Assembly: GCA_001724265.1 (NCBI GenBank)
Contig: MEDY01000068.1
Coordinates: forward strand, 1-64,000
From: Rhizaria sp. SCN 62-66
Lineage: Eukaryota
Reading direction: 5' to 3'
DNA: 64,000 nucleotides
Made by a program: the position numbers and the translations under genes. The notes under the pieces were generated by a model, which saw only the letters and a program-made list of their open reading frames with translations, did not search any database and was not told where the DNA came from. Below, in pieces: positions 1 to 64,000 of this stretch (positions are counted from its first letter, which is position 1; each line of letters begins with the position of its first letter).

Positions 1-1
1 C

Positions 2-94
2 CACGAGTACCAGCAGTACCAGGACGCCACCGCCGACGACGAGGAGTTCGAGGACGAGGAGGAGGCCGGTGCCGAGGCCCCCGAGGAGATGTAA
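2..94 (+). CDS. TUBB: beta-tubulin, C-terminal fragment (gene starts left of window)
   Basis: Frame 2 reads HEYQQYQDATADDEEFEDEEEAGAEAPEEM*. EYQQYQDATA plus an acidic tail is the beta-tubulin C-terminus. Stop TAA at 92-94. Confidence 0.95.
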   Translation, partial: HEYQQYQDATADDEEFEDEEEAGAEAPEEM

Positions 95-1028
95 ATTGCC
101 TAAACAGCTTTTTACGTATTTCCCCTCAAAACCATGTTGTCTAACACGCGACATCGCCGTTTGTGTTTCAAGCCAGCGCCGCTCTTTGTGAAAGCTCAGA
201 GTGTTTTACGCGGCTACTCAAGCGTGCATGTGAAGTGTGGTAGAGAACAACACATCAACAAACGAAGAAAAAATGTTCAATGCTCTGTCGCTTTGATGAT
301 GACCAGCAACTAACTGCGTGGGAGGCCCGGACGATGGGGCAGACTCACAGGTACGCAAGTATCTGTGACCGTTGTGCGAGATCGAGGACCGTTTCCGGCT
401 TAGTATGCGCCACAAATGTAGATAGATTTCCTTTATACTAGCAACGATTGATGCTAACAGCAATTATACATGTGCTTGCAGTGTGTGGTGTTGTGAGTGT
501 CAGCGTTGACTCTGATTTGAACCAAAATTTGCTTTGCTCACAATAGTGACTTTGTGCAGTAGCGGTGATGCTATTGAATACAGAACCATTATTTCAGTCT
601 CTTCTCTTCGCATCTCGATCACCATTTCTCAATTATTGCTTCCTGGCTAATGCGTTCTGCTGTATCGCTTTGGTTTCCTATGTGCTTTCTGGTGGTGTTT
701 TTTGTGTTTGCTGCATGAATGTTTTTGAGGGCACTGTTCAAATACAATAAACAAACAACAGTGCTTCGACGGAACTCTCCTACGGCCTTAGAAGAAATCG
801 ATTGTATCTTTATGAGACCATCGTCAACGGGGCTAAAAACACAACTGCGCAAATTATACTGAGTGTAAATATCTATATTTATAATTGTATTTCTTGTTTC
901 GCTGATATATCTCTCATACATTATCATTTGCGCCACCTTCGCTCACTCACTCAACTCCTCTCGTCCCGCAACCTTTCCCCACGCCTGTCCATCACCATCA
1001 TACTGCTTTTTCGCCAAAGAACGCCGCG

Positions 1029-1803
1029 ATGTCCCGCCGTAAGATTATGGAGAACTTTATGAACGAGTTCCCCGAGCCCGCGAGCGACGAAACGGTCGCC
1101 CGCATCGTTTCTTCCATGGGCAGCGAGCTCTTCACTGTCGAGATCCCGCTCGAGTCCCCCGGGTCGGCCGGCATCGCCATCCCTCAGGGCGGACGGCTGC
1201 CGCTGACTATTGCGCGCATGCCCGCCAGGTTTATGAACTTGATTTTTGTGCGTCAAGGCTCGCTCGTGATTGTCAAGGCCGCTACGGAGGCCATCCAGTC
1301 CTCCTCTGCTCGGTACGCTTCTACGTGACTTGCGTCATCGCTCACTTTGAACTACGATATCTCCGCAGAATGCCGCTTGGTTTTTCTCTTGAATATTAAA
1401 TAATGTGTTGTCTATCTATAACATTAGTTTGATGTACTCACGTGTTTATCTCTATGCTTTACTTGTGTTTGTTAGTGTCACGCACTCGATCACGCACATC
1501 CTTGCCGAGCAACACTCAAACCACTTGACGTACCGCAACCTGATGCCCGAGTGCTTCGTCACTCCGGCTATGCGCGCCTTTGCCGCCAAGCACTCCGCTG
1601 TCGTCGCCACAGCCGCCTCGCCCGCCGCCGAACGCTTCCTTCCCAACGACCACAACAACAATAATGACGATGATGAGGAGGATATGGATGCGATTCTGGG
1701 CGCGAATCCCAACCAGCGCCGGCGCAACTGCTGCGAGTCGTCGTCGTCGAGTGACGACGACGGCGACGACGAAGAGGATGAGGACGCTGAGAACGACGAG
1801 TGA
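1029..1803 (+). CDS. EIF1AD: eIF1A-domain (OB-fold) RNA-binding protein, 2 exons, ~203 aa
   Basis: Exons 1029-1312 and 1476-1803; GTACGC..TAG intron joins in frame. Motifs VARIVSSMGSELFTVE, ARMPARFMNLIFVRQGSLVIV and C-terminal NPNQRR plus acidic tail match the EIF1AD pattern. Confidence 0.8.
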
Positions 1804-2686
1804 GTTGAGTGAGCTTGCATAAGGAGCACGAAGACAACTGAAATACTAAGCGTCTGAGTTGACCGCATGAATCGTGTCTTTTTGCGACACCGCGCTGCTT
1901 CATGACAGATTACATAGAGGGTTATGTTATGGCCAAGTTTGGCGGTCATTAATGCTTGCTCTGTTGCGCTGTGCTGTGTTTCAAGCTGCACTTTCATGTT
2001 TCGAGCAATGACACATCCGAACGTCGAGGGCCACAGTACCGTCAGTCTAGATAATAAAAACTACATTTTCACATAGAATATTCTTGCATATATTTTGTGT
2101 TTGAGCTTGGCTTAAAATAATGATGATATAACTTGTCAAAATCTCAGTTTAGCGTGCCTCGCGTCGGTTTCTCGCTCTTGCGTCTGGCGACTAAAAGGAT
2201 TACTGGCCAGCCAGGTTGGTCAGCAGGCCAAGACAAGGGGGCCGGAAGACTTGCTTGAGCCTTGATATGACTGTACTGCCTGCATTCTCTGCAACGCACA
2301 TTTGATTAAATTCGATTTCATAGAACTGTATAACACGTCGGGTTTTTGTGCTTCTTTTTATGCCTATTGAGCTGCTGATTTCGCCCCGCTATATCATTTT
2401 CCGCTCACCCATTCCTCACTGCCCGACCACAATACCACTTCTCTGCGTCCTCCGCCCTGTGCCACCACTTGCCCCGCGTCTCAGACAGCACAAGCAACGC
2501 TTAAAGCCTCTTGTCTGTGCGTTTTTATTCCTCTGTAGCAAAGTTTCTTTCCCCTGAGGGTCTCTCTTGCTTCGCAGAAGTCCCATTTCTCCCCGCTGAG
2601 CATTCCCTCCCACGCCCACTTCGTCCTTTCTTACTAAACACTATCAGCGGTCGCCCTCAGCCCGTGTGCTTACCGCGTGACCCCCG

Positions 2687-5309
2687 ATGTACCCGCACCC
2701 GCCCGCCGGTGCGTACCCGCAGTCCCAGCCCCCGCCACGCACGCCTCAGCGCACCCCGGTCCAGCCTCAGCAGCAGCAGCAGCAGCAGCACACTCCCCAA
2801 CAGCAGCCTCAGTACCAGCAGTACCAGCAGCAGCAGCAGCAGCAGCAGCTGCAGCCTTTGCCCCAACACTACCAGCAGCATCAGCAGCAGCAGCAAGGCT
2901 ACCCTCCCCAGCAGCAGTACTATCATCAACAGCAGCCTCAGCAGCAGCAGTACAACGCTGCCCCCGCCGTCTACGGCATGCCCCCGGCCCAGTCCCCCCT
3001 GCGCACCCCTAGCAACAACAACAACAACAATAACCTAAACGTCAACACCAACAACACCACCAGCGGCATCTCCACCACGTCCCGCGCCGCCGGCGCCGCT
3101 CCCAACCCCGGCACTGACCCCGTCACTGCCCAGGCCGCCGCCGCCGGTATTCACGTTGTAAGTACCCCCCTTACATCCCCCACTCACCCCCACTTCAGCA
3201 ACGCCAACAGCGGCACCGGCGGCTACAACACGAACGCGAATGCAGTTGTTTCTTCTTCCTCCAGCAGCGCCAACGCGCAGAACGTCAGCGGCGGCGGCAG
3301 TGGCAGCGGTGACGTCGACCAACACCAAATCCTCCTCGTCCGCGTCAAAAAGCCGGCTACCGCGAACAACAACACCGACAACAGCTCCGTTGACAGCGTG
3401 TCCCGCAGTCGCAGCGTCTCCCAGACTCACCCCCAGCAGCAGCAGCAGCTGCAGCAGACCCCGAGTCACGGCAACGCCAACGCCAGCGAGCACAACAGCG
3501 ACTACAACAACAACAACAACGATACGTCCCTCGTAAACGCCAACGACAACAACAACGACGGCCAGGGCAACGAGAACTGCGTTGAAGACGATGACTTTGT
3601 CGTCCGCAAGCTCAAGGTGTTCCCCGAGCTGATCGGCAAGGGCAAGTTCGGCAACGTCTTTGCCGCGCAGCTCAACGACACCATCGGCACCCTGTACGCC
3701 GTGAAGCGTGTCAAGATGACGTCGGCTATGCCGGAAGCCACGCGTACCAAGTGCTTCAACGAAGTGACGCTGCTGCAGGCGCTGTCACACCCCAATATCG
3801 TCGCCTGTCTTGACGCGTTCTTCGATCGGGACAGCGAGGAGCTCGTTATCGTCCTCGGTACGCAAATATACGAGTTTGAACAGTTTTACTAAATGTGACT
3901 CTGCTGTTGTGCTTAATATCGTCAAACTAGCTCAATTTTGAATACCACTATGTAATGATGATAACTTAACGCATATATCTTAAATCAATAATCACATGAC
4001 TTTATCTTTGTGCTTTATTCGTTCCGTACATTATTTTGTTTGCTTCACCGCACATCAACAGAGATGGTTGAGGGTGGCGACCTCAAGGAGCTGATCCGCG
4101 AAATGCGCAGCAACCGGCGCAAGTTCACCGAGAAGCGTGTGTGGATGATTCTCGAGTCCATGGCCGCCGCTCTGGGCTACATGCACTCGCAGCGCATCCT
4201 ACACCGTGACCTCAAGTCCGGCAATGTCCTTCTCGGCCGCGACGCTCGGTACGTCAGAACAAAGCCACACTTATCCAATCGCGAGAATAGTAAAATTTAT
4301 TGTGATATACTGTGTTTTCAAATTATAATATTAAAAAAATATTGTGCTTCATACCTCACTTAGAGACCTCGGTGTGAATATCTGCATTTCTTCTTTTTTT
4401 CGGTCTCCACCCTTGCTTCCGCGCGCACGCAGCGTCAAGATCGCCGACTTCGGTCTGGGCCGCCTGGTCGAGGGCGACGGCACCTTTGCCGCGGCCTCCA
4501 AGGTCGGCACGCCGCTGTACATGCCGCCCGAGATCCTCCGCGGCGAGCGCTACGGCCCCAAAGCCGACGTCTACAGCTTCGGCTGTGTCATGTACGAGGT
4601 GTGCCTGTTCGTGACGCCGTTCGACCAGACTGCCTCGGGGGCCAAGATCACGCTCATGCAACTCTTCGATCTGATCAAGGCGGGCCGGTTCCCGCCGATC
4701 ACGCCCCACAACACCGGCTACAGCCCGAAGCTCTGCGCGCTCATCATGCGGATGCTGGCCATGAACCCGGCGGACCGGCCGAGCATGGCTGAGCTGCAGG
4801 CGATCGCTGGCGAAGAGGTGGTTGCGCGCAAGAAGGCGGTCGACGCAGCCAAGGCCGCCGCGCTCGCTCAGCAGCAGCAGCAGCAGGCTCAGCTACAGCA
4901 GCAGCAGTATGGTAACATCAACCTCACCGTGAACGCCAACGCTAACTACGCCGCCGCCGCCGCCGCCGCCGCTGCTGCTGCTGCCGCCAGTCCGGCGCCT
5001 GTGCCTGCGCCGGTGGTGCGGCTGAGCAGCGAGGAGAAGGCGCGGATCCGACAATCTGAGCTCGGCGCGAGCAAGCGCAACAACGTCCTCGGCGCTAACA
5101 ACAATCTCGCTGATAACCACGGCAATGTGGGCGTGGTGGCCAGTGCCAAGGGTGAGGTTGTGATGGGCAAGGCGATCGACGGGCTTGCGTATAACAACAA
5201 CGCGGTTGCGGGGAGCAACTTCCAGCAGCAGCAACAGTTGTTGCAGCAACAGCAGCAGCAGCAGAGGCTGGTTGATGGGATGCGGGGGATGAATCTTCAC
5301 CAGCAGTGA
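2687..5309 (+). CDS. NIMA-related (NEK family) Ser/Thr kinase with polyQ/polyN N-terminus, 3 exons, ~744 aa
   Basis: Exons 2687-3857, 4062-4248, 4433-5309. Motifs IGKGKFGNV, YAVKRV, EVTLLQALSHPNIV, LEMVEGGDL, HRDLKSGNV, DFG, VGTPLYMPPE, ADVYSFGCVMYE are NEK-like (closest in style to NEK6/7/2). Confidence 0.88.
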
Positions 5310-5831
5310 GTGAATGAATAATGTGTTTCTGTATATATCTCTTTGCTTTATCCGTTTGAGTGGGAAATTATCTTGTTTCGGTGTATAGTTTGCTCTTAAT
5401 TATTACACGCTTGAGTTTTTAACTCGAGTTTTTAACTCCATCTGTGAGTTTCTGTGTCTTGGTTTCCTATCATCTACCCATGTTTGGACTGACAACGCTA
5501 TTCGCTCTAGCCACTTGGGCCTTCGTCTGCTGTCTGTTTGAAGAGACTGTGTGGATGCGAATGATCGTTAGATTGAATAAAATGAGCACCCTTGTACGAT
5601 TAACTTGATATTGGATCACCTGCGAAATTCAATGTTTTGAATGATTAACTAAGGTCGTCAAATACGTATCTGAAATTTTCCACTCACCACACGCGCTTGA
5701 CTATTGCTCCCACGACTTTTCATCGACTCTACAGCAGCACAAGTAGCTTCACTGCAACTGTCTGTACACGCATAGATAGACATAGACATTGGTAATTCTT
5801 TGGAAAATCTTTTTTTTATAAACACTCTGAT

Positions 5832-6626
5832 ATGAGCTCGGCACTGCCTCAACAACAGCAGGGGCAACCGCCGCCTCCGCAAAGCCAATTCTACCAACAG
5901 CAACAGCAACAGCAACAGCAGCACACCAGCCTTGATCCCTCGTACAACGGCCCTGCTGCCCCTACGCACGACCAGCAACAGCAGCAGCACAGCGGCAGTG
6001 CTGTTTTGCACGAGCACAGTGTGATCTCATCGCGGATCACGGCGATTGAGCGAAACATCTTGTGTCTCGTCACTGCTCAGAGGCACCTTGGCCGTTCCCT
6101 CAAAAAGTTATCTAACTCAGTTGCATTCAACGCCACAATCACCAACAGCACTAACAAGAGTGCGAGCAGTGCTGTTGAGGGGGGTGCTGCTGCGTCTAAT
6201 GGGGGGTCGAGCAAGTCCAAGTACTCGAAGAGTTCTCGCGGTCGCCACAGTGACGACCACGATGACAGCGTCAGCAACAGCAACAGCAGCGACGACGGCG
6301 GCGATGACGGCGACGATGACAGCAACACGGATTGCAGCAGCAGTACTCGTCCCGCTAACAACAACAACACTCACACGGCTGACATCGGTGACACCAGTGA
6401 GTTCGCGAGTGCCTTGTCCTCCCTCGAAGTGACCGTTAGCGCCCACGCCTCGGCCCTCGCAACCCTCACCTCGGCCGCTGCTGCCGCGGCCGCCTCCGCC
6501 GCCGCCAGCCACAAGGCCGCCGCGGCTGCCAGGGCCCAGAGTGAAGCCACTCTGGCTGCGCTAGCGGAGACTGTGACAGCGCAAAACGCACGCCTCCTTG
6601 CTCTTGAGTCGCTACTCTTCACCTCC

Positions 6627-6691
<65 letters not shown>

Positions 6692-8009
6692 CGCTAATGC
6701 GAATCTTAATGCCAATCCGAGTGGCAATAGCGATTCTGGCGCTAGCGGTGGCGATATGTCGCTTGCGCAACAGCAGCTTCACCACAGCACGAGCAACGGA
6801 AACGCCAACAACACTGCGCCTAACAGTGGTGGCAACAATGGCAACGGTTTCTATAGCGTTGTGCTGGACAACAGCGACGGCACCGGTGGCGGCCTAACTT
6901 TGCTGCACGGCCCAGACGGCTCGAGCACGGCCGTGAGCAATGGCAGCGGCAGCGGCAACGGCAGCGGCAGCGGCAGTGATGTCAGTGCCAACGGCAGTGA
7001 TGCCGCGGCTGCCGCGAACAACAGCGTACTCGTCACTGTTCTCTCCTTCTTTGGGTACTCAAGCCTCACGGAAGCCCTGGGTTCCCCGCTGCTGTATAGC
7101 TTAGTCGCAGGTGTTCTATTCCTCGTCGGGACTGTCTTGACTTGTATCACGTCGTTGAGGCGTTATTTCAGTGGCAACTCGTATATGACCTCAACGACAA
7201 CAACGATCAATAGCAGCGTGAACGCCAACAGCTTGAATACGGGCGACACTGGCAGCTACAACATCGCCAACATGAACGCTAACATGAACTTCAACCTGAA
7301 TAATAACAATAATAATGCTGCTAATCCCAATAATGACAACAGCGCGAACCAACTACAGCTGCAGCAGCAGCAGCAGCATAATGCAAACACGGGCAATAGT
7401 CGTACAAGTAGTAGCACCGTTGCCAATGTGCTGTCCCCCTTAGCCTACAACAAGGGCGCCCTGTTGGGCAGTCTAAGTACTTCCGTCGGACTAAGTGGCA
7501 CCTCGGGCTCAAATGTAAGTGGCGCGGCTGGCGGCTCCTCGGCTGTGAACGCCGCGACTGTGGGAAGGCTTGTATCGAAGGGCATTGGTGCCGTGCTGCA
7601 AGCAAACAACATCAACAACAATAACACCAATGACAACACCAACACCAACATCAACATCAACAACGCCCGTAACACCAATGATGCCAATCCTAACAACAAC
7701 AATAACTCCGTCAATGCGAGTGCTAATGCTGCTAGCGTGGGCGTTCATCATATCGCCGCGCCCCCGACCGCTAGTGTGGCCATGGGCGGTGCTGTCGGTG
7801 GGGGCGCCAGCGGCAACAACCGCCTTTTGGCGTTGGTGACGTCAGGTGCAGTGCCGCTGCCTGGCTCAACCATCAGCAACAACGCCAACGTTGGTGGCAC
7901 CTCTGCGCTTAATACGTCGAATGTGGGTGCTGTTAATGCTGGCAATGTGAATAATAGCAAGAAGAAGGTTGCGAATGTTGTGTATCGCAGCAACAAGCTC
8001 ACAAAGTAA
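5832..8009 (+). CDS. uncharacterised intronless low-complexity (Q/N/S/A/G) protein with coiled coils and a probable TM helix, 725 aa
   Basis: Long ATG-to-TAA ORF with triplet repeats held in frame. Amphipathic segments (SRITAIERNIL, LAETVTAQNARLLALESL) and hydrophobic PLLYSLVAGVLFLVGTVLTCI near 7085-7150. Confidence 0.7.
6627..6692 (+). repeat. (AAC)22 coding microsatellite (poly-Asn)
   Basis: Perfect AAC run read directly from the sequence. Confidence 0.95.
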
Positions 8010-8488
8010 CTCTTCGCACAAGCGAGTTAACATAGCATTCTACTTTTTACTTGATTGATACTACTTAGTCAATATATACCTACATATCGCAGCACGTACG
8101 TGTGCTGATTTATTTGAATAACCACGCATACACTTTGATTCACCTTCTTATGTGCCTGCAAACTATCGACAAACTCACACGTCTGGTTGGGTGAGAGTTT
8201 ATGAGATATCTCAACCATATCGCTGTATTGCGTAAATATAAACATAAATATCACTAAAGCTCGTCGTGTGCGTGTTATTATCGCCTCTATTTCTATATAA
8301 CATCTTAAACTCAACAAAGACACATTGTACACGCAAGTCACGCTGCAAGGAGCGGCGTGAGTATGTTAACAACAGAAACTGTCTCAGTCCTGTGTTTCGC
8401 TTCTATATCCCGCTATCCCGCTTTCCCACCGTAAATCCGTAGGTAGAAACGACGCTCGGTAGATATAAATCGAAAGCCCCATCGTAAA

Positions 8489-8581
8489 TCAATCCCTCTT
8501 CCTCACGTCGACCACGGTCACCGCCGCGCCGCTAATACTCCCGCTCTTATTCTTCCGCGCAGAGCCGCCCCCGCAGCAGCG

Positions 8582-8612
<31 letters not shown>

Positions 8613-11600
8613 CACAGCGACTGCACCACGCGGTACAAAACGAAGAAAATGACGCCCCAGATGAGCAGGACGTCCGCCCCCCACCACTGCCAGCCCTCCC
8701 AGCCCTCGTCCCGCGGCACGAGCACGCCGACACCGTCGCCGAGCCCGCCGCAGCCGTAGCCAAGCGCGCCGACTCCAGGGCTCGCGCCGCGGCCGGGGGC
8801 GGCTCCCGCGGCGTCGGCGCCACGCGCACAGCCCAGCAGCGGGTCCATATGGGCGCCGTCTAAGGGGGTACTTACACTGTTGAGGGCGGCGGCGAGCGCG
8901 CCGGCGCCCGGCTCGGTGGCGCCCTGTTTATCGTAGTAGTTAACGGTCGATATACCCGTCGCGGACTGGGTGAACACAGTCAGCGGGGGCACGTTCTGCT
9001 GCTTCGTCGCGTCCGCAACAGTGGACTTAAGGTAAGCCGCACGGGCGCGCCTACGAGATGAGAGAAAACAAAAACAAAAATCAGTATAAAGTTAGCAACA
9101 GAATCACCTCAAAACGGACAGATACCAGCATAGATCATTGCGAATAAAACTAAAATGTGGCAATAACAGATAAAATATACATGTTTCCAATAATATAATC
9201 GTTCAAGTCTAAGTATCAACAATCAATCATCTCAAACTGTCTCTTTTGTGTAGTTTTGTGGTGGCATGAATCGTACCTAGCGTCGAGGTGCGAGTACGCC
9301 GCGAACTGCACCAAGTCAACGGCCCGAGGCGTGCCGCCAGCCAGCTGCATCGCCCGCTGCACGGCCGCGCCGCGCGCGCGCGTGACCGGATCCTGCGCCG
9401 CCGCCACCAGCGCCGAGAACGCCGCCGCGTAGTGCGGGGCCACTGCGGTGTGTTTATGCAGATACAGCCCGAGCCCAGCGTCCCGCACGCGCTGCGCCAT
9501 GTCAAGCTGGTCGCCGAACATCGGGATACACAGCAGCTGCACGCGGCCGCCTGCCGCCAGCGCTGTTTCGCTCGCGCTGTTGATTCCGCAGTGCGATATG
9601 AAGATGTGCGTGTTCCGGTGTGACAGCACACCGAGCTGGGACGACACCCAGGGCACGGCGCGCAGCGCGCGGGAAGTTAGGCCGCCAGGAAAGGAAGTTA
9701 GGTCGCCGGCACGAGCGGATAAGCCGCGGAACTGAGCCTCAATATCAGCAACATTGTTGTTGCTATTGTTGCTACGGCTCTTAATGAGAGTAAGCGCCTC
9801 GGTGTAAGTGTCGGGGTTACTGAGAATGGAGGTGATCGTCTCTTGCTGCTGCTTATCAGCTTTCCAGAGCAAGCGCAGTCCCTTAGACTTCTTGTGTTGC
9901 TTTTTAGACGCCGCTTGAGTCGTACTTAGATCCATGCCAGAGGCAAGAGCACCGATCAAGATCGAGCGGGTCTGATTGAAGTTAAGCCGTGCAAGGGTAC
10001 CCATACTAATGAAGACAACAGCATCATCATCGTTATTAGTAGCGCTATTGTCGCCGTTGTTGTTGTTGTTGTTGTTGTTGTTGATGATGATGTTATCGTC
10101 AGTGTGTCCCTGATTGAACCACTCCAAATCCTCTTGAGATAACAACTGATCCTTCGTATAAGCAGACCTAGCATTGGTATTGGCACTACTGGCCGAGGAA
10201 TCTAAGGGGGTACTTAGACTAAGCTGTGTAAGTGCTTGCTGGTCCTGTGCAGAGATGCAAGGACCCACTAAATGCACATGAGGAGGCACAGGCCTACGAA
10301 AAGCAACAACAACAAAACAAAAACGCAATTATATGCACAAGAAAATATCATTAGAAACCAAACATAGTTATGACATATGTCTATCTTGATCAAAAATGAC
10401 ATAATATAAATTAATTTTAAAATAGCGATATATAAGGCGTCAAATCCTTGTTTTGGAGAGCTTACCGCGGCGACTCGAGCCCCCAGGCCGTGTTCTGGAT
10501 CACCATCACACCGGTCTGCGCCCGCAGTAGGTCCACGGGCACAGTCAGCGCCGGACTGGCCGTGGCGCGCGCCTGGTTCAGACTAGCGCCGAAGCGGGCC
10601 GTGACGAGCGCGGAGACGAGGAGCCGCAACGGGGGGCCCACCACGCGTTCCACGAGTGCCGCGTACCCGCTGCCCAATGAATGCAGCGAATGCGGGTCGC
10701 GAAACATCATCGGCACGGCGTCGGTCGGCGGCAGCGTGCGCGGGGACAGCACGTAGAGCAGGTCCGCGTTGTTCAGAACGAGGGGGATGTCGAAATAATG
10801 GGCGATGTCGGTGCCGGAACTCGTCATGATGTCATTCACTAGGATATCGATCGGGTAACGCATGAGATTACTCGTGGGGTCAAGCGTTCCAACAGCAGCA
10901 GAAGCAACAGCAGCGCTAGCCGTATTGTTCTTGTGATCCTTGTGATTGTTGTTGCTGTTGTTGTAATAGTGGTGGAAAGGAGTTTGTTGGAGAATTGCGT
11001 GTAATGCGGTGAACATACACGGGTTAGTGCTGTAAATCCAGTTAAAAACAAGCGTGGATGACGTCGCGGCGTCAGCTTCGGCGACAGCAGCAGCAATCAT
11101 GCGTTTGAAGTCATCAGACTCCTCCTTACACTCGCCAGTGACAACAAGCTCAACCCTACAAAAATCCGCGGTTTAAGACAAAGATAGTATCATATAAGAA
11201 CAGCGTTTGGATATGAGATGCTGATTTTAATAAAGTGCCTTGACGTGTTAGTTTGTCAATATAAACTCAATTTTAGTCCTATAGCTGTAATTTAGGGGCT
11301 AAATGAAAGCAAGGTGTGTGCTTGCATGCACTCGCACGGAGACAAGTTCTAAGCATCATAACAGAGTCAAATCAAAATGATACTTTGCATTTTAATAGAC
11401 TGTGTAGTCTTCTTTGTTATAAACTTACTGCGGATGTTTGTGCTTGCGGACATAAGCCTCCGCGGCGGCGGCGGTGGTGACCGTGGCGCGGTGTCCGCGG
11501 CGCACTGCCTCCTCGGCCTGCGCCAGCAGAGGGTTAATGTGCCCCGGAAGCGGGATAGAGTGAAACATAATGTGCAATGGCCGGTCTGCGGTCGCGGAAG

Positions 11601-11709
11601 CGGTGCTAGCACAGCAGATAGCAAGAGCGAGCATGAGCAGCTGAAGCAGGAGCACCGGCCGCGGCTGCGCGGCAGACGTCACGCTCTGCGGTCCGCCGAG
11701 ACCGCGCAT
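8489..11709 (-). CDS. UDP-glycosyltransferase (GT1/UGT family), signal peptide and C-terminal TM, 4 exons, ~849 aa
   Basis: Exons 11709-11429, 11155-10466, 10293-9277, 9050-8489 splice in frame. PLPGHINP (catalytic His), RGHRATV, ESPRPVPPHVHLVGP, FISMGT and the UGT signature WVSSQLGVLSH..FISHCGINS..IPMFGDQ are present. Confidence 0.9.
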
Positions 11710-12177
11710 TCTACAGCCATACAACAAGTGCACGGGGTGAACAAATGAGATATAAGTTTGAACTGGCAATTAAACATGTATCATCTGGGTCTTGATGTGT
11801 GTGACGGATTATGGAGTGCGATAGAGACATGAAGTTTATCGCAGTCGTCGCCCCAGTCTGATCGAACTCGGACTAAAAGGATTACTTCGCCCGAGTGCCA
11901 ACGTTTTTCTCCAACGTCTCTCATGGTTAGTCTGCCGGGTGCTGATTCAAAATACCCCTACTCGCGACGATTATGCGTTCTTGTCACATCGTTGTTACGT
12001 GATATTACACGCATATTCGATCTGTCTGCCATGTCTTCTTGCATATTTTCACTTTAAAATCCCCTCAATCCCCGCGCAACTTCCCCAACTATCCCCCTCT
12101 TCCCCGTCCCCAGCCCCCCCTACCCGACCCAACCAGCCCTCCGTCCGCGCGCTCTCAGCTGCCTCCCCGCCCCCCGC

Positions 12178-14915
12178 ATGAACACCTTTGCGGCGCCTAA
12201 GACGCGCCGTCCCTCTGCGGGCCCCGTCCGCGCCTCCCCGGCCCTCTCGGGCCCCGCGGCCGCCGCGGCCGTCGCCGGCATGCGCGAAGCCCCCGTTTTG
12301 CCGACCCTCGAGGAGCTGATTCAGAAGCAGGACTTCACCGGCGCAGTCACTCTGCTCCAGTTCCAGCAGCAGGCGGGCGAGGGCGGCCCGCTTGCCGCGC
12401 ACTGGCTTGCCTACGCGTGCTTTCACCTCGGTGACTACAAGCGCGCGCTTGACACCTACCGCAAGCTGCTCCAGGTCCGTCTCATGCCTCCTCATATATC
12501 TCTACAATGCAACGCACATCGCGCCTTCTGCGAAATTTTTTGCTTACATCGCAATGTTTTTTGTTGTTTTATACTATATTCTTTAAATGTACATTCGTAA
12601 ATGTCTATATACCCAAGATATCTCTGTTTGTGTCGTCAGAAACCAACTCATGACCGTTTTTTATTTTCTTGTTGCTCTTTGCTCACTTTGCTTCTGCCTC
12701 TGCTGCCCCGCCCGCGCAGGACGACATCGACAACAGCGACTACCAGCTCTACTCGGCGTGCTGCCTGTACTACCTGGGCCAGTACCCTGAGGCCGTGGCC
12801 GCCGCCCGGAAGTGCACCTCGGGCGGCCCTTCGCGCTCCCGCCTCCGCAATCGCGTGTTGATGCACTGCGCGCACAAGCTCAACAACACGGCGCTGCTCG
12901 ACGAAAGCCAGGCCGCTGTGGCCGGGGCCGCGGCGCAGAACTCGGCGCACGACGCGCTTGCCATTGCGGCCCTCCAGTTTATGCGCTGTCAGTACCAGGA
13001 GGCGTCGGACGAGTACCAGCGCATCCTCAAGGAGAACATGTACGTCAACTACTCCGAAGTATACACCTCAACAATATTGAACACATGGAGTGCTTGATTT
13101 GATATAGAAATATGTATTGGTGTATTTGTGCTATATTCTCACATTTTGTATGTTTCGCAACGTTGTACAATTTATCACAGGGATTGCGACGCTGTCAATA
13201 TGTACATCGCCCTGTGCTTGTACAAGCTCGACCACTTCCGTATTTCCCTCGACTTCGTGTCCAAGTACCTCTCCAAGTTCCCTGACTCGGCCTCCGCGCT
13301 CAACCTCCGCGCGTGCAACCACTTCCGCGTCTTCGACGGACCTCGCGCCGACGCCGACTTGCAGCTGCTCGCCGATAAGCTCCAGTCGTCGGCGCACGCG
13401 TTCGGCCGCGAGCTTGTCGAGCACAACCTCGTCGTCTTCCGCGGCGGTCAGGACGCGGTCAAGGTGCTGCCCCCGCTGCTGGATGTCGTGCCTGAGGCGC
13501 GCTTCAACCTCACCGTACGTTAACCCACTAATAACGATGATTTGAAGCCATATATGACGTGCGATAACAAAATAACATGATGTAGTGTAGTATATTTCCA
13601 ACTCTATGTTATGTTAAAATAATTGGTTTGTTTTGAGTTTATATATGCCTTCAAAACTTTAATGTGAATATGAGTGAACTTCGCAACGCAACGAAACCTC
13701 ATGGTTGTTATTCTACGTCACGATGCTTTCTTGCTTAGGTGCACCACCTCAAGGCGGGCGAGCTCGAGGACGCGTTGGCGCTGGTGAAGAACATGCAGCC
13801 GACCACTCCCCAGGAGTTTGTCATTAAGGCTGTCGCCTACGCTGCCATCGGCGTTGCCACTGACGTACGTCCACACGCTACAAACCAAAACAAAAAAACG
13901 TGGTCGCTCATCACATATATCTTCTTCTGCCAAACTGAATTTCAACATCAACATTTATATAACAATCAATCATCTTATATTAATTTATTTTCACGTTCAT
14001 AAGTTAATATATATCTCGCCATTTTTTTGTGTTTTTGTTAACTTTCCCTCACCAGTCTGCCGAGTTCATCAAGGAGGCCCGCGATCTCTTCACCGCCGTA
14101 GGTTCATCCGACAGCGAACGCGACACCATTCCCGGTCGCAAATGCATGGCACAGTACTACTTCTTCGAGAAACGGTGGGACGACGTGCTGATCTACCTCA
14201 ACTCCATCGCCGAGTACTGCCACACGGACCCTGCGTTTAACTACGACCTGGGCATCGCTCTGGCAGGGAACGGCGAATGGGAAGAGGCCGCCAAGCGGCT
14301 TGCTTTAGTGCAGGAGGGAGACCCGGAGGCGTCGAGCTTCACGTTCCAGGCCTGGCTGGCGCGCGCGCATATCAATAGAGGCGCGCCCGAGGAGGCTTGG
14401 AAGCTCTACCTCAAGCTCGTACGTGTCGCTTTATATCGATATATCACAACAAAGAACGATGTATTCATTTTCAAAATATTAAAACTAGTTAGTATCATGC
14501 TGTAAAAGACATCAATATGTCGTTTTATCGCTAAATACGAACATATATTTCGCTTTTAACGCTCTCTAACGCATTTCTTCGCCGCTTTATGAAACTCGCA
14601 CAGGAGACGCAGGCGAGCGTGGACATGCTGCTGCTGATCGCGACCGACTGCTACCGCGCAGGTCACTTCTACCACGCCTTCAAAGCCTACTCCACCCTGC
14701 ACCGCCTCGACGCCGCGGCCGAGTATTGGGAAGGCAAGCTGGGCGCCGCGGCGGGCACTTTGCAGCTCGTGCTTGCCAACCAGCTGCCCAAGACGGTGAT
14801 GCGTGAGATCGTGTCGGACCTGCGCGCGACGGCGCCGCCAGGAGACTCGGAGACGCACCACGTCGTGCAGACCATGCAGCGCTGGGCCCAGGCCAACGGG
14901 GTCAAGTTTGACTGA
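12178..14915 (+). CDS. TTC26: intraflagellar transport protein IFT56 / TTC26 / DYF-13, 6 exons, ~583 aa
   Basis: Exons 12178-12474, 12720-13039, 13181-13514, 13739-13864, 14056-14418, 14604-14915. Diagnostic stretches DFTGAVTLLQF, FHLGDYKRAL, HNLVVFRGGQDAVKVLPPL, PEARFNL, DTIPGRKCMA, DDVLIYLNSI, YWEGKLGA. Confidence 0.95.
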
Positions 14916-15561
14916 GCGATGAGTTTGAGTATTCTTGTTTTCTAACGCGAGAAAGGGGGGTATTGTTCTTTTTGAAATTTGGGGCCATATGTGTTTTTTA
15001 TACGATATAAAAATGCGATTTTTCGAAATACAATGGTTTTTTTTTGTATAAATTTGTGTTTATAATTTCATTTTTGCAGAATCTATAGTTTGCTAACTTT
15101 GCAGATTCATTTCTGGCGATCGTTTTTTCGATCGGCTGAAAATAATCAGACAGTTACTTGTGTTCTGGGCATCTTTAAAAAGTGTTCATAGCTGGTTTAT
15201 ATACATGTAATGTGAGCAGAAAGAATCTAGCTAGCTCAGATTTATTAAAAAATCAAACATACGAGCTTTTCACGTGCCTATTGTCACCTATTATCCAGTC
15301 GAGCGACAAAATTGTCGCACGTCCATTGTAGCCAACCATGAACACATTTTGGTCAAAAAGAGGTAAATGCACAATCAACACAGCAACACCAATACATAAA
15401 GTAACATTTGCACTTTAAATACCAATGTATTCCTTCATTAATCACTCGAAACAAAAAAAGTCACCTTTCCACGACGAGACGAATTTTTTTGTAAAGTAGT
15501 TCCTTTTCTCTTACTCAAAAGAAGCAGAAGCCATCGTGTTCTTGCGCGCGCACACGCTTAC

Positions 15562-17375
15562 TTACGCGGAGGCGAGCTTCTTCTCGAGCGTGGCGGCGAT
15601 CGAGTCGAGGAACTCGAAGGTCTCCTGCCAGTGCTCATCCTTCATCTTGGAGCCGTGCACGCAGAGCGCGAGGTCCTTGGTCATGATGCCGCTCTCGATC
15701 GTCTCGAGGCAGGCCGCCTCGAGCGCGGCGCAGAACTTGGCGAGCGCGGCGTTGTCGTCGAGCTTGGCGCGGTGCGCGAGGCCACGGGTCCAGGCGAAGA
15801 TGGATGCGATGGGGTTGGTCGAGGTGCGCTGGCCCTTCTGGTAGGCACGGAAGTGGCGGGTCACGGTGCCGTGGGCGGCCTCGGCCTCGACCGTCTTGCC
15901 GTCGGGGCAGACGAGTACGGAGGTCATCAGGCCGAGAGAGCCGTAGCCCTAGAGGAAGCGTTCGATAAGCGCAAGTGTAGAAAAAAGAAATGGAAAAGAA
16001 AGTGAGAAAAGAAGTAGAAGAGAGAGAGAGAGAGAGAGAGGATATGAACACGTTTCGAGATGAAATGAGATAGGATATCAACAGTGCTCTTGTGCTAACC
16101 AAATATCTCTTGACATACCTGAGCGACGGAGTCGGACTGGACGTCACCGTCATAGTTCTTGCAGGCCCAGCAGAAGCCACCCTCGGACTTCATGGCGAAA
16201 GCAACCATGTCGTCGATGAGGCGGTGCTCATACCAGATGTTGGCGGCCTCGAACTGGGCCTTGTACTCCTTCTCGTACACCTCCTCGAAGATGTCCTTGA
16301 AGCTAAAGAGATAGAAGACGCAGCAAACGTGTAACAGAGGGAGATAAGAAAAATGAGTTGACAGAAAACACATAGCGTTAATAGTTTTCACTCAAAAGCT
16401 TTTGAGTGAATTTAACCGATGATCCGGTGACATATTTAATCACTACTTAAATACAATAATAACGTATTATTATACTTGAGCGTCATTAAGTGATTCAATT
16501 GTTTGATTTAGATGTGGTTAATAGTAACGTACCGGCCGTCGTAGGCCTTGAGGATGGTGTTCTTGGTGGACATGTAGAGGGGCACACCACGCGCAAGCGC
16601 GTAAACCATCGACGAGCGGGCAAAGTCGTAGATGCTGGCGTCGACGTTGAACATCCCCATGGCGACGCCGGGGGACGTGAAGTCGTAGACGGTGTTGCGG
16701 ACGGGAGCGGAGCCGTCGGCAGGGGTGAAGACGAGCTCGAGCTTGCCAGCACCAGGGATGAGGGTGTTCTGGCACTTGTACTGGTCGCCAAAGGCGTGGC
16801 GGCCGATGATGATGGGCTTGTTCCACGTGGTGACGAGACGGGGGATGTTGGAGACGATGATGGGCTCACGGAAGATGGTGCCACCGAGGACGTTGCGGAT
16901 GGTGCCGTTGGGGGAGAGCCACATCTTCTTGAGGTTGAACTCCTTAACGCGGGCCTCGTCGGGGGTGATGGTCGCGCACTTGATGCCGACGTTGTACTTC
17001 TTGATCGCCTCAGCAGCCTCAAGAGTGACCTACAGAGGAGGAGCAAGACAGAGCAGAGTGGTTATGTCAAGGGTGAGCGAGTGGTTTTAGCCGAGGTGTA
17101 GATTGAGAAGGTGTGGGACTGAGGATATAAAACTAAAGCATTATAGACAAAAGCATGTGTTGAACATGAGTATACGTTGATTTTGTTTGAAGTTCATAAT
17201 GTACCTTGTCGTCAGTGGCATCACGGTTCTCCATGCCGAGGTCGTAGTACTTGATGTCGAGGTCAAGGTACGGGAGGATGAGCTTGTCCTTGATGGACTT
17301 CCAGATGATGCGAGTCATCTCATCACCGTCGAGGTCAACGACGGGGTTGGCAACCTTGATCTTAGCGAAAGACAT
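15562..17375 (-). CDS. IDH: NADP-dependent isocitrate dehydrogenase (IDH1/IDH2 type), 4 exons, ~412 aa
   Basis: Exons 17375-17205, 17029-16533, 16302-16119, 15948-15562. Motifs [83 protein letters not shown]. Confidence 0.98.
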
Positions 17376-18149
17376 ACAGTGCTGTGATTTGTCGACAAAG
17401 CATAGGCAGGGGACAGTCAGAGGAGATGACGATGCGAATGGCGAGAAACAGCGGAGAGAAGTGTGCAAAGGAGGATCAAGACGCAGACGAAAAAAAAAGA
17501 GGATGAGAAGATAAGAGATGTACAGCTAGCTCTTGAGATACATTGAAGTTCACGTGTTGTTGGCATGCTTGCGGTGCAAGGTTGAACCGGAGGTCAAGGT
17601 CGACGCGACCGACGAGCACCATGCACATTTCACGCCCAATACCCCACTCGCCAGTCTGCGTGTTGTCAGCGTATGTAACAAAAAGAAAAGAGTCTACATG
17701 ACGTGAAGTACGCGACTAGCTCACTAAATCCCCCTATACTCCGCGTCGTCACTCCACAGTATCATTCGGCGCAAAACTCCATCAATCGACGAGAAGGGGC
17801 GATCGTGGTCGTCGAGCGCAGCAGCTGAGTGAGTTCGCAAAAATTGTGTGTGTGGTGGCTTGCTTGCTTATGCACTGTTTTTTTCTCGTCCAATCAGGTG
17901 GGCCCCTCAATTTTTGCATTGACCCGGCGTGCTTTTCAAAACTGATGATATCGCTGCATTTACGACCGCTCAGCAATGCACGGTTGAGCACAGATGAATT
18001 TCATTTTTATATCAAGCTGTACTTAAATTCACGCAACAGTTTCGGCCATTTATACGGCAGGATATCTCGTTTCAAAATTCCACCCTTGACCTCATCGAGT
18101 CGCATCCTCTCTTATCATATGCTTTGCCCAACAGCCTTCCCCTCTCCCG

Positions 18150-19062
18150 ATGTCCAGCCGTGTTGATGCTAACGAGAACCGCGCTCGCTCTTCCCGCGAT
18201 ACTGCGGCCGAGCTCAAGCACGTGACTTCCACCTCTGCTTCCCAGGTACGTTGCAAAGACTTCTTTACCTTCTGGCGTTCAACAAGCGTCTTGATCGCAT
18301 CTGACACTGGTAGACGAGCATAACAGACTCACTTCAACTTGAAACTTTGCACGCGCACAGAAAGTCATGCGTTTTATTATTATTTCTGTTCATTTCACGT
18401 TCTAGCGTCATTAACATGAGATATTCCCCTTCCAATAGTTTGCCCCTGCGCTCGAAACGCCGCTCACCCTCCTCACCCCATTCAAACCACTTTTCTTGCT
18501 TTTATCTTTTCATCTGTGACTTTTCTGTCTATAACAGTGGGCCAAGTGGATGGGTATCACTGCTGCCACCTCCGTTGTCGGCGATTTCTCCCTCAAGAAG
18601 ACCTGTACGTCCCCTCAGTCCCCATCTTCAACAAATGACGCCATTTAACCTTCCTCCTGACTCATTAGATCGCCATTCTAACCTTGATTGACCCTCTTTT
18701 GAGACTCACGTCGCCATTGTCGCAAGGTTTATCCAAATGACATTCCACATTTCTCACTTAATCCCGCTTTTCCCACTCTCTTGCACTCTTGTCCGCTTTT
18801 CTCGCTCGCTTTCTCTCGCTTCTCCACAACAACAGGGCCTGCGTACAGCCGCCTGGCGCCCGCCCGCCGCTTCTTCATCTGGTCCCTCTTCTGCCTGAGC
18901 GTGTCCCAGTTTAACCTCGAGGACCAGGAGGTTGAGATGATGCGCGATCATAACACCAAGTTCCGCGAGGAGGCTCTCCTGGCCGAACAGGAGTCGCAGC
19001 GCAAGTTCGTTGAGGAGCTCAAGAAGCGCGAGGCCGCCGCCGCCGCGAACGCCAACAAGTAA
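18150..19062 (+). CDS. small membrane protein, ~129 aa, 3 exons; resembles Rcf2 N-terminal / Rcf3 / ENOD93-type mitochondrial inner-membrane proteins
   Basis: Exons 18150-18245, 18538-18604, 18836-19062 with GTACGT..CAG introns and strongly biased codons. Two mildly hydrophobic segments flank WPAYSRLAPARRFFI, followed by a charged helix. The gene model is firm; the family call is tentative. Confidence 0.6.
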
Positions 19063-21075
19063 GCGACTCGACTGACCGATCGCTCCGCTCAGCGCTCAGC
19101 GCTCCCTTGATTTCCCTTTCCGTGTCTGTTTCGTTCGTTTCGTTTTTTTTGTCGTATCGAAGCTAGGTGAGGACGTGGAGGTACAGTGAAGTTTTTTAGT
19201 AACGTGTTGTTTAGTCGAGTTTAACTTTTGTGTGTAGTTTGTTTTGCACTGTTATGATGATGTTGGAGTTTCGTTGACGTTTTGAGTACTAAGATATGCT
19301 ACAATTAGTACTTGTTTGCTCTCTGTTGATAAAGTTACATTTATTAACAAAATCACACAAGTCTAGCGAACGCATGGTATAAATCCCAAAACTGTTCTGA
19401 AACAAGCTCACAATAACTGCGAACAACAACAAAACGACGACAAACAGCCAAAAGCGACAACAATAACAGCAACGGCGACATCAAGAGATGTAACGTAATA
19501 CTTACGAAGCTACACGTTGCTGTTATTTGTATCGTATCAGTGATTGCTCTTTGTTTGCACTAAATCACTTCCACGCCGCACTTACAATTGATTGCGATAC
19601 TGTATCACCAAAACAGATTGGCAATGTCCCGAGATCATTTTAAAAGAGCACGCAAGTTCGCACAAAAAACACAATAATAGTCCTTTATTTAAGTTGAGAG
19701 AGACAAAGCAGCAAGCAGACGTCGTTTCGTTGTAACTCACAAACTAACCCCCACATTCATTCAATCATAATACATAACAACCAAACAAAGTTGTAACATC
19801 TCAGTCCTTATATTCATGCCATATCACGATCCTTCATTTTGAGTCACCAGTCGCTGTTTCTGCAGCAGTGGTTGCGTCGCGCGTGCGGCGACAAATAGCA
19901 TCGCCACAGCTACTGCATCGAAGTCTTTAGTTAAAACACAAATCCAGAAGGCAGAGATGTGAGAGACAAAGGAAACAACGAGACGAGCAATCTAAGTAAG
20001 AGGAAGTCCACGAACAGTGATTGAAACTGTCAATAAGATGCAGGATTGATTGACGTATGTCGACCTCACCTGACCTTTAGAGCCAGTTTGGTTTCTTTGC
20101 TGCTCACGGTCACTCGTCACTTGAAGGCACAGTCTCACTGTCTTCACTTCCCCACGGGTACAGACAGAGAGGCGACTACATATGCCGCCAAGGTGAGTCG
20201 CTGACACACAAATAAGCATTCAGTGAGAGCCATCAATGAGCGGAAATACAAACAGCGAACGTTTCATCGACTATTGAATCATCGTGTGAGGGCGGATTGA
20301 TATGAAAATACAGATTCTATTAGGGTTATACTAATAATACTATGAATACACTAGCTTTCTATAGTACATTGTGATTTAATATACAACCAATCAATCACGT
20401 TATCGGTTGATTACTTCCTTCATCCCGCAAGCAAACACTCAACAGAAGACGACAATAAAACGCAATGAGGCAGCGAAAAGACAAGCATTGAACACAGTTA
20501 CAGCTTTCACAGCCACAATATTGGAGCTCGGTATTAACACTGACGGTTACATTGCGCGTCTTTAAGATAAGAGTTTGTTGTGATAAAGGGAGAGAGGAGG
20601 TACTTATTAACACACACGATAACTCAACTGTTGTTGATACTTCTCAGAGACACACTATTTGGAAGAAACAAACTCATTTGAACAACAAAGTGGAACTATT
20701 ACAATGAGGAATTATTTTAACTTTGCCATAAACAGAACAGAGTTAATGAAAACAGTAACAAATCGCAACAAAACTAAAGCTATGAAAAACGAAACAAAAG
20801 AGAAAAAACACGAAAAAGAAAGACTAGATCGGTTTGTCTTGACTCAGATGGATAACAACAATACAGTGCAAATATTTGACAGCTGTAACACCCAAAGCAT
20901 TCGTCGATATAGAGGAGACACCGTCATCGCTGAATAGCAGAGCAGGGCGCGACATCACCACAGATCACAGACACTTTTGTTACTTAAAAAAGATGTAATA
21001 CACTGCAAATCCTACTTGAACATCAACATCGACATCTACAACTACAAACTACAGCACCAGTGGCGGTGGAGCAGC

Positions 21076-24000
21076 TTACTGCTCGTCGGAGCCCTCACCG
21101 GAGCCAAAGCCCTCAGAGCCGCTGTTCTCAGAGCCCGAGCCGCCGGAGCCGGAGCCAGAGCCGCTGTAGGACTTGTGGGAGTCGTCGGACCCCTCAGAGC
21201 CGGAGCCAGAGCCGGAGCCGGAGCCCTCAGAGCCGTCGGAGCCCGAACGCTCCTCGTCCTCGTCCTGCGAGTCGTAGCTGTCGTAGTCCTTGTCTCCGTC
21301 GCCGTCTTCGTCGTTGCGCGTGGTCGACAGCGCGGCGGTGCGCGACGCGGCCTCCGTGGCGGCCTCGGCGGCGTCGCGCTCCTTGGTCTCGAGCGCCAGA
21401 CGGTCCTCCTCTTCCTGCTGCGCGAGCAGCTCCTCGCGGGCCTTCTTCTCCGCCTTGCGCTGGCGCGACGAGCGGATCGCAGAGCGGATGGCGATGTAGC
21501 CGAAGACGAGGAATAGCGCGATGAAGCCGAAGACGAGCGCCAAGAGCACGATCGATAGACCGATGTCCTCCATCTTGCTCAGGCTCGTGTCCGAGAACGT
21601 CTGGAACATGTAGCCGGCGAGGATAATGAGGAACAGCTCGACCTGCGCGATCTGGTGCAGAGTGTCGTCCGTGGGGTCGGCGTACGGGTTGATGATGAGG
21701 AGCGAGATGAGGTAGAGGATCACCGCGCCCATGGCGACGGGCAGCTGTGCGTCGTACGGGAAGAAGGCGATGATGGCGACGAGGAAGAGCTTGTGGATCG
21801 AATCGACAATCTCCCACCACCTGATAGCGCGAAAGCGAAGAAAAGAAAGGAATGGATGATAAGTGAGATATATGCAAGTTAATGACGTTAAACAAACCAC
21901 ACACACAATAACAATAAGTAATTTATATTTAAATTATATTTGCGATGTGGCCTTATTGTTACGTACCAGTTGTTCTCCTTGTAGCCGGCGTAGAGGAAGC
22001 CGAGCTGGGCCTTGATGTAGTCGACCTGCAGACGCATGCGGTTCTTGCGCAGCAGCACGAAGAAGAAGACGGGGATACCAACCGGGTAGAGGATGATGAA
22101 CGTGGTGGACAAGTACGACACAAGGTTCCAGAGATCAGTGTAGCACTTGACGCGGAGATCCACCTCGAGGAACTTGACACCGTCGACGTTGGTGCAGATG
22201 TAGTGGCGCAAGACGGTGGACGACGTGACGGGGAAGATGAGGAAGAGGAAGTAGAGGTACACACGCCAGGTCATGTAGGCGTTACGGGCCTTGGCACCGG
22301 GCGAGACATGACGCCAGCAGAGGATGTTGGCCTCACGCGGCAACACCCAGAGAAGCAGGATGATAAGCGTGACGCCGATGGGGATGAGCAGAGTGATGAG
22401 GTACATGATGTAGTAGTTGTCCTGCGTGAAGCAGTCAGTGCCGGTGATGTTCTGCAGCAGGAAATCAAGGTTACTGATGCCGATGTAAGACATCACATCC
22501 TTGAACGCCTCGGGCCAACGGAAATCAAGCGAGTCGGTGATCGAATAAGTGATCTGAAGGAACGAGATGAAAATCTTAAACTTGTACGTAAAGTTCTCCT
22601 GCGGCGGCGGGGGACCAATCTTGCGGGCCATTTCAATCAGGTCCTGCTCCTCAGCCTCGGCGTCCTGCTCGGGCTCGTCGCCGTCGGTGCTGACGTCGGC
22701 TTCGAAGTCACCCTCGGACCACTCGGCGGCCTCGTCCTCGCCCTCGCCCGTGGGCGGCGCGACGCTGCTGCCGCCCAGAGTCGACATCTGGACCGCACTC
22801 GAGCTGGGCTCCATGGGCATCAGCGCAGACGCGGGCGGTGGCAAAGGCGCGACACGGCTCGACCGGCCATCGGCGCTACCAGCAGTGGCGGCGGCGGCGG
22901 CGTTGGCATCAGCCTCGCCGCCATCGTTGCTGCGGGCCTGGAGAATGCGGTCACCGGTGCGGATAATGATGTACACGGAGACGACGACAGCGATGATCAC
23001 CGCAAGACCAAGGAACACGAGTGTGATCCACTGCACCTTGGCCTCGGGACACGCGATACAGTCCTTGCCGGACGGACGGTAGCCCTCGATACAGCTCGAG
23101 CAGGCGATACCCTGGCGGTACTGCGCACAGCCGGAGCCGGACGAGCCGTCCTCCTCGAACGTGGCGGCTGCGGCGGCGCCACCGGTGCATTGTTCGGGGA
23201 CGGGGCAGCGGATAAAGGACTCGGACGTGTTGGATGGCCGCCAGAAGCCGGGTAGTGCGTACAGGTTCTCCCACGTCGTTCCCAGCGCCGTGCAGTCAGC
23301 GCCGCGCGGGCACGCGGTGCACGCCCAGACGTTGGAGCCCGGCTTGTAGGAGGGCAGGTAGTATCCGACCTTGCACAGACACGAGCGGCGGTCTTGCGAC
23401 GATACGGCGAGCACGCCGCACGCGGCGCAGCCCGAGGAGCCGGTGAGCGAGGTAGCCGTGCCATCGGCGCAGGTCGTGCACTCGCCCTGGCCCTCGCGCG
23501 CATAGCGGCCGGCGTCGCAGAGCTCGCAGCGGAGACGGCCTGAGAACGGGTTGAACGAGCCCGCGGGGCAGTTGAAGCACGCGGCCTGGCCCGTGGCGTT
23601 GCCGAACTTGCCGACCTCGCACTCGGTACACTCGGCCTGGCCCGTGGAGCCGGTGAACTTGCCGATGGCGCACTCCGAGCACGACGACTGGCGCGGGTCA
23701 GACTGGTACGAGCCCGGCTGGCACTGCGTGCACTCGGTGGCGTGGCTGAGCGAGTAGCGGCCGGGCTGGCACTCATTGCAGACCGGGCTGCCGGGGGTCT
23801 CGGCCGCGGTGCCGATGGGGCAGATCTCGCACACGGTCTGCGCCGAGCCCGGCTGGTACTCGCCGGCGGGGCAGTTCAGGCACGACGACGGCACACGGCG
23901 CTCTCCGGTAGGATCGGCGGGGTCGTAAAACGGACCGATCTTACCGGGCTCGCACTCGCGGCAGATGGCCATGCCCGATGTGTCAGCGTAGTAGCCGAGC

Positions 24001-27000
24001 GGGCACACGCCGCAGCGGGACATGCCGCTGAAGGCCTGGTAAGAACCGGGGTCGCACGTCTGGCACGACACAGAGCCGAGGTTCGTCGCGAATCGGCCTG
24101 CGGAGCACGGGGAGCAGATGGCAGTGCCGGCGACGGGCGCGGCGGTGCCGACAGCGCAGTCGCGGCAGAACGACTTGGCGGGTTGGTCAGAGTACCTGCC
24201 GACTCGGCAGGCCTCGCAGGTGACGGCACCCGTCGTGCTCGCGATGCGGCCTGTCGCGCACGAGATGCACTGCGACTGGCCCTCGGAAGCCTAAGAAAAA
24301 CAAGACAAGCAAGAAAGCAAGCAAGAGGATACAATTTCATTCATTCAAAATAAAAGGTGAGGAGTGTTTTGGAATAATATAAAAACAAGGACCACAGATG
24401 GGTCGTGATACGAGTCAATTAGAGTCAATTAGAGCGAGTGTAATCGATTAAGCGTACCTGACTGGTACCGGCGTCGCAGTCGGTGCACGACGTGGGGCCA
24501 ACATCGCCGACGGAGATCGAGTACCGTCCCGCAGCGCACAGCGTGCACGAGGCGGCGCCCGTGGAGTTGCCGTAGGTGCCGGAGGGGCACGCGGCGCACT
24601 CGGGCGAGCCCTCGGACTGGGCGTACTTGCCCATGACGCACTCGTTGCAGAACGACGAGCCGGGCGCCGACTGCGAGTAGCCCGTGGGGCAAGCGTCGCA
24701 CTCGATGGCGCCCACGTCGGTGTTGTTGGCGAGGATCGAGAAGCGGCCGATGGGGCATGACTCGCACTCGAGCGAGCGCGTACCGGGAGCGTACGTGCCC
24801 GAAGCGCAGGGGAAACAACCGATCGAGGGCGTGACAGAGTACTTGCCGGCCTCGCAGGGCGTGCAGTCGATGGCGCCCACGTCAAGGTTGTACGTGCCGA
24901 GCGGGCACTCGTCACACGAGGCCGAGCTGGACGCAGCCGTGTAGCGGCCCGCACTGCAGGGAATGCACGACTCCTGTGAAGCAAATAAAAGGCGAAACAA
25001 CCAATAAAAATTATGTGAGTATTTTAGAGTCTATAGGAGAACAGTTAAGAGACGAGTGAACATATTTTGAGCTAATTTGTTAAGTCATAGTGGATTTTAG
25101 TAGAAACAAAAAAGAGCGTACCTGTCCTTCGCTGGGCTGCGCGTAGCCCGGATCGCACGTGTAGCACGTAACGAGGTTCGTGGTGTTAGAGAAAGTACCA
25201 GGCGTGCACTTGATGCACTCAAGCGCGCCCTCCGCGGGCGCGTACTTGCCGTGGCCGCACGACGTGCAGATGCTCATACCCATCGTGTCGGCGTACGTAC
25301 CGGGCAAGCAGGGCGTGCAGATAGTCGACGCGAGCACGGCGGTGGCCGAGCCCAGGGGGCACTCCTTGCAGATGAGGGAGCCACCGGCGTTGGTGTAGCT
25401 ACCCACGGGGCACTGCTTGCACTCGGTCGCCTCGGTCTCGTCCTGCAAAATGCGGCAAACGGGCGGGGTATATTACAGAAGCATATAGATGAGTTTGTGT
25501 GAGTTTAAAAGGGATATACATCGATAGATAGCGGGCTAATCAAGTTATTTGTTCAGTTTTGCGTTCATATCATATCATTAAGAGCAATATGTGTTTGATT
25601 CTTCTTCACCATGTGAGCACAAACGTACCTGGTAGAAGCCCGCAATGCAGGGATCGCACGCAGTGAGGCCAGAGCTGTTGGAGAACGAGCCGGCCTCGCA
25701 GGGAGGGCAGACGAGCAGGCCCGTCTCCGCGGCGGCAGTGCCGGGAGAGCAAGCTTGGCAATACTCCGCACCCTATACCATCGATAGACATAACACAAGG
25801 CACAAGAAAAAGCAAAACGAGCAAAATGAATAAAGAGAATGCATGAGGATGTGCACGACAATGTACGCGTTATTGGTAAAATCGTTGATACGAGATCTTC
25901 AGAGCAATACGCTTAGAAATCAAGTTATAACACAAAGAACCATTAAATAGCGATGAAACAGAGAGGATGAAAGCGTACCTGGATGTTGCTGGCGGTACCC
26001 TGGGGGCAGGGCGTGCAGACAGCCTGACCGGTCTCGTTCTGGTACTGGCCGTAGTCGCAGATCTCGCACGCGTATGAGCCCTGACTGGGCGCAACCTTGC
26101 CGACGGGGCACAGGTCGCAGCTCGCCTGCTCCGTGTTGGGCTGATACTCGCCCATCTGGCACAGACTGCAGAACTCGAGTCCTTCCGTGGGGCCGTACTT
26201 GCCGATCTCGCACGCGTCGCACGACGTCATGCCCAGCGCGGGCTGGTACCGGCCGACCGGGCACAGTGTGCAGCCCTCGGCACTGGGGTCTTCGCTATAG
26301 GAGCCGGCGGCGCAGGGGGTGCACGTCTCGAGCCCTTCGACGGGGGCGAACTTGCCGGCGGAGCAGAACTGGCACTCGGCCTGGCCGGTGAAGGGTGTCG
26401 CGGTGCCGATCGGGCACGGCTCGCACACCTGCTGACCAAGCTCGTCCTGAGAGAAAGCAAAAATAAAAACACAAACAGGAGCAAATTGAGATCGAGATGT
26501 GAGTGCAGTTAAACAATATTACGATACGTCAGAGTGAAATTGAATTAGACACCGATTAAACTTGAATTTTACAATGACATCATGCTTGATTGTGATAATC
26601 TATGCGATCATTGATGAACAGAACATACCTGGTAAGAACCGGGGTAGCACTCGGTACAGAGCTCAAGCTTAGTCTCATTACCATAGCGACCAATCGCACA
26701 GTCATTGCAGAAGTAGTTACCCTGTCCCAGCGCGAAAGTGCCGAACCCGCAGTCCGTGCATACCGACGCCTGCGTGCCGGAGTATGTACCGGCCTCGCAG
26801 GGCGCGCACGTGATGAAACCCGTGGTGTTAAGACTGTACGTGTACGTGCCGAGATCGCAGGCCGTGCACACGACGGAGCCCGTGCCGGAGGCGTAGTTAC
26901 CGGGCGCGCAGTCGAGACAGTCGCTCTGGCCCGCGGCCGACTGGTACTGGCCCTGCGAGCAGGGCGTGCACGTCGACGCAGCAGTGCTGGCGGTGTACTT

Positions 27001-30000
27001 ACCGGCCTCGCAGTCAGCGCAGGCAGAGGAACCGGGCGCGACAGAGTACGTGCCGGCGGCGCAGTCTGTACACGCGGTGGCAGACGCCGCAGAGTACTTA
27101 CCAGCGTCGCAGGCTGAACACACGTTCTTGGTGCTCACGGCGTCGTCGGTGTAGAAACCGGCCGAGCAGGGCTTGCAGCTCGCCTGGCCCAGCGAATCCT
27201 AAACAAGGCGGCGACAAAAAGGCAAAAGGGAGCAATCAAAACGACATGAGAGGTATACAGTACTCAATTAGATACAGCCACTTGAGTTTAAAAGCTTAAA
27301 AACAGATATAAAACAATAAAACACGTGTAGATATTAAAAAATAGAAGTAGGCATTGTGATTTGAAATCGCGATTTGTTTTCTCGCGATTTGTTTTCTACG
27401 TACCTGGTACTGGCCGTTAGGGCAGCCAAGGCAGCTCATCTGCTTCTCGCCGGGCTGGTAGGAACCGGCCAAACAGGAGTCGCAGACCGACTGCTTGCCA
27501 GTCGAGCCGTAGCGGCCGGGCGGGCAGTCGGTGCACGTCAGCGCAGCGAGCGAGCCGGCGAATGTGCCCTGCGAGCAGTCGATGCACGCGGACTTGCCCT
27601 GGTCAGGCTGATATGTGCCGACGTCGCAGCCGGTGCACGTGACAGTGCCGGTGACGTTGGCGAAAGTGCCGCCCGCGCAGGCTGTGCATGAGAGGGAGCC
27701 AGGGTTGGGGGCGTAGGTGCCGACGGGGCAGAGAACGCACGCCGTCGAGTCCGCGTTAGCGACGGAGCCCGCGGGGCAGGCCTCGCACGAGTCGAACGTG
27801 GCCGACGACACGGAGCCGGGCGCGCAGGCCTGGCACGAGGCCGAGCCCGTGGACGCGGTGTACCGGCCGTTTTGGCAGTTTGTGCACGACGTGGGGCCGT
27901 ACGTGTCGGTGACGAGGCGCGTCGAGTACTTGCCGACGGGGCAGTCAGTGCACGTGTTCTTGGGCGTCACGGCGTCCGTGTACTTGCCGTCGTTACACAG
28001 CGAGCACGCGACTTGGCCCTGTGTTTGACAGAAACAAGAGGAGCAAGAAAATAAATAGAGAGATGAGTCATGTTTAAATAGGTTTGTGAAGCATTTCAGT
28101 TTGATATCTGCAGCAAATACATTTGTTTGCATGTTGCCGGAAAATATTGGACTGAAAATACAACGCAAAAGCAAGCGATATAAAGATAGATTGCAACGTA
28201 CTTGGTTGGCGGTGGCGGTGCCGTGGGGGCATCCGTCGCAGCTAGTCTTGCCCGTCGACGCCTGGTACGTGCTTTCGGAGCACAGCGTGCACGTCTCAGC
28301 CGCGGCGGCCGAGTACCGGCCCGCCTGGCAGTCGGTACAAGTGATGGTACCCGTGACCGAGGAGAACTTACCAGCGTCGCAGGTCTTGCACTGGGTCTGG
28401 CCCGTGGCGTCCTGGTACTGGGCCTTGGGGCAGGGCGTGCACTCGGTGGCGCCTGCCGCGGAGAAGGAACCCATGGGGCACGGCAGGCACGAAGCCTGGC
28501 CCGAGCGCGACTGGTACGTGCCGGCGGCGCACGTGGTGCAGCTCGTGGCGCCGTTGCCGCTGACTTGGACCGAGTAGGAGCCCGGGAGGCAGTCGGTGCA
28601 GACGATGTTGCCGGTCGTGTTGGTAAAGGTACCGGCCGAGCACGGCGTGCACGCCGACTGGCCCTCGAGAGCCTGAGACATGAGGATGCAAGAAAAAAAA
28701 AGAATAAAACAGAACAAAAGAAGTGTGAGTTGAATGAACAATATGAAAGCAGTGAGAGACAATAGAAGTGGAATCCATAAATACTATATTTTTTAAACAA
28801 AAGCAAACATAATTTGTGACCGAGACAAATAAGATAGAGAACGTACCTGGTACGAGCCCATAGAGCAGGGCGAGCACGTTTCGAGGTGCGTGGTCGCGGC
28901 ATACTCACCGGCCACACAGGGCGTGCACTCCTTCTGCTTCGTGTTCTCATTGAAGTAACCGGCGAAGCAGGGTGTGCACGTGGCTTGCCCGTAGTCGCTC
29001 TGGTACTCACCGGCGAGACAGTCAACGCACTCGGTCTTGCTCGAGTCCGGCTGTGCCGTGCCGGGCAGACACTCATCGCACGACGCCGCGGCGTTCGTGG
29101 CCGAGAACTTGCCCGCGACGCACTCAGTGCACTGCGCACTTTGAGCTTGATCAGCGTACGTACCGGCCGTACACGCGGTGCAGGCGCTGGAGCCCGAGGC
29201 GGCGAAGTTGCCGGGCGAGCAGACGTCGCAGATGGTCCACGCGGGGCCCGTGGCGTACGTACCGGGGATACACGTAGAGCACGCGGCGGTGCCCTTGACG
29301 TCGGTGTAGGAGCCACCCGCGCAGTCGAGGCACGCCGGGGACGCCGAGTCGGCGTACTGGCCCGCCGGACAGGGTAGGTACGAGTACCGGATGTCATCGC
29401 TCGACACGAGACCCATGTTCTGGATCAGCTTGACGTTCAGGTCGAGGTTCGTGCCCTGGGGCGCGGTGCACGTGACCTTGGTCTGCGGGGACGTCGTGTC
29501 GTGCGTCACGGCCGTGCACGAAACACCACCGACGAGCACCATGGCGTCAGACGCGCCGAAGTACTTGCCCGTGAGCGTGATGGTGTTGCCACCTGCGCGC
29601 ACGCACTCGGTGACGCTCGTCGTCGTGCCGGCGGGGCAGCCGGCGATGGTGGTGATGATGGGCGCCGCGTACGACACCAGCAGTGCGGCCTGCGACCAGA
29701 GTGCAGAGGACGATACAGTGACGGGCTGGTTCACACCGACACCGGGGGGCAGAGTGCAGATGACGGTGGCATCCTTGGCCATCTCGTCAGCAGTGCCAGA
29801 GGTGGGGCGCTGGATGCTCGAGATGACGCAGTCGTTGCCGGAGACGAAGACAAACACAAGCGTCGGGTCCGTCGCGACATCCTTGATGTAAATACTGATC
29901 TTCTCGCCGCCCAGCGTGGTGCAGCCCGTGACGGCGGTGGCGTTGACCGAGGTACACGTGGGGGTCTGGCCATCGGTGACTGGCGTCACGGACGAGATCT

Positions 30001-33000
30001 TGGGCGCGACAGGGTACTGGTACGAATCGCCACTCAGCGTGGCCGTGACTTGGCCGTTGGACGTGGCCTGGAAGTTGTACGGACCGTCGGCGCCGGGAGA
30101 GGAGCGGCACCGCAGCAGCTCGAGAGTGTCACCGCCGTTCTGCGCAACCCAAAGGGCCGGGTCGAAGCACTCGTACAGCAGGTTGCTGACCGAGTCGCCG
30201 TACTTAAGTTTGAGCAGAGCTGCGTTGGCCGCGAGCGTCACGGCGTCGAAACTCGACACAGTGACCATGTTGGTGACGGCCATGACGAGGAACTCGCCTT
30301 CTGTGTACGCGCCCAGTGCGAGGCGGGCGCTCGGGGACGACACGGGGTCGATCAAGGAGAAGAGACCGGAGTGGGTCGTCATGTCGGCGCTCGCGGACGC
30401 GTTGTAGAGCTTGATGGTGCCGTCGACAAAGGTCGGCGCTGGGAACGACAGCGCGTCGGCGCCGACGTTAGATACGAGAGTGTAATCGCCGGAGCGCGTC
30501 TTAAGTTGGAAGTACACCGCAGAGCCGAGGCCGCCGACGAGGGCGCAGGTGACGGCGTGAGCAGTGTCCTCGACAACGATCGACAGGGACGAGCACGTGA
30601 ACTGCGCGGGAGAGCCGCTGACGCCGTACGTCACAGTCGTGTTGGCCTGAAAAAAAATATTCCACAAAAGAAAAGAAAATATAAGAATGTAAGAGCGATG
30701 TTTCAAATAGAACAAAATTTCATTGCAATGAAAGAACAAAAGACTTCCGTATGTCATCATGGCAAAGAGAGGGAAGTAAACGTACCTCGAGCACAGAGAC
30801 ATCAGCCGAGCCGAGCTTCTCGACACGGAACGTCACGCTCTCGGTCGATCGAGTCGACGCGACAGAGAACACAATGGCCGTGGAGCCCGAGGGCGCGACA
30901 TCACTGGCCGCGCGCAGCGTCGCGGTGATGATGCGGGGTCCACTGTAGCTGACGCCGGTGAACGTGGTGGTCTTGGACGTGGTCGTGAGCGCTACCACGG
31001 GCAAGTTGTTGCCACCGGCGCCCGAAGCGGGGAGCTCGCAAACGAACTGCTTGTGCGCAGTCACCTGCGAGACGTACAGGCAGGCGACGCCGCCGACGGT
31101 GATGGCGAGGTAGTTCGCGTCCGTGGCAGCCAAGTCGCCGAAGTTGTCACCGGTGATGGTGAGCCTGATCGCGCCAGTTAGCGGGCAGTCGATGGGGCCC
31201 GTCGTAGGGTTCGAGTTGTCGCAGTCCGAGTCGCCCGTGACCGAGGTGATGACGGGCGCGGCGCGGATGATGGCCGTCGAGGGCGCCGACGACTGGCTGT
31301 CGACAGTGACGACGAGGTTCTTGTTCGCGGTGCCGGCGGGCAGGTGGCACACGAGCTGCGTCGCCGTGGGCAGCGGGGACGCGACGAGCGGGCACGTGAC
31401 TGATTCGCTGGCGTAGATGATGGTGATTAGCGCCGTGTTGATGCCCGAGTAGCCGAAGTTGGTGCCCGTGATCGTGATGATGTTGGACCCATCGGTGGAA
31501 AACGACCCAGAGGCAGTGGTGATGGCCGTAATCACGGGCACCTTGTACCCCACAACGGGCGAGGTGATGTTCTTCCAGCTGTTGGCAAACACACCCGTCG
31601 CGATGTCGACGTCACCGGCGAAGCAGATGTCGACCGTAGCGACAGCGCCGGAGCCCTTAGGGAACGCGCACTCGAGACGCTCGTGATCCCAGGCATACCG
31701 CAGCGGGCAGTCAAGCCCGTTAACGAGCACGGGACCCGCGCCCGCGGCAAGAGTGCACGTGGCGGCGCCGAAGTTGGTGCCCGTGATGGTGAGGAACGTG
31801 CTGCCGTCCGTCTCGCCCGCCGCGGGCGTCATCCCGGTGACGGCGGGCGCGTTGTAACTGAACCGCGCCTCGGGGTTCGTCAGGGCGGTGTTGCTCAGGG
31901 AGCTCGCGGTGACCTTGACAAAGAGGTTCGTGCCGGAGCCAGCAGGGCTGGTGCACTTGATGCTGGTGTAGGTGACGTCACTCGACGACGTGGGTGGGCA
32001 CACGACGCCGTTGATCTCCACCACGGCCGACGGACTGAACGACGTGCCGATGATCGAGAGCACGGTGCCGCCCTTGGTGGGGCCGTTGGCCGGGGTGACC
32101 GAGGTGACGTACGGCGGGTTGTAAGACCAGCGTGACGAGGCGTGGTCAGCCGAGTACGTGCCAGCGACGAGCACCTGGACGGGGATCGCGGTGCCAACGC
32201 CAGAGGGCGTGGTACACAGGATCTGCGTGTGCGTCACAACACCTTGCGTCACGCAGGGCACGTACGAGCCGTCGATGTAGAAGTACACGGCGCCCGTGAG
32301 GCCGAAGTTGGTGCCGACGACGGTAAGAGTCTCGCCACCGCCGGAGCGGCCGCTGGTGGGGTTGATAGACGTCACCACGGGCGCGTCGTAGCGGAAGCTC
32401 ACGTCGCCGGTGTTGCTGGGGTAGATGGCGTCAGTGGAGCCGACGGCGACACGCACGGCGGCATCGCCCTCACCGGCAGGAGCAGTGCAGACGATCGACG
32501 TGTGGGTGCTGTTCGTGATCGTGCACGGCTGCGAGCCCAGCGTGACGGTGGGCGAGGTGCCGAACGACGTGCCCGTGATGGTGATGGAGAAACCACCGGC
32601 GGTGGGGCCGTTAAGAGGGGACACGGACGTGATCGCGGGGCCGTTGTAGCTGTACGTCACTGTGCCGGAGAGCTGGTTGCCCGCACGCACCTAAAGGTGA
32701 ATAAGCGATCAAGTCAAGTCGGAGAAAAAATAAAATAAAGTGAGGGTACGTGAATTATACTTAAAGTTTGTTTGAAAATAAAAATAAAATAAAATGCCAC
32801 ACATTTGACAACCAAAAATGACAAAAATGTGACTGTTTTACGATTTTGTTTTGTTTTTACGTGCCTGGACGAGGCGGTTGGTGCCACCGCCGACGGGGGT
32901 GATGCACGTGAGCGAGGTCTGCCCGGCATTGACGGCGACACTGGTGCAGTCCTTGCCGTCGATGGTGACCGTGGCGACCGTGGTGAAGTACGTGCCCGTC

Positions 33001-36000
33001 AGCGTGACGGTCTGGCCACCGCCGGAGGGGCCGTTGTCGGGCGAAATGGTCAACAGAGTGGGCGCGGCGTAGTTGTACACGAGCGTGTTGGACACCTGGC
33101 CGGCGACGGTGACCTGCACGACGTGGCCACGGGAGTAGAACACGGGGGTCAGGCAGATGATCTGGACGTGGCTGTGGCTCTGGACAGCGCACGTCAGGTT
33201 GCCGAGCGCAACCGAGACGGTGAACGGCGTGTTGACCGTGCCAAAGTTAGAGCCGGCGATCGTGATGGCCGAGCCCGTCGTGGGGCCGTTCTGCGGCGTA
33301 ATCGTCGTCAACACAGGCGGCAAGTACGAGAACGTCGACAGCGACGAAATGAAGCCGTTCTGAGTGCTGACTTGCGCGTACACGTTGGCGCCCTCACCGT
33401 CGGGCAGCTTGCAGATGATCTTGGTGTGCGTCCACGTCTGAATCGCGCAGTTGGTGTTGACGTTGATCGACGACACGTTGCGGGCGAAATCAACGGAACC
33501 AACCGCGGCGGCGAACGACTCACCGGTGATGGTGACAAGCACGTTGGCGTTGGTGGCCCACGTCGTCGCCGTGGTGGGCTCGAACGACAGCAGCACAGGG
33601 TACTGGTAGGACCAGGCGAAGTAGGTCGGGGTGGCGTAGTCGGTCACTCTCATGACGACCCAGGCCAGGCCCATGCCGGGAGGAGTGGTGCACACGACCT
33701 GCGTGTGGGACCACGAGCCGGCGACGGCGGTGCACACGCCGATCTGCGACTCGGTTCCGGTGAACCTGAAGTTGTCGAGAAAGAAAAAACAAAGAAAAAA
33801 CAAACGAATTAGAGAAGATCATTACGTATATCAATGATGCATATGCGAATGAAAGACAAGAGCTTGCGCAAGCGACGAAGAAACGTACGCAGAAGCGCCC
33901 TCGGCACGTTCGTAGATCTGGACGGTGCCGCGCAAGAGCACGTTACCGAACGACACACCAGTAATGGTCAGCGGGTCGCCACCGGACGTGGGGAGCACAG
34001 ACGGGGACACGTTCTGGATCACCGGCGCACCGTAGTTGTAGCCCGTGAAATTACCCGACTGGCCGTTTGTGGTGACGGTGACGACTTGGTTGATGCCGTT
34101 ACCGGCGGGCAGCGTGCACTGGATCTGAGAATGATTGAACTTGTTCGCCAGAGGAGGGCAGTCGGCGCCGTTGATGGTCACAGTGCCCTAGGATCGTCAA
34201 GGGAAAGAGAAAGGCAAGAGGAAAATAACAAACCATGAGTGTGGCGAGAGATTTGATTGGCGCAATGTCAGGAAAGAAAACATGCAACTTGCAACATTTC
34301 ATTTGTTGAAGTTCGGAAAGTTACAGCGTATGGGAACAAAGACGTACCTGAGTGTAGAAGTTGGAGCCCGTGATAGTGACCGTGGAGCCACCGGCCGTGG
34401 CGTAGTTCAGCGGCAAGATGGACGTCACCGAGGGCGCCTGGTATGAGTACAGAACAGTGGCAGACGACGACGAGTCGGCAGTGGACACACCAGTGACTAA
34501 AAAAAAGAAGAAAAAAGAACAACACAACAAAAACACAAAATATAATTGGGTCCTCCTATTCACGATAACAAAATAAATCAGCATGGTTCATTAAACAGTG
34601 CGATCATGACTTTCGCTCACAATAACAGCGATGCAGAGAAAACGACGTACCGACGACCTCGACGATGAGGTTGGCACCAGAGCCGGCGGGCATAGTGCAG
34701 ATGAGCTGCGTGTGCGAGGGGTTGCCCGTGGCGTTCTTGGTCGGACAGACGACGCCACCGATACGCGCAAAGGGCGACACACCGAAGTTGGTACCCGTGA
34801 TGGTGACGTCATTGCCGCCGATCGTGGAGCCCGAGAGCGGGGAGGCGCTGGTGAGCGTGGGCGCGCCGTAGGTGAAATCCACCGAGTTGGACTCGTGGCT
34901 ACCGGACATAATCATCACGGGCACAGTGCCTTCACCGGCGGGCATCGAACACACGACCTGCGTGTGGCTCGCCGAGCCGCCTGTGACGGCCGTGGAGCAC
35001 ACGTTGCCACCCACGAGAGCCGAGGGCGACGTGCCGAACGAGGTACCCGTGATGGTGAGCAAGTACCCACCCTGCGTGGTCGTGGACGACGACGAGATGG
35101 ACGAGATAACGGGGTATGCGTAGCTGAACTGCGTGCTCGCAGTGACCGAGTAGCCACCGGCGTCGACGCGGATCGGCACAGAGCCCTGGCCGGCAGGAGT
35201 CTGGCACTGGATGCTCGTGTGCGCCGTGTAGATGATCTGCGCGCACGCAGTGGCGCCGACATAGGCGACGGGGGTGGTCACGCCGAAGTTGGTACCCGTG
35301 ATGAGCAGCCACGTGCCACCCTGTGTGGGACCCGTGACGGTACCGGTGACGTTGTCGCGCAGCACGACCGAGGTGATCGTGGGCGGCAGGTAGGAGATCT
35401 GGCGTGAGTTGGACTCGTACGTCGTGCCACCGGCCGCGTTGCTCATGTACACGATGATACCAGAGCCCTGTCCAGACGGGGGCTTGAACAGAATCACAGT
35501 GTGGTTCCACGTTGAGATGCGGGCATCGTTGTACGCATACGCGGTGTTGTTAAAGTACACCTGGCACGTAGCCGAGAGAACACCGAAGTTGGCACCAGCG
35601 AGCGTGATCGTCGTGGTACTGGTATCCGTGGGGATCTGCGAAGGCGTGACCGTGGACAGCGAGGGCGTCGCGTAGCTAAACAGCGAGTTGGTCGCAAACT
35701 TGCCCGTGCGCGCAGTAACGCGGATCGTGCGCGACGCACCGTAGCCGGGCGGCGTCGTGCAGATGATCTGCGTGTGCGACCACGATGTGACCGCGCACGT
35801 GTTCCCGTCCAGAGTCACCGCGGAGCCAGTGCCCGACGTGTCGAACGACGTGCCCGTGATGGTGATCGACGTGCCGCCACTCGTGACACCCGTGAGCGGC
35901 GACACGGACGTGATGGTCGGCGACGCGTACGAGAACAGGAGCATACCACTGTCACCAGCGGGGGTTTGCACGTACACATTGAGGTTGTCACCGGAGCCGA

Positions 36001-38308
36001 CGGGCAGGGTGAAATAAACGTTGGTGTGCGACTGCGACGTGGCAGGGGTGGAAGCGCCGTTGAACATCACCGACGCACCGGAGAGACCAAAACTAGCGCC
36101 GGTGATGGTCATGCCGATGCCGCCGCCGGTGGGGCCAGTGGCGGGGGACAACGAGCTCACAGAGGGGCCGTCGTAGGAAAAGGCGAAAGAGCCCGTGCTG
36201 CTCTGACCACCGACAGTGACCAAGATAGCGTGGTTCTTACCCGTACCGACAGGGATCAAGCAGAGAATCTGGGTGTGCGTGAAGCCAGTTCCCGTGGGGG
36301 CGCAATTCATGGTGCCGATACGCACGAGACCCGTGATGCCGAACGAAGTACCCGTGATGGTCATCGTGCCACCACCGGACGTCGGCGAGTTCAAGGGCGT
36401 CACTGCAGTGATCACGGGCGCGTTGTAGTTGAACACAAGCGACGCCGACGTTGTTGTCGACCGGTCGAGCACCGTCACCTTGACTGGCAACGCGGTACCC
36501 ATGCCTGCGGCGACGGTACACAGGATCTGGACGTGTGTCACGGTCGATGCGGTACACGCGACGTTGTTAATCGTGGCGTAACCAGACACTCCGAAGTTAA
36601 TACCAGTGATGGTCATCACGGAGCCACCGGAGGTGGAGCCGAAGTTGTTGCTCAACGACGTGATCGAAGGTGGATCATAGCTGAACTTGTCGGTCGCAGT
36701 AACGGTGCGCGTGCCAGCCGTGGCGGACAGCGCGAGGTTCGTCCCTTCGCCGGCGGGAATCTTACAGATGATCACGGTGTTGTTCGCCGACGTGCCGGAA
36801 ATGGTGAGAGGATTCCAGGAACACTCCTTGGGGCCGAGCTGGACCGTGGGCGCGGTGTAGAAGTTATCACCGAGGATCGTGAGGAGATCGCCACCGGCCG
36901 TGGCCTTAGCAGCCGCGGACCACGACGCGATCGACGGCGCGCCGTAGTCGTACGATGTCTGCACCGTGCGGTTGTACGCCGTGGTGACGCGGATTGCAAC
37001 AGTACCCATGTTGGACGGCATGGTACACGTGATCACCGTGTGGTTATGTGCACCGACGACGGGGCAGTCCGTGTCCTGCACACGCACCGTCGCGCCAGAG
37101 CTGTAGAAGTTAGTGCCCGTGATGGTGATGGCGTAGCCACCGATGGTGCGGCCGCCTGCGGGAGTCACACTGGTGATGGTCGGCGCGGAGTACGGCATCA
37201 TACGGTTGTCGGTCGACTGGCCACCGACAGTGAAACGCATCGTGACTGACGACGCGCCACCGGCCGGGGCAGTGAAGACGATCTTGCTGTGGTCGACGGA
37301 GGTCATCGCGACGGTCTGGTCGTTAAACGACAGAGTGGTGCCACCCTGGGAAGAGATGACGGACGTCAAACCGGCTTGACCGAAGTTCTGGCCATTGACG
37401 GTGACGACTGCGCCCGCAGTGGGGATCTCGGTCGGAGACACGGAGGTGATCACTGGGGGCGAGTAGGAAAACCACTCTGAGTTAGAAATCTTGGCCGACG
37501 TGACGTAGATGACGATCGGGATATTGGTACCAACGCCAGTCGGGACCGTCATCACGGTGCTGGTGCCGTCGGAGGCACTTCCCGCGCCAGCCGTGAAGTT
37601 GGTGCTGTTGTAGCCATAGCCCCAAATGACACGCATCGTCGATTCGGCCGGAAAATGGTTCACACCGCTGATGGTGAGGGGGTAGTTACCCGTGGTGTTG
37701 CCCGTGGAAGGCGAGATTGAACTGATCGAAGGCAGCAAGCAGATGTCGATGTAGTTGACGCAGCAGTCACCATAATCGAGGCAGCTACCACCACAGTAGC
37801 AGCCGTTGGGGACACGGGAAGACTTGGTGCCTAGCACGCACTCGGGACGGCAGATGGAGTTGTAGATCTTAAGATGGGTCTCTGCGTTGGCGGTGTTAAC
37901 AGCCATATTACGAAGGAAGGTGTTCTTGTTACCGGAAGAGAGGGAGGTGTAGTCAGCAAGAACAGCATCGCGGGTCTTGCAAAAAGAACGGAAAATGTTG
38001 GCACCCTTGACCTGCGTGCAGTAGTTTGCTGTGTTGGTGTTGCCGGTACCCTTAGTGAAGGTATCGGCGGCCTGACAGTTGGCCAAGGTACACGCTTCGT
38101 AACCAAACGTCTGCGCAGCCGCCGGCGCAACGCCCCACGAGAGCAGGAGCGCGACCGCGAGCAGCAGCAGAGACGACGCGCTTGAGAACAAGCGGCCGCT
38201 CCGACGATTGTGCTGTGTGGTGCTGTGTAGGTGTTGCGGGGGCGCATCAGCTGCCGCGCTGGGAGCTGCGGCAGCAGGGGAAGCTGGACGCCAGAAAGAG
38301 AACAACAT
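21076..38308 (-). CDS. giant cell-surface protein, 15 exons, ~4,961 aa: signal peptide, somatomedin-B-like domain, ~25 IPT/TIG repeats, Cys-rich GCC2/GCC3-type (ephrin-receptor-like) repeats, ~9-TM module, acidic Ser/Gly tail
   Basis: Exons 38308-34651, 34496-34348, 34187-33889, 33765-32865, 32690-30786, 30646-28847, 28672-28202, 28018-27404, 27198-26629, 26446-25979, 25772-25629, 25442-25122, 24973-24458, 24290-21967, 21820-21076 sum to 14,886 nt, in frame. Motifs CYCGGSCLDYGDCCVNY, repeated PxITSVSP..GG..ITITGTNFG, CxxCxxGxY, and LGFLYAGYK..WWEIV..NPY. Confidence 0.9.
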
Positions 38309-38904
38309 GGCGGTGTTGCGCTGTTGTTCCGTCGTCGGCTTCGTGCGCGGCGCGTTCTCGTTCACGCGGGAGTGAGAGCGAGACGAGCGGGGGGCGAGGG
38401 AGAGCAGAGGCTCTGGCGCTGCTGAGAGAGAGGCTGCAAGAGCCAGGACGCGCTGAAAACCCTGGACAGCAGGTCAGGGGGCAGTCCCAAGCAAAAAGAG
38501 AGCCTGAAAACGGGGCTTAGGTCTCGCAGTTAAGAGAAACGCACGCTACGTGCGGCATAAAAGGAGCGGAAAAGGGGGCAAGAGCAGAGTCGTTTAAGAA
38601 GGTGGGGTGACACAGAAAGTCAGCTAAAGCGGTGCATAACGACACCCGTTTCAAACAGGAGCGCACAAAAAGACGAATGATACCCTCAAAAATGGTATAC
38701 TATTATTAACTCGCCCTGTAGTCGACCGCAAAGTTGCCAAGTGAGCCGGCAAAAGCGTCCTGGCAGGTTTGGTTTCTCCCTCTCTCAGTCAGACTGTGAG
38801 CCGGCTTAACTTTCGATCCACCACAAATCGTTTTTGGATTGCTTTGAAGCTAGAGTGAGTGCTCAGGAAAGATCTGCTTTGCGTGCCAACGGCCGTTGAT
38901 TCAA

Positions 38905-39577
38905 ATGGCGACAAAAGAAACGCTTGCTTCTCGCCGCGAGAAGCTTGAGGAAGATTTAAAGCAGACTCAACGTCACATCTATGATGGCGAGGAGGCCTAC
39001 ATTGGTACGCTCTCTCCCAGTGATAATTCCATGACAAAGCACAGTCTCATTCGTTATCCTCCTCTTTATTAGAAACAAAGCGGTATACCCCAATTTCTAT
39101 CGCATAACAATCGCTTGGTATCATTTTCAAGGATGTTTGTTTGGCTTCGCACACAACTCACTTCCCATTCGCGCCTTGCGACTCGCTTTCGCGTTCGCTT
39201 AACTTGCCTCTGTACTGATCTCTTCTTGCACAGCTGAGACGAGCCACTACGGCAACGTCGTCAAGGGCTGGGACACCTACCTGGCCACGACCGACATCAA
39301 GGCCCCCCACAGCTCTCGCAAGCCCAAAGTGAACGACAAGGACCGCGTTTTCACGCTCTCTTCCCCTTCCTACGTCACTGAGGACGACGGTCTCGACGAC
39401 GACGACGACCTCGGCGGCGGCGGCAACGTCGGTGGCAGCCACCACCACGGGTACCTTGACTCGTCCTCGGCAACTGATAAGCACCGCAAGAAGACCACCG
39501 GTGGTGGTGGCGGCAGCGGCGCTGCTGGCGCGGGCAACGCTGGACGGCGGTACAGGGATGACGATCTCTACGATTGA
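38905..39577 (+). CDS. EAF6: NuA4/MYST histone acetyltransferase subunit Eaf6 (MEAF6), 2 exons, ~147 aa
   Basis: Exons 38905-39004 and 39234-39577. RREKLEEDLKQTQRHIYDGEEAYIAETSHYGNVVKGWDTYL...DRVFTLSS matches the Eaf6 signature (IY..E..YL.ET..GNI..GWD.Y...RLFS.SS). Confidence 0.9.
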
Positions 39578-40234
39578 GAGTCCGTTCATATCAACGCTAT
39601 CCGCGTCGGAACGAGCATTTTTGTGCCATTGTGGACTTCTTTTGCACGCTGGCGACTCATATTTCGACATATTGATGTTTTCTGTTTAAGTGTTAAGCAC
39701 AGTTTCTATGTGTTAAGAGGTTACAGCGTTGTCTTGAGAGTGATGCAGCAGCAGCTTGAACAACGACAACATCAATAACTGCAACACACAGCAGCGACAG
39801 CTGCAGAGACGCTTGCTCATCTCAGTGCTGTTGTCTCAGTGACGCTCTGCGAGCGTGTTGCTAATTTTACCGCTACTTAGAACTTATGTTGTCGTTGCAA
39901 TTCTGTATTTCATATCCGCAGGACTTACGTTGCGCATATTAACGTACAACGAGATACTTCACAATCACATCAATATAAAGGCCCTTATGATACGAGCGTG
40001 TTGAGGTGCGGACATAAGACCTAAGATGAAGAGAGAGAGATATCAATCACAGATGTATTGCGTCACACGCGTTAAAAGCTAAATTCGAGAGTATTCAATT
40101 TAATAAAATTTAATAACTGATATTTTTGAGACAGTAAACAACTATATATCGCAATTTGACATGACTAACATGATCCCGCAGAAATAAAGTAAAGCTGCCT
40201 TGAGAAGCAGGCAAGGAAAATCGAATGAAGCAAC

Positions 40235-41880
40235 TTAGGCCTTTCTAGACGCACCCTTAGCCGCAGCGTTGATCGCAGCCACCCATGCCACCGCCCCTCC
40301 ACTTGCATTCACCTTGCCAGCACTATCAGGCGCAGTTGCAGTTGCAGGCAAGAGCAGAGGCCGTGGCACCGTAACTGCGACCGCGGCGGTCGCTTTGCCG
40401 CCGGCAACAGGGACAACGTACGCAATGGGGGCGTCCAGCACGGAAATATCGAACGAGCGCGCACTCGTCGCAATGCTCAACTTGCCGCTGGCCCCCGCTT
40501 CCTTACTAGGGCCGGCGGCGCTCGTGCTCGCGACGGCGGTGCGTAGCGGAGTCACGAAGCCGGCCACAGTTACAGCCTTCACGCCACCAGGACCACTCGC
40601 CGCATGCGCAGCTGCAGTGCTACTGCTGTTGCTGTTGCTGTTGCCGCTGTTGCTGTTGTTCTTCGCGTTCGTGCTGCTTGTGGAGCTATTGTCTGCGGGA
40701 GCGGCTTCTCCAGGTAAACGGACATATGCGAGCACACTTACACCGGCCTTGGAGCCGTCTAAGGGCTCGCTTACATCGTGTAAGGGCGTGATCAGCGCCA
40801 ATGTCCTGGTTTTACGCGACAAAATCTTGAAAAAGTCCCACCTCGCCGTCTTGCTGATCTTGCCCACAGTCACCAAGTACACGCCATCGACGTCTGAAGG
40901 GGTGCTTGGACTGCTGTGCGACACAGGAGGCCCGCCCTTAATGCTCGTGAGCGCAGTGTTGGACGCAGAAGTGACAGTGAGCACGGTAGAGACGAGCGAC
41001 TTAACTTCCGCCTCAGTCTCGGTCTCTACGCTCGCAGGAGCAGACATTGCAGCAACAGTAGAAGTAGCAGCATTAGATGCGCAGTCCACAGCGTCGTCGC
41101 TGTCGCTAGAGCTTCCACTTACGCTCTTCGTGCTACTGTTGTTGTTTGCGCGGGCGTATGCAGTGGCAGCTGCGGCGGCAACGGCGGCCGCAGCCATCTC
41201 AGCCGTCACAGCAAGAGCAACATGTGACGCGTGTCCGCCGGCGACCGCCGCAGCCAAAGTCGACTGCGTCGCGATTAAAGACGTGTGTGAAGCAGGAGCC
41301 GTGGAGAATGACGCGACATTCATCGGGGTATATGATCCAAAGGCCTCCAACTGAGACCGCGACTGCGGATGAGGCGATTGTGATGACACACTGGAACTGC
41401 TGTCGTTCAAGGTGGCACCCGCGGTGCATGTGACGATCGGCGCAATCGCCGGCTTAGCTTTGCTGTTGCTCGATGAGCTCGACGACGATGCGGCTTGCCT
41501 TTCGCTGCCGTTGTTGTTTTCGGCTGCAGCACTGGAGCTGGAGCTGGAACTCGTGGCGGTTTGACTTTGCTCACCCGCCGCGCCCGCAGCGATCGCGTCG
41601 TCGCTTGCAGCAGTGACGAGCAGAGCATACGCGTCAGCCGGTAAGGGTGTAAGTAGCAGGGGGCCTAAGGGGGTCGCCCAATGGGTGTAAGTACCCAGCG
41701 TCGGGGTACTTACATTGTTGAAGTGACTGTGAGAAGGACGGCGACTAGTCGAGGTCGTGGTGCCTACAGCAGCGACCTCAACATCAGCAGCAGCAGCAGC
41801 AGCAGTCGTCGCCGCAGAAACAGCAGTGATCTCAGTGAACGGCGAATCAGCATTGTTCGTACCAGTACTGCTGTTACTGC

Positions 41881-41934
<54 letters not shown>

Positions 41935-43143
41935 CGCTATTGTTGTTGTCGTTGTGAGAACGAGTGAGAGGACCGAAAAACTCGTGGTTTGCGATGGTCT
42001 CTCCGTCTGTTGCGGCGTTAATACCAAGCCGGTGTGCGGGCTCCTTCTCAAGCAGGCGGCTTAACAAATCCCCCGCTGGGGTCCCGTCCAAGCACCCCGG
42101 TAATGTAAGGGGCCGCGCGGGGTCAAGAATCGCCTGAAACGTCAAATACTCGGAATCCCCGTTAAAGGGCACAATACCCGTGAGTAACTGGTACATCACG
42201 ACACCGAACCCCCACCAGTCCCCGCCGCGGCTTAACTTCTGCCCACGGAGAAGCTCTGGGGAGACGTACTGAGCAGTGCCGACAAAAGAAGAGGCGCGTG
42301 CGTTGCGACGGGCGTCGATTTTCGCATCCTCATCGTCCATCTCAGCCACGGCGACGCTTTCAGGCTGGTTCTTATTGTTGTTGTCGTTGTTGTTGTTGTT
42401 CTAGTTAGACTCAGGGACAGTAGCAGAGGCAGCAGCAGCAGTGACGGGCTGTTTGGGCGCTGTGAGCGTGGCAACGAGGTCGGCCTCGGCTTTTTTGTCC
42501 TCCTCGGTCAAAATCTTCGCAGTGCCGAAGTCAGTGACCACTACGTGCCCGTCTTTGCTGAGGAGGATGTTGGAGGGCTTGATATCACGGTGGGCGACAC
42601 CCTTGCTGTGCATGTAGCAGATTATTTCGCACAGCTCGGCCGCAACGCGGCGCACCGTGTCCAGGGGGAATGTCTTCTCGGGCTAGAGAGAAAGAGAGAG
42701 GCAACGAAAGACAATGGAAGCAGTGTAGAGAGCGCTACATAAAAGTAGGTTGGGAGTGAGACAGAAGGATGGGGATAGAGCACAAGGGGCGATTGTTGCA
42801 GTGACATATAATAAGCGCGTACCTGCAAATAAAGGATGTCGTATAGTTCGCCGCCGTCGGCGAGTTCCATAACGTAGTAGAGAGAGTATGGGTCCTGGAA
42901 CGTATAGTAGAGGCGGGGGATGCCCGGGTGGCCGGCGAGCAGCTGCAGCACGTTCCTCTCATTGATCACGGTTGCGACCTTGTTGTGCTTCTGCACAAAC
43001 GCCTTGTCGACGATCTTCATAGCAAATTTCAACCCTGTGGCCTTTTGAGTCGCCTCGTAGACCTTGGCAAAGGTGCCCTCACCGAGGAACTGGCCAAGCT
43101 CGAAGTCTTCGGGCCGCGCCTTTTTCGCCGGGGTGGACGCCAT
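40235..43143 (-). CDS. PDK1: PDK1 (3-phosphoinositide-dependent kinase, PDPK1/Pkh type) with an in-frame TAG at 42403-42401 and a degenerate C-terminal PH-like region
   Basis: Exons 43143-42823 and 42682-40235. Motifs [66 protein letters not shown] are PDK1-specific. The ORFs ending at 42401 and starting at 42349 share one frame. Confidence 0.88.
41882..41932 (-). repeat. (AAC)17 coding microsatellite (poly-Asn) in PDK1
   Basis: Perfect GTT run on the + strand. Confidence 0.9.
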
Positions 43144-43959
43144 GGTTCTATCGTCAAAGTCGCTGCAACAAAGCTCGCAGGTTTTCTTGCTAAGTTAACT
43201 GTTCTGGTATGAAATTGTAACGGAAGACTCCTTCGTCTTCTGCACCAAACCACACTTTTGATCTAGTCGCTCAGACAGTTTTCTCTTTTGCCGTCCGACC
43301 AGTGGCAAATTTACACTCCCGGTCCCAAGGCAGATTGGGGGGTGGGCTCGTAACATATTATTTCACGATCAAGTATGAAGATGATTATGAAATAGTTATT
43401 CATTTTGTAAGATATATTCATTCCTCAGCTCCGTTTATTGCGAACTATTTTATTTATGTGGTATGAATCATTTTCAGGTCCATATCCATGATTCACCCAA
43501 AAACTAGATCGACAATAATGTCAATAAATATGTCAATGCATTAAACATTAATTCGTTCTTTTAATATTAAGTTTCCTCGAAATTTGAAAACATGAGTTTA
43601 TTTCTTGATTCTGCAAGTATCTGGGCCATAACCAGTTGTCTCGAAGTCAGGTTTCGTAAGTGGCACCAGCCGCCTTTCACGGTTGCATAACGTAATGAAG
43701 ATATATTTCTGAAATGAGGACTTAATTCCAAGAAAAATTTAAAACTCTGCTACAAAAAGTATATTTACATCAAAGCCTACGTGAAATGTTTCTTACACAC
43801 CATGTCTATAGCAGATATATGCCTCTAAAGTTAGGTTGCCAACAACGCGCGCAAAACCTACTTTGCGTTTGGATAGCTAGCGGTTCGGGGATTTTTAGGA
43901 GAGGCTTCAAACGCCTGTATTAAATGAAAATCTCAAGTAAACACAACCGTCACAGTCAC

Positions 43960-44460
43960 AGAGCTCGCGTCTAACGCGGTCAGACGCTCATCCCGCGCGT
44001 GCCCGCGCCGCCGCACGGCGACGCAAGTTCAACCGGTGGCCGATCGCGGATGAGCTGCTCTGGATGATGCAGAACGCACTGACGAATGCGCCGCCCGACA
44101 ATGGCGCCGTGCTCACCGTGGCGCTTATGCTGCGCGGCTCCGGCGTGGTGACCTACCGCGCAGCGGCGCTGGCCGCCGCGGCCACGCTACCCGGGGCGCC
44201 ACCCGACAAAGCTGCGAGGCCGGCTGCTTGTACTCTTGCGCACGATGATTGAGACTGGCGACACGGGTGTGGGCCCCGAGGTGCGGGCGGAGGGCGCGGA
44301 GCCGCGCAACGTCTTCCTGGCCGACTTCGATGCGGCTGGTGGCTGCGACGCGCTGGTAAGGTTGACGCAAAACCAGCGGGTGCTTGTCAGCGCATGGAGC
44401 AAAGCGAGACAACTTCATTGGCTTTTGGCGAAAACTCTGGGCGTCCTCACCAATGCCTAA
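43960..44460 (+). pseudogene. frameshifted fragment resembling the C-terminal ARM repeats of importin-alpha
   Basis: GC-rich island in AT-rich flanks. WPIADELLWMMQNALTNA in one frame, then LLVLLRTMIETG...NVFLADFDAAGGCDALVRL...WSKARQL in another frame after ~44210. No N-terminal part is visible. Confidence 0.4.
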
Positions 44461-45218
44461 GCAACACAGCGTGTGCGGACGACTCTTGCAATTTGATTAG
44501 TATTTCCAGGCGACGACGCAGGAAGGTAACTTACACCTCAAGTTAGTGGGAGAGTGAAGGCCTTTATGAACCGGCCAGCGAATAAAAACAATTTTATCAG
44601 TTTTATTAATCATGTACTCACAGGTTTTCTACACTCGCACCATATACCACAGACAGTCGCAGTGCTACACTGGTTCGGAGTTATGACCTCCGACTTGTCA
44701 CAGAATGGTTCTGAGGGAAAATACTGCCATGAGGATGAATAAATCGATAAGCTTCCTGAATAAACATAATTTAACACGGGAATATGGGCGCACGGTACAA
44801 CACAGTGCACCCGCAGTCACGGGGATCACAATAGTAGTCATACTACAGACTACACACAGGAGGTGGGGCAGGGTATATATACAAATGCAATTCAGCAACT
44901 GCTGATAAGAGTAAAAAGCTCGAATGCGTTCAACACACAAAGAAACACTCAAAACAGTTGACACTCAACATGTTTGAGCAGCAATCGCACGCTCTCCACG
45001 CACACGTTTTAGGCGCCGTGGTACTGAGCAATGAAGTAATGAGGCAATACGAGTAAGAAAATACGAATATACAAACAATGTCCGACAAGCTAAAGCATAT
45101 AAAATATACAAGGTGAATAAGGAATGAAAGCACAATAGTGCGTATTAATGAATAAAATATACAAGGTATGAAATATACAGGTTAAAAGCACAACGACGTG
45201 ACTGCGGAGGAGATTATG

Positions 45219-48200
45219 TTACAGTTCGAGCTCTAAGTCACGACTCTCACTGAATCGGAGCGCTTGCTCTGCTTGCTTCTGTGCATCCACAATAAGTCGT
45301 TGTGCAACGTTTTCTAAGCTTAGCTGCAGTGCAGCTGCGGTTGGCGGCAATAACCCGGTGTTGATGTCACGCCCAGAGTCGATTGCGCTTGCCAATATCG
45401 CGCCACGCTGCGTTGTGTTAATGGTGTCGGTCTGGTTTTGATATGATGCAGAAAACACTTTGCCTGTGTCCACAGTTCCACAAGTGCTTGCGCTTGCGCC
45501 CGAACCTAAACCCAATCCTGGACTGGCGCTGTTTTTGTCACAATCAAATGACTGCAGCCCAACCAGAGCCTGCGGCGCGATGCTTTCGTGCGCATGTTCG
45601 CAGATCAAGGTCAGTGATTTGACCAGGGCGGACGTCGGTTCCGTGCTTTCTGGCTCAGTTTCAAAGACATTCGACTCAGTGCTGCTCGGAGCCATCGGCG
45701 AACGAGGGTACGGATGGAGAGGCATTTGAGTTGACACTTCGGATTGCTTGTTTTTTGGCGTGAACTTATCATCCTCTTGGGGAGCAGTTGTTTTTGCAAC
45801 CAATACATTCAAGCTTGTCGCTTCAGCGCAACGGCGCTCGCGCGCCCTGACAATGCGCCACTCACGGATCACAGCGGCTGTCTCCAGACCCTGGGCGTGC
45901 GCTTCACGCAGAGCATTGCGGAGTGGGACGAGCGCGGCTTCTTGTTTTCGCAGCATGAGGAATGCAACAACAACGGCGACAATGAAGAGAATAACAATCA
46001 CGCAGATCAATACCGTGATAACAGTTTTGGCCGACTCACTTACTGTGTCAACGAAGAGAAAATTGGCGAGGAAGAAAACCATGAACGACATGAAGAGAGA
46101 GAGAAGTTCAATCATCTCCGGTATCTTGTTTTCAAACGGCTTCAATGTGATCTGGAGCAGGATTGAGACAAAGATCAAGAGCGACGCAAGCAATAGCTGC
46201 GTATGGAGCGCACCAGGAAAAAAGACAGCAATAGCGACTAAACCAGCTTTACGTATCATTTCTATAAGAAACCAGTAGTAGCGCGTGGGTTTGTAGCCGC
46301 GATACAGGAACGCCATCTGTGATTCGAAAATCTTCTTCAGGTTGCGTGTGATTGCAGACGCACCCTGGACAGACATCATCACCAAATTTCGGTTTCGATA
46401 GATCGCAAACCACGCAAAAAAGGGGATGCCAAGAACCCAACAGAATAACATTGGCATTGCGAGCGCAATAATAAACATAAGGTGCTGCGACGAGTAACAC
46501 CGTTCAAGCATGTCGCCAAGCACGACATTTGCTGAGGGGTCGTCGGAGCCGCCAACGTTCTTGCAGGAAAGCATAGTAAAGAATTGACGGGCAATATTAG
46601 GGTGAATGAGGAACATCACGACCGTGATCGTAGTAATTACGTAGCCAGAAAACTCAGAAATGATGTTGTTATACTGGGTTTCAGCAATGTCGAGACGAAC
46701 ACGCATCTCTGAAGCAGTCAACTTTGGTGGATCTGCCTTGAGACGCATTTCACGCAACTGCGTAAACAGTATTACACCTTTCATTTCACCGTAGTTGTCC
46801 ACATACCATTGCCGCTGTTGCTCCGCGCGCACGCGCTGCAACTTACGTTCCCGACGTAAGAGGTTTTCACGAAGGAGCTCTGCATTGTAGAGAATGTCAA
46901 ACGGCAGAGACGACAGCAGCCGCATGTTCTCCAAGTCATCAGCGCTCTGAACGACACGCGCAAAGTCCACTGGGAGTTTCGCCTTGCGCGTGGCCTCTTT
47001 ACATTTCTGGGCATCAAACACGGGGGTGTCGCTTACAATAGCGGTGTAGGCGTCAACCTCGCGAGCCACACACTCGAATAATGACTCCCGACTTTGATTC
47101 ATCATTGCGTACGCGTGCTCAAGCGCTGCTTCACTCACACTGACTTCATCAATCAATGTACGGCGCATAAAGAACGCAGTGTCATCACCGACTGCAGCGC
47201 CTGTGAAATCAATTGCACTGGGGGCGGGGGCAGTGACGTTGAGATCTGCAAGATCAATGTCGCAGATTGATGTGTCAGTCGACTTGAGCGGTGGGCGGCG
47301 GTCATCACGTGGACTCTTGCGCGCCATCGGCAACGGACGAGAGATAAAAAGAGGGGACTCAGAGTCATCGTGCAAGTGAGGGGGTACGGCTTCAGCGGCA
47401 GCGGTTGTCTCGTTACAGTCCTGATCGTTTTCGCTTGCGCGGCCGCCACAGACGCTGTCGTCGTCAAAGAAATTGTTGTGCTCGAACACGATGAGAGAAT
47501 CGGGGTCTTCTTCATAACTACTGTCAATTGGCATGTCGTCAGTAATGCTTTGAGACTTGGCAGGTAGCGCGCGCGCTACCGCCACAGGCGCCTGTTCATC
47601 AGCGACTATTGCACGTGGCTTAGTCCGTATTAAGCCATGGGGCAGCATTACCTGCGGCTTAAGACTGGGGAGCTTTGGGGTTGCTGGATCATAACTAAAA
47701 GGATGCCTTGCGTCTGCATCAGATGTGGAGTCACCCGACATCGGTGACACGCGAACACGCGTTGTCTGCGCACGGCGCGGTGAATGAGCCATCGATAATT
47801 GAGTTCGCTTGGGTGTTTCGGTTAAGCCAACATCGATGTGCAATAAACCAAATGCTGGGGGCACTACAAACGAGCTTCCCACAAGCTGAAGACTATCGGA
47901 GCGCAATTGGGTGGGCGGATTGGCCGCATCTACATGACGGGAATCTTGCATCTCCGGACGCACACGCATGGGAGAGACCCTCACGCGGTATCCCTCAGCG
48001 TTGTACGAGATCCGCATGGGGGACTCATCTGCACGACGGATGTTTCGAACCGGTGGGGGGGACGAGTAGAACTGCTGTTGGGAGCCGGGGCTCACACCAA
48101 GCTTCTGCACGGCAGTCGAGTTGGAGTTCGGCGAGGTTGCACACCTGGTCAACCGAGGGAAACGCTGAGTCGTCACATCCACGCGTACGTCGCGTGCCGG

Positions 48201-51200
48201 TGCGGGCGGCTGGACAGGGGGCGCAAGGGGGCCTGCTTCTGTAAAGTTACCGGAGAGCTCATTGATTGGACTCTTCCGTACTAGCTTGCGGCGCTTTCCA
48301 GCGGAGTCGCGCACAAACACCGATTGTGCTCCGAAGTTTTGCTTGATGCACAAGTTACGATCAATTGAGGCGTTGTTAGTCGGCTTGGCCTCCTGTGGAT
48401 GTGCTGTCAAAGCACCAGAAACCATGCACATGTTTTTATCATGATTAGTGGTGTCCAAGGCTCCTGTTTCAATCTCGGGCAAGTAGTGCGCGGATGCGGC
48501 AGCTTCGTGTTGGGCTTTAGCAACACGATCACGAGTGCGCATGTTGCTCTCAAACTCAGTCACAATCTCAACCATCAGTCGACGCTGCTCAACCATCTCA
48601 GAAAGTACGCGTTTCTTGTAGTTGCGCTTTGCGATGTAGTACAGCGGCATAAAGAAAAGCAGTGGCAAGATGATGCCCATGATCGGCAACACCATGATGC
48701 CAATACACGTGACCCAGAATGGGCTAATGACTGGATTGTCTCCCAGAAAGCAATCGACTGATACCATCGCGGTTCCAACGCCAGCAGCGGTGTCACTCCC
48801 TGTGAAAAATGCATCAAGGAAGCCGGGCCATCGGAGGTCGTATTTGCTGGCAATAGCCATGACTTGAAGACCAGAAAAAGCGATCTTGAACAAGAGGGGC
48901 ACTGCAGGCGCAGGAAGCTCATTCATCGACTCGCGACCGTCGACAATTTGTTTCCAGGCCAAGACGGCGCAGACAATAATCGCAGCAAGTGTGCCGGCAA
49001 TGATGATAAACCACGCGAGAGCGGGATCGTTACAGCGACCACATTTAAACACTGACGTTTTTCCGTAACCCGGCAGACAGATGCTGCACAGCGGGCCGGT
49101 ATGACCCTCAACGCAACCGTTTCTACCGGCGCAGGTTGAGTCTAAGCACGTCTGGAAAGACAACACTGCATGACGAGTGTAGTTTCGGTCAACCATAGGC
49201 GCACCTGCAAATGCCGTCTCGATCGCGAGTGCACTGTTCTGGGCGTTGAAGTCTCCCAGAGCAGCGTTGACTAGTTCCTGTGCAGGGGGTTCCAAGGAAC
49301 TAGTCGGAGGAAGAACATCCACCATAACGTACAACGTAAGCCGCCCACTTGGGGCTGGCACAGCGGCCTGTGGGCTTACAGCTACAGCTGACACATTGGC
49401 GGGAAACGCATCAAGAACGGATTCAAATACAAAGCGGCTGCGTGGTCGCGCACCAGTGTCGAAGAGGGCCTTGATAACAAGGCGTTGCGCACTGCGGCTG
49501 GCGTCAGAGAGAGAGACGTTATTAGCGACGTTGACGGGAAAATATGCACGGACGACACTTGGCGGGTTGCGGTGCGTGACCGACGGGGCATAGGACTTCA
49601 TTGATAGAATGTTATAGACTGAAGTGCCTGGAAGTGAACAGTCTCCGCCAGGCATGCAGGGCTGGCAAACGCCGTCAATGTTCTTATATGAGCCCGGCTT
49701 GCAGTGACAGAATGAATAATCGTTGGTATGTTCGGCGCCTAATGGGCAAGCTTCGCATTCGAAGCTCCCTTCGTGTTCGGCAAACGTACCAGGAGCGCAT
49801 TGAAAGCAACTCTCCGCGCGTTCCCTCGAAAACGTACCTCGCGGACAGAGAGAGCAGCTGGTTTGACCGAGCCCCGAATAGGTGCCGATAGGGCAGATGG
49901 AACAGGACATTGCTCCATAACGATCAGAGTATGAGCCCGGCTGGCATTCTCGACAACGCGTTTGAGACCAGATGTCATTGAAGTAGCCAGGGGCGCATGG
50001 AATACATTCAATATTGCTGCTGTGTTGTCCAGGTGGGCACTGAGCATACGACAACAAGACCTTATCTTGAGACAACTCACCATACCGCTGCAGTACCGTG
50101 ACAACATGATCAACAGAGGCATCAGCAGGCGCAGTGCACATAATTTCTTGGTGAGGATTGGCTGCTAGGTGTACTAGATCCCTGCAGGGCAGGCCACCAA
50201 TAGTGACGGTGCTTCCAAATGCGCCAAAGTTGTGACCCCGCAAGAGAATCCTGTCACCACCGTGACGATTGCAGCCGTAAATGCTCAGAGCTGTGCTGCG
50301 CTGACAGCCGCGAATCTCACTGATGGCGGGAATCGCGTAATTTATGCGACCGCGAGACTCAAAGCGCTGCGAGCCGGCTATGACAGTGAGTGATAGCTGG
50401 GAGCCGCAACCAACGGGAAGCCTACACGTAAACTGCGTGTTGCTCTCGCGAACAAGCGTCAGACACTGAAATCCACCGACCATGGCTTGCAGTGGCTCTA
50501 AAAAGCCTGTCCCTGTAACAGTAAGCCGCACGGTTCCACTGTCAGTTGGACAGCCGGAGGTAACGCCGTTGACAATGTCGTCACTTGGGCAGCCAAATAC
50601 AGAGGAGATAGAGGGTAATTGTGGGTACGAGTACGTGTCCGTAGAATAAGCAGCGCGATAAGCAATAATTAGTTTAAACTTGAGATTGATCACGTTCACA
50701 GCGTCTTTGGTGCGGCAGACAATTGTACGCTGGTCCGGGCTGCGAATAAAAGAGAGTTCCTGATTGAAGATACACTCATAAGGATAGTCATCATGTGTGT
50801 TACCAGCACCGTACATCATCCGGACTAGGCCAGCTCGCTCGAGGAACAAGTTTTCAACGTCAAACCCAACGTCTTCACCAAGGCTTGTCAGACTCACATA
50901 GTCACTCGTGCGCTGACCAGCCCCTATAAGTGTTACAGCGTGCAACGAGGATGGAATAAAATAATGTAATGGGTACGAAATACGAACGCCACTGTTGGCC
51001 CAGCGTGCATCCAGCCCTGCACCGGTAGACGTGCCGTCCCAGGCCCAGTTCCAACGCGAGCAGTCAACATCTGACTCATTATTTTGAACCGCATTAGGCT
51101 GGACACAATACTGCATGCGCACATACAGATCGGCGCCCTGACCTGCGCTTAGAGTGCACTGAACCCGGAAGTACTCTAGTGACTGCTGAATAAGCACAGG

Positions 51201-54200
51201 AGTTACGAGAACGTCCGTGCAGTTGTAAGTCGCGATGTTTGGATTGGGGTAGAGTGTCATATTTGTGTTTAGGTACTGTACGTGGGTAACAAACGGCGCA
51301 GCGACATTAATACCTGCATTGAGAGTGAACACAACAGTCTGGTTCCCGCGCGCGTTGTTAGGAGTAACCTCGCGTGTCTCAGCGTTGTAGCTCACACTGC
51401 CGTCGGGCGACGCCACCGACTCAGGGAGGATGTCAAGAGTCATATGTGGCGTGCAGACGTAGGAGCCAAACGTATTGATGCAGCGTGAGTACGGTCCATA
51501 GAGCGCAGCGCAGTCTGCAAAGTACTTGCCGTTGAACAGCCCAGGATCGCATTCGTCGATGTCGACGCAGGTTGGTGGAGCTGGGAGCCACACTGCCGCA
51601 GCCGAGCACGTGCGCAAAAAGCGGTCCTGTCCCGTCGAGGGCGTGAAGCCAGGCTTGCAGCGGTAGATCGCAGTCGACTGGTAGCGTGTGGGACCAGCAA
51701 CAACAAGTTCGTCGTACTCAAACTCAATAGGCTCGCTGTACGCGACAGTGCTGTCTTTGTCCGGACGCCCACAGTCAATAGCACCACACACAGGCGCAAT
51801 AGCAGGGATCCACCCCTCTGAGAGTGTTCCACAACGGCGCTTCGATGAGGTAAGGGCGTCAGTGACCGGGTCGCGCGGCTCGTAACCCGACTTACACACA
51901 TATGTTGCCGTGGTGCCGTATGAACGCGCAATAAGACCGCCATTACTCGTGCTTAATGCGTCATCAAAAACAATACTTGCTCCGTTCCTGGGAGGCTCCA
52001 ACGGGATGCACTGATTGACATCGCAGACTGGCAGCGAGAACGGAAACCAACCTCGCGGTGTGCACTCACGACGTGCTCCCAACACAAAGGAATTTTGCTG
52101 AGCAAACTGTACAACGTAACCAGTGCCATCTGTAAGTGTGTATCCGTCGTAATGTAAGTTATAACCAACATTGCAGCGGTATTCGACGGTCGATGTGTTC
52201 AGATACATACCCAGACGGCCGTATGTACCGCTGTTGGCGACGCTGACTTGAGCAAAAGCGATGTTTTCTGGGACGCCACAGCTAAAAGGAAAGCATGTGC
52301 GTGGTGGACTCGACCACTCACCAGTTGCTGTGCAGGTGATATGAGGATCTGAATGACTCATAATAGCACCATACTGGCAACTGAATGAAGCGGTGACGCC
52401 GTACATGTTCACCAGATTCTGCGGCGCTTGAGTGACCGAGCCGAGATCAACGGGGGTGAGCGTGGGGCATGGCTGCGGGACACAACGTGGGGCGTCAACT
52501 GGTTGCCATCCGTCCGACAAGATGCACGTGCGCGTTGTAAATGTTGTGTCTTTGTCCCAGATGTATCCGTCAGCGCAAGTATACTGAGCAATTGTGTCAA
52601 CCAAGAAAGTATTCGTGACGGGGTTGTGTGGAACAACACTTCCATACCGTGTGAACACAATATTTTTCATCATAGTCGGTTCGTTGTAGAGGCTCACACA
52701 GGTGTTGGAGCGGCAAGTCGGTGCTGTGCCTGACCAGGTGCGATTGGCTTGGCATACACGCACCTCGTCACCTTCAGTCCGGATGTGACGCGCAAGACAT
52801 TCGTGCGTGGCAACAGATTGAAACTTACGCGTACCATATGGCAATGCAGAGTAGGTAATATTGCCAACGTTGTTCGCGGTCACCAAAACAGGACATTCAA
52901 TCGGCACGCATGAAGGTGCAGTCGTAGCGCTCCAACCACCAGCAGTACAAAAGATATCTGGACTGCCTGAAAGGTCGAAACCGTCAACGCAGCCGTATAA
53001 GTAACGCGAACCGAATGATGTTGAGTTTCCTTCAGGCGCAAGCTCGATTTGCACTGGCTCAGTGCCAAACGTTGGGTAGCGCTCAGGCACTGGCCCGCAG
53101 TTAAATATCTCGCAAGTTGGCGGCAGTGCAGACCAACCTGTAGCGAGACATGTCATCCGCTGAGTGCAAGTTGTGACCGGCGGAGTTGTCAAGGTGTTGA
53201 CAATGCAAGTCTTATTTGTGTTGTCTGTGACGAGAAGCTCATAGCCGGCATCGCAGCTCACGTAAGCATCTGATTTGTAATGCGTAATACCAAATCCATT
53301 GTCATGGTACGTTGCACGACCGTGAACAGTCGTTGCAAAAGGAAAGCAGTCAATCAGTGTGATGCTTATAGGATCAGAAGTGAACGACATAAAGGCAATG
53401 CCTGCGATACTATGAACTACGATACGAGGCACTGCAGCCCCTGCAGCAAGCCCATCATGATACGAGTGCGTAAATGTCATACACTTAAACCAAAAGTCAA
53501 ATCTAAGTGCGTACACCACAGTGAGCTCAAGGATGTCGTTTGAAAGACTAACCCACGTGCTAGGATCAGGCTCGCCGCCAGTAATGGTGTTTAACCGAGC
53601 TCCAAAGCAGTTTGCATACTTTGAGTCAACCGTAATCGCCACTTGAATTGAGCGACCAACAGCGTTGACGGCGTTCTGAGGTAGGAAAGATACGGTGATT
53701 AATTGAGGTTCCTGAGCATGAATAGCGCCTGGCAACGTGGGGATGTCAAAACGGTTTTCAACGGCAAACGGCGCAGTTGTAAACTGACCAAAAAAGACAG
53801 CAGCATTGTTGACAATTGTGAGCTGAACGGACGGATTCGCGCTGCTGCAGTACAAAGAAAACATAAACTCAGCGGCACCAGCGGCGACGCTGAAACTAAG
53901 ACTGGCTTTGAATTGCGAAATAATCGTAATGCTGCTGAGCGCTACCTTGCAACTGGCCAAAGATGGTGTGATAACGAACGCTGAGCTCGCCGTTGGCGCA
54001 GGCATAAGCCGTACACGCACACTATGAATACGCTCTACTGCAACACGGTCTAGAGTTGTGGGCGCAGACAACGGCGGGAACGTGACTGTGCGCTCTAGCA
54101 AAGCGTCTTCAATCCAAATCGCTCCACGAACGCTGAATGGTGCACTGCGAAAAGTGTCGTACAGATCATCCTTGGCGTTTGTGATCACAATAACGGCCGG

Positions 54201-57200
54201 ATTAAGTTTGGTCTCGACCGAGCAACTGATGACAAGATCAACAGCGAGCATAGCGGCATCGAAAGTGAACTCAAACGCACCATAAGACAAATTCTGGTAA
54301 GCAACCGCGTTGGAAAAAAGACGGAAAGCGCACTTGGGCTGTGGACCAGTAACGGAGTTGGCAAGGACACTCACAACAAACGTTGTGACATCAACAGCTT
54401 TTGGCTCAAGAGCCATCGTAAAAACCCAGTCACGATTTGCAACAATCTCGCCAGTAAACGCGACCGCGGGGTTGATTTGCTGTGTAGAAAAGAGTACGGA
54501 GCCGCGCACGTGCAGGGGCACGGACAACACGGGAAGGTGTAGGTCCCCTTCAACTACCTCGGCGAGGAGCGTCACCGGTAATACTGTGGTATGCGTACAC
54601 GACACGTAGACAGTTTGAGCAGCATCACCGAGGACAAAAGTCACACTCGTTGTGGAAGTGAAAGAGGGAACGCCAGAGGGGGAGTAGACCGTAAAGCCAC
54701 ACTCTCCCTCCGTGCTTGCAAACCTGATCCGCGCGATGGTCATTGTCCGAACTGTGGGGATCATGCGCAGGCGCACACCGGTGATGTTGGTATTTGGCGC
54801 GCGGAGATAGTACGGGCTCGAGAGCGCCGCGGCACCAGACTGCAGGGCGACAAGCTCCAGTGTGCTCCTAGAAACAAGATCTGTGATCTCACGATCGACA
54901 CCGACGATGTTCGTGGGCATCACAAAGTCAAACCCCATCAGACCAAAAACGGGCACGGGACCGATCGATGAGCCTGAATACGCATTACTATTAATGAAAA
55001 CGTGGGAGCCAACGTTATGAGTACGACGGCACACCATATTGGCAGTGAAATTCTCACTAGTGCCCTTTTGCACAAATATCGGCTTGCTTATATAACGCCC
55101 TGTGCCGCGCAGTTGAAACACACAGTCTGACGGTGATGTCAATTGGGTAATTTCAACTGTTTGCATCGCCTTTGGCGGAGGCAAAAATTGCGCGACAACT
55201 TTATAGACCTGGCCAGCAATCAATTTGGAGTATGATTCAATTGACGTGCCATCAATCGTGAATACTAAATTGCCCTTGGTCTGCAAAGCTGAAGAGCTGA
55301 ATTCTTGGTAGTAAACTGATGAATTTGCTGCAAATTTGGCGATAATCTGCGGTGGGATTGACGCAGGGAAGTTGCACTTGATATTGAGATTATACATGCC
55401 AGTGTTTGCAGCAAGCGCGACATAACTCGTAGTTGCGTTGTCGTTCACAAAAATACACTCCGCCGTTGGGTTACTAAACGACAGCTGTAAAACAGCAGCA
55501 GCAGGCAATGGCGGCGAAAAGGCGAAGTGGACTGGCGTAACACTTTTGAGGGGGAACTCAACGGTCAATGCAGGCTTCGAGAGATCAAGCGTGTCATTAG
55601 TCATTGTCGCCGTCAGCGTGGTGCGGCCCGTAAAGCGCAGCCGCTGCACGTGCCATGTTTCGCCAACAGTCCCGTCAACTGTCACTTGAGTCTGAAGGAC
55701 TTCAGATGGTCGCATCGCAGAGCACGTAAAGAGAAAGTCGAGAGAACCAGAAGCATCGTCCGTAACAAGAACTTCAACGACAATGCTTGTCATTGTTATA
55801 TCTCCATTGAAGAAGCAGGGACCAATGTCAACATAATCAAGGGTCACGAATGCACTGACACTGCGAACTGTTGGTAAAGTCCACTCAAGTCTTAGGGCGA
55901 CAGGAAGATTGTCGAAGAAATACTCATGCGATACGGGCTCACTAAAAGCATTGCCCGTAAGCGCAATGGGGCCGCGAGTTGGGTCGTACACTTGCGCCCT
56001 GGGCTCGAGTGTGACGTGAAACGTGTCCGGGTGCGTCAACAAGCGGGGCGGATACAAATATGACTCCGCATAGCGCGTCATTGTAATTGCCACAGATCCT
56101 GCTAAAGCTGCCGCCGAGGTGCACATAAACAACACTGCGTGGCGCCTTTGCTCTGCAGATGAAAGACTGAAACGGTAAATGAGAGACTCAGAAAGTAATC
56201 CAAGTGCAAGTGCATTCGCGAAGTCTGTCTCCGAGCGGATTGCGTCGACTGCAACAAGATCCTCTGCAAAACCAAAGGCGCAAACGGAACCAGCGCTGTG
56301 CCGGAAAATGTTCGAGGTGAAGCGCTCAATATGGGCGGAAACAAAGACCTCGACGTACAAGGGCGTAAGTACGTGGATTATGCTGTAACTCGACGCAAGC
56401 GGTGAGTACGCGCGAATAAGACGCAGGGATGACGTAAGCCACGCGACAACAGGACTGTTGATAATGTTGTAGGATCCGTCATTTGCGGGGTAAGACAGTG
56501 CTAAGACTACATTCTCAGTCGGAGCAATAGCTTCGGTGCAGTCCATGGTAATATTTACGGACGTGAGAAGCGACACGCTGACGCTGCGCACACGAGAATA
56601 CGCCCCAAAGGAGAGCGTGCATGGAACGCGAAGCGGAAGTGAGTTGCGCAAAAGCTCTGCAATAACTGGGCGCGCAGACGCGAACTTTGGTTGCGCATTA
56701 AGTGTAACTATGCGCGCTTGCGGAGTGCCAGTTACTTCAAACTCAAACGGGATCGGCATTAATGAGACAGAAAAGATATTGCCTGTGATTAAACGCGCAG
56801 GCAGTTGAGTAGCTACAAAGCCTTGGTCAGCTAGCATCGCAAGCTTGGCGACTAAGCCTGTGCCCACAGGGGTGGTGCAGGACATACGAGCAATGAGGAG
56901 CGAGTTACCTTGGATGAGAGCTGCATCTGCCGGCATCGAAATGGGAACTGAAATCGTTACAAGCGCGGCACCGGTGTGGTTAACAGCACGAACGTACGTG
57001 CAACCAGCAAGTGTGTGGGAGACTGATAGCGTGGCAATCGATGACTCCAACAAAGGCACGTCAAAGAGCAGCCTGATATCAATATCGGTGCCGGCTGCGT
57101 AGGCAATTGGTGCTGAGTCTATAGTTGATCCGATAGTCACAGTTGCGACGAGCTTGAAGGTTGGTCGGACATGGAGCGCGACGTCAAGCAGGAACGAACG

Positions 57201-60200
57201 ATCAGAGGCGTGACCTAGGGCCAGCGAACCCACCCACGGCGTGAGCTCAATGCGGATTGGATTCGTCACAATTGTCGCCTGCGTGCAAAAGATAGCAATC
57301 GATTCAGACAGCCCATTATTCGTTACCATTGACGCAATAACTTCGAACCCATTGTTAATTGTGCAGGGAGCAGCAAAACCATTTTCCAGACGAATTTGCA
57401 CGCGGTAACTCTGCGTCTTTGCGAGTGCAGACTCATCTAAAAGAGCAAGTGGCTCTGTCGAGAAGGCCGGCCAGTAGACCACAGGCACGCGCGTGCTTGC
57501 AGTGGCGAGTTGCAGTTTCCATGGGAATGGGTTTGTCGTGAACGGCTGTGGTGCTGACCGTACCATCTCGGTGTACGTTGCGGCGGGCAGTGCAGGGCCT
57601 GACCAGGTCGGCGTGACGGCTCCCGTTGAAGACCAGGTCTTTGCAGTGGGGTTAATGGGGGTGATACTGTGAGAGCACGCAATGGTGGGCTGAAGCTCAT
57701 TGCTTGCCTCAATAGACGGATTAGTTGCATTGATCACCGTGACTTGCCATACGCCGGCGACCGAGGTGACCCCGCTCGTGATGATGAACTTGAGCGTGTT
57801 TAGTGAATTAGTTATGTTTGCGACAACGCCAGTTGTTGAAGCAGGAACTGACACTACCTTGACTGATGCAACTGAGGTAAAGGACGATGACTGCGGACCC
57901 CAAATAGTACACATAACGCTCGAGGCAGGCCTCGGAAATGACTGGAGAGAAAAACTCAGCGTCCACGTCGCCAAAGCACCCCGCTTCACATTGTCAATCG
58001 CCACTGTTGCGGGCGTCTCATCAACAGAACGCAAAAACTGCATCACCGGTGTCTCACTCGGTTTAAGTGCACCAATTACAGCTAAATATGCGCCGTGTTG
58101 CGTGTAAGACATGCTAATGATACGAGCAAAGTCGGTCGCACGCGAATAAGAGCGGACAGCATTACTATCACTCGCGTTACTTAAATCCACAGCGTCAGCT
58201 GCGCGGTAGTCTCGCGTGGGGTTCACTGCAACGTGCACCATCGAACCCACAGTCTGATCACTGCGCAGATACAGACGCGTGAAGTCAGTGTTAGTTAAAA
58301 CGCGGACTTGCAAAAGCGTACCGGTGTCGGCACAAGCAACCGTAATCATGGTGCCCGAGGGATGAACGGCAAGTGCGGAGACAGGACAGACCGTGCGCAA
58401 CGAGCGGACGGGGTTCATGGTGTATGTCACGGCGCCTGCAGTAACAGAAAAGCGCAGAGTGACAATGTCGCCCTGGTCCGTGCCAATGTAAATCGTGCCT
58501 GAGGAAGCGTCTATGACAGCTGCAGTGGGCGTGACGGGAACGTCGTCAGAGGCTTTCAGTGTCTCAGTCGCGGAGCCAAGCCCCGAGCATGTGAGCCCGA
58601 AGTCGTCGACAGTAGGATCGTCCGTGGCGCGGTTCGGCACAGCGAGCTTTTCGCGAATCGAGGCGGCACAGATGCGGACATCACCAGAAGCATAGATGAA
58701 CACAACGCGCGTGGTCGGGTCTGTCTTGATCGTGAGATCAGTCGGCGCAGTCCAATCAAGCACGGCCACAACCTTGTCGCCAACAACAGAGCTGGCAAAG
58801 CGAATGGGCGTCTGCATCCGGTTTAGCATATCGCGGGTGAGCACATTGGCGGCCCCAGACGCGCGCAGTGTACGCGGGTTGAGTCGCGCCAACATCACAA
58901 CCTCCTTGTTGTCGTTGTACACAATGACGAGAGCGCCAGTAATCTCAGCTGAAGACACAATGTACATATGTGCCGCGCCACCACCAATACGAAGCTCAAA
59001 GAGGTCAGGGTCGAACGGCAAGTCGAGGTACCATTTCATACCGTCCACAGGCAGCGGCTTTGAGGCGGAGGATGTGAAAAAGCGCATTACCCCAACACGC
59101 GTGCCAGTCGGCGTTTCGGGAACTAGGCTCACAAGAGTCCCCTGAGCTCCATATGCCGCAGCCTGGGTACTGACTGGCGCGACGCGTGTGTTGTCCTGCG
59201 TAGTCCAGTCGCCGGTGATTGTGGTTGACTTGTAGTCGTACTGATAACAACCACGGTGGTAGCTGGAGAAGGCATAACAGAACGCGTACGGTGAGTGTGA
59301 ATTCCAACTCACGTCAACGCCGGATTGGGGTAGGTGCCGTAGTGGTGCACGGTGCGAAAAACCAAATTGACCGGTGGGACGTGCGGCAGGCCTCTTATAT
59401 GCGTATAATGCTGCATTGATACTCGCGACCGCAGAGCGAGTCGCTGAAAGAGAGTTTGCAGCCACTGCAAGATCAACACTACCAGCTGTGAGCAATGCGC
59501 CAACTAAGTCAATCCGCAATACGACAGAGCTCGTGTACGTTGTTGGCGTTAGCGCTGCACAAGTGATTGCCGTTGCCGGTGTACTCACTGTGCACGTGGC
59601 AGCGTAGGACAGTGCAGAGTTTTGCGCGTAGACGGTCGCCGTTTGAGACACCATCTGAAAGTACGGCTGCGTAAATGTCCACGTTGAGGCGCCATGTACA
59701 GAGTCAGGCGAGGCAAAAAAAACTCGCATTGTGCCGGCCTCACCCATTACTGGGTTGCTGAACTCGAGAGCAATAATAGTAGGTGTGTCGCCGCCAAACC
59801 AACTCGTCTCAGGGAACGATGTGTCACCAATAGAAAGCAAAGAGCTTTCACCGGGCACACGCGCAGCGAGACGAAACGGATTATTGACTAGAATAGTGTT
59901 GTTGGCGGTTAGACTTCCAAAGACACCATAAGCAAGGTCACGCGTGTACGGCGAGATAGTATCATACAAGGCATTGGTTAACAGAAAGGTGACGGGTATT
60001 ATTTCAGTCGTCCTGGAAGCAACGCTTGGTGCCGTCGATGAAGTAACATAGGAGCCGACAGCTGCACCGGGCGTCGTCATCGCAACTGTCTCAGAGCCCA
60101 TTAGGAACTCACTTATCTCAGCACTGCGGGTGTAGCTCAGGGTGATGTCAGTAGATGACCGCGCAATCACTGCAGGGCTGAGCAGTGGCATAGCGCGAAG

Positions 60201-63200
60201 CGTGCGCCACAGGATTGGGGCGCCAACAGTCAGGAGAAATGTCTCACGATCAGGAGACACCATAATGCTTGGGACGCTGCTGTGGGTAGCAGCAGTCGAC
60301 GCTGAGGGCAGTGTGAAGTCAATCTTGGTGTGGACGCCACTGCTCTCATAGAGCGGTGCGTCACTAATGCGCGATAGCACGGTGATATAGCCAGACGTTG
60401 TCAACATTTTACTTGCAGCGCTTGCGCGGAACAGCACAATCTGGTTCTCAAAAGAAGTCAACTTCATGTCGACAATTGGCTCACCAGGAACAACTGCTAC
60501 ACGTGTGACTGTGTTACTAGCATCATTGACCATAAAGATGTGGCTAAGCAATGGCTGTTCTGTCGTATCAAGCCTTGTGGCAATAATAACACATTCTTTT
60601 GGGTCAGTGCCAGTGTGTGTGCCAGAGCACATATCAACTGCAGTAATAACAACCCCTGGGCGGGCATCATTGTAGACCGTCGAGTCTGTAAGTGTGGTCG
60701 TCAGCTGGCCACGCTTCAGCAGCTTGCACAGGCTGCCAGACGAGTATGCGCCTGGAAGACCAATGCGCACGCAGGCAACAAAGCCGAGGGCTGCTTGTGA
60801 GCTTGTGAGCGCAGTAATCACACTGATCTCATTAAACACTACTTGCATGCGTAAGAAAACCAACGTGTTGTCGGCAGCTAACGTGTATGTAACCAGTGAA
60901 GGTCCAATAGGAACAAGGACGAGAGCAAACGCAGTGTTGCGCAAATGCCAGCCATTAATTACGGGCCCAAACACACTTAGCTCAGTTGCGGCCAGCCCAG
61001 TATAATCCGGTGCGGTTGGGAGTGGAATCACGACGTTATCCGTAATGTGGCTAACTGTGAAGCTTGCGCCAACAACAACAAGCCGTGTGTTGTCAACATT
61101 GACAAAAACAGTACGCTCGTCGGGCGCCACAGTCATCGCGTAACGCGTGCCCTTGGGCAGTTCCACCACCTTGGTCCATGTTGCGCCTCGCAACTGGTAG
61201 GACGTAAACGGCGAAGATGCATAAACGAGCCTGGCGAGAGTCGTGCGGGTCATGTAGAGAATGTTGCCGGTGACGACATAAACAACAGTCATGCTAGGAG
61301 ACTGTGCTGTGGCAGCGATCTTTGTAAGAGAGGTAAACATAGTTGTTGATGGTGCACCCATGTACAGAGTGCGAGGTAAAATGCGATTGCGCGGCGGGGG
61401 CGGCGCGTATGTGATAAGGAACTCACCAGAGACAGCAGTCAATGACGCGTCCATGAACCACGCTGCAAACATTGCTGGCGACGGAATGGTCTCAGCATAG
61501 CCCGCGGTTGAGATATCGAACAAGAGACCGTTGATCAGCAGTGTTAACACGCTTCCAGCCTGTTCGAGCCCATGGGTAACAGCGACGCACGCACACTGAG
61601 TCGGGAACACGGCGTCGAGCAGCTCTGGAGTTAGCAGCGGTGTCGCAAGGACAGAAGGACCGTTAAACTCGACCAGCGCATCTGTGAGCTTGACAGCGGA
61701 GCAGGCCATGGGTGCGAGCGTTGCTGTCTCCCATTGGTCCAGCGCGGAGACGCCGACAGTGTGGAAGCCCACGGTCGTCGCGAGAGATATCGTTGTTCCG
61801 GCGGGTAGCGAGAAACAGACGGATTCCTCACCAACAGAGGGCGCGGTGTTGACCTTAAACGACACTGCCATAGCAAAGCTCTCGCCGAGGCCAATGTAGC
61901 CATCGTCTTGGGCAGTTGAGTTGGTAGCTATATAGACAGGTGCAATTGTGTTAAACTTGCGATCAGTCGCCAAATGCCGGTACGGCCCTGTCGACGACAC
62001 AGACAGGTTGGCGGTAGGCACAAAGGACATGCGCGGCCCAGGGCGAGGCCTTGTGGGAAGCAATGCCAGAGGTGCCAAAGTCGCAGTACCACTGAAGAGA
62101 AAGCGGTTGAACTCTGTCAACGCAGGCGTAATAGCACGTAGCGTTATCACTGCACCCGTCTGTGCGGCGAGCGCATCGCGGTAGCGCGAGTCCTGCTTGT
62201 AATAAATGTTTGTCGCTGTAACGATGCAGAGGCTGTTCACCGCCACTGCCGTGTTGCTAAACTTGAGCACAAACTTGAATCCAAGTGCCTTTTGCATAGC
62301 TCCATATGTTGCGTTCGTAAAGCCAAAAGGGAGCACATCAAACACAGGTGCTGTTTGAGTTACTACGGTCGCAGTGCCGCACTTCAGCGAGATCGTTGAC
62401 GTAGATGAGAAATAAAGACGTGACTGCTCGTGCGCAACGCCTGTTAGTACAGTCATATTGGGGAAGATAGTGGAGAGCTCAGCGAACACAGTGCCCGTCT
62501 TTGGGAGATATACTGCCGCTGTGGTGATAAACGTGGCCTTCATTGTAAACGCACGCCCGTATAACCCACCATGTGCAATAGGAGACAGCGAAAGAGTGAC
62601 CGGCATCGGAACGGTAAAGTCAGTGCGCAGTGCCACAGCTACAATGCTCTTGGCAATTGCAGTCGTGGCCGCCGCAGTCCGGTTGTAGCAGATAGTCATG
62701 GTGACAGTTGGCGGGTTGCTGAGCTTTGTTGTGTCGACGGAAACGTTGCGGCGAACCAGAACAAGGGACTTTTCAGCGGGCCAGCCCTTGTCAAATTGAA
62801 TAAAAATCTCGCCAGTTGCAGTGACAACGCCGCTGGTGCCGATCTCTGTACTGGCGTAGGGCAACATTGTGCCGGGTGATGCGACGATAAGACCCAACGA
62901 ATCCAGAAGATTAGCCCACGAAACTGTCATTACAAGGAAATAGTTGGGCGGGATCGGCATTGCGGGCGTGACTACAAAGCCCATGTCGAGAGGGGTGGCG
63001 GCGAGAGGACCAGGAGAGTCGCCAGCCTGTGGTGCCAGCGGGGAGACGCTCGGTAAGCCCCAGTTTGGCGAGACATACAGAACCTGCAGAAGAGCCGCTG
63101 CAACGGTGCCCACTCCGCTATCAATCGTCGGAAGCGATGCGGTTGCAGTATAAGCAGGTGATGGATGACCGAAGTACACGTTAGACTTGATTGAGTACGT

Positions 63201-63998
63201 ACTATTCGTAAAGCACTTGATGCCCGAGATAGTTAGGGACGAGAGCGACGTGTTCGCCAGGCGGAGCGCGAACGTGCTGGTGGGGACGTCCCATTCCCCA
63301 GGACGCAAATGTGTGTACGTCGCAAGCATCGTGTTATGCGCTGCACTGTCGGTGCTGAGCGCAGCCATATAAGGAAAGAAATGGCACTGCGGATCAAGAG
63401 TAATCTCAACCGTTGCCTCGCCAAGCATCCCAAGCGGAATGGCCGGGTACGCTGCTGTGAGAGTTGATGAAGACAGACCCGAAAATATGTGCGTAATTGT
63501 AGATCCAGAAATCGAGTATGTGGGCGTCGCTGACGTAGAAGCTGGCAATGTCGCCTCAAGCTTGTAGCGAGTAAGACCGCCAGCTGAGACGAGGTCCAAC
63601 TTGTAAGCCTCAGCTGCTGTGTTGCTAACAGGAAGAGTGAGCGTAATAGAAAGCACAGCACTGACATTCTTCAGACAATAATATTGGGAAGGACTGGCCA
63701 GGCTCAACTTCATTGAAAAAAAAGGACTCAGTGTCGTCCTGGTTAGAGTCTGGGCGCTAGTTCCACCTGCAAGCAATGGCGCCGTCAGTTCAAACGTGGC
63801 TAAGCTAAAGACAGTTGAAACAGCAGCCGTCCGCATTGAGGGTGGCAGTGTAAGTATCAAGTAGTCACCAGTGTTAATCATCACGTTGCCGCCCGCACAT
63901 AATGTTGCCGGCGCTGTAAGAGTATGCACTAAGGCGGTGGTTGTGGCAGTGGTGGCATAAGAAGGCACGCTGCCGCGAACTACGCCAAAATGTCCCGT
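45219..63998 (-). CDS. intronless giant surface protein (>6,250 aa, 5' end outside window): beta-rich/propeller-like ectodomain, 8 Sushi/CCP, Ca-binding EGF, IPT/TIG, Cys-rich repeats, ~9-TM module
   Basis: The frame stays open from the window edge to TAA at 45221-45219 (the ORF-track start is a GTG). Eight C..C..GY..C...W....P.C units at ~53350-51570, CVDIDEC..CINTFGSYVC, IPT motifs (RILLRGHNFG), and AFLYRGYK..YWFLIE..RK..Q..KPF, homologous to the gene at 21076-38308. Confidence 0.9.
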   Translation of the reverse strand, partial: TGHFGVVRGSVPSYATTATTTALVHTLTAPATLCAGGNVMINTGDYLILTLPPSMRTAAVSTVFSLATFELTAPLLAGGTSAQTLTRTTLSPFFSMKLSLASPSQYYCLKNVSAVLSITLTLPVSNTAAEAYKLDLVSAGGLTRYKLEATLPASTSATPTYSISGSTITHIFSGLSSSTLTAAYPAIPLGMLGEATVEITLDPQCHFFPYMAALSTDSAAHNTMLATYTHLRPGEWDVPTSTFALRLANTSLSSLTISGIKCFTNSTYSIKSNVYFGHPSPAYTATASLPTIDSGVGTVAAALLQVLYVSPNWGLPSVSPLAPQAGDSPGPLAATPLDMGFVVTPAMPIPPNYFLVMTVSWANLLDSLGLIVASPGTMLPYASTEIGTSGVVTATGEIFIQFDKGWPAEKSLVLVRRNVSVDTTKLSNPPTVTMTICYNRTAAATTAIAKSIVAVALRTDFTVPMPVTLSLSPIAHGGLYGRAFTMKATFITTAAVYLPKTGTVFAELSTIFPNMTVLTGVAHEQSRLYFSSTSTISLKCGTATVVTQTAPVFDVLPFGFTNATYGAMQKALGFKFVLKFSNTAVAVNSLCIVTATNIYYKQDSRYRDALAAQTGAVITLRAITPALTEFNRFLFSGTATLAPLALLPTRPRPGPRMSFVPTANLSVSSTGPYRHLATDRKFNTIAPVYIATNSTAQDDGYIGLGESFAMAVSFKVNTAPSVGEESVCFSLPAGTTISLATTVGFHTVGVSALDQWETATLAPMACSAVKLTDALVEFNGPSVLATPLLTPELLDAVFPTQCACVAVTHGLEQAGSVLTLLINGLLFDISTAGYAETIPSPAMFAAWFMDASLTAVSGEFLITYAPPPPRNRILPRTLYMGAPSTTMFTSLTKIAATAQSPSMTVVYVVTGNILYMTRTTLARLVYASSPFTSYQLRGATWTKVVELPKGTRYAMTVAPDERTVFVNVDNTRLVVVGASFTVSHITDNVVIPLPTAPDYTGLAATELSVFGPVINGWHLRNTAFALVLVPIGPSLVTYTLAADNTLVFLRMQVVFNEISVITALTSSQAALGFVACVRIGLPGAYSSGSLCKLLKRGQLTTTLTDSTVYNDARPGVVITAVDMCSGTHTGTDPKECVIIATRLDTTEQPLLSHIFMVNDASNTVTRVAVVPGEPIVDMKLTSFENQIVLFRASAASKMLTTSGYITVLSRISDAPLYESSGVHTKIDFTLPSASTAATHSSVPSIMVSPDRETFLLTVGAPILWRTLRAMPLLSPAVIARSSTDITLSYTRSAEISEFLMGSETVAMTTPGAAVGSYVTSSTAPSVASRTTEIIPVTFLLTNALYDTISPYTRDLAYGVFGSLTANNTILVNNPFRLAARVPGESSLLSIGDTSFPETSWFGGDTPTIIALEFSNPVMGEAGTMRVFFASPDSVHGASTWTFTQPYFQMVSQTATVYAQNSALSYAATCTVSTPATAITCAALTPTTYTSSVVLRIDLVGALLTAGSVDLAVAANSLSATRSAVASINAALYAYKRPAARPTGQFGFSHRAPLRHLPQSGVDVSWNSHSPYAFCYAFSSYHRGCYQYDYKSTTITGDWTTQDNTRVAPVSTQAAAYGAQGTLVSLVPETPTGTRVGVMRFFTSSASKPLPVDGMKWYLDLPFDPDLFELRIGGGAAHMYIVSSAEITGALVIVYNDNKEVVMLARLNPRTLRASGAANVLTRDMLNRMQTPIRFASSVVGDKVVAVLDWTAPTDLTIKTDPTTRVVFIYASGDVRICAASIREKLAVPNRATDDPTVDDFGLTCSGLGSATETLKASDDVPVTPTAAVIDASSGTIYIGTDQGDIVTLRFSVTAGAVTYTMNPVRSLRTVCPVSALAVHPSGTMITVACADTGTLLQVRVLTNTDFTRLYLRSDQTVGSMVHVAVNPTRDYRAADAVDLSNASDSNAVRSYSRATDFARIISMSYTQHGAYLAVIGALKPSETPVMQFLRSVDETPATVAIDNVKRGALATWTLSFSLQSFPRPASSVMCTIWGPQSSSFTSVASVKVVSVPASTTGVVANITNSLNTLKFIITSGVTSVAGVWQVTVINATNPSIEASNELQPTIACSHSITPINPTAKTWSSTGAVTPTWSGPALPAATYTEMVRSAPQPFTTNPFPWKLQLATASTRVPVVYWPAFSTEPLALLDESALAKTQSYRVQIRLENGFAAPCTINNGFEVIASMVTNNGLSESIAIFCTQATIVTNPIRIELTPWVGSLALGHASDRSFLLDVALHVRPTFKLVATVTIGSTIDSAPIAYAAGTDIDIRLLFDVPLLESSIATLSVSHTLAGCTYVRAVNHTGAALVTISVPISMPADAALIQGNSLLIARMSCTTPVGTGLVAKLAMLADQGFVATQLPARLITGNIFSVSLMPIPFEFEVTGTPQARIVTLNAQPKFASARPVIAELLRNSLPLRVPCTLSFGAYSRVRSVSVSLLTSVNITMDCTEAIAPTENVVLALSYPANDGSYNIINSPVVAWLTSSLRLIRAYSPLASSYSIIHVLTPLYVEVFVSAHIERFTSNIFRHSAGSVCAFGFAEDLVAVDAIRSETDFANALALGLLSESLIYRFSLSSAEQRRHAVLFMCTSAAALAGSVAITMTRYAESYLYPPRLLTHPDTFHVTLEPRAQVYDPTRGPIALTGNAFSEPVSHEYFFDNLPVALRLEWTLPTVRSVSAFVTLDYVDIGPCFFNGDITMTSIVVEVLVTDDASGSLDFLFTCSAMRPSEVLQTQVTVDGTVGETWHVQRLRFTGRTTLTATMTNDTLDLSKPALTVEFPLKSVTPVHFAFSPPLPAAAVLQLSFSNPTAECIFVNDNATTSYVALAANTGMYNLNIKCNFPASIPPQIIAKFAANSSVYYQEFSSSALQTKGNLVFTIDGTSIESYSKLIAGQVYKVVAQFLPPPKAMQTVEITQLTSPSDCVFQLRGTGRYISKPIFVQKGTSENFTANMVCRRTHNVGSHVFINSNAYSGSSIGPVPVFGLMGFDFVMPTNIVGVDREITDLVSRSTLELVALQSGAAALSSPYYLRAPNTNITGVRLRMIPTVRTMTIARIRFASTEGECGFTVYSPSGVPSFTSTTSVTFVLGDAAQTVYVSCTHTTVLPVTLLAEVVEGDLHLPVLSVPLHVRGSVLFSTQQINPAVAFTGEIVANRDWVFTMALEPKAVDVTTFVVSVLANSVTGPQPKCAFRLFSNAVAYQNLSYGAFEFTFDAAMLAVDLVISCSVETKLNPAVIVITNAKDDLYDTFRSAPFSVRGAIWIEDALLERTVTFPPLSAPTTLDRVAVERIHSVRVRLMPAPTASSAFVITPSLASCKVALSSITIISQFKASLSFSVAAGAAEFMFSLYCSSANPSVQLTIVNNAAVFFGQFTTAPFAVENRFDIPTLPGAIHAQEPQLITVSFLPQNAVNAVGRSIQVAITVDSKYANCFGARLNTITGGEPDPSTWVSLSNDILELTVVYALRFDFWFKCMTFTHSYHDGLAAGAAVPRIVVHSIAGIAFMSFTSDPISITLIDCFPFATTVHGRATYHDNGFGITHYKSDAYVSCDAGYELLVTDNTNKTCIVNTLTTPPVTTCTQRMTCLATGWSALPPTCEIFNCGPVPERYPTFGTEPVQIELAPEGNSTSFGSRYLYGCVDGFDLSGSPDIFCTAGGWSATTAPSCVPIECPVLVTANNVGNITYSALPYGTRKFQSVATHECLARHIRTEGDEVRVCQANRTWSGTAPTCRSNTCVSLYNEPTMMKNIVFTRYGSVVPHNPVTNTFLVDTIAQYTCADGYIWDKDTTFTTRTCILSDGWQPVDAPRCVPQPCPTLTPVDLGSVTQAPQNLVNMYGVTASFSCQYGAIMSHSDPHITCTATGEWSSPPRTCFPFSCGVPENIAFAQVSVANSGTYGRLGMYLNTSTVEYRCNVGYNLHYDGYTLTDGTGYVVQFAQQNSFVLGARRECTPRGWFPFSLPVCDVNQCIPLEPPRNGASIVFDDALSTSNGGLIARSYGTTATYVCKSGYEPRDPVTDALTSSKRRCGTLSEGWIPAIAPVCGAIDCGRPDKDSTVAYSEPIEFEYDELVVAGPTRYQSTAIYRCKPGFTPSTGQDRFLRTCSAAAVWLPAPPTCVDIDECDPGLFNGKYFADCAALYGPYSRCINTFGSYVCTPHMTLDILPESVASPDGSVSYNAETREVTPNNARGNQTVVFTLNAGINVAAPFVTHVQYLNTNMTLYPNPNIATYNCTDVLVTPVLIQQSLEYFRVQCTLSAGQGADLYVRMQYCVQPNAVQNNESDVDCSRWNWAWDGTSTGAGLDARWANSGVRISYPLHYFIPSSLHAVTLIGAGQRTSDYVSLTSLGEDVGFDVENLFLERAGLVRMMYGAGNTHDDYPYECIFNQELSFIRSPDQRTIVCRTKDAVNVINLKFKLIIAYRAAYSTDTYSYPQLPSISSVFGCPSDDIVNGVTSGCPTDSGTVRLTVTGTGFLEPLQAMVGGFQCLTLVRESNTQFTCRLPVGCGSQLSLTVIAGSQRFESRGRINYAIPAISEIRGCQRSTALSIYGCNRHGGDRILLRGHNFGAFGSTVTIGGLPCRDLVHLAANPHQEIMCTAPADASVDHVVTVLQRYGELSQDKVLLSYAQCPPGQHSSNIECIPCAPGYFNDIWSQTRCRECQPGSYSDRYGAMSCSICPIGTYSGLGQTSCSLCPRGTFSRERAESCFQCAPGTFAEHEGSFECEACPLGAEHTNDYSFCHCKPGSYKNIDGVCQPCMPGGDCSLPGTSVYNILSMKSYAPSVTHRNPPSVVRAYFPVNVANNVSLSDASRSAQRLVIKALFDTGARPRSRFVFESVLDAFPANVSAVAVSPQAAVPAPSGRLTLYVMVDVLPPTSSLEPPAQELVNAALGDFNAQNSALAIETAFAGAPMVDRNYTRHAVLSFQTCLDSTCAGRNGCVEGHTGPLCSICLPGYGKTSVFKCGRCNDPALAWFIIIAGTLAAIIVCAVLAWKQIVDGRESMNELPAPAVPLLFKIAFSGLQVMAIASKYDLRWPGFLDAFFTGSDTAAGVGTAMVSVDCFLGDNPVISPFWVTCIGIMVLPIMGIILPLLFFMPLYYIAKRNYKKRVLSEMVEQRRLMVEIVTEFESNMRTRDRVAKAQHEAAASAHYLPEIETGALDTTNHDKNMCMVSGALTAHPQEAKPTNNASIDRNLCIKQNFGAQSVFVRDSAGKRRKLVRKSPINELSGNFTEAGPLAPPVQPPAPARDVRVDVTTQRFPRLTRCATSPNSNSTAVQKLGVSPGSQQQFYSSPPPVRNIRRADESPMRISYNAEGYRVRVSPMRVRPEMQDSRHVDAANPPTQLRSDSLQLVGSSFVVPPAFGLLHIDVGLTETPKRTQLSMAHSPRRAQTTRVRVSPMSGDSTSDADARHPFSYDPATPKLPSLKPQVMLPHGLIRTKPRAIVADEQAPVAVARALPAKSQSITDDMPIDSSYEEDPDSLIVFEHNNFFDDDSVCGGRASENDQDCNETTAAAEAVPPHLHDDSESPLFISRPLPMARKSPRDDRRPPLKSTDTSICDIDLADLNVTAPAPSAIDFTGAAVGDDTAFFMRRTLIDEVSVSEAALEHAYAMMNQSRESLFECVAREVDAYTAIVSDTPVFDAQKCKEATRKAKLPVDFARVVQSADDLENMRLLSSLPFDILYNAELLRENLLRRERKLQRVRAEQQRQWYVDNYGEMKGVILFTQLREMRLKADPPKLTASEMRVRLDIAETQYNNIISEFSGYVITTITVVMFLIHPNIARQFFTMLSCKNVGGSDDPSANVVLGDMLERCYSSQHLMFIIALAMPMLFCWVLGIPFFAWFAIYRNRNLVMMSVQGASAITRNLKKIFESQMAFLYRGYKPTRYYWFLIEMIRKAGLVAIAVFFPGALHTQLLLASLLIFVSILLQITLKPFENKIPEMIELLSLFMSFMVFFLANFLFVDTVSESAKTVITVLICVIVILFIVAVVVAFLMLRKQEAALVPLRNALREAHAQGLETAAVIREWRIVRARERRCAEATSLNVLVAKTTAPQEDDKFTPKNKQSEVSTQMPLHPYPRSPMAPSSTESNVFETEPESTEPTSALVKSLTLICEHAHESIAPQALVGLQSFDCDKNSASPGLGLGSGASASTCGTVDTGKVFSASYQNQTDTINTTQRGAILASAIDSGRDINTGLLPPTAAALQLSLENVAQRLIVDAQKQAEQALRFSESRDLELEL

Positions 63999-64000
63999 AT

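Follow-up and report, generated by a model that had tools for sequence, protein, structure and literature searches.

A dispersed palindromic motif of about 19 bp that lies predominantly in one reading frame within genes of an uncultured microbial eukaryote

A few bacteria are known to carry selfish palindromic repeats within genes, where they undergo translation. Rickettsia palindromic elements (RPEs) are described as dispersed palindromes which occur between genes and also in frame within genes, where they are translated as an extra peptide. The motif described here is similar, and the reading frame stays open through the element in 15/15 copies located in ORFs, from which translation is predicted. 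RPEs, however, measure 100-150 bp and are bacterial, whereas our motif spans about 19 bp of eukaryotic nuclear DNA and keeps to one frame although three others are open. Similar comparisons apply to the REP and REPIN sequences, which in bacteria are mobilised in trans by RAYT transposases. According to PMC3733652, these are imperfect palindromes of 20-40 bp that reach high copy numbers and leave no target duplication, traits that recall our motif. Unlike REPs, which are extragenic, the motif is also found inside genes, and a Pfam search of the submitted ORFs gave no HUH or RAYT-like gene.

The uptake sequences of Pasteurellaceae and Neisseriaceae form inverted pairs behind genes. In PMC2817400, the USS and DUS words of Pasteurellaceae and Neisseriaceae are exact, short and present in hundreds of copies, with a frame bias and a location at poorly conserved positions, as seen here. 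They are nevertheless only 9-12 bases long and result from mutation and uptake bias in competent bacteria, and their frames employ preferred codons whereas the motif employs rare ones. MITEs and introners range in length from tens to hundreds of bp and produce target-site duplications, with introners being spliced out. They share with the motif that they are short and non-autonomous, have inverted ends and land in genes, and the splice signals of introners resemble the motif's GTAAGT and its pyrimidine run followed by TTAG; the motif differs by its length of 19 bp, the lack of a duplication and a frame that is kept through the element. Finally, PMC2670323 describes short palindromic repeats in organelles, for example of Volvox carteri, as selfish hairpins that spread in eukaryote DNA, but these reside in organelle genomes and our motif in nuclear coding sequence.

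The window, i.e. the whole 64-kb stretch of DNA analysed, was described in the initial annotation as carrying a recurrent exonic hairpin with co-varying stems in three unrelated genes. The core word TAAGTACCC is present five times (Table 1), and the hairpin sequences of copies 1, 2 and 3 read as had been reported. The claimed enrichment holds both against dinucleotide shuffles, which gave 0.19 occurrences (n = 100, none reaching five), and against an amino-acid-preserving codon shuffle within genes, which gave 0.20 (n = 300, none reaching three). Among all 9-mers of the window, overlapping or adjacent motif words rank 2, 3, 4 and 10. The p value of TAAGTACCC was 2.5e-6, while the best p values of 40 shuffled replicates went down to 2.8e-6 at the lowest (median 6e-5); after post hoc correction the window 9-mer by itself is only borderline significant. 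It is the scans of metagenomes and prokaryote genomes outside the window, not these statistics, that are decisive for the reality of the motif.

Table 1. Motif copies and related words in the window, with the sites and strands of the core word TAAGTACCC
Feature	Position	Strand	Core word	Remarks
Copy 1, six-C variant TGTAAG-TACCCCC-CTTACA	3157..3175	+	3159-3167 (+)	Hairpin -3.9 kcal/mol
Partial left-half words CTAAGTAC, CTAAGTGG, GTAAGTGG (LST, LSG, VSG), frame 0	7473..7521	+		Low-complexity ORF 5796-8006
Copy 3, G-type canonical G-TGTAAGTACCCCCTTAGA-C, G/G stem mismatch, VSTPLD	8858..8877	-	8866-8874 (-)	ORF 8492-9091; -4.2 kcal/mol
Partial left-half word CTAAGTAC, frame 0 (DLSTTQ), UGT gene	9922..9929	-		
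Copy 2, C-type canonical TCTAAG-TACCCC-CTTAGA, perfect 6-bp stem, LSTPLD	10201..10218	-	10208-10216 (-)	UGT gene (Pfam UDPGT); -6.0 kcal/mol
Degenerate copy CCCTTACA-cga-TGTAAG-cgag-CCCTTAGACGGC, same kinase gene as palindrome	40755..40790	-		4 mismatches to 19-mer; 12-residue reading
Fragments ACCCCCTTAG, TACTTACA, CCCTTAC adjoining palindrome	41640..41680	- (gene strand)		
Long palindrome: TGTAAGTACCC, 7-nt spacer, GGGTACTTACA; 11-bp arms	41686..41714	-	41688-41696 (+), 41704-41712 (-)	-15.8 kcal/mol

The proposed (V/L)STP reading of the sense copies was confirmed: they read VSTPLT, LSTPLD, VSTPLD and VSTPTL, all within long reading frames. The codons used are indeed rare in these genes, the shares being 8% for GTA among Val codons, 6% for CTA and 7% for TTA among Leu codons, and 12% for AGT among Ser codons (overall 5-14%). 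As for the gene labels, Pfam finds a protein kinase domain in the genes named 'NEK' and 'PDK1' and a UDPGT domain in the UGT gene, which confirms the labels in part. Copy 1 lies in the N-terminal low-complexity part of the first kinase gene and is read as GTA AGT ACC CCC CTT ACA, and the long palindrome is read as a 12-residue peptide in a linker of the second ('PDK1'). The ORF that harbors copy 3 is probably the last UGT exon, judging from its membrane-helix-like tail. Partial copies cluster beside full ones, in tandem or inverted, and fragments ACTTACA and CTTAG are found just upstream of copy 2 on the gene strand.

The DNA stems from an uncultured microbial eukaryote in bioreactor and wastewater metagenomes and belongs to a nuclear genome with spliceosomal introns. 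In conserved genes, six in-frame TAG codons were observed, and three of them have a GT positioned exactly 18 nt upstream of the last base of the stop triplet. A metagenome scan with the 18-mer TSTAAGTACCCCCTTASA gave 31 loci, of which 19 (20 matches) came from one sample and have entirely different flanks. This sample includes the window's own locus: locus L023, which carries copy 3, is identical to the window in 43/43 sampled 40-mers, and its copy is identical as well. Since they have the sample, the codon usage (correlation r = 0.83) and a second motif in common, we infer that the other 18 metagenome contigs belong to the same organism. The motif occurs at 21 distinct sites in the ca. 131 kb sampled from it, and all 27 non-low-complexity 20-mers common to different contigs belong to the motif. 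As a control, 185,579 prokaryote genomes (596 Gb) yielded just 7 single matches, and scanned viral contigs gave 0. Overall, the analysis supports a repeat of about 19 bp that is spread through the genome and overlies coding sequence at the level of DNA, being due neither to chance nor to protein selection. The genome-wide spread, together with the single-frame rule and the copies behind stop codons described below, goes beyond the initial annotation.

A sequence logo of the 21 copies shows a conserved block T-S-TAAGTACCCCCTTAGA-C, in which positions 0-18 are conserved and the edges are sharp. Position 18 is C in 17/21 copies and position -1 is G in 12/21. The flanks carry no information, no repeat and no target-site duplication. 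A TA target in a palindromic context was considered and rejected: not one empty site T-S-TAGAC is present in frame A (defined below), and the whole coding set has just 3. Terminal inverted repeats (G)TSTAAG/CTTASA(C) of 6-7 bp are present, extending to 11 bp in the long palindrome. The copies also form a decay series, in which 16, 5, 2, 4 and 2 of them depart from the 19-mer by 0, 1, 2, 3 and 4 mismatches, whereas shuffle controls gave none with up to three mismatches and 0.5 with four.

The compensatory G:C/C:G swap that had been noted is real between the first two window copies but is not general. Across the 21 copies, stem positions 2 and 17 are G/G in 11, C/G in 9 and G/C in 1, without association between the two (Fisher p = 1.0), and the claim of co-varying stems is not supported; because the search pattern fixed 16 of the 18 bases and accepted no base other than G or C at either position, further variants were invisible to it, which biases both the family diversity and the apparent split into G and C forms. 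G at position 2 was found in 12 copies, 11 of which have a mismatched pair, and the G/G mismatch affects approximately 11-12 of all 21. The hairpins of copies 1-3 are weak, a value of -15.8 kcal/mol being attained by the kinase-gene palindrome alone, and the window gave no match to an Rfam family. The two forms are unevenly distributed: all 12 G-type copies (position 2 = G) are coding, whereas the C-type has 3 copies in coding and 6 in non-coding sequence (Fisher p = 0.0015), coding status being defined by ORF length, GC3 and Pfam.

Of the 14 copies within long ORFs, 13 have the sense orientation and frame A, xxT GTA/CTA AGT ACC CCC TTA GAC, which gives (V/L)STPLD, and one is antisense (binomial p = 1.6e-7); with window copy 2 included the count is 14/15. 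The element leaves 4 of the 6 frames open, and no copy is placed in the frame closed by TAA. Stop codons were rejected as the cause of the single-frame rule since three further frames are open. A candidate reason is peptide tolerance, as the other three open frames would all introduce K or R. The coding copies occupy variable loops or linkers, in agreement with the non-conserved setting originally suggested. For example, in locus L014 the motif is at residue 500 of a PRMT5_TIM match that covers residues 395-532, 138 residues as compared to 102 profile positions, and in locus L021 it is positioned between the TBCC_N and TBCC domains of a single ORF. At the codon level, the pair GTA-AGT occurs 32 times versus 2.0 expected and CTA-AGT 15 times versus 1.6. 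Among 19 STPL peptides, 18 are encoded by AGT ACx CCC TTx or CTT, and the single one with other codons compares to 1.06 expected from composition. Since 18/19 of these peptides share the rare codons of the motif, an origin at the level of DNA rather than peptide selection is supported. The six copies outside long reading frames all have perfect stems (6/6). Four of them follow a stop codon at a distance of 0-20 nt on its 3' side (p ~9e-6), and in one of these four the stop lies within the element.

The explanation we favor, and consider somewhat better than an even bet, is that the motif is a REP/RPE-like palindromic mini-repeat which is copied as DNA and is transcribed and translated through. 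The initial annotation had proposed a signal overlaid on coding sequence or the footprint of a tiny mobile element; the DNA-level overlay stands and the mobile element comes nearest to the data, without the co-varying stems. The likeness among copies would stem from copying of the DNA itself, not from selection on a peptide or RNA helix. Copies would have arisen by insertion, possibly mobilised in trans by an enzyme encoded outside the sampled sequence. Other frames and the antisense orientation may have been purged from coding DNA by selection, or their absence may be a property of the copying process. Most copies within genes have a G at position 2 that disrupts the stem, and outside genes the copies have the perfect-stem form with C at this position. 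Pfam analysis of 38 locus ORFs and the main window ORFs gave no mobilising enzyme and only host-type domains. The ca. 131 kb contain no longer parent element or autonomous relative with the same ends, and a protein search for relatives returned only the query's own cluster. The DNA sequencing runs compared were of the same strain and showed 2 base differences over 10.5 kb. To our knowledge, a unit of 19 bp is below the size of any known mobile element.

A less probable but serious alternative is that the word is built up under a sequence-specific drive, replacing resident sequence by point mutation or short-patch conversion wherever this is tolerated, like the uptake sequences of Haemophilus and Neisseria, or is kept as a binding site for a protein or RNA. 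The use of frame A might then tentatively be ascribed to S/T/P-rich linkers being already near VSTPLD. Uptake sequences show a like syndrome of thousands of exact short words, frame bias and poorly conserved positions according to PMC2817400, although in the same source their frames favor preferred codons and frame A uses rare ones. A second word of the organism, the 12-mer RAAGTYARGCCGC, occurs 20 times versus 0.33 expected and in both orientations, suggesting a word-level process across the genome. The lack of target duplications and of a parent element, and the fixed place of copies behind stop codons, also agree with such a process. On the other hand, 19 exact bases form a long target for build-up by mutation, and the partial copies in tandem or inverted beside full ones fit local insertion or duplication better. 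Copies also occur in stretches that are extra to Pfam profiles, as in the PRMT5_TIM match. We know of no drive or uptake process of this kind in eukaryotes.

We hold it rather unlikely that a larger element with ends TGTAAGTACCCC...GGGGTACTTA(C/G)A left the motif behind as a footprint or, after an internal deletion, as a remnant. Such an element would be either a DNA transposon or an intron-generating introner with ends that provide GTAAGT and TTAG. The palindrome in the second kinase gene keeps both 11-bp arms. The left half of the motif is a strong 5' splice site, real introns in this genome starting with GTAAG or GTACG, and the right half is a pyrimidine run with TTAG; moreover, the coding copies are in sense orientation and mostly GT..AG, as expected if the parent needed splicing. 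Repair footprints are normally variable, however, whereas here a single asymmetric junction with a long left part and a 7-nt right part is exact at 21 sites. Furthermore, the ca. 131 kb contain no full-length element or intron with such ends, and the six real introns that were read are AT-rich and unrelated to the motif.

Very improbable in our view is an RNA-level micro-element, whether an ultra-short intron or a segment removed or bypassed in frame. The G-type does have GT..AG 16 nt apart and is confined to coding DNA (12/12), and the in-frame TAG codons give a hint that this organism has an unusual way of decoding or processing. Removal of 16 nt would, however, shift the frame, and since the flanks share one frame the frame-changing cryptic splicing that had been raised is excluded. 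Likewise, neither of the GT..AG readings at copies 1 and 4, of 41 nt and 49 nt, has a length divisible by 3, and these ORFs continue in the original frame. Pfam matches span or flank the motif in L014 and L021, with one frame running through 14/15 coding copies. The C-type coding copies lack GT, 9/21 copies starting with CT (TCTAAG), and 1 ends with AC. The strict frame bias and the absence of copies in the TAA-closed frame would not be expected of a stretch removed before translation. A contig from run X6, labelled 'RNA? probably DNA', is gap-free over 3071-3199 and contains copy 1 unspliced, while contigs of poly(A) RNA spanning any of the copies were not found. Hardly credible is a short linear peptide motif (V/L)STPLD, e.g. 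a site for proline-directed phosphorylation or docking, or pure chance: the same peptide does recur in disordered linkers of many unrelated proteins, but the shared rare codons in 18/19 STPL peptides, an other-codon count equal to the composition expectation and the copies outside genes argue against the former, and 19 contigs in one sample versus 7 matches in 596 Gb of prokaryote genomes exclude the latter.

A keyword search of the literature found no description of a comparable element in eukaryotic nuclear DNA, and the motif sequence itself gave two unrelated primer matches. If confirmed, the motif would be shorter than any other dispersed repeat with a demonstrated spread in coding DNA, and would show a route by which proteins acquire residues in loops and linkers. 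The rule of one frame and one orientation, together with the two forms, would pose the mechanistic question of how repeats sense gene expression or are filtered by it. Speculatively, a self-propagating eukaryotic word of about 19 bp, which adopts a single orientation and frame in coding DNA and also marks the DNA just behind stops, might point to copying or drive coupled to transcription or translation, as a nuclear counterpart of REP/RAYT or uptake drive, or to an in-frame RNA-level micro-element, with UAG perhaps being a sense codon. In practical terms, the motif is a marker for binning the metagenome contigs of this organism.

The window is eukaryotic, with AT-rich introns of 140-250 nt that start with GTAAG or GTACG, contain CTAAC and end with TAG or CAG, and its coding frames have GC-rich third positions and long N/Q runs. 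Pfam searches identified two protein kinase genes, one UDPGT gene and large TIG/Ephrin-receptor-like surface proteins; rRNA, tRNA and Rfam matches were not found in the window, and a protein-atlas search gave no taxon narrower than Eukaryota. The initial annotation had claimed five copies of TAAGTACCC, and all are present where it placed them, with the hairpin sequences as first read. Dinucleotide shuffles of the 64-kb window predict 0.19 copies, and the enrichment also holds over an amino-acid-preserving codon shuffle (0.20 expected, with none of 300 shuffles reaching 3). The component 9-mers of the motif rank 2, 3, 4 and 10 among all 9-mers of the window. After post hoc correction a single 9-mer is borderline (p 2.5e-6, against a null best p down to 2.8e-6 in 40 replicates) and, by our own arithmetic, 11- and 12-mers found at three sites would not be unusual by chance in 64 kb, so that the window alone is insufficient to settle the motif. 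The hexamer GTAAGT by itself is not enriched (30 in the window vs about 31 from uniform composition).

Part of the window is contained in 12 public runs from seven studies of bioreactors, wastewater and sludge. Scanning of JGI metagenome contigs for TSTAAGTACCCCCTTASA gave 31 loci, 19 of which (20 matches) are supplied by one sample. Among these, locus L023 shares its sequence exactly with the window region of copy 8858-8877. Eighteen of these contigs have 52-65% GC and GC3-rich ORFs as in the window, and their codon frequencies correlate with those of the window (r = 0.83). Of the remaining 12 loci, which are scattered, most have a low GC content; we take these 12 as background, with the exception of L012, which looks like a sequence from the same organism as the window. 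In a control set of 185,579 prokaryote species, with one genome each, the pattern occurred seven times and always singly, and viral contigs contained no match. In view of the one-sample loci with matching GC and codon usage and the sparse occurrence in the prokaryote and viral controls, the motif belongs to this one organism, in which it is present in multiple copies. Genome-wide statements refer to the 64-kb window and the 18 contigs, 131 kb in all, in which copies were ascertained by a near-exact pattern and gene models are ORF-based; within these 131 kb this motif accounts for the only 20-mers common to different contigs. An adapter or library artefact was considered in the light of common adapter sequences and rejected, as the frame and orientation bias of the copies and the identical contigs in separate studies speak against it. 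In the sample that supplied the 19 loci, a contig of 45% GC (L030), possibly from another organism, carries a perfect-stem TGTAAG..CTTACA copy 13 nt upstream of a tRNA gene.

Positions of element copies and associated features in the window and in metagenome loci (L-numbers)
Feature	Sequence	Position	Strand	Context
Copy 1	window	3157-3175	+	kinase
Copy	window	8858-8877	-	probable last UGT exon
Copy	window	10201-10218	-	UGT
Copy 4, palindrome	window	41686-41714	-	'PDK1' kinase
Coding copy	L014	residue 500		inside PRMT5_TIM match (residues 395-532 vs profile 69-170)
Coding copy	L021			between TBCC_N and TBCC
Coding copy	L009			ahead of Dus core
Perfect-stem copy	L030	772-789		upstream of tRNA gene
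tRNA-Glu(CTC)	L030	803-875
Full + partial clusters	window	41640-41714, 40755-40790, 10213-10232
Full + partial clusters	L004, L010, L012, L017, L028
Related palindrome	L014	about 4790-4808		8-bp arms
[GC]TAAGTG words	window	7491, 7515, 41122, 40741, 46043, 60980		frame 0
RAAGTYARGCCGC	window	9674-9684, 9979-9989, 6890-6900, 38802-38812, 42228-42238
ORF end at TAA	L011	around 2037-2060		polynucleotide kinase/phosphatase-like
In-frame TAG	window	42401-42403	-	second kinase gene
In-frame TAG	L009			Dus
In-frame TAG	L005, L006, L028, L004
Giant ORF	window	45222-63998	-	surface protein repeats in 45222-54221

The element is an imperfect palindrome of about 19 bp with halves TSTAAGTAC and CCCTTAGAC, in which S is G or C. 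A logo of 21 distinct copies reads T, G or C, TAAGTACCCCCTTA, G (20/21), A and C (17/21), and has sharp edges. The preceding base is G in 12 of the 21 copies; apart from this, the logo revealed neither information content nor a target-site duplication in the flanks. Around the asymmetric centre TACCCC, the arms (G)TSTAAG and CTTASA(C) form an inverted repeat. The proposed co-variation of the stems was not borne out: with a search pattern that admitted only G or C at both variable positions, the variable stem pairs of the 21 copies were G/G in 11, C/G in 9 and G/C in one case (Fisher p = 1.0), the commonest form thus having a mismatched stem. The hairpins fold weakly, at -6.0, -4.2 and -3.9 kcal/mol, and only the palindrome of copy 4, with arms of 11 bp, reaches -15.8. 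Diverged copies are present as well: two differ from the 19-mer by 2 mismatches, four by 3 and two by 4, where shuffles give an expectation of 0 at up to 3 mismatches and 0.5 at 4. Half-elements frequently adjoin full ones, either in tandem or inverted. Locus L014 also contains a related palindrome with another centre, TCTAAGTG-TC-CACTTAGA, and this, together with the [GC]TAAGTG words that recur in the window, suggests a more extensive family whose members have TSTAAGT arms in common.

Within long ORFs the copies show a strong frame and strand bias. Thirteen of 14 matches lie in sense orientation in a single frame, frame A, which reads xxT GTA/CTA AGT ACC CCC TTA GAC, the exception being the antisense copy L014b; as four of the six frames are stop-free, this corresponds to p = 1.6e-7. 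The window copy at 10201 is an additional, fourteenth sense copy. Coding copies read (V/L)STPLD in peptides that are otherwise dissimilar. In about 26,500 inferred coding codons, GTA-AGT pairs occur 32 times (2.0 expected) and CTA-AGT pairs 15 times (1.6 expected), and AGT follows a quarter of all GTA codons. The word [GC]TAAGTAC is found 38 times in inferred coding ORFs: sense frame 0 holds 28 of these, sense frame 1 holds 3, and the other 7 are antisense. Twelve of the frame-0 cases are partial copies that the scan had not ascertained. Selection for a peptide motif would lead to many spellings, whereas 18 of the 19 STPL peptides use the codons of the motif and the single one that uses others compares with 1.06 expected from composition. 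The data thus show that the motif is copied as a DNA word and not as a peptide motif. Copies are in variable parts wherever Pfam domains could be placed, with the same frame on both sides. The search for empty sites in relatives did not reach the element: the Dus alignment begins past the motif, PDB searches gave no PRMT5 alignment, and a protein homologue search with the PRMT5-like ORF of L014 returned only its own cluster.

Splicing at the copies was considered as well. A GT..AG intron of 16 nt at canonical copies is excluded because one frame serves both flanks, and GT..AG introns of 41 nt (copy 1) and 49 nt (copy 4) were rejected as their lengths are not multiples of 3 and the ORFs continue in the original frame. 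Judged from DNA alone, an in-frame loss of 18 nt at the RNA level is conceivable. The one relevant observation from reads is a contig of sequencing run X6, possibly RNA and probably DNA, that spans copy 1 uninterrupted. Comparison of four runs with window positions 2000-12500 revealed no presence/absence polymorphism at three sites, where runs X3 and X4 gave identical DNA contigs. In run X9, of poly(A) RNA, no contig crosses a copy; one starts at 3170, within copy 1.

The base at position 2, in the left stem, differs with coding status (Fisher p = 0.0015): all 12 copies with G, the GTAAGT form with a mismatched stem, are coding, and those with C, the form with a perfect stem, comprise three coding and six non-coding copies. 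Four of the six non-coding copies follow a GC3-rich ORF, to which they are antisense, at 0-20 nt 3' of its stop codon (p about 9e-6 under generous assumptions). The element in L011 includes the TAA stop, and in L017 and L010 the stop lies within or adjoins another partial copy. A general signal behind stop codons was rejected: other stop-terminated ORF ends listed have no downstream copy, and only the ascertained ends in L011 and L022 possess one. In L011, coding-like sequence continues directly after the stop in the +1 frame (MFYSKLETPAKAEGFDEVLYVPWEPVF), which could be due to an assembly indel, a very short intron or a frameshift.

A separate observation concerns six in-frame TAG codons that connect long same-frame ORFs in a GC-rich, coding-like context. 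Two occur in genes with homology on both sides. In the window kinase, the Pkinase profile is matched from 93-156 before the TAG and from 151-258 after it; in L009, an LAPMVRV block, which we take to be the Dus N-terminal motif, precedes the TAG and the Pfam Dus match follows. Three or four of the six TAGs are in Q/N-rich runs. In this organism, UAG may act as a sense codon (perhaps for Gln) or undergo readthrough. It would be used only rarely, since TAG is absent from the giant ORF, which is uninterrupted for 6,259 codons and runs past the window end; Sushi, TIG and Ephrin-receptor-like repeats are matched over the final 3,000 codons of this ORF, and the rest is without Pfam match. Precedents exist for UAG-only reassignment (PMC5304391).

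Taken together, the data show a dispersed repeat that is copied at the DNA level and tolerated in coding DNA. The mechanism that seems most likely to us is the insertion of a very short palindromic element, mobilised in trans and then strongly filtered, the model for such insertion being the trans-mobilised palindromic REP/REPIN elements of bacteria and the RPE of Rickettsia. The chief alternative is that the word is built in place, either by a drive of the uptake-sequence type or as a selected nucleic-acid signal. Uptake sequences have a reading-frame bias and are placed at poorly conserved positions (PMC2817400), and a second over-represented word in this genome, RAAGTYARGCCGC, points in that direction. 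Against this explanation, the motif is long, it uses rare codons and its partial copies cluster. The second word occurs 20 times (0.33 expected from local shuffles) in either orientation relative to ORFs, 15 of these in loci L003-L028; some occurrences form tandems with a spacing of about 21-24 nt and others an inverted pair. Read on one strand, the second word is GGC YTR ACT T (G-L-T), here too with rare Leu codons. A larger transposon or introner might also have left the element as its footprint, but no parent element was seen, the junction is strangely uniform and a model with TA as target does not hold. The latter, a Tc1-like model with a 10-nt insert at TA in the palindromic target GTSTASAC, was rejected: empty targets are nearly missing, and frame A has none. 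No transposase or reverse-transcriptase domains were detected among the ORFs searched against Pfam. With trans-mobilised insertion as the first step, filtering would then proceed through the loss from genes of antisense or perfect-hairpin copies and of copies in frames that add K, R or Y, and any form of the element would be tolerated close to a C-terminus or within a 3' UTR.

Follow-up and report, generated by a model that had tools for sequence, protein, structure and literature searches.

A TAG codon in the catalytic domain of a PDK1-like kinase gene of Rhizaria sp. SCN 62-66: a genuine stop in the DNA and perhaps a fixed nonsense allele

A PDK1-like kinase gene on the minus strand of the window, by which we mean the whole 64,000-nucleotide stretch of contig MEDY01000068.1 of Rhizaria sp. 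SCN 62-66 that was analysed, is interrupted within its catalytic domain by a TAG codon that is genuine in the DNA and not a private base-call error. The explanation that we place first, and that we hold tentatively, is that the TAG, which borders an (AAC)n repeat within a loop that is disordered and specific to the lineage, is a nonsense codon that has become fixed in this two-exon gene. An earlier sequence-only reading had listed a nonsense allele among several alternatives; it is now the most likely of them, the base-call error and a proposed 45-nt intron having been set aside and no support for recoding having emerged.

The position of the stop follows from direct reading of the minus strand, where the letters are ...CCT GAG TCT AAC TAG AAC AAC AAC... 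and the TAG occupies 42403..42401. Upstream of it the frame is open for 93 codons from 42682 (PEKTF...HRDIKPSN...DFGTAK...VPESN), and a further 721 open codons follow it as far as the TAA at 40237..40235, with the C-lobe motifs all present, so that the run of about 720 codons reported by the sequence-only reading is borne out. The same reading had placed the stop within the kinase domain, and this was confirmed both by the minus-strand letters and by the Pfam Pkinase matches on either side, of which the one preceding the TAG covers positions 93-156 of the family and the one following it 151-258. Pkinase matches were obtained on all three pieces of the gene. The TAG lies in the last exon, between DFG and the SFVGTAQY activation-loop motif, and the order of elements along this exon is catalytic loop, DFG, TAG-bearing insert, activation loop, C-lobe and a long low-complexity tail. 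An RNA contig (X5) covers the part of exon 1 from 42823 to 43063; where this cDNA contig ends, at 42823, it carries 11 loose letters that equal window positions 42672-42682, which gives the spliced junction of intron 1. The features of the gene are collected in Table 1.

Table 1. Features of the PDK1-like kinase gene and of its in-frame stop, in window positions
Feature	Position	Strand	Basis or status
Exon 1, kinase N-lobe, 107 codons, ATG at 43143	42823..43143	-	Pfam Pkinase positions 2-89, E 1.5e-18
Intron 1, 140 nt, CAG/GTACGC...CTCTAG, GC 0.47	42683..42822	-	X5 cDNA junction
Exon 2 (last)	40238..42682	-	ORFs, Pfam; RNA contigs X5 and X6 flank the TAG
Activation-segment insert, 69 codons including the TAG	42299..42505	-	DFGTAKILT to the activation-loop motif
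Candidate 45-nt in-frame intron, GTCACT...CTAACTAG	42401..42445	-	Judged not to be an intron
In-frame TAG codon	42401..42403	-	Direct reading, X3 DNA contig, 84-aa product; AAC on each side
(AAC)n microsatellite, 8.7 copies	42375..42400	-	Tandem Repeats Finder; starts directly 3' of the TAG
TAA terminator, full-length frame	40235..40237	-	ORF calls

Both lobes of the kinase match PDK1 best. Against PDB, the best 21 rows for the N-lobe were PDK1 (one of them deposited as 'PkB-like'), with E values of 3.5e-20 to 7.9e-19 and AKT following at about 1e-14, while for the C-lobe PDK1 (2.2e-18) was barely ahead of AKT (6.7e-18); the named top database matches were likewise PDK1. The C-lobe shows 59% identity over 111 aa to that of the closest PDK1, P0001, and the SFVGTAxY motif followed by (S/P)PE is present at 42298..42248, with S, F, V, G, T, A and Y forming invariant columns in an alignment of 10 PDK1 sequences. 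The gene therefore resembles the PDK1/Pkh/ksg1 AGC kinases in its lobes and in its activation-loop motif, and also in possessing a variable insert after DFG, as protist and fungal members do. It is unlike them in that an uninterrupted catalytic-domain frame, a trait of PDK1, is here broken by the TAG, and in that its C-terminal part of about 570 aa is a low-complexity tail with runs of Ala, Ser, Thr and Asn in which a PH domain is not detectable. The last 233 aa matched no Pfam family at E values up to 10; P0001 matches PH_3 (PF14593) at 8.5e-15. Comparison by hhalign with the 10 PDK1 sequences gave a probability of 0.2%, with the terminal helix alone aligned, and the traces of a PH domain at 40235..40936 (minus) are faint and statistically unsupported. 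The domain may be masked by low-complexity inserts, and because it is not detectable we have named the gene PDK1-like. No relative above about 55% identity over the region of the stop was found in the protein or metagenome searches. Among 80 of the 532 confirmed metagenome-contig relatives, the top one reached 55% over a short segment and one shorter match 67%, and none came from the same organism or a close relative.

The insert that bears the TAG is itself of low complexity, consisting of poly-Ala/Ser and poly-Asn. The closest relative, P0001, carries a translated insert of 37 aa at the equivalent place, and the insert is long in two further protist PDK1s as well (P0002 and P0003). The TAG occupies a variable, non-conserved, lineage-specific insert, presumably a disordered loop.

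The sequence-only reading had kept open the possibility that the TAG was a base-call error, and this can be rejected because independent assemblies agree. A 722-letter DNA contig from another study (X3, record 5) corresponds to 42207-42928 with equal length, no other letters and no gaps. In addition, an 84-aa predicted protein (P0121) that is 100% identical to the translated gene ends in ...VPESN exactly at the TAG, and this product has been called on 6 contigs. That the TAG adjoins the (AAC)n repeat might suggest a sequencing or assembly artefact at the microsatellite border, an idea to which the identical contig of the independent study and the six calls of the stop-terminated product leave hardly any credibility. 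A protein search centred on the TAG and restricted to sizes of 66-210 aa returned 2 matches, P0121 and an insect PDK1 fragment, and neither is a form that bridges the TAG. No run-through ORF was present among the matches of a second protein search, covering 262-2000 aa, in which any run-through allele should have given a near-perfect match and the best match found was just 47% identical. Among the stored sequences the stop is thus present on 6 contigs, and a sense codon on none. An exact 60-mer taken from exon 2 had no match in genome_contigs. Runs containing the TAG stretch belong to several studies, are dated from 2015 to 2025, and come from bioreactor, wastewater and activated-sludge samples, and the stop appears to be fixed in the populations sampled. 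The strain differences seen within the gene number only two, S>T and S>N, both of them in the low-complexity tail.

In general experience, unrecognised introns are the commonest cause of in-frame stops in eukaryotic gene models. This favours unconventional or minor splicing by which the TAG would be dropped without loss of frame, be it from every transcript or from a smaller, functional share of them, as do the letters CTAAC directly before the TAG. The sequence-only reading had proposed a 45-nt intron running from GTCACT to CTAACTAG. Such a sequence does exist, at 42445..42401, but its splicing is strongly disfavoured by its donor score, its GC content, its length and the collinearity of the RNA. 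In order to score donors, a matrix was built from 26 donors of the window, mostly GTACGY, of which 2 were confirmed by RNA, 2 by continuity of the kinase domain and 3 by a reading frame that continues on the far side of the intron, the remainder being deduced from their place at the ends of coding ORFs. On their own matrix these 26 donors score 7.5-15.6 bits, whereas all ten GT sites in 42300-42560 score between -5.4 and -13.7 bits, and the GTCACT donor of the candidate scores -5.6 bits. The 7 introns that were measured are 140-229 nt long with a GC content of 0.29-0.47, as against 45 nt and 0.56 for the candidate, a GC content similar to that of the surrounding coding sequence.

The RNA contigs point in the same direction. 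X5 runs collinear with the window between 42602 and 42415, reaching 31 nt beyond the proposed donor, and a polyA RNA contig (X6) does so between 42363 and 42076. The TAG could be taken out in frame by 84 GT/GC..AG pairings, and every one of them clashes with these contigs, having either the donor within X5 or the acceptor within X6. The read-laying tool had masked 42364-42414 as a repeat, and X5 enters the mask by 5 letters and X6 by 26. The sole GT inside that masked stretch would give introns of 10, 40 and 46 nt to the AGs found there, none of them a multiple of three. Since X5 contains exons only and has two spliced junctions, that of intron 1 and another at the neighbouring Eaf6-like gene (39003>39233), it behaves as real cDNA, yet 4 runs, with the mask covering the 20 nt around the TAG, gave no splice joint at the TAG site. 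Among the records displayed no RNA contig bridges these 20 nt (42390-42409), which on account of the mask is evidence neither way, and rare isoforms are lost in contigs. On inspection by eye no U12-type donor resembling ATATCCTT or GTATCCTT was seen near the TAG, and P0001 translates its insert at the equivalent place. A hidden intron across the TAG is unlikely, and the TAG is most probably retained in the mRNA.

The 5' splice sites of the window are unusually uniform, since 20 of the 26 donors read GTACGC or GTACGT, often after CAG or G; examples lie at 42822, 39005, 3858, 4249, 28846, 24457, 25121 and 25978. The seven measured introns are AT-rich and stand within GC-rich exons. The portion of the literature available to us held nothing useful on a GTACGT donor consensus. 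A likely GC-AG intron of 174 nt (32864..32691, minus; CAG/GCACGT...CCTTTAG) separates two exons encoding TIG repeats and otherwise fits the local donor consensus.

If the TAG is retained in the message, its meaning to the ribosome has to be considered, and one possibility is a change in the code of the whole organism. According to Panek et al. (2017, PMC5304391), nuclear codes that alter UAG alone occur in the rhizarian exLh, where UAG is read as Leu, and in Iotanema spirale, where it is read as Gln, and in a known code of this kind 71 genes contained 384 in-frame UAGs, frequently at conserved sites. The present case is like these in having an in-frame UAG in a conserved and otherwise intact gene and sampled terminators that are UAA and UGA only. 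It is unlike them in that, in place of hundreds of in-frame UAGs, many of them conserved, there is 1 in 16,883 codons, counted over the 39 coding-likely ORFs of the window, and this one is at a non-conserved position.

The sequence-only reading had described the stop as the only TAG among about 16,000 modelled codons and had argued from this against full reassignment; the recount agrees with the description, and the argument is upheld and indeed strengthened. An ORF of 6,259 codons has no TAG in frame, as compared with 54 and 33 in its two off-frames, from which it follows that TAG is barred from frames as strictly as TAA and TGA are. Codon usage is only mildly biased (CAA 103 versus CAG 209, for example). 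The conserved isocitrate dehydrogenase, IFT56-like, NEK-like kinase and Eaf6-like genes can all be read without translating any TAG. No tRNA gene of any kind was found by ARAGORN within the 64-kb window, and an Rfam search of the whole window gave no matches.

With respect to terminators, the statement that no gene in the window stops with UAG held good, for there were 5 TGA, 6 TAA and no TAG; the number of modelled genes that could be counted was 11, however, and not 12. TAG makes up 20% of the stop-like triplets at 12,236 non-coding positions, and at this expected share the probability of finding no TAG among 11 terminators is 0.086, so that the absence is not significant, the sample of 11 also being too small. 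One in-frame stop and a small sample of terminators do not amount to evidence for a code change. The organism otherwise behaves as one with the standard code, and genome-wide reassignment of UAG is unlikely. One form of the idea would be that UAG is a sense codon or is ambiguously suppressed throughout the organism, at a very early and rarely used stage after its capture in which TAG no longer serves as a terminator. The absence of TAG stops, the otherwise intact frame around the lone TAG and the existence of UAG-only codes in protists speak for it, but in view of the codon counts, the terminator statistic and the lack of any tRNA gene in the window we regard it as very improbable.

A local bypass of the stop is a more serious competitor. 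The sequence-only reading had proposed that recoding or readthrough of UAG gates the kinase, a proposal for which no positive support was obtained, there being no leaky context, no structure and no tRNA gene in the window, and the stop statistic not being significant. As a specific hypothesis, a large share of the ribosomes would pass the UAG to make full-length PDK1, with the stop acting as a translational throttle, and they could do so by near-cognate readthrough or by a +6 hop in which the peptidyl-tRNA-Asn leaves the AAC in front of the stop and pairs anew with the identical one behind it; alternatively, an incipient UAG-decoding tRNA could be at work in a genome whose TAG terminators have largely been purged. 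Deliberate bypass of this sort we consider a possibility, though a doubtful one. It would account for a stop that is fixed across assemblies, for a downstream half of the kinase that is intact and well conserved, and for the RNA found on both sides of the TAG. A disordered loop would also tolerate any inserted residue or a deletion of one residue, and a stop in the last exon should not be subject to mRNA decay that depends on splice junctions.

Against these points stands the context of the stop. Leaky contexts include UAG-CAR-YYA and a stop followed by C, and the UAG AAC AAC AAC found here matches neither consensus. Nor is there structure downstream, the minimum free energy of the 114 nt from the UAG being -22.1, where shuffled sequences average -22.5 (z 0.12). 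Programmed readthrough is exemplified by the retroviral gag-pol UAG with its downstream pseudoknot, by the tobamovirus UAG-CAR-YYA and by Drosophila kelch. The kinase gene shares with these a single in-frame UAG that is followed by a long, functional-looking ORF, but it has neither a matching hexanucleotide context nor a downstream structure, and its stop splits a catalytic domain where theirs separates a core protein from an extension. To our knowledge there is no programmed stop inside the catalytic core of a kinase.

As for hopping, ribosomes were reportedly found by Weiss et al. in 1987 to hop over a stop between matched codons in E. coli reporters, and the identical AAC codons directly before and after the TAG recall that arrangement. 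The edge of an AAC repeat would, however, be expected to yield matched flanking codons by chance, and we know of no natural stop-hopping in eukaryotic cytosolic translation. No relative is close enough to show whether the stop is conserved.

A further way in which the intact downstream half might be used is as a separate polypeptide, the N-terminal half ending at the TAG and the C-terminal half starting from an ATG, through reinitiation or an internal transcript, and the two then assembling. An in-frame ATG is indeed present at 42339..42337, 63 nt 3' of the TAG (GAG ATG GAC), and the break falls in a surface loop. Reinitiation after an ORF of about 200 codons is inefficient in eukaryotes, however, no sign of an internal transcript start was found, and we know of no precedent for a PDK1 in two pieces, so that such an arrangement is most improbable.

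Several results speak for the nonsense allele that we tentatively prefer. The TAG is real in the DNA and keeps its standard meaning elsewhere in the window, there are no usable splice sites and no recoding signals around it, and it is situated beside a microsatellite in a variable insert, which has 69 codons in this gene and 37 aa in P0001. Its simplest origin would be that a single letter was substituted in a poly-Asn/Gln stretch, turning, for instance, CAG into TAG. Translation would then normally end at the TAG with the release of a half kinase of about 200 aa that extends from the N-lobe to DFG, and full-length kinase would be made only through basal near-cognate readthrough. If so, the allele would in effect be null or strongly hypomorphic, and it appears to have reached fixation in the populations sampled. 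Its carriers presumably tolerate it, either because PDK1 function is dispensable or because it is covered by another copy. The undetectable C-terminal PH domain could possibly be counted as gene decay. Such an allele would be like an ordinary nonsense allele of a last exon, in which a lone in-frame stop interrupts an otherwise intact, transcribed gene that lacks recoding signals, and in which a microsatellite adjoins the mutable low-complexity stretch that contains the stop.

It would be unlike an ordinary nonsense allele in its apparent fixation across every assembly seen and in affecting a family of kinases that can seldom be dispensed with. PDK1 is essential in many eukaryotes, and a fixed null allele, with no sense allele among the 6 contigs, is therefore unexpected. 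The 721 open codons after the TAG, with every C-lobe motif kept, also count against a nonsense allele, but an intact downstream frame says little if the mutation is recent. The RNA contigs on both sides of the TAG indicate that the gene is still transcribed; it is from contigs flanking 42390-42409, and not from a displayed record that bridges it, that the TAG is placed in the mRNA. The lack of TAG among the terminators of the 11 genes leans weakly towards TAG being unusual in this organism. The fixed stop, the intact C-lobe and the transcription on both sides keep a functional bypass alive as a lesser possibility, with an incipient code change as a far smaller one beside it.

The two outcomes differ in what they would mean. 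A plain nonsense allele would be a minor matter, since it would mean that an uncultured protist has a single kinase gene that is broken or hypomorphic. A true bypass would be a rare case of recoding within the catalytic domain of a central signalling kinase, and it could mark an early capture of UAG in a lineage without a known code variant. PolyA metatranscriptomes that contain the kinase gene exist.

Several other parts of the window deserve mention. Upstream of the kinase gene, polyA RNA contigs (X6) cover 43339..44420, an apparently gene-free stretch in which the ORFs of at least 70 codons that were examined had no Pfam match and in which Rfam, as elsewhere in the window, found nothing; this RNA may represent a transcript that is not annotated or else a long 5' UTR. 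At the other end, a small gene on the plus strand (38905..39577), with one RNA-confirmed intron of 229 nt, runs convergently towards the kinase gene's 3' end, and from its MATKETL...EEAYI motif we tentatively take it to be Eaf6-like.

The window also encodes proteins of a giant size. The 6,259-codon ORF (45219..63998, minus) is free of introns and open at the end of the window, so that its length is at least this number of codons; Sushi, TIG and ephrin-receptor-like matches are confined to its C-terminal half, and its first 3,000 residues have no Pfam match. The region 21076..38473 (minus) holds a multi-exon gene, or a pair of genes, for a giant surface-type protein with many IPT/TIG and ephrin-receptor-like repeats, NCD3G and somatomedin-B matches, and a membrane tail similar to PFF1_TM.

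Two conserved genes lie further along. The NADP isocitrate dehydrogenase at 15562..17525 (minus) has four exons, and its environmental relatives are 83-91% identical, with alphaproteobacterial enzymes at about 72%. At approximately 12058..14915 (plus) there is a multi-exon homologue of IFT56/TTC26 (PDB 8bd7_E, E 4e-34 for one exon), which indicates that the host is a flagellated eukaryote, that is, one with a flagellum or cilium.
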